Below, piece by piece: positions 1 through 46,348 of a stretch of 46,348 nt of DNA. The notes under the pieces were generated by a model that was given only the letters and a program-made list of their open reading frames with translations, ran no database searches and had not been told where the DNA came from. Position numbers and translations under genes: made by a program. The stretch lies in sequence record SRR2962707_3652. One strand, given 5' to 3'. Position 1 is the stretch's first letter, and every line of letters begins with the position of its first letter.

Positions 1-618
1 ACGCGTATGCATCATACCTGTGGGCTGAAACAAGTTATCAGTAAGGAAGTCTTCGTAGGATTCCCCAGACGCTTTCTCGATGATTAATGCAAGAAGATTG
101 TATCCGGCATTGGAGTATCTCCATTGAGACCCGGGTGTAAAATCCAAAGGTGTTTCTAGCACCCGTTTGATAAGCTCTTCCTTAGAGATGGGTTCAAAAT
201 CTTCGATCAGATCTCCACCGGGAATTCCTGAAGTGTGTGTCAGTAGGTGATGAATAGTGATCCCTTCTTTGTCTTGTGGAACATTGTCAAAGAAGTTAGT
301 AATGGATGCATCCAATTTGAGTTTTCCCTGTTGTACCAGAAGCACAATTGCGGAGGCAGTAAACTGTTTGGAATTGGAAGCAATACCGAAGAGTGTTTCA
401 TCGGTCATCTTTTCGGATTTTGATTGATTAGTAAATCCTACTGCACGGGAAACCATAATTTCCTTGTCTTTTCTGACCACCACCTGTCCTGAAAATCCAT
501 AAAGATCAATAATGTCGAGGTATTTATTCAATTCATCCTTTGGTGCAGATTGTCCAAAAGCGAATTGCTGAATTAGTAACAACGCTGCTATGCTCATTAA
601 TTTCAAAGTCCTTTTCAT
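1..618 (-). CDS. Serine hydrolase, beta-lactamase/AmpC-like (partial, runs off window start)
   Basis: Manually translated (not in ORF track): MKRTLKLMSIAALLLIQQFAFGQ signal peptide, FGIASNSKQF (SxxK), HHLLTHTSG, YSNAGY (YxN). Confidence 0.9.
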   Translation of the reverse strand, partial: MKRTLKLMSIAALLLIQQFAFGQSAPKDELNKYLDIIDLYGFSGQVVVRKDKEIMVSRAVGFTNQSKSEKMTDETLFGIASNSKQFTASAIVLLVQQGKLKLDASITNFFDNVPQDKEGITIHHLLTHTSGIPGGDLIEDFEPISKEELIKRVLETPLDFTPGSQWRYSNAGYNLLALIIEKASGESYEDFLTDNLFQPTGMMHTR

Positions 619-631
619 AAGTGTTTTTATG

Positions 632-662
632 TAAAGACTTTAAAGTCAGCTTTTCATTAAAA
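632..662 (-). promoter_or_regulatory. Putative ECF sigma promoter of the serine hydrolase
   Basis: Minus strand TTTTAATGA-N13-AAGTCTTTA, identical boxes and spacing to the site upstream of the ECF sigma gene. Confidence 0.75.
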
Positions 663-669
663 GTGATTG

Positions 670-1434
670 CTAATTTTTTCTCAAGATAATTTTTCCTTGG
701 GTATTGCTGATGGATATGGTGTTTTGAGATGCATTCCCGATAACACCACTGTATTGGTGTGCTTTTCGTTCCTGTCCATTTATTAGAAAAGGGCTTGTGT
801 TTTTCTCCGAAAGATCAAGGTCGAGTTCATTAAGCACTTCACCCATTTGTGTGTAGATATCGAAAGTACCGTTTGCTGATGAGCCAAATGAGAGTTCAAT
901 ATTTCCATCATAAACGCTCATCGCTATGATTTTTTTCATGTCTCCTTCAACATTGACTGAAATTGATCCATCCCTGACGATGACGGCATTCAGCGAATTG
1001 ATGATGTCTGCCTTAATACTTCCCTGGAAAATTTCAACTTCTACCGGTTTGGACATATTCGAAATTTCAACCTCTCCATAGTGGTTGATGGCGATATTCG
1101 CCATCATGGATTGTGGAACCTTGATGTTCAGGTTTTGTAAATGACGAGTTTGCATGTTTTCAAGCACTATAGAATCTTGTGTTTTTCTCACTCTGAGCTG
1201 TTCAATCTGCCGGCTGTCAGGCGGTTGTAGTGAGCCGTCACTCCGATAGACATCATAGTCAGCAACTGATTGTGTGACGGTTATTTCTTTCCCGCTGTAG
1301 GCTGAAATAGAGACTTTCCCCCTATAGATGGACAATAAAAAAACCGACTGACCATCTATCTCGATGCTATTCTGTCCGAAAAGAAATCCTGAAACCAGGC
1401 ACGTTAAAAGAAAGTAGATAAATGTTCTTTTCAT
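670..1434 (-). CDS. Exported DUF4097-like beta-strand repeat protein
   Basis: Signal peptide, repeated GxI/V strands, C-terminal ISNTQGKIILRK; typical position after ECF/anti-sigma. Confidence 0.65.
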   Translation of the reverse strand: MKRTFIYFLLTCLVSGFLFGQNSIEIDGQSVFLLSIYRGKVSISAYSGKEITVTQSVADYDVYRSDGSLQPPDSRQIEQLRVRKTQDSIVLENMQTRHLQNLNIKVPQSMMANIAINHYGEVEISNMSKPVEVEIFQGSIKADIINSLNAVIVRDGSISVNVEGDMKKIIAMSVYDGNIELSFGSSANGTFDIYTQMGEVLNELDLDLSEKNTSPFLINGQERKAHQYSGVIGNASQNTISISNTQGKIILRKN

Positions 1435-1928
1435 TATTCAATAAATAAAGCTGATCGAATCAAAGGAGATCGTTCCTGCTCTGCCAGTAGCAGGAGTTCT
1501 GTCTGGTATTTTCCAATATCAATACGACGGATGAGCTCCATCTTCACATTAATGTTCTTTTCCACTCCTAGTAGTTGAAGTAGCACTTCGTCATCTAAAT
1601 CACCAACATCATAACCTTGTATGGCAGCTATCTTTTCAAATGAGTTCAAGGTTGACCATTGGGAGGATAGATCCTTCGAATCGGAAAGGATCCAAACTAA
1701 TCCAAATCCTAGTACCAGGATGGCTGCAATCGCACTAACCCAGCGATATTGTGATCCTGATTTTTTCACAGGCGCATGCACTTCCTTCTTGAAATCCGCG
1801 AATGCACGCGTCATTCTCCCATCGGTACTTAACTCATTGAGTAATTCCTTTTTGACCAGGCTTTCTTCTTCTTCGGAAAGCTTACCATCGTAATAGTCTT
1901 GTCGCTTTTGATCATCCATGCGTTTCAA
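1434..1928 (-). CDS. Putative membrane anti-sigma factor
   Basis: YYDGKLSEEEE N-terminus, single TM (WVSAIAAILVLGFGLVWI), overlaps ECF sigma gene. Confidence 0.75.
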   Translation of the reverse strand: MKRMDDQKRQDYYDGKLSEEEESLVKKELLNELSTDGRMTRAFADFKKEVHAPVKKSGSQYRWVSAIAAILVLGFGLVWILSDSKDLSSQWSTLNSFEKIAAIQGYDVGDLDDEVLLQLLGVEKNINVKMELIRRIDIGKYQTELLLLAEQERSPLIRSALFIE

Positions 1929-2403
1929 TTTTGCTATAAAGTTCTCTTAGTCTTTTTCGGGCATATGAAACATTTACCCTAACCGTATTTACAGAGGTGC
2001 CCATTGTCTTGCTAATTTCCTCATATGTGTAGTCTTCTACATCCTTCAGCAGTATGACGCTTCTTTGGGTGGGAGAGAGGTATTGCATTAAGTTGATGAG
2101 CAAGTCAGCTTCTGACTTGTTTTCCAGGTGTTGAGCTTCTTCATACCCCCATTCCGGGGCTTGCTCAAGGTCTAGCAATCGATTCTCTCTTTTTAGGTAA
2201 TCGAAGCACAAGTTTCTGACTGTGATAAACAAGTACGATTCCTGATCTTCAATGATTGTACCTTCTCCCAACTTTTTTTTGAGCTTGAGGTAGCCATCAT
2301 GGATGATATCCTGTGCTGCATCCACATTACCAATCATTCCCAAAGCAAAACGATGCAATGCGTCTCTTACTGCCTCAAAAATCCGATCGAATGGTGTTGA
2401 CAT
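1912..2403 (-). CDS. ECF RNA polymerase sigma-70 factor
   Basis: AQDIIHD, YLFITVRNLCFDYLK (region 2); LSPTQRSVILLKDVEDYTYEEIS...TVRVNVSYARKRLR (region 4). Confidence 0.95.
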   Translation of the reverse strand: MSTPFDRIFEAVRDALHRFALGMIGNVDAAQDIIHDGYLKLKKKLGEGTIIEDQESYLFITVRNLCFDYLKRENRLLDLEQAPEWGYEEAQHLENKSEADLLINLMQYLSPTQRSVILLKDVEDYTYEEISKTMGTSVNTVRVNVSYARKRLRELYSKIETHG

Positions 2404-2408
2404 TTATA

Positions 2409-2439
2409 TAAAGACTTCCTAAATGGAAAATCATTAAAA
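2409..2439 (-). promoter_or_regulatory. Putative autoregulatory ECF promoter (probably leaderless mRNA)
   Basis: Minus strand TTTTAATGA-N13-AAGTCTTTA ending 5 nt before the sigma ATG. Confidence 0.75.
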
Positions 2440-2650
2440 AATTAGAGAATTTTTAATGATCGGTCTTTAAGGCATAAATGGTATGGTCCTTTTTGATTGG
2501 ACACATAGTGCATAGTTGCATCAAGTTCAGTCATAACTTATTGTGCTTTTGATAGGTAAATGTTTTAAAAGTTGTTCATAATGATGTTTACTGAACAACT
2601 CTAATGGTAACAATTCAGGCAATAGGACTAAATTGTGTGTAATGGTCAAT

Positions 2651-4288
2651 ATGCTAAGAAAACTAAGGTACATATGCCTCGTACTACCATGTCTGTTGCT
2701 GAGCATTAGCTGTGGGGATGACTTTCTGGAGACTAAGTCCTCAGACCCATTTGGAATTGATAATGCACTGTCTTCTCCAGAAAACATCCGATTAGTAATC
2801 AACGGACTCCATCGTCTCTTGTATGCACAATCTCATTTGCTGCTACCAGGAGGTAGTTCTAACTATTCAGGTGAGCATTATTATGTTCCAGTGGACGATG
2901 TAATAGTGGGAGGCATCATTCATTCTGCACCTGGAGGTGGATGGATGGTTTCTGAACTTCAATGGAATGGGCATACACTTCCGTCAGCAGGAATCAACTT
3001 TCATAAATGGTATCAACGGTATCATGTCATAGCTAGCACCAGTGCTATCATTAAAAATGTGGAAGAAGGAAATATTCCAATTGATGGTGACATGGCTGAT
3101 CTTATGGGACAAGCATATGCGTATCGTGCTTTCGCTTATCATGACTTGATTACACACTATGCCAGAGGGTACCTTGTCGGACAACCGGATACTGATCCTG
3201 GTGTTCCACTTCTGACAGGCTCTGCACCTCCATTCAAAAGTGGACCAAGAGCGTCTGTTCAAGAAGTCTACGATTTGATTGAATCTGATATAGATACGGC
3301 TATTGATTACTTTGAGGAAGCAAATCCTCGTTGCACTGGATCAACCTACTGCAAATCAAATTTGAATTTAAACGTTGCATATGGGATCAAGGCCAGAATA
3401 GCTATGTCCAGCGGGGACTGGCTCACTGCTTCATACTGTGCTGTTTTGGCTAGAAATGGTTATCCGCTGATGGATGAGGAAGCATGGAAATCGGGTTTTA
3501 ATACATTAGATCTCTCGGAAGTGATATGGGGAAGCAATGTGATACAGGATGAGACCGTCTTTTTCAGATCATACTTCTATTTGATGTCCAATACATTTAA
3601 TGGTTCGCAGAATAGAGGCAATCCAAAGATTTTTAACGAATCTATTTTCAATCAAATACCAGTCACGGATTATCGCCGAGATGTCATTCTACCTTTGGCA
3701 CCCAATACTAATCCTTCTGCCTTAAATGGTCAGGGAGGAAGTGCCGCCAAGGATCCAAATTATAATGATCAAACCAGATTTGAGTTTGTTGCTGATTCTA
3801 TTAGGGATGTTTATGGACTTGTTAGTTATCACAACCTTCATCCTTACATGCATTTTAAAATGAAGAATAAGAATCCTGGAAGCATTGATGCAGATGATAT
3901 CATCCTGATGCGTTCGTCTGAGATGTACCTCATCGAAGCGGAGGCAGAAGCCATGATGGGCAATATAATCAGGTCTCAATCAGCTCTGAGGGAGTTGGTG
4001 GGGGCAAGAGATTCAGCCTATGATGCGACCGTTTTTTCCACACAGGCGACACTCATGGATCAGATCAAATTTCAATGGTATGTAGAAATGTACGGCGAAG
4101 GTTTTGGGTATGAAAATCAAATCAGATGGGATGAGCCACTCGATTTGACTGGATCAGGTGCTAATTTCAATTACTATAGAGACGGATTTCAGCAACCTGC
4201 TCCATCCGTAAATGATAAATGGATTTGGAAGATTCCTCAGCAGGAGATTGATGACAATCCATATTTGTCTGAGGCAGATCAGAATTGA
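2651..4288 (+). CDS. RagB/SusD family outer-membrane lipoprotein (likely start ATG 2651; ORF open from 2633)
   Basis: Lipobox LSISC-GDDFL, GQAYAYRAFAYHDL, VYDLIESDI, LMRSSEMYLIEAEA, EMYGEG, WKIPQQEIDDNP. Confidence 0.93.
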   Translation: MLRKLRYICLVLPCLLLSISCGDDFLETKSSDPFGIDNALSSPENIRLVINGLHRLLYAQSHLLLPGGSSNYSGEHYYVPVDDVIVGGIIHSAPGGGWMVSELQWNGHTLPSAGINFHKWYQRYHVIASTSAIIKNVEEGNIPIDGDMADLMGQAYAYRAFAYHDLITHYARGYLVGQPDTDPGVPLLTGSAPPFKSGPRASVQEVYDLIESDIDTAIDYFEEANPRCTGSTYCKSNLNLNVAYGIKARIAMSSGDWLTASYCAVLARNGYPLMDEEAWKSGFNTLDLSEVIWGSNVIQDETVFFRSYFYLMSNTFNGSQNRGNPKIFNESIFNQIPVTDYRRDVILPLAPNTNPSALNGQGGSAAKDPNYNDQTRFEFVADSIRDVYGLVSYHNLHPYMHFKMKNKNPGSIDADDIILMRSSEMYLIEAEAEAMMGNIIRSQSALRELVGARDSAYDATVFSTQATLMDQIKFQWYVEMYGEGFGYENQIRWDEPLDLTGSGANFNYYRDGFQQPAPSVNDKWIWKIPQQEIDDNPYLSEADQN

Positions 4289-4457
4289 GCAGGTCGATTC
4301 AATGATGAATAACAACAATAAAGAAGCGACACTTAAAAATGTGTGGGTCATTGCATATTCAAAATATAGCTTGAAAAGCTAATCTCTTTCCAACTTCATA
4401 TCATTTTAACTAATTTCCTTTTGGCTGTAGAGACGACATTGACAGAACCAACAAACA

Positions 4458-5645
4458 ATGAAAGGATTAGAACAAACATGGCGCTGGTATGGACCTCAAG
4501 ATCCAATTCCACTTTCTCATGTTAAAATGGCCGGTGCTACCGGTGTAGTTACTGCGCTCCATCACATTCCGAATGGGGATGTTTGGGAAAAAGAGGAGAT
4601 AAAGAAACGCAAGGAAGAAATTGAGAAAGCAGGATTGACCTGGTCGGTGGTCGAGAGCATACCTGTACATGAGGATATAAAAAAACGTTCCGGAGAGTTC
4701 AAGAAGCACATTGAGAACTACAAACAGAGTATTCGGAATCTTGGATCATGTGGGATAGATACTGTCTGTTACAATTTCATGCCCGTACTGGATTGGACAA
4801 GGACGGATTTGGCATACCAAATGGTGGATGGATCAAGGGCTCTTCGATTCGATGCAGTCCAATTTGCTGCATTTGACCTATTTCTATTGAAAAGACCTGG
4901 AGCTGAAACCGATTATTCAGAAATCCAAAAATCGAATGCTCGAGAAGTGTTTGATAAAATGGCCCAGCAAGATAAGGACTTGCTGGTCAATAATATTATT
5001 GCCGGTCTTCCAGGGGCAGAAGAGGGCTACACCCTTGATCAGTTTCAGTCTGTTTTGGATGAGTATGCATCCATAGGTGATCAAGATCTGAGATCTAACC
5101 TGTATGAATTTTTAAAAGAAATTATACCCGTCGCAGAAGAAGCCGGAGTACTCATGGCTATTCATCCGGATGATCCTCCATTCCCCATATTAGGATTGCC
5201 AAGAGTGGTAAGCACAGAGGCAGATGCCAAACAATTAATCAATGTGGTAGATAGCCCAAGCAATGGGTTATGCTTCTGTACCGGTTCCTATGGCGTTCGT
5301 GCTGATAATGATCTTGTTGGAATGGCTGAAAGATTGGGGCATAGGATCAATTTTATTCATTTACGAAGTACAGAGAGGGATAAAGATGGAAATTTCCATG
5401 AAGCAGACCACTTGGATGGAGATGTAGATATGTATGGTGTGATGAAAGCCTTATTGACAGAGCAGTTAAAGCGTAGGGAAGGAGGGAGGAAAGATTTCAG
5501 AATGCCAATGCGTCCGGACCATGGTCATCAAATGCTGGACGATTTAGACAAAAAAACCAATCCTGGTTATTCGGCGATTGGACGGCTTAGAGGTTTGGCA
5601 GAGTTGAGGGGGTTGCAATTGGGAATATTGAGATCGAGTAGTTGA
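4458..5645 (+). CDS. uxuA: Mannonate dehydratase
   Basis: [67 protein letters not shown]. Confidence 0.98.
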
Positions 5646-5682
5646 AAAGTAGAAATATTAACCCTTGCAGTAATACATAAAA

Positions 5683-5722
5683 AAACTCCATCTGAATTAA
5701 ACAAGGTTAATCGATGGAGTTT
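5683..5722. terminator. Hairpin between uxuA and tRNA 3' copy (probable terminator)
   Basis: AAACTCCATC...GATGGAGTTT inverted repeat preceded by an A-run (U-tract on minus strand). Confidence 0.6.
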
Positions 5723-5725
5723 ATA

Positions 5726-5773
5726 GTGGGCCCACCAGTCCCGATAACTATCGGGAGAACCTGGGACTTACTG
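5726..5773 (-). repeat. att-like duplicate of tRNA 3' half, interrupted by 18-bp palindrome
   Basis: GTGGGCCCACCAG-[TCCCGATAACTATCGGGA]-GAACCTGGGACT versus GTGGGCCCACCAG-GGCTC-GAACCTGGGACT at 46319-46348. Confidence 0.9.
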
Positions 5774-5856
5774 TTCAATCTATCGGAAAAGTCAATTCCT
5801 AAACCTTTCAACAAGTTTTGGTACCATTTCAGGGTACTTTTTTAGGTTAATTATAA

Positions 5857-5916
5857 GGTTCGATTCCACTCGGGACTGCACAAAATCCCTGTAAGTCATT
5901 GATTTACAGGGATTTT
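5857..5916 (+). repeat. Second tRNA-3'-like fragment plus att-type hairpin
   Basis: GGTTCGATTCCACTCGGGACTGCA (T-loop motif) followed by AAAATCCCTGTAA-gtcattgat-TTACAGGGATTTT. Confidence 0.6.
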
Positions 5917-6061
5917 TATTTGTCCACTGTCGTTATTGTTGTCGTTTTGCTGATTTCCTGTTACGCGTTGTTTTTTTTGGTATATCTAAAATAGACAAAA
6001 TGAATACGTAAATAAATGAAGTATTTTTTTACACTCTCGATGAATATGAGGTAACCAAATT

Positions 6062-6241
6062 TTTGACATTCATTTCTTGTGTCAAATTCATGAGTGATAA
6101 CAAATCAAATAACTCATTCGCATTTACAATATTTAGAAGGAGTATTTGTTCTTCCATCATTTGACATAATTAGGTGTGAAATACATTGAATAAACTGTTA
6201 ACATCATCATTTCCGTCCAGGATTGATCTAATCTCCAATTT
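6062..6241 (-). pseudogene. Decayed copy of the central part of the 8808-9236 gene
   Basis: Manual alignment to 8891-9072 gives roughly 85-88% identity with several 1-nt indels. Confidence 0.9.
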
Positions 6242-6357
6242 CACATTGAGCCTATAATGGTTCATTAATCATGTGGAGAATTGTGGTAAATGACATGCAA
6301 CCATTAATCAGAATTCAAGTCCTTTAATAAACCAGAATTGTACCATAATCTGATCCT

Positions 6358-7413
6358 TTGAACCATCTTTCTCAATTACTATTAGCCGGAGTTTTGCATG
6401 CATTGGTACTAGGCATTTATTTTAATTTGAAGCCTTCTCCTGTAAGGAACCTAGGCAATTTTCTTTTGGTAATTTTCACCATACTGCTCGAAATATTTCT
6501 AAACGAAAGCGGTATTATGAAGCATATACTAATACTTCGCAACTTTGCAGAACCTTTCTCATTTCTTGTTGGCCCGCTTATATACTTTACGTTTTACGAG
6601 ACACTTAATAGACCGTTGTTAAGAAAGGAGTTACACTATGTACCTTTTTTCTTATATGGATTGTACCATATCTATTACTTAATAGACTCATGGCAAATAC
6701 TTGGTGATTCATACATTGAAAACTACTTGTCAGAGATAAAGGAGGTCAGTGGTGCATTTCCAATATTAGCAATCTCCAGTCATACTTTATTGACCTTTCT
6801 TCAGCTTACTATTTACATCTTGTTTATTCTGTTTACATATAAAAGAATATCCATGAAAAATCTGTGGCTTACTTATTTAGTTTGGGGATCATTCGTATGT
6901 TACCTGTCTTACGGAGTGGTCATTTTGATTTTTCCATTGGCAGGTTGGGAGTCATTATATGCGATCATAATTATGTTTTTTGTCTATGGTGTTTCTTACT
7001 TCGCATTGAGATATCCTTCACTCTTCTTATCACAGAGAAAATATGCGGATTCGCCTCTAAATAGTCAAATTAAAAGAGAGATTCTAAAGAAGCTGTCTCA
7101 CGAAATGAATGTGAATAAATGGTATACCATACCCGATCTCAGTCTTGAAAAATTGGCGGATCAAATTGGTTTTTCGAAGCATTATTTGTCACAAGTAGTG
7201 AATGAAGAATTGAATACCAACTTCTCTCAGTACTTAAATGACCTGAGAGTTCAAGAGGCAAAAAGGCTACTAAAAAGGCCGGATCTAAAGCATTTTAAAC
7301 TTTCCGAGATAGGAGCAATGGCAGGATATAATTCCAAGTCAACATTTTATTCCTCTTTTAAAAAAAGAGAGAAAACAACCCCAAGCGCTTACTCTAGAAG
7401 TTCAACTTTATAG
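6358..7413 (+). CDS. Membrane-bound AraC family transcriptional regulator
   Basis: Multi-TM N-terminus; C-terminal HTH_18: LSLEKLADQIG, YLSQVVNE, YLNDLRVQEAK, GYNSKSTFYSSFKK. Confidence 0.93.
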   Translation: MNHLSQLLLAGVLHALVLGIYFNLKPSPVRNLGNFLLVIFTILLEIFLNESGIMKHILILRNFAEPFSFLVGPLIYFTFYETLNRPLLRKELHYVPFFLYGLYHIYYLIDSWQILGDSYIENYLSEIKEVSGAFPILAISSHTLLTFLQLTIYILFILFTYKRISMKNLWLTYLVWGSFVCYLSYGVVILIFPLAGWESLYAIIIMFFVYGVSYFALRYPSLFLSQRKYADSPLNSQIKREILKKLSHEMNVNKWYTIPDLSLEKLADQIGFSKHYLSQVVNEELNTNFSQYLNDLRVQEAKRLLKRPDLKHFKLSEIGAMAGYNSKSTFYSSFKKREKTTPSAYSRSSTL

Positions 7414-7421
7414 AGTTGGAC
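7400..7421. promoter_or_regulatory. Imperfect palindrome at AraC 3' end, candidate operator for the S41 gene
   Basis: GTTCAACT-ttatag-AGTTGGAC upstream of the peptidase start. Confidence 0.5.
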
Positions 7422-7497
7422 ATCAACAGCACCAATTTTCCAAATTACTTGATCGCTAGTTCCTACTTTGGCTCTCGAAACTCAAAATCAAAATCTT

Positions 7498-8742
7498 ATG
7501 AAACGATTTATATTACTCTCACTGGTAACATTTGCCGCCAGTTATAATTCTAAGGCACAATCTCCTTTTAAAGGATTAAGTATGGAGCAAGTGCTAGAAG
7601 ATCTACAATTTTTGAAAGGACAACTTACCACACTTCATCCAGAACCCTTTCTATTTATTTCGGAGGACCAATTCAATAAGAAGTTTGAGTCAATTAAATC
7701 TAATTTGGATGCAATGACTGATGATCAAAAATTGGTTGCATTTCTTGAGTTAACTACATCATTGGGGCAAGGACATTGCAATCTTCATCCATTTAAATCA
7801 TTTCATCGCACACCGGTAAGCATTGGTGTCGTAGACGGTCAATTTAGAATATTAACAATTCAAAAGGAATATGCCCAATATTTAGGTGCCATACCTGTAT
7901 CGATTAACAACATACCTTTCGATCAAGTGAAAGCCAAATTAAAAAGTGTAATTCCACAATATGAAACTGAAGTATTTTCAAATGGCTGGATGTGTTATTA
8001 CATGAGTGTTCCTGAGATTTTACATGGGTTGGATATAATTCAAGAAAAAGGCGCAATTTCCTATAGGTTAAGATTGGACAATGGCGAGGTGAAAAATTTG
8101 ACTTTATCTGCCTACACCCGAGAAGAAATTCAGGAGGTAAAAAGAGTAAATGCGTTTGACAAACGACCTTTGTATATGCAAAGCGAAGACGAATTTGGTT
8201 CAAATGGAGGTCAGGGGTTGTGGGTAACACAAATGGATAATTTGCTCTATTTTAGATTCTCATCCTACCCCCCAACCAAAGTATTCAAAAAATTCAGGAA
8301 GATCATAGTCAACGCTATAAAAGAGGATACTACCGGTAACCTGTTAATAGACTTAAGAAGAAATGGTGGTGGCGATTTCATCAGGGTGAGAAAACATTTC
8401 TTGCCTTCTCTTGAGAAAGCAGTAAAAAAGAGTGGTATCAAAGTATATATTGGAATCGGCGAAGGCACATTTTCAGCAGCTGTCTCTAATGCTACCGATT
8501 TTGTAAAATACTTGAATGGTTCTTTGATTGGTGGGGCAACAAGTGGGAGGCCCAATGGATACCAGGATAACTGCGGATTCACCTTACCGAATAGTCAGAT
8601 TCCTGGATCGACAGTCTGTGTTTACCGTAAATTTGTGGAAGGAGATCCTCCGGGTTTGTTTCCTGAAATAGAAGTTAGACTCACCTGGGAAGATTACAAG
8701 AACGGAACTGATCCTGTTATTGAATATATAATATTAAATTAA
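7498..8742 (+). CDS. Secreted S41-family peptidase (likely start ATG 7498)
   Basis: Signal peptide MKRFILL..KAQ, LIDLRRNGGG, TFSAA, LIGGATSG, FTLPNS. Confidence 0.88.
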   Translation: MKRFILLSLVTFAASYNSKAQSPFKGLSMEQVLEDLQFLKGQLTTLHPEPFLFISEDQFNKKFESIKSNLDAMTDDQKLVAFLELTTSLGQGHCNLHPFKSFHRTPVSIGVVDGQFRILTIQKEYAQYLGAIPVSINNIPFDQVKAKLKSVIPQYETEVFSNGWMCYYMSVPEILHGLDIIQEKGAISYRLRLDNGEVKNLTLSAYTREEIQEVKRVNAFDKRPLYMQSEDEFGSNGGQGLWVTQMDNLLYFRFSSYPPTKVFKKFRKIIVNAIKEDTTGNLLIDLRRNGGGDFIRVRKHFLPSLEKAVKKSGIKVYIGIGEGTFSAAVSNATDFVKYLNGSLIGGATSGRPNGYQDNCGFTLPNSQIPGSTVCVYRKFVEGDPPGLFPEIEVRLTWEDYKNGTDPVIEYIILN

Positions 8743-8807
8743 TACTCTGAAGTTGAGTAGAATAATTAAAGAGCTCCACTGATTGGTACTTAATCAAACT
8801 ACTAGTT

Positions 8808-9236
8808 CTAATCAGCTAGCACTACACAAGGCTTCTCAAGTAAATTGATATTATAGATAACATCAGGCTTTTCTATTCCCAGTGTACATATTTGACAATC
8901 ATTTACTGGGTTAAATTCCTGAGTGATAACAAAATCAAATAACTCATCCGCATTTACAGTATTTAGGAGGAGTACTTGTTCTTCCACCATTTGACATAGA
9001 TAAGTGTGAAATACATTAGAATAAACGGTAGAATCATTATTTCCAGTCCAAGATTGATCTAATCTCCAATTTGTTGTACCCTCCACCACTTGAATGGTGA
9101 GTCCGGCACAGGAATCATGTGTACTTACAATTCTTCCTTTTAGTACTTTATTACAAGGTATCTCTAGACCAGCTTCTGTGCATCTACTAAACATACCTAG
9201 CATGCCCAGTAGAATGATGCATATTCTCGTTTTCAT
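8808..9236 (-). CDS. Hypothetical Cys-rich putative lipoprotein
   Basis: MKTRICIILLGMLGMFSRC signal; several Cys; partial decayed paralog at 6062-6241. Confidence 0.65.
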   Translation of the reverse strand: MKTRICIILLGMLGMFSRCTEAGLEIPCNKVLKGRIVSTHDSCAGLTIQVVEGTTNWRLDQSWTGNNDSTVYSNVFHTYLCQMVEEQVLLLNTVNADELFDFVITQEFNPVNDCQICTLGIEKPDVIYNINLLEKPCVVLAD

Positions 9237-9320
9237 TTTTATCGTGAATTAAATTATCCGAAAGTCACGAAACAAAACAAAACAAATGGAGCAACTAAAT
9301 CGGCTCTGAAAGGTAAATGC

Positions 9321-9334
9321 GCAATATCTGACAA
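9321..9334 (+). promoter_or_regulatory. GCAA-N5-GACAA box (oriented opposite to flanking genes)
   Basis: GCAATATCTGACAA. Confidence 0.55.
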
Positions 9335-9367
9335 ATTCAGTCTGAAATTACCAACACTTATGAAATA

Positions 9368-10330
9368 TCATTTTAATAAATAAAAATTATCTTCTCTATC
9401 CCTCTCAATTAAAATCTGATCAGGATCAACTTCGACTTTCACTGGTTGATCTTTAAAGTTGAATCTTAACTCATTATTTCCTGATTTTAGCCTCACCTTT
9501 TTATCAAACAAAACCTCACCATCCTTATTGGTTATTTTCATCGGAAAGTATTCATCCATTAGAACCTCAGTTTCATCCCCGAAATCATCAGCTTCTAATT
9601 TTTTCGAGAGGACATTCACATTTAGCAAGTAGGAATCACCTTCATTCTTTACTTCAGCACTTTCTACTTTATGATTATATAAAATGATGTGTTCAAAAAG
9701 GTCTTCAACTAAATATTGTAATGAATCAGGAGTTACTTTTTTTAACTCATTCACAAGATCTTTGGATGTTGGGAACGGTCCTGTTTCTTTCAAGCCAAAT
9801 TGAATCACTAGTCTTTTAAGTGCATGATTTACACTATCTTCTCCGATATACTCTTTCAGGGCATACATCGCCATTGCTCCTTTGTAGTAAATAAGGTAAC
9901 CCTGGTTTTTAGAGGTGAGTAATGGCTCTTCCCCATGATAATCCCTTCTTCGCCATCTGAAGTACAGATAAGCTTGATCATTCAAATATTCCAATACTTT
10001 ATCTCTTCCATATTCTTGCTCCAGGCACATAAGTCTCACCCACTGTGCCATGGTTTCGGTCAATATTCCTCTACCTTCAACAGCTGCTGGCCTCACAATA
10101 TGTGCCCACCATTGATGTGCAAATTCATGTGTAGTGGTATTAAATACCACATCCATAGCATCAGGATGTTCCAAGTTGCTTATGAATCCACCGTATTCCT
10201 GCCAGGCAAAAAGTGTAGGGATGCTTAATGCAGTCCCACTTCCAGGATAGCTAACATTGCTTATCTCCACAACACGTGCTGCCTTATATGGATAATCCGA
10301 AAAGTTTTTGGAACAATAATCCAAAGCGTG
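9368..10330 (-). pseudogene. 5'-truncated M1 family aminopeptidase (C-terminal portion)
   Basis: HEFAHQWW..E zincin motif, YYKG, VDPDQILIER; N-terminus replaced by out-of-frame M23 gene sequence. Confidence 0.85.
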
Positions 10331-10922
10331 TCCCGTCTTCATTGGATTCGATAAAGCCGATGACTTCACCGGACCTCATGGCTAAAATGTTTGTACCAAT
10401 TGGCATTTCAAAATCGTAGGCAAACCAATTATGATGCCCCCAAGCGGGATTAGGTGGGCAATAACTCTGATTGACTAAATAGCTTTCCCCAATCTTAAAG
10501 GGAAGAACATATTTGGAGTTTTGCGGATCACCAAATTGTGAATCACAAACTATCTCCCCCAGTTTAACATCAATAAAATAGGTTTGTTTAACTGTATCAA
10601 TATAGTTTGTTGCTAAGATTTTAACGGTGAATCGTCTATCCTCATTTCCCCAACCGGGAGTACCAGACAATGTAGAGGTGGTGGAATCAAATGATATCCA
10701 ACTTGGGGTTGTAATACTATAAACAGTTGTATCACCGGCACTTAACTCAGTCCTAATTTTATAAGCGTATACCCGATTGTGATCAGTCGACTTACCTGGT
10801 GAACTTACAATTCTTATGGTACTCTCTACTTCATTCACATCTGGATCGGGATCATCAGTAGATGAACAGTGGGCACATACCATGATTAGAAGTCCACCTG
10901 CTACAATCTTTGTTAGATTCAT
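10284..10922 (-). pseudogene. Lipoprotein with Ig-like (He_PIG-like) domain and 3'-truncated M23 peptidase domain
   Basis: Lipobox CAHC-SSTDD, PSWISFD..TLSGTP, HHNWFAYDFEMPIGTNILAMRSGEV; lacks the later HxH motif, reads into M1 DNA near 10330. Confidence 0.75.
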
Positions 10923-10972
10923 TTAGCATAAACTTTTGAGTGCTAAATGTAGAAGACTTAAATCGATGATAT

Positions 10973-10986
10973 TTGTTAAAAGTTGC
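10973..10986 (-). promoter_or_regulatory. GCAA-N5-GACAA box variant
   Basis: Minus strand GCAACTTTTAACAA, 50 nt upstream of ATG 10922. Confidence 0.55.
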
Positions 10987-11070
10987 TTGTTGTAATTTTT
11001 CTAGGGTTACATGATATCCGTATCACAATTACAAATCTCAAGAATCAGATGTGGAATGAGCACAACTGGT

Positions 11071-12825
11071 TTAGTCTCTGAATACCCAATTTAATTTGCT
11101 AGATTCAAGCGGATTGATCCTCTTGGATTTACCCTTCCCAAGCCGCTCTGCCGCCTCCCACCATGAAACGAATGCCTTATAGGCTTCATTTAATTTTTCA
11201 TCAGAATTATGAGGGATATAGTGCCCTCTTTTAGAATTAGTCTTAACCCTGTCATCTTCATTTTCTAGCAGGGGAGTAGGAGATATGAACCAGGCTTTTC
11301 TTGGTTTTCTACCTTCGTTTTTCCTAATGGAATCGATCAGCCACATAGCGATAATTCCTACTTGGCATTTATCAACATAAACCCTACTCAAGATATTTCT
11401 TGGGAATCGATCGATGATTTTTGAGTTGTTTGCAACTTCTAGTAGTTCGGTTATATCGTTCCATTCAAGTTTAGGGGGATAATCTGCTTCGTACCTATTG
11501 TTTACGAGATTATCTATGAATATTGATACATTTTCAATAGTACTTTGTTTCCGTTGATCTTTTTTATTAAAAGTATAAATTTCCATTTCATTATCTACTT
11601 TCACATTTCCTTTGGTTTGCTCGAACTGGCTCTCAATAGAGCCCCATTTAGAGAGTGATTTTTCAATGAGCGGAGGTATGGAATGTTCATCACCAGAATT
11701 CCAAAATACAGCATTGTAGTCAAGTCCTGTAACAGGTAGTCTTATTTCATTTTCAAATTTTTTGGGTTGTTCACTGAGTGGTTGAAAGTCAGTAAACCTG
11801 ATATCTCTTACATTTTTGTAGTTATACAGGATTCTACCTGTCAGTTTTTCTATTATTTGAGAGAACTCCTCCATTACAACCCGCTCTATTGGGTGCTTAT
11901 CATTCTCTTCTCCGAAGAAATAAGTACTGGTTGTTCGATATCTGTATTCCTTATAGATTTTGTTATTAAAAGGACTGCCTCCAATAAATACTCCGAACTG
12001 AGAACTATTAGTGGTTCTTGTTGCCATGGAGAGTTGGTTATCACTTTCACGTACATAGAAAAGGGTTTCAATTCCATCTTCAGCTCTATTAGAAATCACA
12101 AGGTGCTTTTCAGTATCAATCATGGTAACGTCGGAAATATTCAATTCCACAGAGTCAATCTCATTAGCTAGTTTCTGAAGATATTTTTCCATACTAACTC
12201 CGATACTCCACTCAAGTCCATAGCTTTTGGAAGCATTCTTTTCAGCAATGAAAGGAAATCTTGAGTGGTCGATTGTACGTCTGTGTTCAATAGCCTCATA
12301 TCCAAATGGATTTTCCACTTCACCTCTATAGTATAGATTAAAGGCAATCTCCTCCAACATAGTGTATTCTTCATCTTCTTGTCTGCTTATTGAAATAATC
12401 CCTTTTCGGAGGTGGTAATTATTCTCGTTTGAAGAAGGATGAATACGATTAATAGCTGTTTTCAATACTTTATTAGCAGCATAAATAATAACCTCATCTA
12501 ATTCTATTGTCTTTGTTTCAAGCGTGTATTTTAGATTATTAGAATCAAGTAATTCCTTGATGGGTATTTCCACTGGATTATATCCAACATAGGTGGCAAC
12601 TATTGTATCATGTAAGTATTTCGAGGGGAGATTGAATGAGAACTCACCTTTTAGATCTGAAATCCCACCCATATTTTTATTCTTAATATAAATATGGGCA
12701 AATGATGCAGGACCAACTTCAGAAAGTCTCAGTTTACCATTGATGAAAAGATACTCATCTTGCTTTTGTGCGTGGCTCAGTAAATTGAAAAAAAGAACTA
12801 CGATTATTGCTATATAGTTTTTCAT
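11071..12825 (-). CDS. Exported protein: carboxypeptidase-regulatory-like N-domain plus probable DUF4943-like C-domain
   Basis: SFAHIYIK..GGISDLKGEF..TYVGY..ELDEVII; C-terminal PKLEWNDITELL..FPRN..GIIAMWLIDSIR. Confidence 0.7.
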   Translation of the reverse strand: MKNYIAIIVVLFFNLLSHAQKQDEYLFINGKLRLSEVGPASFAHIYIKNKNMGGISDLKGEFSFNLPSKYLHDTIVATYVGYNPVEIPIKELLDSNNLKYTLETKTIELDEVIIYAANKVLKTAINRIHPSSNENNYHLRKGIISISRQEDEEYTMLEEIAFNLYYRGEVENPFGYEAIEHRRTIDHSRFPFIAEKNASKSYGLEWSIGVSMEKYLQKLANEIDSVELNISDVTMIDTEKHLVISNRAEDGIETLFYVRESDNQLSMATRTTNSSQFGVFIGGSPFNNKIYKEYRYRTTSTYFFGEENDKHPIERVVMEEFSQIIEKLTGRILYNYKNVRDIRFTDFQPLSEQPKKFENEIRLPVTGLDYNAVFWNSGDEHSIPPLIEKSLSKWGSIESQFEQTKGNVKVDNEMEIYTFNKKDQRKQSTIENVSIFIDNLVNNRYEADYPPKLEWNDITELLEVANNSKIIDRFPRNILSRVYVDKCQVGIIAMWLIDSIRKNEGRKPRKAWFISPTPLLENEDDRVKTNSKRGHYIPHNSDEKLNEAYKAFVSWWEAAERLGKGKSKRINPLESSKLNWVFRD

Positions 12826-12830
12826 GCTTT

Positions 12831-14345
12831 TCAGTTTAATATTCTTTGAAATTTTATCCCTTCTATAGTCACCTGTTCTGCCTTTTCAATTTGGTTTTGA
12901 AAATAGAAGACCGCCTTGTCTGTAAACAAATGCGAATTGCTTACGATGAAAAAAGTATCGTCCCCCAAATACCTGGAGGTAAATTGAAGATTACCCAAAC
13001 TGACAAGAAGCGCTCCTTCATTTTCGCTAACATTGACAATGCCAAGTACGTCACTACTGTAAACACCAGTATAACTACTCAATTGTCTGATGTTAGGAAT
13101 ATCTTGTTTGCCAATTGTGAGAATGCTGTCAAATTCATGTTTGTATTTCTTCCAGTTAGAATTCCAGTTTGATAATTCACTATCAAGGTGGCTTTCAAAA
13201 TCACTTCTTTCTAGAAACTGCCCTAGTATAAAACTTAGGATTGGGTATACTACCGGGTTTAGTTGATTGGACATTATAGTTACTCCCAATCCTGTCTCTC
13301 GATTTAATGCACAGATTGCAACATACCCACTGTAACCACCTGAGTGAGAGGATATCTGATATTCTCCCCAATCTGATTGCAACCATCCAATTCCATATCC
13401 ATAGCTATTAAAAGGACCATGATTTTCATACAACCCGACTAAGTCTGTATGGACGCTATCTAGTTTTTCTTTGGAAAGAAGAGCGGGAGATCTATTCAGG
13501 TGAAACTTCATCCATTTGTTCATATCCTCAATGGTAGTGATCAATCCCCCAGCTGCATGCATTGTTTTATCATTCTTAGGAAATTTGACCGATCTGAAGT
13601 TATTGTTGGGAATTTCACCAGGCTTTGTATTAGTTAGGTTGTACATATGAGGCTTTGCCAAAGAATCAGGATGATATTTTGACACGTATGCCGAGGTATT
13701 TTGCATTTCAAGCGGATCCAATAAAGTAGTGCTAAGAAGCGTTTTCCAGTTAGTTTTTAGTTTGTCTTCTAAAATCATCCCTGCTATGATGTAACCAAGA
13801 TTGGAATATTGATACCCTTTAGTAGTGGAATAGCTAGATTCTTTAAAATCTAATAGTATTTCTTCTTTTGAGAAATCACCTGAATATGCTGTTTTGAATG
13901 GAACCGAATAGTTTCCGATACCGGAAGTATGGGTCAAAAGGTCGATGAATTTTACATCATCTAAAGTGACGTCATTGGTAAGCTCGAAAGGAATTGCGGT
14001 TTCAAGTGGCTCTCCTAAATCTATGAGCCCTCTATCATCAAGTATTGCACATAGTGTACCAATAAATGATTTAGTGATGGAGGCGATATAAAACGGAGTA
14101 GCACTGTTTGCTTTGTGTTTTTTTTCTGCGTCAGCATATCCGTATGCTTTTTCAAGTATTGTCCGGTCATTTTGGACAACACCTACAGCAATGGCTCCTT
14201 TTACATCAAAGCGATCCATCATGACTTGGATGTAATTGTCAATCTGATTTTCTTCGGATAAATCAAATTCTATTTCTTCGGGTTTGCTTGATTTGGAACA
14301 GGATACTACTGTCAATAAGCTGATGACAAAAAATAAATATTTCAT
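12831..14345 (-). CDS. Serine hydrolase (beta-lactamase-like) lipoprotein (likely start 14345)
   Basis: Lipobox VVSC, IASITK, LLTHTSG, YSNLGY, HSGG. Confidence 0.92.
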   Translation of the reverse strand: MKYLFFVISLLTVVSCSKSSKPEEIEFDLSEENQIDNYIQVMMDRFDVKGAIAVGVVQNDRTILEKAYGYADAEKKHKANSATPFYIASITKSFIGTLCAILDDRGLIDLGEPLETAIPFELTNDVTLDDVKFIDLLTHTSGIGNYSVPFKTAYSGDFSKEEILLDFKESSYSTTKGYQYSNLGYIIAGMILEDKLKTNWKTLLSTTLLDPLEMQNTSAYVSKYHPDSLAKPHMYNLTNTKPGEIPNNNFRSVKFPKNDKTMHAAGGLITTIEDMNKWMKFHLNRSPALLSKEKLDSVHTDLVGLYENHGPFNSYGYGIGWLQSDWGEYQISSHSGGYSGYVAICALNRETGLGVTIMSNQLNPVVYPILSFILGQFLERSDFESHLDSELSNWNSNWKKYKHEFDSILTIGKQDIPNIRQLSSYTGVYSSDVLGIVNVSENEGALLVSLGNLQFTSRYLGDDTFFIVSNSHLFTDKAVFYFQNQIEKAEQVTIEGIKFQRILN

Positions 14346-14401
14346 GATCCTAAGGACGATCAAAAAGATTGATTGAGATCGATCTAATGCCTCAATCTGG
14401 C

Positions 14402-14430
14402 TGAAGTGTACCTAGAAAGATTATGAATTG
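14402..14430 (-). promoter_or_regulatory. Candidate LytTR direct repeats
   Basis: Minus strand CAATTCA / CACTTCA spaced 22 bp between LytTR gene and hydrolase. Confidence 0.5.
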
Positions 14431-14433
14431 ATA

Positions 14434-15579
14434 CTAATCAGACCCAATCCACTTACGGAAGTCAGGTGCAGTGATTCTGCTGATAATGTAATTTTCAGTA
14501 GTTCCCTGGAGGCTTATTTTGATTTTCTTATTATCAATAGAACAATATGAAGTAATTGATGACTTGGATATTAATAGTTGCCGATTGGCTCTGAAAAAAG
14601 ATTGCTCGTCTAGCAGACAACTGAGATTATTTAATGATTCATCTACTACAAATCTTTTTTGGTCTTTGGTAATTAGATAATTGATTCTTTCAATGACACA
14701 GAAATAGGCAATATCAATTATAGGGATAATATTTGTCCGATCGCCACTTTTGATTTTCAGTTTTTCAAGTTTAGGATCCGATTTAGTGTTATTGAAGGAT
14801 TGAACATGGCCAACAAAATTCACTGCCATTAAAGCCAATATTTTAAATGGAATCTCGAGATACCAGTAGTCTTTATATAATGAAATTCCGTAGAGCATTC
14901 TCAAAAACAAATAGTTAAATAAAATGTCCATCGGGATAATCAGAATTAGAAGCAAAAACCCTCTTTTTAATAGAAAGTAAGGTGAGTTTTGATTAAGGCT
15001 TTTTTGAATACTTTGAAGGATGGTCCAAGAAATTACTATGAGTAAAGAATGAAAACAAAATTCAGGAAGATATTCGTTGGTATTATAGAGTAGATCTTGT
15101 TCTCCATAGATCAACATTGTTCCTATAAGTAGAGATGAGATGGTGGCCTGCTTAAAATACCTTTTTCTAGATGAAAAGTATTCGTTGAGATATATAAGGA
15201 TATAGCTTATAAGGATACTTAAAACTATTTGCACTTTGGACAAGAAAGATAGACTGGCATCTAGGTTAGGAAAGTAAGAAGGCTTTGGGTAAATCCAGGA
15301 TATGATAAGAAATGTTATCAAAAGCATCAATATCCCTATTGATAATTCAAAGGAAAAACGAATAGGACTAGTAACCCATTTTAAATCTGATTTGGATATT
15401 TTTTTTCCTAAAACAAACGCCACATGGACTGAGATTACAATACATAACCCACAAATCAAAGCAGGTCCTATCTCAAAGTTTATTGTAAGAAAGGAAGCAA
15501 GAAGCCCAATTCCAAGTAGCAATATGGTTACTGGAATAAGGTTCAATTTAGTCCCTCGAATGGTAGTCGTGCTAAGCAT
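14434..15579 (-). CDS. One-component membrane LytTR regulator
   Basis: Multiple TM helices then LytTR domain (IAYF, FFRANRQLLI, ISRITAPDFRKW). Confidence 0.88.
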   Translation of the reverse strand: MLSTTTIRGTKLNLIPVTILLLGIGLLASFLTINFEIGPALICGLCIVISVHVAFVLGKKISKSDLKWVTSPIRFSFELSIGILMLLITFLIISWIYPKPSYFPNLDASLSFLSKVQIVLSILISYILIYLNEYFSSRKRYFKQATISSLLIGTMLIYGEQDLLYNTNEYLPEFCFHSLLIVISWTILQSIQKSLNQNSPYFLLKRGFLLLILIIPMDILFNYLFLRMLYGISLYKDYWYLEIPFKILALMAVNFVGHVQSFNNTKSDPKLEKLKIKSGDRTNIIPIIDIAYFCVIERINYLITKDQKRFVVDESLNNLSCLLDEQSFFRANRQLLISKSSITSYCSIDNKKIKISLQGTTENYIISRITAPDFRKWIGSD

Positions 15580-15805
15580 TGTTTTAACTCTATTTAAGGA
15601 TTCATTATGAAGTATTTGGTTGCATCATTATTAGAAAATCAATTGATTTAATAGTGAATCTATTGTTGGATTTTTCTTACTGATATAGGTAACTACACTT
15701 TCTCACAAACTTTTCTTAGCAAAAAACGAGCGTATAGAAGCTCATAAATCCATTTTTTGTGACGAACCCATGTTACATGAAGGTTTAATACAATGACTAA
15801 TTGAA

Positions 15806-15819
15806 GCAATATTTGACAA
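15806..15819 (+). promoter_or_regulatory. GCAA-N5-GACAA box
   Basis: GCAATATTTGACAA, 78 nt upstream of ORF start 15898. Confidence 0.7.
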
Positions 15820-15897
15820 GTAGATTCCGGTAACCTTTAATGTTTTAAGTGAGTAGCCCTGGAAATTTAATTATCAGATTCTCAAATCTTCAAATCA

Positions 15898-17241
15898 ATG
15901 AATGCTCCCTTAAAATCCCTAACTATTAAAAAATGTAGAATACTTAATATCATCTATATCAAGTGGCTTGTAATATCACTTTTCGGATATCTAATGAGTC
16001 ATTCTTTAAGTGCTCAAAATTTAAATAGGTATTTGAATGAAAGTGTTGTTATAGAGTCAATTTCACCTTTTCAAGAGGATTTCTCAGACTTATTACCACT
16101 GAAGGAAAAGATTGGTAATGCAAGCATAGTTGTCTTAGGTGAGATATCGCATACAGATGGCGCTACTTTTTCAAGTAAAACGAGATTAGTAAAATTCCTT
16201 CATAAAGAGTTAGGATTTGAAGTTTTGGCCTGGGAGTCAGGCTTGGTTGATGCCTGGATGATGAATAAAGCATTTTCACAAGATTCAAGCATTACTAGTG
16301 CGGTTCGTAATTTAATGTCTGGTTCATGGACTTCTAGTCAATACGTAATACCGATTTTTGAATATTCTAAGCTGAGTTGGAGCACAGATTTCCCGTTGAA
16401 AATGGCAGGATTCGATTCTGGACGTCCACCAAAGGGATATGAAAATGCTATGTATGTGCTAGAAATAGGTTACAACTATAAGGAAACAAAATTAACGTCG
16501 AAAGAAAAAATGTGTGTTGATAGTTTATTGAGAGCAACGTATGGCTATTTCAATAATAGGTATTCAATTTCAATTTCAACAGAGACTCGTAAACTGGGCA
16601 AAGCTATACTTTCAGGGCTGTTGAATTCATACATACCAATCAATGAAGACTTTAAATATTTTTTGAGATCCATACTAATGGACATTGAATTGGAAAACAT
16701 TAAATCACTAACGTTTGAATCATGGAACTATGTTCGGGATAAATATATGGCAGATCGAATTATGTGGTTGAAAAATCACTTTTATAAAAATAAGAAAATC
16801 ATCGTGTGGGCCGCATCTGCTCATTTTATGAAAAATTCGCACCTTGTTCACCGTATTGAACCTGACTATGGATTTGAAAGTACTTCAGTTTCATTTCCGC
16901 AGACAGGGGATTATCTAGACAAGTATTTTGGAAAAGGAATTTATACTATAGCCTTTACAACTTATCAAGGAGAAGAAGGTGTAGAATTCCCTAAAGGCCA
17001 TCGCTTTGAAAATTCATCCTATAGGAATAGTATATCGATTCCTCAAAATGCTTTAGAATCGGAAGCTCATAAATTGAAACATCCATATTTATTTATTGAT
17101 TTAAGAAATGTAGATAAGTCAACTCAAGATTCTACGTTTATTGCTCACCCTTTTGGTTTTTCTAAAGATGAAGCACAATGGGACAAAGTGATTGATGCGT
17201 TCTTTTTCATTGATACAATGTTCCCAGATAAGTCCAAATAA
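15898..17241 (+). CDS. Erythromycin esterase family protein (exported)
   Basis: IVVLGEISHTDG, RLVKFLHKELGFEVLAWES, RDKYMADRI, KIIVWAASAH, DAFFFID. Confidence 0.9.
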   Translation: MNAPLKSLTIKKCRILNIIYIKWLVISLFGYLMSHSLSAQNLNRYLNESVVIESISPFQEDFSDLLPLKEKIGNASIVVLGEISHTDGATFSSKTRLVKFLHKELGFEVLAWESGLVDAWMMNKAFSQDSSITSAVRNLMSGSWTSSQYVIPIFEYSKLSWSTDFPLKMAGFDSGRPPKGYENAMYVLEIGYNYKETKLTSKEKMCVDSLLRATYGYFNNRYSISISTETRKLGKAILSGLLNSYIPINEDFKYFLRSILMDIELENIKSLTFESWNYVRDKYMADRIMWLKNHFYKNKKIIVWAASAHFMKNSHLVHRIEPDYGFESTSVSFPQTGDYLDKYFGKGIYTIAFTTYQGEEGVEFPKGHRFENSSYRNSISIPQNALESEAHKLKHPYLFIDLRNVDKSTQDSTFIAHPFGFSKDEAQWDKVIDAFFFIDTMFPDKSK

Positions 17242-17455
17242 AGAATTATTAGACAATATCATTATAGAATTTGCTTAAATCGATAGGTAATTGATCTATT
17301 ACTATTTCCCTATTGATTTAAACTCCTGAACGGTCTTAAAGAAGATTTTTTTAAAGGTTTGTCCAATCGGGATATTGTGCTTACCTATTTGGATAGTATT
17401 GGATTCAATAATATCAACATGGGGCTAGGGTAACAATAGCGGTTTATGTTGAGAT

Positions 17456-18226
17456 TCAAATGTTAGTGCTCTTGTTAATAATTTGCTTGATTTTTTCGCT
17501 ATTGGATCTACTTACTTTCAATTCATCACCGTTAACGATAATAAAATACTCTCCATTTTTATGCTTTTTTAATGATCTAATCTGGTTGATCTTAATGATG
17601 TGGGATCGGTGTATACGCAAAAAATGAGACTTGCCTAGTATTCTTTCCATTTCATGCATCGATTCATAGTATAGGTACTTATTTGTATTGGTGAAAATTT
17701 CCACATAATTGCCAGCTGCACTTACACGAACAATATCAGCAATATTCAATAGTTTAATTTTGTCATGAATTTGGATAGCTATTCTTTTGTCGGAATCTGA
17801 GTTTGTTTTGCTTTGATCGAAAAGCAACTGCATTATTTGATCAAGTTTTTGGTTTGACTCGTGCTCGTCAATTTTCAATTTGACTCGAGTCAATGCTTCA
17901 TCAAATCTTTTGTTGGTATAGGGTTTTAAAAGATAGTCGACTGCATTCTCTTCAAATGCATTTATTGCGAATGAATCATAAGCCGTTGTAAAGATTATGT
18001 GGGGTTTAAAAATGAGCTTCTTAAGAACTTCCAATCCATTAAAATGAGGCATATTAATGTCGAGAAAAATTAAATCAGGCTTCCTTTCGTTTATTAAGCT
18101 AATAGCTTGTCGACCGTCTTTAGCTTCACCTATTATATTCCAATCGTTGTTATTATCCAGAAGAGCTCGAATGTAATCCCTGGCGAGTTTTTCATCATCA
18201 ATAATAAGGATGGTCCTACTGCTCAT
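17456..18226 (-). CDS. LytR/AlgR family response regulator
   Basis: IIDDEKLAR, LIFLDINMP, FTTAYD, DYLLKP, FLRIHRSHII. Confidence 0.96.
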   Translation of the reverse strand: MSSRTILIIDDEKLARDYIRALLDNNNDWNIIGEAKDGRQAISLINERKPDLIFLDINMPHFNGLEVLKKLIFKPHIIFTTAYDSFAINAFEENAVDYLLKPYTNKRFDEALTRVKLKIDEHESNQKLDQIMQLLFDQSKTNSDSDKRIAIQIHDKIKLLNIADIVRVSAAGNYVEIFTNTNKYLYYESMHEMERILGKSHFLRIHRSHIIKINQIRSLKKHKNGEYFIIVNGDELKVSRSNSEKIKQIINKSTNI

Positions 18227-19347
18227 TATTGTTCGTTTGGACGATCAGGCAATACGAATTTAACCTCTACACCAGGTTCAGAATGCCTATTGGAAATATT
18301 AAATACATAACTATCAATATAAGTACCTTTTAATCTACTCAAAGTATTCCTTATCCCAACTCCATTGGTGGTTGATAAATCAAACCCTTGTGGTAATCCT
18401 ATTCCTGTATCTGTAATTGTTATTGAAATGGAATCCTTCTGAAATCTTTTGATTTCAATGGCAATCATTCCTGAAGCCTTGTCCTTTAACCCATGTTTTA
18501 GCGAGTTTTCCACCATAGGTTGCAGTAGGAATTTTGGGATTCTGGTATTAACCAAGTCTTCATCAATGTCCCATACAACTTGAATTCTATCCGAAAATCT
18601 TAATTGTTCTATGCTTAAATATTTCTCAAGAAAAACAAGTTCCTCCTGAATAGGGACACAATTCTTGTTTTCAACATAAATGGTAGTTCGAAGCAAATCA
18701 CTCAACTTTGTTAGTGTTTCAATTGCATCTTCTTTTCTGTTAATTTTAACAAGAGATGCCACTGAATGTAAAGTGTTGAACAAAAAATGAGGATTTAGTT
18801 GCATCCGCAAAGCTTTTAGATTTGCCGTTAGCAACTGTTGTTCTAACTGCGTCGATTTCAATTCAAGTTGTAACGATTTTAATTCGGACTCCTTAAACTC
18901 AACATACCAAATCATTGCAAGATATAGGGCGACAATTAATCCGTAGATAATAAAGTTGCCTAGGAACTGTATAGATAAAATATTCATCCATTTGCCATAG
19001 AAATCCAATTTTGGATCATTATGGGTAAGCGTAAGAAATGCATAGGGCAAACTTCTGATGATAAGAACGAATGAGGCTACCAAAAGATGAAACGTGAATA
19101 TAAGCCAACCAGGTTTCTTGATTTTAATAATGATTTGAGTTGCACTTATTACAAGAGGTGTTATTAGTATCCAAATAACACCAACAATTGCATAGTCAAT
19201 TAGAATATGACTTTGCCGCAATGGTTCTCGATCAAGCGTAAATATTTCAATCCAGCTTTTGATGACAACCAAGGCCCACCAAATTGCCCACCCAAAACTT
19301 ATAATGAGCATTCTATATTTCCAGTCTGAAACTATTCTCTCTATCAT
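18226..19347 (-). CDS. LytS/YehU-type sensor histidine kinase (likely start 19347)
   Basis: TM N-terminus, QLNPHFLFNTL, LLQPMVENSLKHG, DTGIG, GVGIRN. Confidence 0.95.
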   Translation of the reverse strand: MIERIVSDWKYRMLIISFGWAIWWALVVIKSWIEIFTLDREPLRQSHILIDYAIVGVIWILITPLVISATQIIIKIKKPGWLIFTFHLLVASFVLIIRSLPYAFLTLTHNDPKLDFYGKWMNILSIQFLGNFIIYGLIVALYLAMIWYVEFKESELKSLQLELKSTQLEQQLLTANLKALRMQLNPHFLFNTLHSVASLVKINRKEDAIETLTKLSDLLRTTIYVENKNCVPIQEELVFLEKYLSIEQLRFSDRIQVVWDIDEDLVNTRIPKFLLQPMVENSLKHGLKDKASGMIAIEIKRFQKDSISITITDTGIGLPQGFDLSTTNGVGIRNTLSRLKGTYIDSYVFNISNRHSEPGVEVKFVLPDRPNEQ

Positions 19348-19484
19348 AACTTGGATGTTATCTTCACATAACTGAGAATACCATTCTCTTCCGCCACACT
19401 TTAGGTTAAAAATGTTCCATGCGTCCAATGGAAGTTGAATTCAATTATAGCGTAAATCCTGATCAAGATAGTATTATATATATG

Positions 19485-19533
19485 CAGTTCATTTATGGAT
19501 TTGGTCAACTCAAATAGAATGTAGCTCAACTCA
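19485..19533 (+). promoter_or_regulatory. Triple direct repeat, candidate LytTR binding array
   Basis: CAGTTCA (19485), CAACTCA (19506), CAACTCA (19527): 21-bp periodicity. Confidence 0.7.
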
Positions 19534-19608
19534 CGTAATAGAGCTTTCCACACTATAGGAAAAGCGCTTTATGGTAGTCTTTATGATAATGATTCAAAGC
19601 TTTCTAAA

Positions 19609-20454
19609 GTGCACATGGAATTCCAAAAAAGACCTATTTACATCAATGAGACAAATTTCCGTAAGTCATTTCCAAGTGAGTTCGGGAATTGTTTTTACAT
19701 TTTCAAATCCAATAGTACCATAGGTGATGAATATATCTCAGGATATTCATTCAAGTATGTTTATGATGGTTATGAAGAATATAATATTGATGGCCATTTT
19801 GTTACGCTTAATTCAGGGCAGTGCTTATTCGTTAATTATGGTAGCAAAGTAAAGGTCAATTCAAAAGGACAAGCCATCTCCTTGTTTATTGAGCCGCAAT
19901 TGATAAATCAAGTCTCTAATGCATTCAAGCCTGGCATGAACATCCCATCGAGTAGTGTTCATGTAACCAGTTTGCCTTCAAGCTTTGTCGATGAACTTAA
20001 AAGGTTGGTTTCAAAAACTAATATTGGAGTAGATGATTCATTTTATTACTATGTAGCTAGATTGTTTGTAATAAACCAAATATTATCTCTTGAACCAGAA
20101 TCCATTGAATCTACCGATAATTGTCAACGTTCGGATTATTTGGTAGGAAGACTTGAAATCGCGAAAAGTGTCATTCTGGATATGACCAATAATCTTACGC
20201 TCGACTCGCTTTCACGAGAAGCAGCCGTTTCGAAATGGCACTTAATAAGATCTTTTAAAAATTTATATGGGATTACCCCTTATCAATATCTTTTGAAAAA
20301 GCGATTACTTAAAGCAATTCGTCTTTTATCTGAGGGATGTTCTATAACGGATACAGCAATTCAGGTTGGTTATGGTTCTGTACATGCATTTTCTAAACAA
20401 TTCAAAAAGACCATCGGATACTCACCCAGTGATCTTATTTTTCACAGGGCTTAA
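19609..20454 (+). CDS. Cytoplasmic AraC family regulator (cupin + HTH_18)
   Basis: SFKYVYDGYEEY cupin; LTLDSLSREAAVSKWHLIRSFK..GITPYQY..VGYGSVHAFSKQFKK. Confidence 0.93.
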   Translation: MHMEFQKRPIYINETNFRKSFPSEFGNCFYIFKSNSTIGDEYISGYSFKYVYDGYEEYNIDGHFVTLNSGQCLFVNYGSKVKVNSKGQAISLFIEPQLINQVSNAFKPGMNIPSSSVHVTSLPSSFVDELKRLVSKTNIGVDDSFYYYVARLFVINQILSLEPESIESTDNCQRSDYLVGRLEIAKSVILDMTNNLTLDSLSREAAVSKWHLIRSFKNLYGITPYQYLLKKRLLKAIRLLSEGCSITDTAIQVGYGSVHAFSKQFKKTIGYSPSDLIFHRA

Positions 20455-20522
20455 TGGGTAATTCGAACACAGCTTCCAGCATCATTCATAAGTATAAATC
20501 ACCACTATCATCACTTCCTTTT

Positions 20523-21531
20523 ATGCCTAAGTCTGTTATTTATTTTTCCTGTTTCCTTAATCTTTTTGTGGGGGTTGGTCAATACCAAGAGTTTACAGAG
20601 AGAGAAATTCAATTCCAAAGTGGTGAGGTAACCTTAAGAGGTACGATAATAAAACCCTCTTCAAGTGCCACTGTGCCAGCAATAGTATTTCTGCACGGCT
20701 CAGGGGCACATGAAAGATCAGGCTTTAGACCCTATGCTGAAAAATTTGCCAGGCTAGGGTTTGCCAGTATTTACTTCGATAAAAGAGGAACTGGTGAGTC
20801 TGACGGATCATGGATATATTCTTCACTAGATGATCTTGCAAATGATGCCTTAAGTGCAGTATCCTACTTGAAAAATGAAGAAGGAATTGATGCATCAAGA
20901 ATCGGATTATGGGGAATAAGCCAAGCGGGTTGGGTAGCTCCTATCGCAGCTACAAAAAACAAATGACGTTGCATTTATGATCATTATATCTGGGGGAGGT
21001 GCTAGTCCGAGAGAATCTGAAGACTACTCTTATAATGTATACTTTGATAGAATTGGACTCAATAATTCAGAGAAAAAGGAGGCTTTTGAATTAGTGAATT
21101 CCTATTTTAAATATCTTGAAACAGGAGAAAATTATATAGGGTTAAAATCCCTTCTTTCCAATTATACAACTGAATCTCTTAAACCACTAGCGTCTAGATT
21201 AATGGAGATTCTTCCAACAGAACAAAACCGTAAAAACTGGGAATGGGTAGCTACTTATGAACCTGTTAAGGACATCAAAAAGCTTAAAATCCCAGTACTT
21301 ATATTGCTGGGTGAATTAGATGAGCAACATCCATCCAAACTGACACTGAGTAAATGGAAAGGAGCTTTACCTTCAGAAACATATGAAAATTCATCTATCC
21401 TTGTATTCCCGGGGGCTGGGCATGGTGTTAGAATGAGAGCCGAACACAATGGTCAAGGGAGAGCACCTTTTGCAGATGGATACATGGAGATCCAGATTGG
21501 TTGGTTGTGGAAGAATATTTTAAGCAAATAG
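20523..21531 (+). pseudogene. Frameshifted alpha/beta hydrolase (S9-like), split into ORFs 20454-20966 and 20977-21531
   Basis: VFLHGSG, DKRGTG, GISQAGW in part 1; GELD and HG in part 2; one extra A near 20954-20963 breaks the frame. Confidence 0.88.
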
Positions 21532-21622
21532 CAACTTGTATTCCAAAGTATCAATTATTGAATGGCCTTATTACTGAGAGAATAACATTACCATATTTTT
21601 CGAAATTACCTTTTATTGAAAA

Positions 21623-22933
21623 TCACATTTCATTTCTAATTTTTTCAATCATTTTTTTGGCATTGGCAGAAGATGGATTTAGCTCTAATGCCTTTTCGTA
21701 ATTTGCTAGTGCCAATTGTTTATTACCTAGTGCAAGGTAAGTTTCTCCTAAGCTGTCATAGGGATTGGATTTGTCTGGGAAAGCCAACACCTGTATTTTA
21801 AAGATCGCCAAAGCATTCTGTAAGTTTCCTTTTCTTATCATTTCATAGCCGAACAAGTTAATATCTCCTTCTTCGAACATAATCCAATCTGGAAACTTTT
21901 CGATCCAGGACTCATATTTGCTAAGAGCATAATCTCCGCCTTCATTCTCAACTATCTCAAAAAAGTCAGCTTGTGTTAACGGAGCATCTATTCCAGCTGC
22001 GATATATGCTCGGGAAAGGTTAGAAAATGTGGACTTTGATCTTGGAAATATTTTGTTCATTCTCTCAAAAACTTTTAACGCGAATTCATATTGATTCCTT
22101 TTCAAAAAGTAATCTCCGAGCGATTCCATATCACCATAATGTATTTCTTCAATAGTGACAGCATCAAGCTTCCCTTCAAAGGATTTTTCGATTTTCTTCC
22201 TCGTTTCTTCATGAGTTCTTATTTGAGTAGCTGTTTGTTTAAGCTGCTTTATAATTAAGCTTTCTTCTGCTATCAAGCCGGATTGAGGATCCCATGCATC
22301 ATATTCCATATAGCGTGCTACACTTTTTGCCGCATCGATTCCAGCTAATCTCCTCAGGAGGTGCAGAGATCCCTCCATACCAGATGATACTCCACCGCTG
22401 GTGATAACCTTATCATTATCGACGAATTTTGTATTTCCCAACACTTCCGCATTTGGGGAGAGCCTTTGGAGATAGGCCAAATTACTATGATGCGTTGTGG
22501 CTTTGAGTTCCTCAAGAAATCCCAGTTTTGCCGCAACATGTGATCCTGTGCAGACAGTAAGCAAATGATTTAAGTTGGGGTAAATCCGATCTACCCAATC
22601 CATAAAAACCGAATCACGATATAAAATCCCAGTTGATCCTCCTGGTATGATGAGAATATCAATCTCTGGCGCATTATGAATTGTGAAATTTGGGATTATC
22701 TCAAGAAAAGTCATACTCGAGATTGTTCCCTCTTTTGGTGCTACTGTGAATATATTGAAGTTGACTATATCATTTCTTGTTCTAGCTGAGGCAAAAATTT
22801 CTCCTGGACCAGCAAAATCGAATAGTTCGACCTCTTCATGGACAATTATCGCCACATTCAGTTCCTGTTTTTGCTGTCCGATGCTTACGTCTATAATCAT
22901 GGACAGTATTAAAATGGATAATATGCGTTTCAT
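21623..22933 (-). CDS. Exported DJ-1/PfpI family protein with C-terminal TPR
   Basis: ELFDFAGPGEIF, IIPGG, TVCTGS, ATTH, ITSGGVSSG; TPR NPYDSLGETY..YEKALELNP. Confidence 0.92.
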   Translation of the reverse strand: MKRILSILILSMIIDVSIGQQKQELNVAIIVHEEVELFDFAGPGEIFASARTRNDIVNFNIFTVAPKEGTISSMTFLEIIPNFTIHNAPEIDILIIPGGSTGILYRDSVFMDWVDRIYPNLNHLLTVCTGSHVAAKLGFLEELKATTHHSNLAYLQRLSPNAEVLGNTKFVDNDKVITSGGVSSGMEGSLHLLRRLAGIDAAKSVARYMEYDAWDPQSGLIAEESLIIKQLKQTATQIRTHEETRKKIEKSFEGKLDAVTIEEIHYGDMESLGDYFLKRNQYEFALKVFERMNKIFPRSKSTFSNLSRAYIAAGIDAPLTQADFFEIVENEGGDYALSKYESWIEKFPDWIMFEEGDINLFGYEMIRKGNLQNALAIFKIQVLAFPDKSNPYDSLGETYLALGNKQLALANYEKALELNPSSANAKKMIEKIRNEM

Positions 22934-22946
22934 TCTTGTAAATTCT

Positions 22947-23912
22947 TTATTTGGTTACTTGAGTAATTGCTTTAGTTGAGATATCAATTTTATAAATCCT
23001 GTTTAGGCCAGAATTTTCAGAGGAAAAGTATATGAAGGATTCATCAGCGCTCCATTCCGGTTTTCGAATTCTTGCCATTGTGCCATTCGTCAGTTGGTTA
23101 ATATTGGCACCATTGGCATCAGCAATTACCAACTCGTCTGTATTATTTATCTTTTTAATGAATGTGATTTTCTCGCCACTTTTGGAAAACACCTGATGGC
23201 TATCTGTTACCATAAGTCTAGACCTCTCTGATCCATCTAGTTTTATTTTATGAATTTCCCAGTTTTTGTTTTCAGAATCTCTTGCAAGAAAGGTTATGAA
23301 CTGATCATTATCTACCCATCTTGGAGTTGCGAAATAGACATTATCATCTGTCAATAGTTTAGTATTGGTTCCATCATCATTCATAATGTAAAGACCAGTT
23401 CGGCCGCTTCTCCTGCTTATGAAGGCAATCGAGGAATCACCACCAGAGAATGAAGGCAATCCATCATATCCACTTTCAAATGTCAAGCGTGTTTTGTATC
23501 GACCATCATTTTGCATGATCACTACTTCTGCGTTTTTACCATGATAGGAGGTGAATGCCAAACGATCACCAGTGGATGACCATGCTACTTGATGATCCTT
23601 TTCTTGAGTGAAAGTGAGTCGAATTAGCTCGCCAGAGCTGATTTCTAACCTATACAAATTATGTTCATTATTCTGAGTAGAATTAAACACCAGGTACTTT
23701 CCATCTGGGGAAGGATTGGGCTCACTGTCATTGTATTCACCTTCTTTGAGAAGTGGCATTTTGCAGGCTTTGCATTTTCCTGGCTCATTAAAATGTATGT
23801 AGTCGAGATCACATCCGCAGGGATCACAATGATATTTTTGCCCTTTGACTGAACTTATAAAAAGTATGATTAATGAGAAAAATATCAACCTTAAGTTATT
23901 CGTATTCATCAT
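22947..23912 (-). CDS. TolB-like (PD40) beta-propeller with N-terminal heavy-metal-binding-like Cys domain (likely start 23912/23909)
   Basis: YHCDPCGC..PGKCKACKMPL; SPDGKYLVF, WSSTGDRLAF, PEWSAD repeats. Confidence 0.85.
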   Translation of the reverse strand: MMNTNNLRLIFFSLIILFISSVKGQKYHCDPCGCDLDYIHFNEPGKCKACKMPLLKEGEYNDSEPNPSPDGKYLVFNSTQNNEHNLYRLEISSGELIRLTFTQEKDHQVAWSSTGDRLAFTSYHGKNAEVVIMQNDGRYKTRLTFESGYDGLPSFSGGDSSIAFISRRSGRTGLYIMNDDGTNTKLLTDDNVYFATPRWVDNDQFITFLARDSENKNWEIHKIKLDGSERSRLMVTDSHQVFSKSGEKITFIKKINNTDELVIADANGANINQLTNGTMARIRKPEWSADESFIYFSSENSGLNRIYKIDISTKAITQVTK

Positions 23913-23944
23913 GGTGTGTACTGTTTCATCATGGTGTGTACTGT
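23905..23944. repeat. Perfect 20-bp tandem duplication
   Basis: TTCATCATGGTGTGTACTGT twice. Confidence 0.95.
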
Positions 23945-24339
23945 ATGAAATGTCAATAGACGAATGTATTGTTGGATTTTCGTTGTACACACTTTATTAG
24001 ACGTTTGACCGTGGAGATTCGACAGTTCAGGTAAGCGCTGAAATGTTGACTCACTGATTCTTTACTTTCTGAGAATGTCAAAAAACTAGTATTAATTGTC
24101 TAAAAAGATTCTTCTAATTTGTTCTGAGTATCATTATTGGGTCTCAAATCATCGATATATGTTGAGTAAAAGAATGAATTGATTTAAGCCTGGTTGTTAA
24201 GTCCCACAAGAATGTGGGTAAAGACTCATACATCATTTTTCTAGATCCTTCAGAAGAATTGATTGCAGTGTACATTTAAGTGTTGGGAAGAAGATATGTT
24301 ATTTAGAAAGAAAATCAGTAGCGTTAGAGGACCATTAGA

Positions 24340-25362
24340 ATGCACATAAATAGTGTCCGAATTTTCAGAAATCACTTTCTCATTTTTCAGCTAATCTTTT
24401 GGTTGTGTTATACGCTATATATCTTTTTTTTCGAAACTCAATGGATGAATGGATGGATGATTTGGGTATTCGTTTCATTTAAATCATTGCTTTTGATGAG
24501 CTTGACTTATGGTCATTTATATCTTCTTGAATGGTTGATAAGAAAGAAATACATCATGTATTCTATTTCAATCGTAATTACTCTTACTATCTATGGTTGT
24601 GGCAATGAATTGTCACATTATTTGAGAAATTCAAGTAGAGGCTGGAACGGCAGAGAAGTTGAATATTTTGAGGCTTTTTGGAAGCACTATTTGAGCGGCT
24701 TGATTTATTTACTAATTGGATCCCCAATCTTTTTAGCTAGGCGTTACTTTGACAATCTCAACATTGAGAAGCAGATTAAGGAGGAGTTTAAATCCCAACA
24801 ATTACAGTATTTGAGGCTTCAACTAAATCCTCATTTTCTCTTTAATTCCCTCAATAATCTTTTGCTCTTTCAAAGAAAATCAGCCGATAAGGCTAGGCTA
24901 TTTGCAGGGCAGATTAGCGAGTTGGTAACATACCTTATTGAATCTTCAGAGCAAAAGTCTGTTAACCTTCGAGATGAAATAGCATTTATTAAGTCTTACC
25001 TGGCTCTTGAAGAAGTTCGCTCCGCGAATTCGAATGTGAAATTTGTATGTAAGGTAGAGTTAGAAAGAGAACAGAGAATTCCAGGACTGATTCTTCTTCC
25101 ACTTGTAGAAAACGGTATAAAATATGGGAATACTGGAAATGCTTCTCAAACTTCAATTGATTTATTAGCTGATAAAAAGGGCCTAAGATTAGAAGTTATA
25201 AATGATTTTGATCCTCAGAATAGAAAGAGTGGAACAGGAATAGGCTTGGTCAACTTAAAGAAGCGTCTTTACCTATTATATGGCAATAGATTCAAGCTTG
25301 AAACAGAAATTCGAAACGAAAATATATATAGAGCGTGCTTGCAAGTTCCTTATTTGAAATAA
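24340..25362 (+). CDS. LytS-type sensor histidine kinase
   Basis: TM N-terminus, QLNPHFLFNSLNN, LLPLVENGIKYG, GIGLVNLKKRL. Confidence 0.95.
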   Translation: MHINSVRIFRNHFLIFQLIFWLCYTLYIFFFETQWMNGWMIWVFVSFKSLLLMSLTYGHLYLLEWLIRKKYIMYSISIVITLTIYGCGNELSHYLRNSSRGWNGREVEYFEAFWKHYLSGLIYLLIGSPIFLARRYFDNLNIEKQIKEEFKSQQLQYLRLQLNPHFLFNSLNNLLLFQRKSADKARLFAGQISELVTYLIESSEQKSVNLRDEIAFIKSYLALEEVRSANSNVKFVCKVELEREQRIPGLILLPLVENGIKYGNTGNASQTSIDLLADKKGLRLEVINDFDPQNRKSGTGIGLVNLKKRLYLLYGNRFKLETEIRNENIYRACLQVPYLK

Positions 25363-26333
25363 AAGAAATTATAACCAGACCAAAGTTGATTGCATTGCAA
25401 GTGGTTTTTTGGTCTGGATTTCTATTGCAAATTGTAAGTGAAGTGTTGTATCACCATGAAACATTGACAGTGTTTTGCTTTAAATTTCTGTCATTAAGCC
25501 TGAGTATTGTACTTGTATACGTTCACTTAATTGTTCTTCTTCCACTGCTACTTGATCGTAAAATTTATCTTATTTATGGCTGCTTAATCATATTATCTGG
25601 AATTTCATTTACACTGATTCTTAATTTAATAATGAGTGCCAGAGTTGCCTTACTTAGTGATTCTAGTTTTGTATTTCTGGAAGTGTATACAAATTTCTAT
25701 TATCGCCCATATCTTATTATGATGTTGACCGTGCCATTTTACTATGGGTTGCTTCAGCTAAAACAAGCAGAATCCTTGACCGAAATAGGCTATAAATCAC
25801 AGCAGACAAGAAAAACGACAGAATTGCTTAAGCTTTTTTTATCATTATTATTAGATCAACTACAGACAATTAGAGATAGTGATCTCAGTACTTCTGCCAC
25901 TGGAACAAAACTAGAGCAAGTTGCAAATGTCTCGAGGGGAATTATGCAGGTTAAACCTGAAGATAAGGTCAAACTGGAAGATGAATTATCCTTGGTCAAG
26001 AGTATCGTTGAATTAAAATCGGGTTCCAATGTTCTTACATTAAAAGCATCCGGGACGCAATATGAAATACCTCATGGTCTCATAGTACTACTTACCAATG
26101 AAATATTTAACCAAAGCCTGGGAATTGGAGTTAAATTAGAAATGGAGGTTGATTGTTATAGTTCTGGTCTTTATGAAATTAAAATTGGCCAGAAGAAGCA
26201 ATTGAATTTACAAAAATCCAATTGGGACAAGCTCAAATTAGGTTTGACAAAATCATTTGAAGAGTTAACAGGATCAGTTATTGAGATTGATCATCAATAT
26301 GATTCAATCGTAATTAAAAACCTCAACAGATGA
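25335..26333 (+). CDS. Degenerate LytS-like membrane sensor lacking the phospho-His motif (start uncertain)
   Basis: LytS-like TM region and VKLEDELSLVKS / IPHGLIVLL, but no QLNPHFLFN or ENxxKHG. Confidence 0.65.
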   Translation: MLASSLFEIKEIITRPKLIALQVVFWSGFLLQIVSEVLYHHETLTVFCFKFLSLSLSIVLVYVHLIVLLPLLLDRKIYLIYGCLIILSGISFTLILNLIMSARVALLSDSSFVFLEVYTNFYYRPYLIMMLTVPFYYGLLQLKQAESLTEIGYKSQQTRKTTELLKLFLSLLLDQLQTIRDSDLSTSATGTKLEQVANVSRGIMQVKPEDKVKLEDELSLVKSIVELKSGSNVLTLKASGTQYEIPHGLIVLLTNEIFNQSLGIGVKLEMEVDCYSSGLYEIKIGQKKQLNLQKSNWDKLKLGLTKSFEELTGSVIEIDHQYDSIVIKNLNR

Positions 26334-27022
26334 AATATACTTGCATAATAATCGATGACGAGCCACCGGCACAGGAACTGCTTCAGGAATATCTCCAAGA
26401 TATTCCGCAAGTGGATATTGTGGGCATATTCGACTCTCCATTGTTAGCACTCAATAAGATTAATGCAAAGGAGCCAGATCTTATTTTCTTGGATGTCAAT
26501 ATGCCCAAGCTTAGTGGGATTGATTTTCTTTCCAATACCTCAATAAAATCAGAAATTATTCTCACTACCGCATATGAAGAATATGCAATAAAAAGCTACG
26601 AATTGAATGTTCTCGACTACTTACTTAAGCCAATTACTTTCGAACGTTTTTTAAAGTCCATCAGTAAGTTTATAAGATCAATGCAGACAATTCAGTCTGA
26701 TAATGATGAATCAGTTTTCGTTAAAAGCAGTCGTAACTTTGTTAACATCAAATATGCCGATTTGTTGATGGTAAAAGGGCTAAAGGACTATGTGATTTTT
26801 CATACTATTGAAAACAATGTAGTTGTCTATTTCAATATGAAAGATTTAGAAGAAATCTTACCTAATAATTTCGTGAGAGTTCATCAATCCTATATCATTA
26901 ACCTTAATCGAATAAGTGAGATAAGGGATAATCATGCTCAAGTTGGAAAAGAGAGGATACCAATAAGTACAAAGTATCGAGAATCCTTTTTAAAATTGAT
27001 CAAAGGCAAAAGTCTAGGCTGA
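26330..27022 (+). CDS. LytR/AlgR family response regulator
   Basis: IIDDEPPA, LIFLDVNMP, TTAY, DYLLKP, FVRVHQSYIIN. Confidence 0.96.
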   Translation: MKYTCIIIDDEPPAQELLQEYLQDIPQVDIVGIFDSPLLALNKINAKEPDLIFLDVNMPKLSGIDFLSNTSIKSEIILTTAYEEYAIKSYELNVLDYLLKPITFERFLKSISKFIRSMQTIQSDNDESVFVKSSRNFVNIKYADLLMVKGLKDYVIFHTIENNVVVYFNMKDLEEILPNNFVRVHQSYIINLNRISEIRDNHAQVGKERIPISTKYRESFLKLIKGKSLG

Positions 27023-27104
27023 TATCAATTTTGAATAACCTCATCTTTCAAGTTCCGCTACTTTCTGATTGAGATTATTAAAAATCCAATAATCTAATTT
27101 ATAG

Positions 27105-27118
27105 GCAATTTTCGACAA
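27105..27118 (+). promoter_or_regulatory. GCAA-N5-GACAA box
   Basis: GCAATTTTCGACAA, 68 nt upstream of ATG 27187. Confidence 0.7.
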
Positions 27119-27186
27119 ATGATATCGTGAATAGGCTTGTTAAATTGTTAGCAATTCTATTTTAAGAGATTATCTAATTGTGTTGT

Positions 27187-28362
27187 ATGAAATTGATTAA
27201 AAAGCTATTTTTATTATTCGTTTTAGTATCCTTTTTCACGATCAACGGATGTGGTTCGGATGAAGCCTCACCTCTCCCTGAACTAGACAAAATAAAAATT
27301 ACATCATCTAATGGGAAGAAGTTGGATTTAAATACAACAACGACTCTTTCTGCATCAGGTTTGGATCAATTTGGTGATCCTATTGAGTTTACTGAGCCCT
27401 TATTGTGGAGTGCAAACAATGAAAATGTAACTATAGATCAGAGTGGCGTAGTTACAGCGATCTTAGTTGGGAATTCAACTATTACTGTTAGCTCCGGATC
27501 AATTGAAGCTACCTACAATGTAACCATATGGGATAGTAGTGCGCCCCGAACCGAAATATATGTTAGCGATGTTGCTGATTATTGGAATCTTGGACCAGCT
27601 CAAATTCTCAAATTCGATGAGAATGGTGAAAACCCGGAGGTATTTATTAAGGATGGTTTAAAAGCACCTCAGGATATTCTGTTTTTGGAGGATCAGGAAG
27701 TCGTACTTATTTCAAATGCAAATTCAAATTCAATCACGAAGTATAATGCAAATACAGGTGCCTACTTAGGTGTTTTTGCTTCAGTACCTGGTGGACCCAC
27801 AAGAATGAAAATTGGAGCAGATGGTTTCCTATACGTTTTGCAGTGGAAAGGAGATGGGACAGTGCTAAGGTTTGAGTTAGATGGCACTCCGTTGGGTGCA
27901 TTTACCTCGCTTGGTGTGAATGAAAGCATTGGGTTGGATTGGGATTCAGATGGGAATCTTTATGTTTCTTCATATAATGAAAATGGAAAAACTGGCTTTT
28001 TTGTTAGAAAATTTGATCCATCAGGGAATGACCTGGGAACTTTTATCGCATCAAATCTTCAAGGCCCTACTAACATATGGTTTGATGAATCCGGAGTTCT
28101 TTTTGTAAATGATTGGCTAGCAGGAAACATCAGCAAATTTAGTTCCTCAGGTGCTTTCCTTGGCACCTTCACATTAGGAATAAAACAAGTCGAAGGGGTT
28201 GATTTTCTAGACAATGGAAATATAGTGGTTGGTGTTGGTTCTTCGTCTACAATCAATCAGTACTCAAGTTCAGGTAGTTTAGTTAAGTATCTGGTCACTA
28301 ATGGAGCGGGTGATTTAATTAAACCAAATGCTGTCAGAATACGGAAAGTGAATCAGAAATAA
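27187..28362 (+). CDS. Lipoprotein: Big_2-type Ig domain plus NHL/Vgb-like beta-propeller
   Basis: Lipobox INGC-GSDE, WSANNENVTIDQSGVVTA, GADGFLYV, DSDGNLYV repeats. Confidence 0.8.
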   Translation: MKLIKKLFLLFVLVSFFTINGCGSDEASPLPELDKIKITSSNGKKLDLNTTTTLSASGLDQFGDPIEFTEPLLWSANNENVTIDQSGVVTAILVGNSTITVSSGSIEATYNVTIWDSSAPRTEIYVSDVADYWNLGPAQILKFDENGENPEVFIKDGLKAPQDILFLEDQEVVLISNANSNSITKYNANTGAYLGVFASVPGGPTRMKIGADGFLYVLQWKGDGTVLRFELDGTPLGAFTSLGVNESIGLDWDSDGNLYVSSYNENGKTGFFVRKFDPSGNDLGTFIASNLQGPTNIWFDESGVLFVNDWLAGNISKFSSSGAFLGTFTLGIKQVEGVDFLDNGNIVVGVGSSSTINQYSSSGSLVKYLVTNGAGDLIKPNAVRIRKVNQK

Positions 28363-28370
28363 ATCTTACG

Positions 28371-28898
28371 ATGATTTATAGCATTCAAATGCTAAGAACA
28401 TATTTGATAAACATCTGTTTCTTACTGGTATCACAAGGTGTTTGTTCACAAGAATATTCTGACTATTCTTCTCCGGAACAAATTGTCGATGCAGCTTTTG
28501 AGGTTCTGTCCGGCAGACCAGATCAACCAAGGGACTGGGTAAGGTTTCGAGCGTTATTTGCACCAACGGCTCAATTTATCGTTGCTCCAAAAAGCAAAAA
28601 TTCTGAAGGATATCAATTAAAAGTTAGAGGTATCGATGAAATAATCAAAAGTCAAAGTAAATGGTTGGAATCAAATCCACTTTTTGAAAAATGTATTTAT
28701 AAAGTGACTGATGAATTCAGACATCTAGCACATGTATTGTGCACATATGAATCAAGAAAGAATGATTCGGAAATTTATGGTCGAGGGGTAAGCAGCTTTC
28801 AGTTAATGAATGATGGGGAACGTTGGTGGATTGTAAATTGGTTTTGGCTTGGTGAAAGTCCAGAAGAACCCATTCCAGAAAAGTATTTACCTAAATGA
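28371..28898 (+). CDS. Exported NTF2/SnoaL-like fold protein
   Basis: RDWVRFRALFAPTA, AHVLCTYE, RGVSSFQLMNDGERWWIV. Confidence 0.7.
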   Translation: MIYSIQMLRTYLINICFLLVSQGVCSQEYSDYSSPEQIVDAAFEVLSGRPDQPRDWVRFRALFAPTAQFIVAPKSKNSEGYQLKVRGIDEIIKSQSKWLESNPLFEKCIYKVTDEFRHLAHVLCTYESRKNDSEIYGRGVSSFQLMNDGERWWIVNWFWLGESPEEPIPEKYLPK

Positions 28899-28928
28899 GG
28901 AGTGAGATATTGTTGTAGTTGTGTTTTT

Positions 28929-28954
28929 GGGCTAGTAGTATCTAGCCCTTTTTT
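28929..28954 (+). terminator. Rho-independent terminator
   Basis: GGGCTAG-tagtat-CTAGCCC-TTTTTT. Confidence 0.8.
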
Positions 28955-29024
28955 CGTTTATGAGATCAGAACCAAAGGAATATCTCTTCGTAAGAGGTTA
29001 TGAAAATGTAACTCTGGAACTAAT

Positions 29025-30788
29025 TTATTTCACTTCTTTATTAAGAATGAGAGATCTGTTGTTTTCGAAGATTATTTGAGTTTCACTGTTGGTTGGCTTT
29101 AAGTAAATCTTTGTTTCTTCGAATGGATTATATCCAACAAAGAGAGAATCATCTACAATTGTGCGAAGTTGAAGTGGATGAGGACGTAAAGCAATCGAAT
29201 TTCCTCTTGCTGAAAATGCACCAAGATCTGTCCCACCCATTAAAACCCCATTATTCCAATCATATTTGATATTTATGACTAATTCCTGAAAAGTCAATTC
29301 AATGAAGGTACGTGTCCATCCATCTTCATCATTGTTAATCACAGGAACAGAATGCAGCACTTTTTGTTTTAAGATTGAACCGAAGTGTTTCTGGAAATTT
29401 GAGATGTCTCGAACTAGAAAATTAAACAGTTGCCTATTCCAGACCAGATCAGTTGATCCCACTAGATTCATTTTTAGACTGTCTCCAGATATGATGGCTT
29501 CTAGCAAGTCTGTTGTTTTTCTATTGATTGAATATAATTCATCGCAGGACATTATGTGAGGGTATAAATCACAGATTAAAGATTGGCCTTTTAATTGTAC
29601 TTCATACCCTGACTTATTTTTTGATATCACTATGATTGCATCATCAAATTCACTAGTATAAATACCTCCAATTGATTTGTCTTGTACCTCTGATCCGCTA
29701 GGAGGAATATTAATATTTCCACCATTCAGAATATTTTCAATTACATCTCCAATAATTAAAGATTGGGCAAAGTCACCTTCATTCGAAGCAACAAAAATGA
29801 TTAGATCTTCATCTAAGTATCTTTTGTAGAAAGTGTTAAAACCTTGTGGCATAATATGACCATAGTGGCTTGCAGATTTACCTTTCCATGGTGATGATTC
29901 AATTGCCCATCCGTATGCATAGCTTTCCCAGAATGGTTGAAACCACTTATGTTGATCTGATTCATCAAGAATAACTTCATTGAATAGCCCCATTTCCCAT
30001 TTAGCTAAATCCTCAAGTGTTGTAACAATGGAACCAGAATGTAATACCCAATTATATGGTCTGCATTCTGATAATTCGGAATCAGATTGCCAAATTGAAC
30101 CGGTATATCCATGTGCTAATCGACCAGATTCCCATAGGTCATCTTCATCAAAAAGACCAGTTGATTTCATCTCCAGCGGTGCCCATAGATATTTTCTTAG
30201 ACATTCAGCAAAACTCAGATCAGTCACAATTTCTGAAATATAGGCACACAGGGCATAGCCAGCATTTGAATAACTGAAAGCACTACCAGGTTCGAACTCT
30301 AAAGGTCCATCCTTAATTTGATCGATAAATGCTGTTTGATTGATATCGCTTTGTGAATTGTTGTCCATAATTAGCAATCCCGATGTATGTGTGAGTAGGT
30401 GATGAATGGTTATTTTTTCTTTATCGCCATCAAGGCCATCTATATATTTCGATATTGGGTCATCAATGTTTATAATCCCAGCTTGTTCTAATCTTAACAT
30501 CAAAGCACCAATAAATTGCTTCGAGCAGGAAGCCATATACAGAGCTGTTTGTTTACTGAATGGAATACCATTTTCTCTGTTTGCCAAACCATATCCCTCG
30601 CTTAGAATTGTTTGTTTTCTTTTCATTATCAACACTGCACCAGCAAACCCGAATTGCTCGAGTGATTTTAGGTGTTCCCTTAGCTGCTTGACTTTTAAAT
30701 CATAGATAGAATACTCGGACTCCTTGTTTGAACTGCAATTGAGGAGTAATGAAATCAACAACAATCCGGTAACTATTTTTCTTTTCAT
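29025..30788 (-). CDS. Serine hydrolase (beta-lactamase-like) lipoprotein
   Basis: Lipobox LLNC, MASCSKQF, HHLLTHTSG, YSNAGY, HYG. Confidence 0.92.
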   Translation of the reverse strand: MKRKIVTGLLLISLLLNCSSNKESEYSIYDLKVKQLREHLKSLEQFGFAGAVLIMKRKQTILSEGYGLANRENGIPFSKQTALYMASCSKQFIGALMLRLEQAGIINIDDPISKYIDGLDGDKEKITIHHLLTHTSGLLIMDNNSQSDINQTAFIDQIKDGPLEFEPGSAFSYSNAGYALCAYISEIVTDLSFAECLRKYLWAPLEMKSTGLFDEDDLWESGRLAHGYTGSIWQSDSELSECRPYNWVLHSGSIVTTLEDLAKWEMGLFNEVILDESDQHKWFQPFWESYAYGWAIESSPWKGKSASHYGHIMPQGFNTFYKRYLDEDLIIFVASNEGDFAQSLIIGDVIENILNGGNINIPPSGSEVQDKSIGGIYTSEFDDAIIVISKNKSGYEVQLKGQSLICDLYPHIMSCDELYSINRKTTDLLEAIISGDSLKMNLVGSTDLVWNRQLFNFLVRDISNFQKHFGSILKQKVLHSVPVINNDEDGWTRTFIELTFQELVINIKYDWNNGVLMGGTDLGAFSARGNSIALRPHPLQLRTIVDDSLFVGYNPFEETKIYLKPTNSETQIIFENNRSLILNKEVK

Positions 30789-30870
30789 ATAAAGATGAAT
30801 GGTTCAATTCAGGAAAATAATGAATGATTTAATCAGAGCACCTTAATCACACATATCGAATAGGAGATAA

Positions 30871-30884
30871 GCAATATTTGACAA
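30871..30884 (+). promoter_or_regulatory. GCAA-N5-GACAA box
   Basis: GCAATATTTGACAA, 74 nt upstream of ATG 30959; identical to the 15806 copy. Confidence 0.7.
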
Positions 30885-30958
30885 GGAAAAACCAGTTCAT
30901 ATTGCGTTACATTATGAACTTATTAAATTTTAGCTCATCTAGAACAGAGAATTAGCCT

Positions 30959-33358
30959 ATGAATAGATTGACAATATTAGCTGCAATCAGAAGTCTTAAG
31001 AAAGACAAGCTTTTTTCCTTCATAAATATTACTGGACTATCACTGGGTCTTCTCATTTTTTTTCAAGTATTTCAATTCATTGCATATGAATTGAACTATG
31101 AACAATTCAATTCAAAGAAGGATTCTATTTTTAGGATAACTCACAGCATGGAGTCCGGATCCGAGCAGCTAGTAAATGCTGCCACGACTTATTTGCCAGT
31201 TGCTCCTATGTTAATGAATGCAATCCCGGAAATAGAAGATTTCGCAAGAGTGTTTTATTTAGATAGGCATGCGATAGTAAAAAATCAAGATCGGGCTTTT
31301 GAACAAGAAGGAATTGTATATGCAGACGCTTCTTTTTTTAACCTTCTTGGCTTCAAAGTACTGCAGGGATCGCCTGAAGATGATCTTACCAATCCAAATC
31401 ATGCATTTCTTTCACAAACTGCCGCAAAAAGGTTGTTTGGAGAAGAAAATCCTATTGGTAGATTTTTTACAGTTAATGAAGAGTATTACCAATTTGATTT
31501 TTTAGTGGTTGGTATTTTTGAGGATACTCCCGATAATTCACATATTCATCCAGAGGTAGTGCTATCCCTTAAAACCTATGAAAATGATCCTTTGGTTGTT
31601 GAGAATCAATGGGTATGGCCATTGTACCTTACCTATATACAATTAAATAGTGATATAAATGAAGATGAGTTACAAAGGGAGATAGACAATTTTACGGAGC
31701 TGCACCTAAATAGGCAAAAGGATGTAAAGGACTTATTGAGTATTCAAAGTCTTAATGACATTCATCTTTATTCAGATCTTGAATTTGAAATCGAAGAAAA
31801 TGGGAATATAAAATCATTATACATTTTTGCTGGAATATCAATATTCGTTTTAGTTATCTGTCTCGTTAATGTTATTAACATAAATTCTATCCGTTATCTT
31901 GAAAAAGCTAAAAGTCTTGGGGTTAGAAAAGTACTTGGCTCAAGTAATCTTCAATTTGGTAAGCAATTTTTTATCGATAACGCATTAAGTTTTGGATTGT
32001 CAACTTTGCTATCAATCGTAATATTTAGATTTTTTTCATTCAAATTTCTAGAGTACCTGAGTCTGGATAATAATTTGAATATCTTCATTCTGCCTCAATT
32101 TTGGATAATTTTTGCCCTACTCTTAATAGGTGCAATTGCTTTAGTAACCATATTTCCTTTTGGATTTATTCGACGATTGTCAATCGTCAAATCACTTAAG
32201 GGACAAACATCAAGTGCGGCAAGCAATGGCCTGACAAGAAAAACATTGATGATAGTTCAGTTCTCAATAACACTGTGCTTAATGTCTGCTATTCTGCTTG
32301 TTCAAAAGCAGTTAAGTGAAATGAGTAATGCCAATTTAGGTTTTGATTTGGATAATTTATTAGTTCTGAAGGCTCCCAGACTTGAAAGTAATGTTTCCAA
32401 TTCAGCTCAGGAATCATTCATTGAAGAAATATCAGGATTGACGGGCACAATAAGCACAAGTGCAACAAGCAGTGTGCCTTCAGTTTGGATGACATATAAT
32501 CAAAATGTAAGGAGATCCGGAACCAATAAGACTTTGGAAACGACTTTTCAAGTTATCAATTCAGATGCAAATTATCTTACTACACTAGGGGTTGATTTAA
32601 TGGAGGGAAGTCATTTGGTTGACACTGATCAGAATAAAATTATTGTTTCAAAAACTGCTGCTTCTGCATTAGGTTTTGTTGATATGGGAGAGGTTATTGG
32701 AAGCAAAGTATTGATTAATAATATTAATTATGAAATCAAGGCTGTTGCAAATGACTATCATCATTTTTCATTGCATAAATCTTTTGAACCAGTGCTTTAT
32801 TTAGCACAGATTGAGAAGGCAGAATATTTTCTAATTAGAGTAGCAGAAAATCAAAAGCTAAGTTCTTTCAAAAGAAATTTGAACGATACATGGAATCGGT
32901 TTTACTCGAAAAATCCTTTTGAATATTTTTTCCTAAGAGATATTTACAATCACCAGTATTCCAAAGACTTAGCCATAAAGAGGATTATTCTTGCTTTTAC
33001 ACTAGTCAGTTTTATGATTGCCGGGATGGGAATTTTCGGCTTGAGCTTTTATTTGATTAATAAGAGAAGAAAGGAAATCGCTATCCGAAAAGTTCTGGGA
33101 GCCGATATTAATAAATTATTTATTCTGTTAATAAAAGACTCTGTATTGCTAATAGGTTTTGCAATGTTAATTGCATTGCCAATTATCTATACTCAATCTT
33201 TGTGGTGGTTGAGGAGCTTTTCATACCAAACAAATCTATCATGGTGGATCTTTATTACTCCTATTGGTATTCTTACTTGCCTTGTCATTTCTATAACTGT
33301 TTGGAATACTTTTAATGCTAATAGAGAACATCCAATAGTTGCTCTAAAAGCTGAATAG
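30959..33358 (+). CDS. MacB/FtsX-type ABC transporter permease (no adjacent ATPase)
   Basis: SFINITGLSLG, DIHLYS, GVRKVLGS, RRKEIAIRKVLGA, HPIVALKAE. Confidence 0.95.
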   Translation: MNRLTILAAIRSLKKDKLFSFINITGLSLGLLIFFQVFQFIAYELNYEQFNSKKDSIFRITHSMESGSEQLVNAATTYLPVAPMLMNAIPEIEDFARVFYLDRHAIVKNQDRAFEQEGIVYADASFFNLLGFKVLQGSPEDDLTNPNHAFLSQTAAKRLFGEENPIGRFFTVNEEYYQFDFLVVGIFEDTPDNSHIHPEVVLSLKTYENDPLVVENQWVWPLYLTYIQLNSDINEDELQREIDNFTELHLNRQKDVKDLLSIQSLNDIHLYSDLEFEIEENGNIKSLYIFAGISIFVLVICLVNVININSIRYLEKAKSLGVRKVLGSSNLQFGKQFFIDNALSFGLSTLLSIVIFRFFSFKFLEYLSLDNNLNIFILPQFWIIFALLLIGAIALVTIFPFGFIRRLSIVKSLKGQTSSAASNGLTRKTLMIVQFSITLCLMSAILLVQKQLSEMSNANLGFDLDNLLVLKAPRLESNVSNSAQESFIEEISGLTGTISTSATSSVPSVWMTYNQNVRRSGTNKTLETTFQVINSDANYLTTLGVDLMEGSHLVDTDQNKIIVSKTAASALGFVDMGEVIGSKVLINNINYEIKAVANDYHHFSLHKSFEPVLYLAQIEKAEYFLIRVAENQKLSSFKRNLNDTWNRFYSKNPFEYFFLRDIYNHQYSKDLAIKRIILAFTLVSFMIAGMGIFGLSFYLINKRRKEIAIRKVLGADINKLFILLIKDSVLLIGFAMLIALPIIYTQSLWWLRSFSYQTNLSWWIFITPIGILTCLVISITVWNTFNANREHPIVALKAE

Positions 33359-33367
33359 GTTAGTAAA

Positions 33368-34657
33368 TTATTCTACTATTTCAATTACTCTTATAATACT
33401 TGGACTGATGATCGATTCATCCGGGTTATTTACATTAACGTCGTTAATGTAAATTCTACTACCATCTGAACTGAATGCTATGTCATTTGGCAATGAAAAT
33501 TGTGCTTCTAGTAGTGGGCCGTCGACTACACCTCGTAACCCGCTTCCAGCGAACAGACTTATATTTCTGTTAAATGTTACTCTGTGAATTTGATGTAAAC
33601 CACGCGAGGCAACATAGATATAATTCCCGTTAATTAACAAATGACCATTATTTCTTCCTGGTAGAATAGCTAAAATTGAAACATTACCATTTGGTGTTAT
33701 TTTAATTAGATTAGGATTATTAAAATTGGTCACATATAGATTACCAGATTCGTCCAAATCTATTCCGTTAGGACATGAAAAAAGTGAACCAGAAGCAAAA
33801 GTTGAAACTTCGCCGGTGGAATTTACATGGCTTATTGAGTTAGAAGAACAATTGCATACGAAAAGACTTCCGTCATCTCTTACAACTACTCCAACTGGTG
33901 CAGAGAAACCAGATGCAAATTCACTTGTATTGCCTGACTTATCAATCTTAATAATTGATTTCCCTGATAGATTTGACTGGTAGAGATTCCCATCTTTATC
34001 AAAGTCATTACCTGACGCTCCATGGAATCCTGCTGCAAAAACGGTTATCTGACCTTCAGGTGATAATTTAAACACTTTGCTTCCCCATGGATTACCTCCG
34101 GTTGTTTTGCCAAAATCACCCATATAAATATTACCATCCTCATCAATGTCCATTCCTCCAGTTCCTCCATTTATTCCGGTTAATGTTGTTACAAGGTTGT
34201 TTTGTTTTAATGTAATCGGTGTAGATGGATTTGATAACGAACCTCCCAAGATTGGATCAATAGGATAAGAAAGAACGAACACGGTATAACTAATCCCTTC
34301 AATGATCACATCACCATCTGAATCCTGCAATTCTTCAGGAAACTTTACGATAGAAGTTGGAGAAGTTGATGAAATTGGATAATAATTATCTTCTGTTAAT
34401 GCGGCTATTGAATCGAAGTTTGTTGATGCATTGGTCTTAACAACAATTAGCCTGAATTCTTGAATATGGTCAAGATGGGCTGGCTTTTTAAAGCTAACGG
34501 CCAAATCTGTGACGTCACCTAAATTCCCATAATCTTTAGCAGACACATTTGTTGGTGCTTCAATTTCAATGAATGTATCATTTGTTGGGTCACTATTCCC
34601 ACAACTCAATAGACACAATGAAGAAATAAGAATCAAAATGTTTAAAATATTAGTCAT
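33368..34657 (-). CDS. Lipoprotein: FN3-like domain plus NHL/SMP-30-like beta-propeller (likely start 34657)
   Basis: Lipobox LLSC-GNSD, DEDGNIY, DKDGNLY, PNGIDLDESGNLYV, AQFSLPNDI. Confidence 0.8.
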   Translation of the reverse strand: MTNILNILILISSLCLLSCGNSDPTNDTFIEIEAPTNVSAKDYGNLGDVTDLAVSFKKPAHLDHIQEFRLIVVKTNASTNFDSIAALTEDNYYPISSTSPTSIVKFPEELQDSDGDVIIEGISYTVFVLSYPIDPILGGSLSNPSTPITLKQNNLVTTLTGINGGTGGMDIDEDGNIYMGDFGKTTGGNPWGSKVFKLSPEGQITVFAAGFHGASGNDFDKDGNLYQSNLSGKSIIKIDKSGNTSEFASGFSAPVGVVVRDDGSLFVCNCSSNSISHVNSTGEVSTFASGSLFSCPNGIDLDESGNLYVTNFNNPNLIKITPNGNVSILAILPGRNNGHLLINGNYIYVASRGLHQIHRVTFNRNISLFAGSGLRGVVDGPLLEAQFSLPNDIAFSSDGSRIYINDVNVNNPDESIISPSIIRVIEIVE

Positions 34658-34709
34658 GAGAATTGGTTGAGTCAACTCTGACAAATTAGCACTTCGAACT
34701 AAAGATTAT

Positions 34710-34723
34710 TTGTCAATACTTGC
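34710..34723 (-). promoter_or_regulatory. GCAA-N5-GACAA box
   Basis: Minus strand GCAAGTATTGACAA, 52 nt upstream of ATG 34657. Confidence 0.7.
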
Positions 34724-34808
34724 TTAAGTAAATCCATTCAATGGGAGCCTTGACGAATAAATCCAGCCTGGAATTATCACGATCTCAAGATTATAAGTTA
34801 AAATCCAA

Positions 34809-36062
34809 CTATGGTTTTGATGGATAAATGACTAAAGCTTCAATAATGCGTCTACTTGGCTCAATGACTAAACCCAATCTCTCAAATTCTCTATCAAAAG
34901 AAGTTTTGGGATCCTCTAAACTTAAATCAAATGACAAGTCATATCTTCCGGTTAAACCTGTTTCATCAACTAATGGTTTGCTAATAAATCCTGACTTTTC
35001 TAAGTGCGTGAAAAGATCTGTGATTGTTATATTTTTTCTATTAAAGTTAGTAGCATACTGAGTTCCTTCTTCGTATTGTGATTCGCTAGAATTAGCTAGA
35101 TACCTTTCTATTTTTTTAGGATCTTTGACTTTTACGACATAAACTTCCATGCTTCTCCTTTCCAAAGCTGCTTCTATTGGCAGATCAAGCTTGCTAAGTT
35201 CTTCCTGAAAGTATTGATAAAATTCGCTTGCGCGCGTTTTAGGTACGGCAACATTTACACAATAGACATATTCTGAATCCTTATCTTCAAACAGGCTTTT
35301 ATTTACATTTTCATATACAATCCACTGTGAGTTTTTTTGAAATGCTGTACCATATATTGCGTCTAGTGGACGATTCATAATTTTCAATTGCCTGAGTCTT
35401 TCAGTCTCTTTAATTGATCTTACTGAAATTGGAAAAGCGTTGGCAACCTTTGGTTGAATCTCAAAGGCATATTCACTTTCTGGAATGTTAGGAAAGTAAC
35501 TTGCCATTGCTAGTATGTCACCAGGACGAGGGTCATTTTTAACGCTTAAATCAATGGATTTCTTATTTAAAATGTTGTTAATAACTTCTATAGTTATGTC
35601 TGACGGACTCGTAATTGCTCGTACAATACCATTTTCATCAATTATGATTGAATGTGGTATTTTGGTATGAGGGAAAAAGTTCTTCATCGAATAATCTGGA
35701 TCTGAAATAAATCTGAAAGGGTAGGGTCGTTTGCGTAAAAAATTTTCTACTCGATATGGGATCTCAGAGCTAACTGCTACAATTTCCAATTCATCTTTGT
35801 ATTCGGTAAGCAGATCATTAAGATGATCCATGGCAGGAATACATGGCCCACACCAAGTCGCCCAGAATTCAATAATAACAATCTTCCCGTTTAATTCTTT
35901 CAAGGATTTAATTTCATAGCCTTGAACGAACTCTCCTGAGATAGGAGTGTTGATGGCTGAATTTCCAATAGATAATTCCTGACCTAGCACATAGTTACTA
36001 AGTTGAATAAGAATGAAAACTGAAAGTAATCTGATCATTTTTTTTTGAACAAATGACCGCAT
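34809..36062 (-). CDS. TlpA-like thioredoxin fused to DUF3738/TIGR03435-like domain
   Basis: EFWATWCGPC; C-terminal KPLVDETGLTGRYDL..LGLVIE. Confidence 0.85.
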   Translation of the reverse strand: MRSFVQKKMIRLLSVFILIQLSNYVLGQELSIGNSAINTPISGEFVQGYEIKSLKELNGKIVIIEFWATWCGPCIPAMDHLNDLLTEYKDELEIVAVSSEIPYRVENFLRKRPYPFRFISDPDYSMKNFFPHTKIPHSIIIDENGIVRAITSPSDITIEVINNILNKKSIDLSVKNDPRPGDILAMASYFPNIPESEYAFEIQPKVANAFPISVRSIKETERLRQLKIMNRPLDAIYGTAFQKNSQWIVYENVNKSLFEDKDSEYVYCVNVAVPKTRASEFYQYFQEELSKLDLPIEAALERRSMEVYVVKVKDPKKIERYLANSSESQYEEGTQYATNFNRKNITITDLFTHLEKSGFISKPLVDETGLTGRYDLSFDLSLEDPKTSFDREFERLGLVIEPSRRIIEALVIYPSKP

Positions 36063-36110
36063 AACCTATTCAATTGCAAAGTTAGAGCTGTTAATAGGTG
36101 TTAAATCTTC

Positions 36111-36124
36111 TTGTCTAAAATTGC
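36111..36124 (-). promoter_or_regulatory. GCAA-N5-GACAA box with downstream Bacteroidota -7 element
   Basis: Minus strand GCAATTTTAGACAA followed about 26 nt later by TAACTTTG (TAnnTTTG). Confidence 0.75.
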
Positions 36125-36219
36125 TTGTTTTTATCTCACAGAATGTTCTGGAAGATTGATTGGATTATTAGCTGAACAGAGAGATAGTATTTCATATAAT
36201 TGAATTATTTATAATCTAA

Positions 36220-36813
36220 TCATATTTTGAATTTGTAGCTTAATATGAAATATAACTGCTGTATGGTTGTGCTTTCTATAACGATCCATTTTTGACTGAA
36301 GTCGTCAAAGCCTGTAAAATATGGGGTTTTTGCTGGGGTTACATATCGAATGGAACAACGAATACTGTTCTCAAATTTGACACCTATTTCCGGTTGAAGT
36401 GTAAAGTTTCTCCTAAGTGTCTTTGTTGGATTAGAGTTAAAAAAAGAAGTTACTCCAACTCCCAATTCGGCAAACAAACTTGTCTTTTTTGATGATGGAT
36501 CGTATGCTATTTTGGCTAAAACTGAACGAGCATTGGCATTTTGAGCACCCTCATAAATGGTATCTCCGACGAATTGTGTTGTTTGAGATCTTGGATATAC
36601 TTGTCCACCAAAACTCACCTCAACGCCAAAAGCCAGATAATTATTAGGTGTGAATAATCCAGAAATGGATATGACTGATCTTGATTTTGTGTTAGCTGCC
36701 ACATTGGAATTTAGAATACTCCCAAATCCAATACCTGGGACAATTGAAATATTCTGAGCAATTGTCAAAGTAGAGAAGTTAAAAAATATTAGAGCATATA
36801 GATAATACTTCAT
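36220..36813 (-). CDS. Small outer-membrane beta-barrel protein
   Basis: Signal peptide, alternating beta strands, C-terminal LSYKFKI. Confidence 0.7.
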   Translation of the reverse strand: MKYYLYALIFFNFSTLTIAQNISIVPGIGFGSILNSNVAANTKSRSVISISGLFTPNNYLAFGVEVSFGGQVYPRSQTTQFVGDTIYEGAQNANARSVLAKIAYDPSSKKTSLFAELGVGVTSFFNSNPTKTLRRNFTLQPEIGVKFENSIRCSIRYVTPAKTPYFTGFDDFSQKWIVIESTTIQQLYFILSYKFKI

Positions 36814-36951
36814 ACTTGACTGGCTTTTAACTCATCCAACTCAGTTTCAAAAGATCGATTGACAATTATGTCTAGCCATTGTACTATCTCATGTTTCAGC
36901 TTATTCATACGGCCAACTGACATTAGATGAAGAATAAGAACAACCAAGAGT

Positions 36952-37734
36952 TTAAAGCATGGTCTGGATTTCATATGGATAACTTTCGAAGCTCATTTTC
37001 ATGTGATTTCCTCCAGATAGGATTGCCTCAGTTGGGTAAATACCTGCGGGTATATTGGTGGCTCTCCAAATTCTTTGCTTCTCAACCACAATTAATAATT
37101 GATGTGCATTTCCTATAGCCGCGAAGTTGTTTGCAGGAGGACTATAACATTCTATGCCGATAGAGTCCTTAACATCATTGATTGCCTTCTGTACATCCTT
37201 AACTACCAATCCTATTTCACTCGCATATAAGATGCTTTTAGAACTAAAAGAATGATCTGTGGAGTTATTGAGTGTGTGTCTGGCTATAAACTCAACAAGA
37301 TTACCAGAAGGATCAAAGAAGTACAACATGTGAGCATCCCATCTAGGAGAGTAAAAAATCTTTTTACCGTCTCTTGGATTGGGTAAAATTGTGATTCCTT
37401 TCGCTTCAACCCATTGTTTTGCCTCTTCAATCTTATTCTCAGGAATGTTGAAGGCAAAGTGATACATAGGGTTCGAATAACTTGTGTTATTTGAGAATGT
37501 TATAAGAGTTTCTCCAGCATTTACACCTATGCTATTGACATTATTGGAAACCTTTAATCCTAAAACATCTTCATAAAATTTAATTTGATCTTTCAGATGA
37601 TCAACAATAAGGTTTAACCTTTGAATACCACCTAATTTAAATGCAGGGTAGATTTCACTAAAGGGATGAAAACCACTTATCAAAGCAGATCCAAAAAGTA
37701 GTGATGAGCTTGTGATGAAATGTCTTCTATTCAT
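36952..37734 (-). CDS. VOC/glyoxalase family protein with Tat signal
   Basis: MNRRHFI twin-Arg, FYEDVLGL, YHFAFNIP, YFFDPSGNLVEFIAR, SEIGLV. Confidence 0.9.
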   Translation of the reverse strand: MNRRHFITSSSLLFGSALISGFHPFSEIYPAFKLGGIQRLNLIVDHLKDQIKFYEDVLGLKVSNNVNSIGVNAGETLITFSNNTSYSNPMYHFAFNIPENKIEEAKQWVEAKGITILPNPRDGKKIFYSPRWDAHMLYFFDPSGNLVEFIARHTLNNSTDHSFSSKSILYASEIGLVVKDVQKAINDVKDSIGIECYSPPANNFAAIGNAHQLLIVVEKQRIWRATNIPAGIYPTEAILSGGNHMKMSFESYPYEIQTML

Positions 37735-37801
37735 AGTTCTCGATTACAAAGACTTACAGATATTCTTAATCGCAACTTATGTAGATAAAGAATCATTGTC
37801 T

Positions 37802-37815
37802 TTGTCAAATCTTGC
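37802..37815 (-). promoter_or_regulatory. GCAA-N5-GACAA box
   Basis: Minus strand GCAAGATTTGACAA, 67 nt upstream of ATG 37734. Confidence 0.7.
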
Positions 37816-37881
37816 TTGATTGTATTGGAATCGCAGTATTGCTGTTGCTTTTGGGTATTATTGGATTTCAACATTCATTCC

Positions 37882-39291
37882 ATGAAATATCCAATGATTA
37901 CTCTGCTACTACTTCTTTTCGCCTGTGACAATGACGTTGTTGCAGAACCTTCAGTATTGACCAATATTAAAATCTCACCCTCCCAAACCGCTTATAGTCT
38001 AGAAAGTACATCAAAAGTTCAACTTTCAGCTAAGGGATTTGATCAAAACAATCAATTGATGCCCGATATTGAATTTATTTGGACCTCTTCAGATGAATCA
38101 ATAGCCAATGTTAATCAAGTAGGATTAGCCACTTTCTTAAATGATGGACAGGTAACATTGACAGCATCTTCATCCTCAATTTTTGGTTCGATTGAATTGA
38201 GCATTTCTGCTCCATTAACGCTTGAGGAGTTTATAGAGAAAGAAGTTACCTTATCAAATATTCCAGCTCTTACTGCAGCCATGATCAAGGGTGAAGATAT
38301 TGTTTGGTCAAAGAGCTTTGGGATACACCAAGCAAGCACAAATGCTGTGGCGGATGAGAGGACTCTCTACGTAACGTCCTCAATAGCAAAGTTGGTGGTA
38401 GCAGTAGCCGTTATGCAGCAATTTGAAATTGGGGCTATTGATTTGGATGAAGATATCAGCACTTACCTGGGATATACAATGCGTAACATAAATTTCCCTA
38501 AAACAATATTAACACCCAGACTTTTGCTTGCGCATCAGGCAGGATTGGCAAATCCGAGTTCTGAATCCCCCGAAATAAATACACCCTACACTGATAGTAC
38601 ATTTGTGATTGGTTCCTGGATTTATGATTTTCTGGTTCCAGAAGGGAAAATGTATAACCCTAATCTATGGTTAAATATAGAACCTGGGACAAATCATTCT
38701 AGCTCCAATCTTGGTGTTACGCTTCTTGCACATTTGGTAGAAAAAGTTTCAGGGATGGATTTTAGAGAATATAGTGAGGAGATGATATTTTCTAAACTTG
38801 GTATGATAAGTACTGGATACAAAATGAATCAACCTGGAAGTTTCAATGAAGAATTGCTTGCAGATATATATGCGAATAATGGATCAATATTTCCTGCTTA
38901 TTTTGATGGGGCCTTATATCCTGCAGGATTTTTAAGAACAAATATTGGAGATTGGAGCATATTCATGGCCACCATCTTAAATAATGGAACTTACAAAGGA
39001 ATTAGAATACTAAATGAAAATACTGTTGATGAAATGCTGAATGTTAAGTTCCCCAATGCCGGATTGGCATTTAATTCTGGTATTGGATTGATGTGGCGTT
39101 CTTATGGAGCTAACAATGATTGGTTGGGACATACTGGAGGAGGTTTTATCACCGCTAGTGTAGACCTAAATCGGGAAACTAAATCTGCTGTATTAATTTT
39201 TACAAATGGGCGAGGGAAGTTACCCGTGATGCCGGATCCTGAGAAGGGGACTATTTACAAAAGGTTACACAAGGAAGTGTTGGAATATTGA
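37882..39291 (+). CDS. Lipoprotein: Big_2-type Ig domain plus beta-lactamase-like serine hydrolase (likely start 37882)
   Basis: Lipobox LFAC-DND, WTSSDESIANV, SSIAK, LLAHQAG, SSNLG, GHTGG. Confidence 0.88.
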   Translation: MKYPMITLLLLLFACDNDVVAEPSVLTNIKISPSQTAYSLESTSKVQLSAKGFDQNNQLMPDIEFIWTSSDESIANVNQVGLATFLNDGQVTLTASSSSIFGSIELSISAPLTLEEFIEKEVTLSNIPALTAAMIKGEDIVWSKSFGIHQASTNAVADERTLYVTSSIAKLVVAVAVMQQFEIGAIDLDEDISTYLGYTMRNINFPKTILTPRLLLAHQAGLANPSSESPEINTPYTDSTFVIGSWIYDFLVPEGKMYNPNLWLNIEPGTNHSSSNLGVTLLAHLVEKVSGMDFREYSEEMIFSKLGMISTGYKMNQPGSFNEELLADIYANNGSIFPAYFDGALYPAGFLRTNIGDWSIFMATILNNGTYKGIRILNENTVDEMLNVKFPNAGLAFNSGIGLMWRSYGANNDWLGHTGGGFITASVDLNRETKSAVLIFTNGRGKLPVMPDPEKGTIYKRLHKEVLEY

Positions 39292-39470
39292 TTGCATTTT
39301 TATGAAGAGCAATGGGCAATTATTGATAAACAATAGATAGGATAATATCCTATTTTTAAAAAATCCAATTCCAATTCATAGTACTGTATCTCTATAGCAT
39401 TAATGTTCATTAGTTAGGGTTTTGACTTATCAAGTGGAGTTTTGTTCAATGGAGGTTACAGTGGAAGTAG

Positions 39471-39491
39471 AATCCCAGATTATCTGGGATT
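39471..39491. repeat. ATCCC...GGGAT palindrome
   Basis: AATCCCAGAT-t-ATCTGGGATT. Confidence 0.8.
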
Positions 39492-39802
39492 TTACATTTC
39501 TATCAACGAATTGAATTAGGAAGTAATTCGATCCAAAAAAGCTTACTGGATGATTTCTATCAATATAGAATCGTAACAATCAGTTGTTAATCCAAGAATT
39601 ATCCAGATGTATATGTCAATACACAGCAGAGTAGATGGATTAATTCTCTTTAAAATGGCAATTTTAGATAAAAGAATTTCTAAGCATCCATGTTACCTTG
39701 CTTAATGAGTAATTGCCTCTGGATCAATTACTATAAGGTTTTAAATCATTAAGTAGTTGGGATTAATTTATAGAGTTTTTAACAATAGTGGATAGTTGCA
39801 CG

Positions 39803-39830
39803 AAATCCCAGACTCAGTTCTGGGATTTTT
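39803..39830 (+). terminator. ATCCC...GGGAT hairpin with U-tract
   Basis: AAATCCCAGA-ctcagt-TCTGGGATTT-TT. Confidence 0.6.
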
Positions 39831-39985
39831 GTTTATTAGGCCAGAGTAGAACGAATGATTCAATTTTCATAATTAACAAATCAAAATTCCCAACATGAAC
39901 TAATTGGAGGTTTATTAGTAATAATTGTATATATGTTTCGAAAAAGAAACTGTTATATCAAACTAAATAAAGTTTTTTACTTAAG

Positions 39986-40756
39986 TCATATGTGATGAAG
40001 TAATTCCTGTTTAAAGGTTTGACTTACATTCAGAGTCACTCCATTCGGAAGCTTCACTTCATATTCGCCGTTACCATTGGTAATGATTGCATCTATCAAG
40101 TCAAGATTAATGATGGATGATTTGTGAATACGGACGAAATTTTTTGGGAGTTTCTTCAACATATTTGTCAGTGTTTCCCTGATCAAATGATATTGATCAT
40201 TTGCGAAAAGTTCAAGGTAATTTCCGGATGCAGAGATGTAAACGATTTCATTGAGCTGTATGAAGTAGATTTTGTTTCCTAGTTTAATTGATATTCGTGT
40301 CAATTTTGAATCAATTTCAACATCTTCATTGTAGAGAGATAGTAATTGTTTAATGCTTGATTCATACATCTTATGAGATGTATTTTGGCCAAAATGTGAT
40401 TCTATGCGATCGATTGTTAGGAGGAAACGATCATTGCTAAAAGGTTTGAGTAGGTAATCAAGTGCAGATAGTTCGAAGGCATCTACTGCAAACTGATCAT
40501 AAGCCGTGACAAAAACGGTGAGAGGAAGTGTTTCCAATTGTAGACTTTTCACAATATCAATACCGGATAAGCCTGGCATTTGAATATCTAAAAATGCGAG
40601 ATCCACATTTTTATTTGAGATAAAATCTCGAGCTATCAAGCTGTCTTCAAATTCGCCAATAATCTTAAAACCTTCTTGTTTCTGGAGCAACGATTTGATC
40701 CGATTTCTAGCTACTGGTTCATCATCTACTATTATGGCTTTTATTGATTTTTTCAT
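39986..40756 (-). CDS. LytR/AlgR family response regulator
   Basis: IVDDEPVAR, FLDIQMP, FVTAYD, DYLLKP, FVRIHKSSIIN. Confidence 0.96.
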   Translation of the reverse strand: MKKSIKAIIVDDEPVARNRIKSLLQKQEGFKIIGEFEDSLIARDFISNKNVDLAFLDIQMPGLSGIDIVKSLQLETLPLTVFVTAYDQFAVDAFELSALDYLLKPFSNDRFLLTIDRIESHFGQNTSHKMYESSIKQLLSLYNEDVEIDSKLTRISIKLGNKIYFIQLNEIVYISASGNYLELFANDQYHLIRETLTNMLKKLPKNFVRIHKSSIINLDLIDAIITNGNGEYEVKLPNGVTLNVSQTFKQELLHHI

Positions 40757-41841
40757 GATGCAGTAGATAATTTATCTCCTGGAATAATCAGCTTTACTTT
40801 TGTACCGCCACTCGGTGTAGAATTGATTTGCATAACAGCATTTTGGCCATAAAACGATTTTAATCTTTCCTCCACAAGGTTGAGTCCGATATGCTTTTCT
40901 GGCTTTCCAGATATCCCAACCCCATTGTCAACTATTACAATTTGCAGACCTTGTTCTTCAATGGTGACTATGAAGCCCACTAACCCATCGCCACGTTTTT
41001 TCTCCAATCCATGTTTAATGGAATTTTCTACCAATGGCTGAAGCAGCATATGCGGAATCATGTAATCCAATGCATTTGGACTAACATCCCATTTAACAGT
41101 TAAACGATCTCCGAATCGCACCTGTTCAATATCAAGGTATTTTTTAATTAAGTCCAACTCATCTCTTAAAGTCACCATATTCTTTTCGTTATGCAATGAA
41201 GACCTTAGTATATGACTTAAATCTTCAAGTACCTTTTGTGACTTTTCGATATCTCTTTCCATTAGACCAGAAACAGCATTCAAGGTATTAAAAATGAAAT
41301 GTGGATGCATCTGCGCCTCTAGCGTTTTCAATCGGGCATTGACCAACTGCTCCAAAAGTGCGAGTTCATTAACTTTCTTTTCTTTTAATCTACTTGCTAT
41401 ATTAACCGCATAACCAATACCGATTATTAACAAACCATTTGTGAATAGGTCAAATCCTAATGCATCACGACTAGAGTGAAATGGAGTTTTTTTCCAAATT
41501 AATCTGTCAGATTGAGTGTTGATCTCAGTTTGAGATCGAACTCTCACAATTTCCCGCTTAGTGAATGTTATTTCGAATGCAATAGCGAAGATAAGTGCAA
41601 TAATTATATTAATTGACAATGTGCTTATCCAATAGAAATGCATCTTTCTTTGATGGATAATGATTACAATCGGGATGACTAATATCAGGCTTACCGCCCA
41701 GGAAATTACTTGACCATCGAGTGGCCTACCTATCTCATTGAAAAAGGCAGATTTAAGAACCAGGACCGTTGATAACATAGTCCAGATGAGAGCAACTATC
41801 ATGGACTGAAGTAACCATCGCTTTTTCACAATCCTTTTCAT
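40753..41841 (-). CDS. LytS-type sensor histidine kinase
   Basis: QMHPHFIFNTLN, LLQPLVENSIKHG, DNGVG, IGLNLVEERL. Confidence 0.95.
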   Translation of the reverse strand: MKRIVKKRWLLQSMIVALIWTMLSTVLVLKSAFFNEIGRPLDGQVISWAVSLILVIPIVIIIHQRKMHFYWISTLSINIIIALIFAIAFEITFTKREIVRVRSQTEINTQSDRLIWKKTPFHSSRDALGFDLFTNGLLIIGIGYAVNIASRLKEKKVNELALLEQLVNARLKTLEAQMHPHFIFNTLNAVSGLMERDIEKSQKVLEDLSHILRSSLHNEKNMVTLRDELDLIKKYLDIEQVRFGDRLTVKWDVSPNALDYMIPHMLLQPLVENSIKHGLEKKRGDGLVGFIVTIEEQGLQIVIVDNGVGISGKPEKHIGLNLVEERLKSFYGQNAVMQINSTPSGGTKVKLIIPGDKLSTAS

Positions 41842-41870
41842 TTATTCTAAGATAGTAGTTAATACATGTG

Positions 41871-41921
41871 AATCCATTCAGAAATATCCCAAATTCCATT
41901 GCCTTCAAAACGTAATCCACA
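41871..41921 (+). promoter_or_regulatory. Candidate LytTR direct repeats
   Basis: AATCCATT / ATTCCATT / AATCCACA with TCCA cores at 41873, 41895, 41916 (22/21-bp spacing). Confidence 0.5.
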
Positions 41922-41986
41922 GAGGTAATCCCAGTTCGATTCCAATACTTCTGGAATCACCGTATCATTATCGAAACATATAGCTA

Positions 41987-42487
41987 ATGAAACAATTATT
42001 TACGCTAATATTTTGTGGACTTGCCTTGATCACATTTTGTCAACAGCAACAGGTACGGGAGAGAGGGAATGTGGTAAGAAACAATATCTCTTTTGATTCC
42101 TTCGAATGGTTATTGGGAGATTGGAAAAATGTGAGTAATAGTGGCGCCAGCTATGAAGAGCATTGGGACATAACAGAACCCAATGTAATGGAATGTTACA
42201 TCTACGGTATAAATGGATCAGATACAACCTCAAGAGAATACTTCAAGATCAACCTTCAAAATGGCGCCTGGATGTTAACTGCAGAAACTATTCCGCAGCA
42301 AAAAATAATCACATATAAACTGAGCAGGATTGATGATGATAATATGATCTTCATGAGAGAGGGTTCAGAATTTCCAACCAAAGTGTTGTATTCGAGAAAA
42401 AGGAAAAATGACCTGACCGTGGCTGTAGATGGTAAGCTCAATGGTCAATATATGAAGTTTGAATATCCAATGAAAAAAATGAAATAA
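41987..42487 (+). CDS. Exported DUF6265-like protein
   Basis: FEWLLGDW...YEEHW...FPTKVLY pattern; signal peptide. Confidence 0.7.
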   Translation: MKQLFTLIFCGLALITFCQQQQVRERGNVVRNNISFDSFEWLLGDWKNVSNSGASYEEHWDITEPNVMECYIYGINGSDTTSREYFKINLQNGAWMLTAETIPQQKIITYKLSRIDDDNMIFMREGSEFPTKVLYSRKRKNDLTVAVDGKLNGQYMKFEYPMKKMK

Positions 42488-42942
42488 TGAAGAATTCCAT
42501 TAAAATCCTATATATACTAATCATGCTTTTAGCGGCTGTATCCGTAAGAGCGCAAAAAGAGAAACTAGATAAGATGATTTTGGGTACTTGGGTCTATAGT
42601 GATTCAAGTGCGAGACTATCGGCTGAAGCATATGTAAAACGTATAGTTGAGGAAAATCCGAATATGGGCACACCTCCATTAGGGACGACTGAGCGGTATG
42701 AAGAATTATTCAAAACCACCACTTACGAGTATAAGAAAAATGGAAAGTATTTACACTTGACCAAAGGGAGGGAACCCGCTCTTGAAGGTGAATGGTCAAT
42801 CAGTAATGATGGCGAGTGGCTTTCACAAATTAGGGATGAGAATGAAAGAAAATATCGATTAGTCTTAATTTCTGATGAGAAGCTGACATTTTACTCTGAA
42901 AAGATGGAAAGTAACATCACGTTTGATAGGGTAAAGAAGTAG
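42487..42942 (+). CDS. Exported lipocalin-like domain protein
   Basis: Signal peptide, ILGTW, GEWSISNDG, ISDEKL. Confidence 0.6.
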   Translation: MKNSIKILYILIMLLAAVSVRAQKEKLDKMILGTWVYSDSSARLSAEAYVKRIVEENPNMGTPPLGTTERYEELFKTTTYEYKKNGKYLHLTKGREPALEGEWSISNDGEWLSQIRDENERKYRLVLISDEKLTFYSEKMESNITFDRVKK

Positions 42943-42948
42943 CCAAGG

Positions 42949-43330
42949 CAATTACAAGCACAAAAATTAGTAGAAGAAGAGTTTGAAGCCATTGTCTACA
43001 ATCATCGCATTTACAAAGTATTGGTAAACAGTAAACCCTATACATTCCTATTGAATATTGGAGCAAGTGGAATAGGAAGGATTCACACCAACGTATCGAA
43101 AGAACTTGGACTTGACTCTGTTGGTACGACCACAAATTTTGATGGGATCAATGAGAAAACTGAAAAACTGGTAGGAGTGCAAAAGTCTAAAGTTAGGCTC
43201 AATTGAATTTAAAGATATTCAGATCATGGAGCGGTTTAATCCTCATCGAAGTAAAGATGTTCCTATACATGGAATCTTAGGTGCAGGTTTTTTTGCTAAA
43301 TATTTACTTGAAATGAATTACCCTAAATCC
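42949..43330 (+). pseudogene. Retropepsin-like aspartyl protease remnant
   Basis: VNSKPYTFLL-NIG-AS (DTG degenerated), frame break near 43200, then IHGILGAGFF..MNYP; no start codon. Confidence 0.7.
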
Positions 43331-43762
43331 AACTTAGGTAAAGTGCTCTGTGAGATAGTAGATCAACCGATTCCCCAATATTTTTTTAATTGGGAAGACA
43401 GTAGATGGGTAGAAAACATTCATTATGAACTAGATGTAGATGAATTTGGTAAACGCTTGATTGAACTCTGGGAAAAAAGAAACGAAAATGGGTTGAGAGT
43501 GGACTATATGAAAGTGACATATACTTATTGAGACAAAGGATCGTATTTTAAATTATTATTCGAAATGTATCATTCTCCTGAATAAAAGCCTGCTTTTGTT
43601 CTTTATTCACTTGTTTATTTCAGGAATCTTCATAGAGCAAAATCCCTAAATCTGATGCCTAACGAAAGTAGAAATATTGGATAAACAAGAGTTTGTTACG
43701 GCCATCAAGGTTACCGCATGGTAGGGAATTGACTATATGCTGTTATAAAAAAGCAGTGGCAT

Positions 43763-45124
43763 CTACTTTGCCAGTACCACGTGTTCCAGGATCCATGCAT
43801 ATGCCTTTTCTAAGGTTCCTGGTGCACTTTTCGGCCATCTAAGATATCGCTCAGGCCAAGCTCCATCTACTGGCCCCATCACACCAGAGGGTATGCGCAT
43901 ACTATGATCCCCTTCTTCATGAATGAAAATCTTGTAATCTTGGTTTCCTGCTTTAGCCATCAGTTTTTCTAGTTGGACGCCATTTTCTTGTGCGGGTACA
44001 ACCGCATCTTTTCCACCGTAGATTGCGTATATAGGCATTTTGGCTTTTTCTAAATATGGAACCGGATCATACTTCCTCCTACGATAATAATCAAGATCAG
44101 AATTATTTAGGTCTTCTGGTATGTACACAAATTCCTCCCAAACACTGCCTCGAGCTTCTTCTATATAAGGAAGAAAATCCTCCCAATCAGCGCCTGCCCA
44201 TGAAAGCTCCACCATTTTCTTTTGAAACTCGAAGGCTGACTGGATGTCTTCTTCTTCAAAATCAAGGTCACTGAATCTCATCGACCATTCAGGGTAATGG
44301 CCTTGTTGATCTGCCAAGCTAACAGCTGGCCCCACATCCAACACCAAAAAGGCAACATTTTTTACTCTTGATGCTACAACCGGGACAATCCAGCCTCCTG
44401 CACTGGTTCCCCACAAGCCAATTTGATTGTTATCAATTCGTTTGTCTTTACGAAGCAGTTCAACCGCAGAAATAACATCCTGAAAGCGGTCTTCTTCGAT
44501 TAGTATATCCCGATTACCTGTAGACCTACCGGTTCCTCTTCCATCAAATATTAGCACTGCAACGCCTCTTTGTGCCATATCTAAGGCAACCCCATAGTTC
44601 CCCATACGAGATCCATATCCTCTTCCTTGAACCACTACCATAGCTGGATGTGGACCAGACCCATTGGGGTAAATGACGGAAGCTCCTATGGTGTCTTTTC
44701 CTGCCAAATAGGTAACCTCTTCAATAGATACATCTGGAGTTACCGGACGAATAGCACGACTCATATGGACTTTAAAGGTATCTCCACCACGGTTAGTTAT
44801 AGTACCTCTTAATTGTCCGCTTTTGAAGTCAGCAAGCAATTCCATCTGACCATAAAAATGCCTAAAACTAACCATACCGGAACTGATTGAGATTGGTAGC
44901 CCTCCTCTGACTAAATTCATTTCAGGCACATCAATGGTTGCAGACAGAGTCCCCAACTCCTCATTTTTAAGTATATCAAGTTTGAAAATTTGGATCGATC
45001 CACTACTGTCAATTACAGCCCCTTCCCAATATCCTTCCAGATTATCAGTTTCATTGTCGGTTTGTGCAAATGTTAAACCGGATAACATCAAAGTAAAGAA
45101 TATATGTACAAGTATTTTTTTCAT
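43763..45124 (-). CDS. Exported alpha/beta hydrolase (S9-like)
   Basis: Signal peptide, FDGRGTG, GTSAGG nucleophile, GGKD, GDH. Confidence 0.92.
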   Translation of the reverse strand: MKKILVHIFFTLMLSGLTFAQTDNETDNLEGYWEGAVIDSSGSIQIFKLDILKNEELGTLSATIDVPEMNLVRGGLPISISSGMVSFRHFYGQMELLADFKSGQLRGTITNRGGDTFKVHMSRAIRPVTPDVSIEEVTYLAGKDTIGASVIYPNGSGPHPAMVVVQGRGYGSRMGNYGVALDMAQRGVAVLIFDGRGTGRSTGNRDILIEEDRFQDVISAVELLRKDKRIDNNQIGLWGTSAGGWIVPVVASRVKNVAFLVLDVGPAVSLADQQGHYPEWSMRFSDLDFEEEDIQSAFEFQKKMVELSWAGADWEDFLPYIEEARGSVWEEFVYIPEDLNNSDLDYYRRRKYDPVPYLEKAKMPIYAIYGGKDAVVPAQENGVQLEKLMAKAGNQDYKIFIHEEGDHSMRIPSGVMGPVDGAWPERYLRWPKSAPGTLEKAYAWILEHVVLAK

Positions 45125-45289
45125 TTAGGTTGACTATTAATTAGGTATAATGCTAAACTCCGATACTTCATCCTTCTTTTTTATTTAGAAAGGGATATTC
45201 CGAATGTTAAATATGAGCAATAGCATGAATAATTGACTCCTATTAAGAGACGAAAATGAGTGATATATGATTCTAAACTCGTGTAATAA

Positions 45290-45303
45290 GCAACATTTGA
45301 TAA
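45290..45303 (+). promoter_or_regulatory. GCAA-N5-GACAA box variant, no intact gene downstream
   Basis: GCAACATTTGATAA preceded by AA as in most copies. Confidence 0.5.
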
Positions 45304-45623
45304 ATCATTCAAGATGTTGGAATTGCTCTGGTAAGCTACGTTTTCAAATCGGGGGATACATCATAGAGCGGCCTATTCCGATTTCTAAAGAATAGCCTAG
45401 CGAAAATTGGAATCCCGAAATATCCTGTTGATTTGAATAAATTGAAGCCTTAAATAAATCTGATAGAATTTTGGATTACACAGAAATTGCAATGAAGAAA
45501 TATTTAGTTTATGGCATCATTTCACTACTTTCAATCCGATTCAAGCAGACTCAGAATGAAAATGATGTTGGCTGAATATTATAGTAATGGTACTAATAAC
45601 GCTGAGTTTTAATCAACCAACTA

Positions 45624-46142
45624 ATGCACAGCATTCTTACACTCTCGCCACTTACAAGTGATAGCTATGACCTTTATGAAGTTTGTCTATCACTAATTTT
45701 CTTAGAATCCTACTTCAAGAAATTTATAGACATTGAAAAGGAAGTCTACACAACCCAACATTATCTTCTTGAGAATATCAAGGAACGTATGGAAAAAAAG
45801 GATTACCCTATTTTCGTCACAGCTGGAAATGGGAATGAGAAATTAAGGCACATAATGCACAATAAGTACTTGACCTTTTGCTATGAAAACCTCACCAAAA
45901 TAGAAGGATCATTGATTACTTACGGATTCAATTTTGGTCAATATGATCATCATATTATTGATGCGATTAATAAAGCTGCAAAGTACGGAGCACGTGCGGG
46001 AGATAAGCAACATAGCGTATATGTTGGAGTATATTCTGAAGCTGATTTGCAACATATAAAGAATATTGAAAATTTGTTTAAATGTAAAGTCAATGTTTAT
46101 CATTCGCCCACGGCTAAAATCTGGAACTCATTAAAAGTATAG
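45624..46142 (+). pseudogene. C-terminal fragment of DUF4917-like (SIR2-like fold) protein
   Basis: YPIFVTAG..EKL..I..NKYL..CY..L..IEGSLITYGFNF..D.HI pattern; N-terminal ~30 aa look unrelated. Confidence 0.7.
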
Positions 46143-46251
46143 TCTTAGATAAACGAAGATTTGTAACAGACAATAGTTGATAAGTAATTTTAAACCTAAG
46201 CTATGACCAAGCATTCCAGAATCATTCAAAGGCAATACAGGAAGGTAAAAC

Positions 46252-46308
46252 GCGTGCAAATTGCGTGCAAATTAAAAAGCACCTACATCCATTCAGACGT
46301 AAGTGCTT
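46252..46308. repeat. Tandem 11-bp repeats and hairpin next to att (integrase arm-site-like)
   Basis: GCGTGCAAATT twice (46252-46273); AAGCACCTAC...GTAAGTGCTT (46277-46308). Confidence 0.7.
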
Positions 46309-46318
46309 GATTCTCAGT

Positions 46319-46348
46319 GTGGGCCCACCAGGGCTCGAACCTGGGACT
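46319..46348 (-). tRNA. 3' end of a tRNA (resembles tRNA-Ile2/Met CAU type), cut by window end
   Basis: Minus strand AGTCCCAGGTTCGAGCCCTGGTGGGCCCAC: T-arm CCAGG-TTCGAGC-CCTGG and acceptor strand; anticodon not in window. Confidence 0.8.

Follow-up and report, generated by a model that had tools for sequence, protein, structure and literature searches.

Analysis of the window, a 46,348-nt stretch of marine Bacteroidota DNA, by pattern search of its whole length identified seven exact copies of a box, GCAA-N5-GACAA, and four variants with one mismatch were retained (Table 1). All 11 occurred in the 5,835 bases that are intergenic in our gene model, and none within positions 1-5700, as a preliminary description of this DNA had reported. 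Seven boxes were co-oriented with a gene and lay 48-78 nt upstream of its start codon, again in agreement with that description, though for the gene at 10284-10922, labelled M23 there, Pfam gave He_PIG only. Box 9321 had neither a co-oriented gene nor a downstream TAnnTT, and lay, in reverse orientation, 85 nt upstream of the gene at 8808-9236 (-). Boxes 39316 and 39658 had been counted among orphan copies beside gene debris. They adjoined no recognisable debris, and each headed a short unit ending in a hairpin (units A and B).

Table 1. Boxes and associated features of the window; boxes are named in the text by their first position.
Feature	Position	Strand	Remarks
Exact box GCAATATCTGACAA	9321..9334	+	Faces 3' end of 9368-10369 (-)
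ORF with He_PIG domain	10284-10922	-	Overlaps M1-peptidase fragment 9368-10369
Variant box GCAACTTTTAACAA	10973..10986	-	TACATTTA 21 nt downstream; 50 nt 5' of ORF 10284-10922
Exact box GCAATATTTGACAA	15806..15819	+	78 nt 5' of ATG of erythromycin-esterase-family gene 15898-17241; matrix score 24.4
AraC-family gene, candidate regulator	19609..20454	+	Pfam HTH_18 2.4e-21, HTH_AraC 4.5e-16
Exact box GCAATTTTCGACAA	27105..27118	+	TAAATTGT at 27141-27148; 68 nt 5' of ATG 27187
Lipoprotein gene downstream of box 27105	27187 (ATG)-28362	+	Next gene 28371-28898
Exact box GCAATATTTGACAA	30871..30884	+	TACATTAT at 30908-30915; 74 nt 5' of MacB_PCD/FtsX permease gene 30959-33358
NHL/SGL beta-propeller lipoprotein gene behind box 34710	33368-34684	-	Start taken as ATG 34657
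Exact box GCAAGTATTGACAA	34710..34723	-	TAATTTGT 21 nt downstream (34688-34681); 52 nt 5' of ATG 34657
TlpA/AhpC-DUF3738 fusion gene	34809-36062	-	48 nt downstream of box 36111
Exact box GCAATTTTAGACAA	36111..36124	-	Full TAACTTTG 26 nt downstream (36084-36077)
Glyoxalase/VOC gene	36952-37734	-	67 nt downstream of box 37802; product N-terminus MNRRHF
Exact box GCAAGATTTGACAA	37802..37815	-	TAAGTTGC 22 nt downstream (37779-37772)
Unit A	39316..39510	+	Variant box GCAATTATTGATAA (39316-39329); TATTTTTA at 39351; terminator-like hairpin 39467-39495
Unit B	39658..39850	+	Variant box GCAATTTTAGATAA (39658-39671); TACCTTGC at 39694; terminator-like hairpin 39802-39829
Variant box GCAACATTTGATAA	45290..45303	+	320 nt 5' of truncated DUF4917 ORF 45624-46142; TACGTTTT at 33 nt

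In 100 dinucleotide shuffles of the window, the exact box occurred 0.33 times on average and at most twice, compared with seven real copies; the earlier rough estimate for the intergenic DNA was well under one copy by chance. Allowing one mismatch produced 21 sites in the window against 12.4 expected, so the one-off matches are mostly noise. The four variants are distinct from the other one-off matches because they have a T-rich spacer and flanks in common. Scores for the 11 boxes, using a matrix trained on these same 11, ranged from 16.1 to 25.3, while the next-best site in the window scored 12.5 and the best in coding DNA 10.1. Other loci, mostly from Bacteroidota and totalling 1.39 Mb, held 12 exact matches, and five Bacteroidota genomes held 20-56 matches each, with random spacers. 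The stricter pattern AAGCAAKWTTTGACAA was present in three copies in the window; among 401 phylum-sample genomes, 16 had a single copy and none had two. On the best reading, the box is unusually multiplied in the region of the window.

A second element follows the boxes at a fixed distance. For 7 of the 11 boxes TAnnTT started 21-23 nt further on, and in an eighth, box 36111, the full TAACTTTG followed at the 26 nt noted beforehand. Among 20,000 trials with 11 random intergenic anchors, 14,933 gave no such element and the maximum was 4 of 11. Box 15806 had no TAnnTT at 21-23 nt and carried TAATGT at 18 nt. This spacing would place the box centre at about -41 in a promoter that has a -7-type box, and forward orientation and spacing together fit that position, relative to predicted start sites, for 7 of the 11 boxes; the earlier proposal of an activator site overlapping -33 is consistent with this. 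Apart from the -7-like element, the 15 nt before the box and the 45 nt after it had no conserved columns. With the usual 17-21 nt between the Bacteroidota -33 TTTG and -7 elements as a yardstick, no TTG was found at that distance upstream of TAnnTT; the sole TTG lay inside the box, 25-27 nt upstream. The consensus for primary-sigma promoters in Bacteroidota is -33 TTTG / -7 TAnnTTTG (PMC2483708, PMC7366714). At the putative box promoters TTTG was missing near -33, which counts for the best reading given below. The full TAnnTTTG followed only 1 of 11 boxes, which counts against it. All 11 copies of this 15-base box are probably genuine elements of promoters in the contig, which is of marine Bacteroidota origin.

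The box resembles a known operator. In the available part of PMC6900184, the marbox, which MarA binds as a monomer, is printed as GCAHWWWWTGYYAAA. All 11 boxes were asymmetric sites matching this consensus with 1-3 mismatches in 15 positions, mostly 2, and only 36 of ~92,700 window positions matched it as well; the accessible text of PMC12052159 describes E. coli marbox screens that tolerate up to two. At the level of site likeness, this agrees with the suggestion in the preliminary description of an AraC/XylS monomer site. Weighing against the comparison, the marbox consensus is loose, and site position 11 (Y in the marbox) was A in 11 of 11 boxes.

A candidate protein to read such a site is encoded within the window, at 19609-20454, and has the C-terminal two-helix-turn-helix domain that defines the AraC/XylS family. 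Its structural model has an N-terminal beta-sandwich followed by the two-HTH domain, with seven helices in 173-280. Compared with solved structures, the DNA-binding domain matched SoxS best (7.8e-8), then Rob, RamA and MarA. Helix 3 reads SKWHLIRSFK in the 19609 protein and SKWHLQRMFK in Rob, with Trp and Arg retained; W42 and R46 of MarA are named as important for binding in the portion of PMC11633057 at hand. Foldseek placed Rns, ToxT and CsvR at the top of its matches to the whole model (E 1e-12 to 1e-10), at TM-scores of only ~0.35 because the domains are placed differently. The closest full-length relatives were uncharacterised proteins with at most 41% identity. The protein is not an orthologue of MarA, SoxS or Rob, as the match (E ~1e-7) covered the DNA-binding domain alone and the architecture was ToxT/Rns-like. 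Two observations count against this protein as the regulator: no box was found in the upstream region of its own gene, the nearest being 3.8 and 6.6 kb off, and by Pfam the window also encodes another AraC protein, together with four LytTR proteins.

Boxes of this kind are associated with the 19609 AraC subfamily in other DNA. Among comparison loci fetched with the two recognition-helix peptides, box-like sites numbered 15 in the 145 kb near an AraC homologue and 4 in the other 390 kb, that is, 103 per Mb against ~10 per Mb farther away (control 8.4 per Mb; Poisson P 5e-12). At one locus (L090, identical to L171, from genome G345), three boxes lay 53-67 nt before co-oriented genes flanking the AraC homologue. 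Genome-wide matches to GCAATWWTTGACA surrounded the homologue in 4 of 4 cases in G345 and 3 of 4 in G397, while the reversed pattern gave none in either; in both genomes the boxes fall within a syntenic AraC locus of 87% DNA identity. At L096 and L101 a box was found 37 and 9 nt past the AraC stop codon, ahead of an exported gene. This clustering lends support to the idea, put forward earlier, that the unrelated exported genes of the window may share one control input. Several features of the same data count against the best reading. In relatives the boxes flank the regulator gene, unlike in the window, and the box-bearing homologues were only 32-35% identical to 19609. A box scoring at least 13 within 1.5-kb flanks was present in only 3 of 7 homologue-bearing phylum-sample genomes (G397, G345 and G161), and about a third of ~20 near full-length homologue loci had a box near the gene. 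No TAnnTT was seen at 21-23 nt from the L090 boxes.

Taken together, these data suggest, with a probability of roughly 0.6, that the box is a class II operator of an uncharacterised AraC/XylS subfamily, of which the 19609 protein is the member in the window. In this model, one protein molecule would insert a helix-turn-helix motif into each of two adjacent major grooves, with helix 3 reading GCAA and helix 6 reading GACAA, ten bases on. The site, forward and centred ~41 bases upstream of the predicted transcription start, would occupy the usual place of the Bacteroidota -33 TTTG element, and the bound protein would activate rather than repress, helping RNA polymerase to use a weak -7 box (TAnnTT) as in class II activation at MarA/SoxS/Rob promoters. 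Class II sites are defined, in the text seen of PMC12052159, as forward marboxes overlapping -35 and located at -36 to -55. The regulator, presumably 19609 rather than a paralogue encoded elsewhere, would answer to a sensed signal and control no fewer than seven unrelated genes in the contig, whose products are exported or membrane proteins, and probably two small RNAs. Most likely, one AraC-type activator would turn on an assortment of exported enzymes along with both small RNAs, in the manner of MarA/SoxS/Rob in E. coli.

The mar-sox-rob class II promoters of E. coli and Salmonella (MarA, SoxS, Rob, RamA) have, like the putative promoters of the window, an asymmetric single site. It lies forward over the upstream promoter element and is centred near -41, the placement also predicted for the box. 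In marbox and box alike, a GCA half is separated by one helical turn from a CAA/AAA half, the A/T-rich spacer ends in TG, and both target sets mix envelope and enzyme genes. The window differs in phylum, in having a -7 box in place of -10, and in lacking a -35 hexamer. Its candidate regulator has only ~30% identity to MarA/SoxS/Rob in the DNA-binding domain, with different helix-6 residues. An N-terminal beta-sandwich precedes that domain, in contrast to MarA and SoxS, which consist of a single domain, and to Rob, which has a C-terminal GyrI-like domain. The whole-protein fold is that of the AraC family virulence regulators ToxT, Rns and CsvR, which have an N-terminal ligand-binding fold and bind asymmetric single sites; sequence identity to these is 16-19%, and their DNA sites are unrelated. 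Within the same phylum, AraC-type hybrid two-component systems of Bacteroides also activate promoters through AraC-type DNA-binding domains. Their sites, as described in the available part of PMC3878776, are two direct repeats ~21 bp apart read by a dimer, whereas the box occurs singly, no further copy being present 21 bp away.

It is rather unlikely that another regulator binds the box, whether one of the four LytTR proteins of the window, the membrane-anchored AraC protein of 6358-7413 or a response regulator of OmpR type whose gene lies elsewhere. The same 36 kb encode three LytS/LytTR pairs as well as a membrane LytTR protein; box 15806 is flanked by the membrane LytTR gene and its target, and box 27105 lies directly behind a LytTR operon. 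LytTR sites consist of two 9-10 bp direct repeats with ~12-13 bp between, the copies being ~21 bp apart. No second box copy was found at ~21 bp, and the flanks had no conserved columns other than the -7-like element, so that a LytTR-type operator was rejected. The box halves do form a 10-bp direct repeat (RRCAA-N5-RRCAA), which is the tandem-site geometry of OmpR/PhoB-type regulators. In other DNA, however, the boxes go with AraC homologues, and among the 10 ORFs of at least 90 aa at 4000-14000 of L090, inspection by eye found no response regulator and Pfam scans of 7 gave neither a LytTR nor a receiver domain. In the 6358 protein, helix 3 (SKHYLSQVV) is without the Trp and Arg.

We consider it improbable that an alternative sigma factor, acting free of any activator, uses the box as its upstream promoter element. 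Fixed orientation, a fixed distance to the downstream element and the lack of a -33 TTG would all suit such a promoter, and an ECF sigma gene is present at 1912-2403. ECF promoters have an AAC-type -35 and a CGT-type -10 element 16-17 nt apart, whereas the downstream element here resembles the housekeeping -7 box (TAnnTT, once TAACTTTG) across a wider gap of 21-23 nt, and an ECF promoter was rejected. The ECF gene is accompanied by an anti-sigma-like ORF and a SusD gene. As the G345 matches all surround one AraC gene, a local regulator fits better than a sigma factor. That the box marks recombination or gene-capture boundaries of cargo units, as the preliminary description had also proposed, can almost be dismissed: the region does contain debris (a partial copy of 8808-9236 at 6059-6241, M1 peptidase and LytTR fragments, and a split hydrolase), has lower G+C than 1-5700 and includes boxes without a downstream gene, but the box is asymmetric with no inverted partner, precedes a start codon by 48-78 nt or heads a terminator-bounded unit at a fixed distance from a -7-like element, belongs to a stable AraC locus in G345 and G397, and is unaccompanied by any integrase or transposase family in a Pfam scan of the window.

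To our knowledge, very few transcription-factor sites have been described in Bacteroidota outside the sugar regulons of gut Bacteroides, and activator action at -33/-7 promoters has been little studied. An AraC-type operator would provide a defined pair open to experiment, in which an AraC subfamily is matched with a 15-base site whose position in the promoter is fixed; the logic appears to be the same as that of the best-studied E. coli stress regulon. It would tie together functionally uncharacterised exported enzymes of a marine bacterium, some of which come from families linked to antibiotic inactivation. The erythromycin esterase, virginiamycin-lyase-like propeller, bleomycin-resistance/glyoxalase fold and MacB-type permease families are known elsewhere for antibiotic inactivation or export; the 'detox' label given to the regulon earlier comes from family names only. 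More tentatively, and with the odds against it, a normally local AraC circuit of 3-4 sites may have grown, in this uncultured bacterium, to a mar-like regulon for stress or xenobiotics that spans the region. From a marbox-type site replacing -33, a ligand-sensing AraC protein would activate seven or more proteins, exported or of the membrane, and a tandem pair of small RNAs in the role of micF. If true, the marbox recognition code and class II geometry would have been re-used independently in another phylum, on promoters of a different architecture. The box could also be used to search further genomes for the regulon and, in Bacteroidota genetics, as an inducible promoter part.

Two small RNAs are predicted on this basis. 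Units A and B are candidate small RNAs, probably under control of the box, and micF would be the parallel in the mar-sox-rob regulon if they are RNAs. Unit A includes, ahead of its hairpin, ~100-140 nt with no ORF longer than 36 aa and has a fold z of -4.5; the fold z of unit B is -1.6. Unit B is a diverged tandem copy of unit A, with a global alignment score of 121.5 compared with 75.6 (sd 8.2) for shuffles.

All seven exact copies of GCAA-N5-GACAA listed in the preliminary description (9321+, 15806+, 27105+, 30871+, 34710-, 36111- and 37802-) were recovered by pattern search, as against a mean of 0.33 and a maximum of 2 in 100 dinucleotide-preserving shuffles. When one mismatch was permitted, 21 window sites were found versus 12.4 expected, indicating that most sites with a single mismatch are noise. 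The four variants chosen on first reading (10973-, 39316+, 39658+ and 45290+) have a T-rich spacer and flanking A residues in common. All 11 boxes are intergenic (5,835 intergenic bases in the gene model of the window). Their scores, from a matrix trained on these same 11 boxes, were 16.1-25.3; the next window site scored 12.5, and the best in coding DNA 10.1. Other loci, mainly from Bacteroidota (1.39 Mb), held 12 exact matches, and five Bacteroidota genomes had 20-56 matches apiece, with random spacers. Of the 401 phylum-sample genomes, 16 had a single copy of AAGCAAKWTTTGACAA, a form with three copies in the window, and none had two; its reversed-pattern control gave 12 single matches in the same sample. 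The box is not a phylum-wide feature.

Seven boxes lie 48-78 nt ahead of a start codon and are co-oriented with it, as originally described and as seen again in the window sequence. TAnnTT, part of the Bacteroidota -7 element, begins 21-23 nt after the box in 7 of the 11 (27105, 30871, 34710, 37802, 10973, 39316 and 39658), and the full TAACTTTG comes 26 nt after box 36111. A random control using 11 intergenic anchors in 20,000 trials gave at most four TAnnTT cases, and none in 14,933 trials. In excerpts of PMC2483708, PMC7366714 and PMC7641319, TAnnTTTG (-7) and TTTG (-33) form the primary sigma consensus of Bacteroides and Flavobacterium. The full -7 consensus follows one box only of the 11. 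With the TA of TAnnTT at about -12, the 14-base box would span about -48 to -35 of the predicted start, its centre near -41. The usual spacing between -33 and -7 elements is about 19. Because TTG is absent at the usual distance upstream of TAnnTT, the sole TTG being inside the box, 25-27 nt off, the box would stand in for the -33 element, apparently occupying its place at promoters with a weak -7 box. Of other promoter types, E. coli-type -35/-10 (TTGACA-N17-TATAAT) was fitted by 15806 alone, and reading the reverse strand as a sigma-54 site (TTGTC-N5-TTGC) was rejected by eye, since GG is lacking and the orientation is wrong.

The box had been likened to a marbox-type AraC/XylS site. The E. 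coli marbox is printed as 5'-GCAHWWWWTGYYAAA-3' in an excerpt of PMC6900184, where monomeric MarA is stated to bind it. Relative to this string, the 11 boxes have 1-3 mismatches over 15 positions, mostly 2, and all have A at position 11. An equally good match occurs at just 36 of ~92,700 window positions (both strands), so that the likeness would be unlikely for an arbitrary motif. Class II promoters, as outlined in part of PMC12052159, have a forward marbox overlapping the -35 hexamer, with a position range of -36 to -55. The orientation of the window boxes, with GCAA distal and GACAA proximal, and their predicted centre would fit this outline. Judged from sequence, the box system would work like a class II Mar/Sox/Rob promoter. 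In Bacteroides hybrid two-component systems, an excerpt of PMC3878776 has the AraC-type sites as direct repeats with a spacing of about 21 bp; the window box is single. Searches on the marbox in Bacteroidetes returned nothing relevant, and both box and AraC subfamily are undescribed in the literature searched. Of interest here is a recognition code and promoter geometry apparently common to different phyla.

The candidate regulator is the soluble AraC-family protein whose gene begins at 19609. Among solved structures, its DNA-binding domain is nearest by sequence to SoxS (7.8e-8), followed by Rob, a response-regulator AraC domain, RamA and MarA. Helix 3 reads SKWHLIRSFK, versus SKWHLQRMFK in Rob. 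In MarA, according to part of PMC11633057, helix 3 lies in the A-box and its residues W42 and R46 matter for binding; both equivalents are kept in the 19609 protein, and helix 6 is more divergent. The full-length model (mean pLDDT 87) has an N-terminal beta-sandwich and a two-HTH domain, with Rns, ToxT and CsvR as top Foldseek ranks. The protein is no orthologue of MarA, its architecture being ToxT/Rns-like. It is also rare: a word-index protein search found no homologue, and when 1.84 billion representatives were searched in full with HMMER, just three proteins reached E up to 1e-30. The nearest of them (P0121, 41% identity) likewise carries Trp in helix 3. A metagenome scan seeded with the single 19609 protein returned nothing. 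Alignment of 25 relatives identified the conserved helices LSK[YWF]HLIRSFK and SFSKQFK. No box lies beside the 19609 gene, and the regulator could be a paralogue elsewhere in the genome.

A metagenome scan seeded with these two helix peptides yielded 80 loci (585 kb). Sites scoring at least 13 with the window matrix numbered 21 in these loci and 12 in the control loci, which span 1.42 Mb. Proximity was analysed after removal of duplicates (74 loci) and of the matched coding stretch. With the near-duplicate pair L162/L165 still counted, the 145 kb lying between -1,500 and +1,000 nt of the AraC match held 15 box-like sites and the remaining 390 kb held 4, or 103 versus 10 per Mb; 1.2 were expected near the match at the control rate (Poisson P 5e-12). 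The preliminary description had proposed checking whether orthologues elsewhere keep the box and lie directly behind an AraC gene; boxes adjoin AraC homologues elsewhere, for example just past the AraC stop codon in L096 and L101 (Table). Many AraC homologue loci held no box, the box-bearing relatives are only 32-35% identical to 19609, and the TAnnTT spacing was not reproduced at the L090 boxes. We consider that the box and regulator represent a candidate AraC/XylS activator with its operator, with a probability of roughly 0.6.

Table. Boxes beside AraC homologues in fetched metagenome loci (L) and a phylum-sample genome (G), and Pfam-assigned genes of the window
DNA	Feature	Position	Basis
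L090	AraC homologue flanked by four boxes of form GAGCAATAATTGACATG	8001-8909	
L090	Three boxes ahead of co-oriented GyrI-like, Lumazine_bd_2 and AHSA1/SRPBCC genes	53-67 nt ahead	
L096	Box between AraC gene and BNR lipoprotein gene	37 nt past AraC stop; 63 nt ahead of lipoprotein gene	
L101	Box between AraC gene and alpha/beta-hydrolase-PDZ-BNR gene	9 nt past AraC stop; 41 nt ahead of hydrolase gene	
L092	Box ahead of Sortilin/BNR propeller gene with T9SS tail		
G161	Box 3' of homologue, then penicillin-amidase gene		
L126, L156, L162	Box ahead of AraC gene itself	36-73 nt ahead	
Window	ECF sigma gene and SusD gene, then UxuA		Pfam
Window	Membrane-anchored AraC protein	6358-7413	Pfam
Window	Soluble AraC protein	19609-20454	Pfam
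Window	Three LytS/LytTR two-component pairs and one membrane LytTR protein (regulators)	14434-15579, 17456-19428, 24340-27022, 39986-41841	Pfam
Window	Five beta-lactamase-family (PF00144) genes		Pfam

In the phylum sample, an AraC homologue at E up to 1e-18 was present in 7 of 401 genomes, three of which (G397, G345 and G161) had a box scoring at least 13 within the 1.5-kb flanks. Across the whole G345 genome GCAATWWTTGACA had four matches, all within ~4 kb around the homologue, and G397 also had four, of which three surround the homologue; the reversed pattern gave 0 in both. The G345 locus is identical to L090 and was counted once. Next to this locus, L090 also encodes (4848-6509, -) a 553-residue protein in which an alpha/beta-hydrolase is fused to an AraC DNA-binding domain at the C-terminus. 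The G397 and G345 loci are 87% identical over 3.8 kb, and the boxes fall in fully conserved blocks within intergenic DNA that is 83-89% identical overall, only a modest footprint. Among 216 genomes of G345's family, GCAAKWWTTGACA had at most 6 matches per genome, and a tight cluster was seen only in G345 and G397 among the 150 matches listed; the window has 4 within 22 kb. This comparison suggests that the circuit elsewhere is a small local regulon, of which the window holds an unusually large version, and such regional expansion is itself of interest. Match pairs 9-15 kb apart in three other genomes (G069, G061 and G452) were set aside as probable chance, with no window-protein homologues and no TAnnTT at 21-23.

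The gene neighbourhood of the window and a 10-bp repeat inside the box would suit binding by a LytTR protein, an OmpR-type regulator or the second AraC protein, but this is unlikely: the associations in other DNA give it no support, and the second AraC protein (6358-7413) is without the helix-3 Trp and Arg. Somewhat less probable again is an alternative sigma factor element, which would account for the fixed spacing; the downstream element, however, is similar to the housekeeping -7 box, and clustering confined to the surroundings of a single AraC gene suits a local regulator better. The suggestion that boxes mark gene-capture boundaries draws on the gene debris of the region but is contradicted by the promoter geometry, the asymmetry of the box and the absence of recombinase families from the window (Pfam), and is very improbable.

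Pfam scans identified the window as a Bacteroidota-type contig. The four LytTR regulators lie within 27 kb. A PF06580 histidine kinase accompanies each of three, and the fourth carries a fused multi-pass membrane domain; no Pfam family matched ORF 25335-26333, which separates a kinase from its regulator. The G+C content falls after the UxuA gene, from ~0.40-0.41 (1-5700) to 0.33-0.38 (5700-43000), which agrees with the island first proposed, but the window yielded no boundary in the form of an integrase, tRNA or direct repeat. The top UxuA homologue is 75% identical, and no close relative emerged from UxuA loci. Two ORFs, 20454-20966 and 20977-21531 (+), together make up a split alpha/beta-hydrolase (S9/S15-type) that comes directly after the 19609 gene and overlaps its stop; the N-terminal half is 37% identical to an intact paralogue (43763-45124), and the split reflects either gene breakage or misassembly. 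Within the long intergenic stretch 5646-6357, bases 6059-6241 copy part (8888-9072) of the small lipoprotein gene 8808-9236 at 84-91% identity and form a pseudogene fragment. An M1-peptidase fragment (9368-10369, -) overlaps the He_PIG ORF 10284-10922 (-), and further debris comprises a second M1-like fragment (42943-43225) and, in intergenic DNA, a LytTR fragment (17242-17455).

Genes preceded by a box encode an erythromycin-esterase-family protein, two beta-propeller lipoproteins, a MacB_PCD/FtsX permease, a TlpA/AhpC-DUF3738 fusion, a glyoxalase/VOC protein with a twin-arginine start and the He_PIG-domain ORF. Their products are mutually non-paralogous, except for the two propellers (34% identity over 119 residues). 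Homologues of the TlpA-DUF3738 fusion are at most 43% identical, and none of the nine such loci in the phylum sample had a box upstream. The predicted regulated set is of interest as exported enzymes of resistance-related families together with two candidate small RNAs.

The latter are predicted at boxes 39316 and 39658, each of which heads a ~190-nt unit (A, 39316-39510; B, 39658-39850; both +). In each, TAnnTT lies 21-22 nt after the box and is followed by ~100-140 nt without an ORF above 36 codons. Terminator-like hairpins occur on the same strand as the boxes at 39467-39495 and 39802-39829, two being found versus 0.3 in shuffles. Rfam gave zero matches in the window, units A and B included, no tRNA was found there, and no fetched locus contained a homologue of either unit. 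The units align over their full length (score 121.5 versus 75.6 for shuffles, sd 8.2) and have in common the stem AATCCCAGA...TCTGGGATTTT. They are read as a putative diverged tandem pair of small RNAs under box control, to which micF offers a parallel by analogy only. Relative to shuffled controls, the predicted RNA fold was well below for unit A (z -4.5) and unremarkable for unit B (z -1.6).
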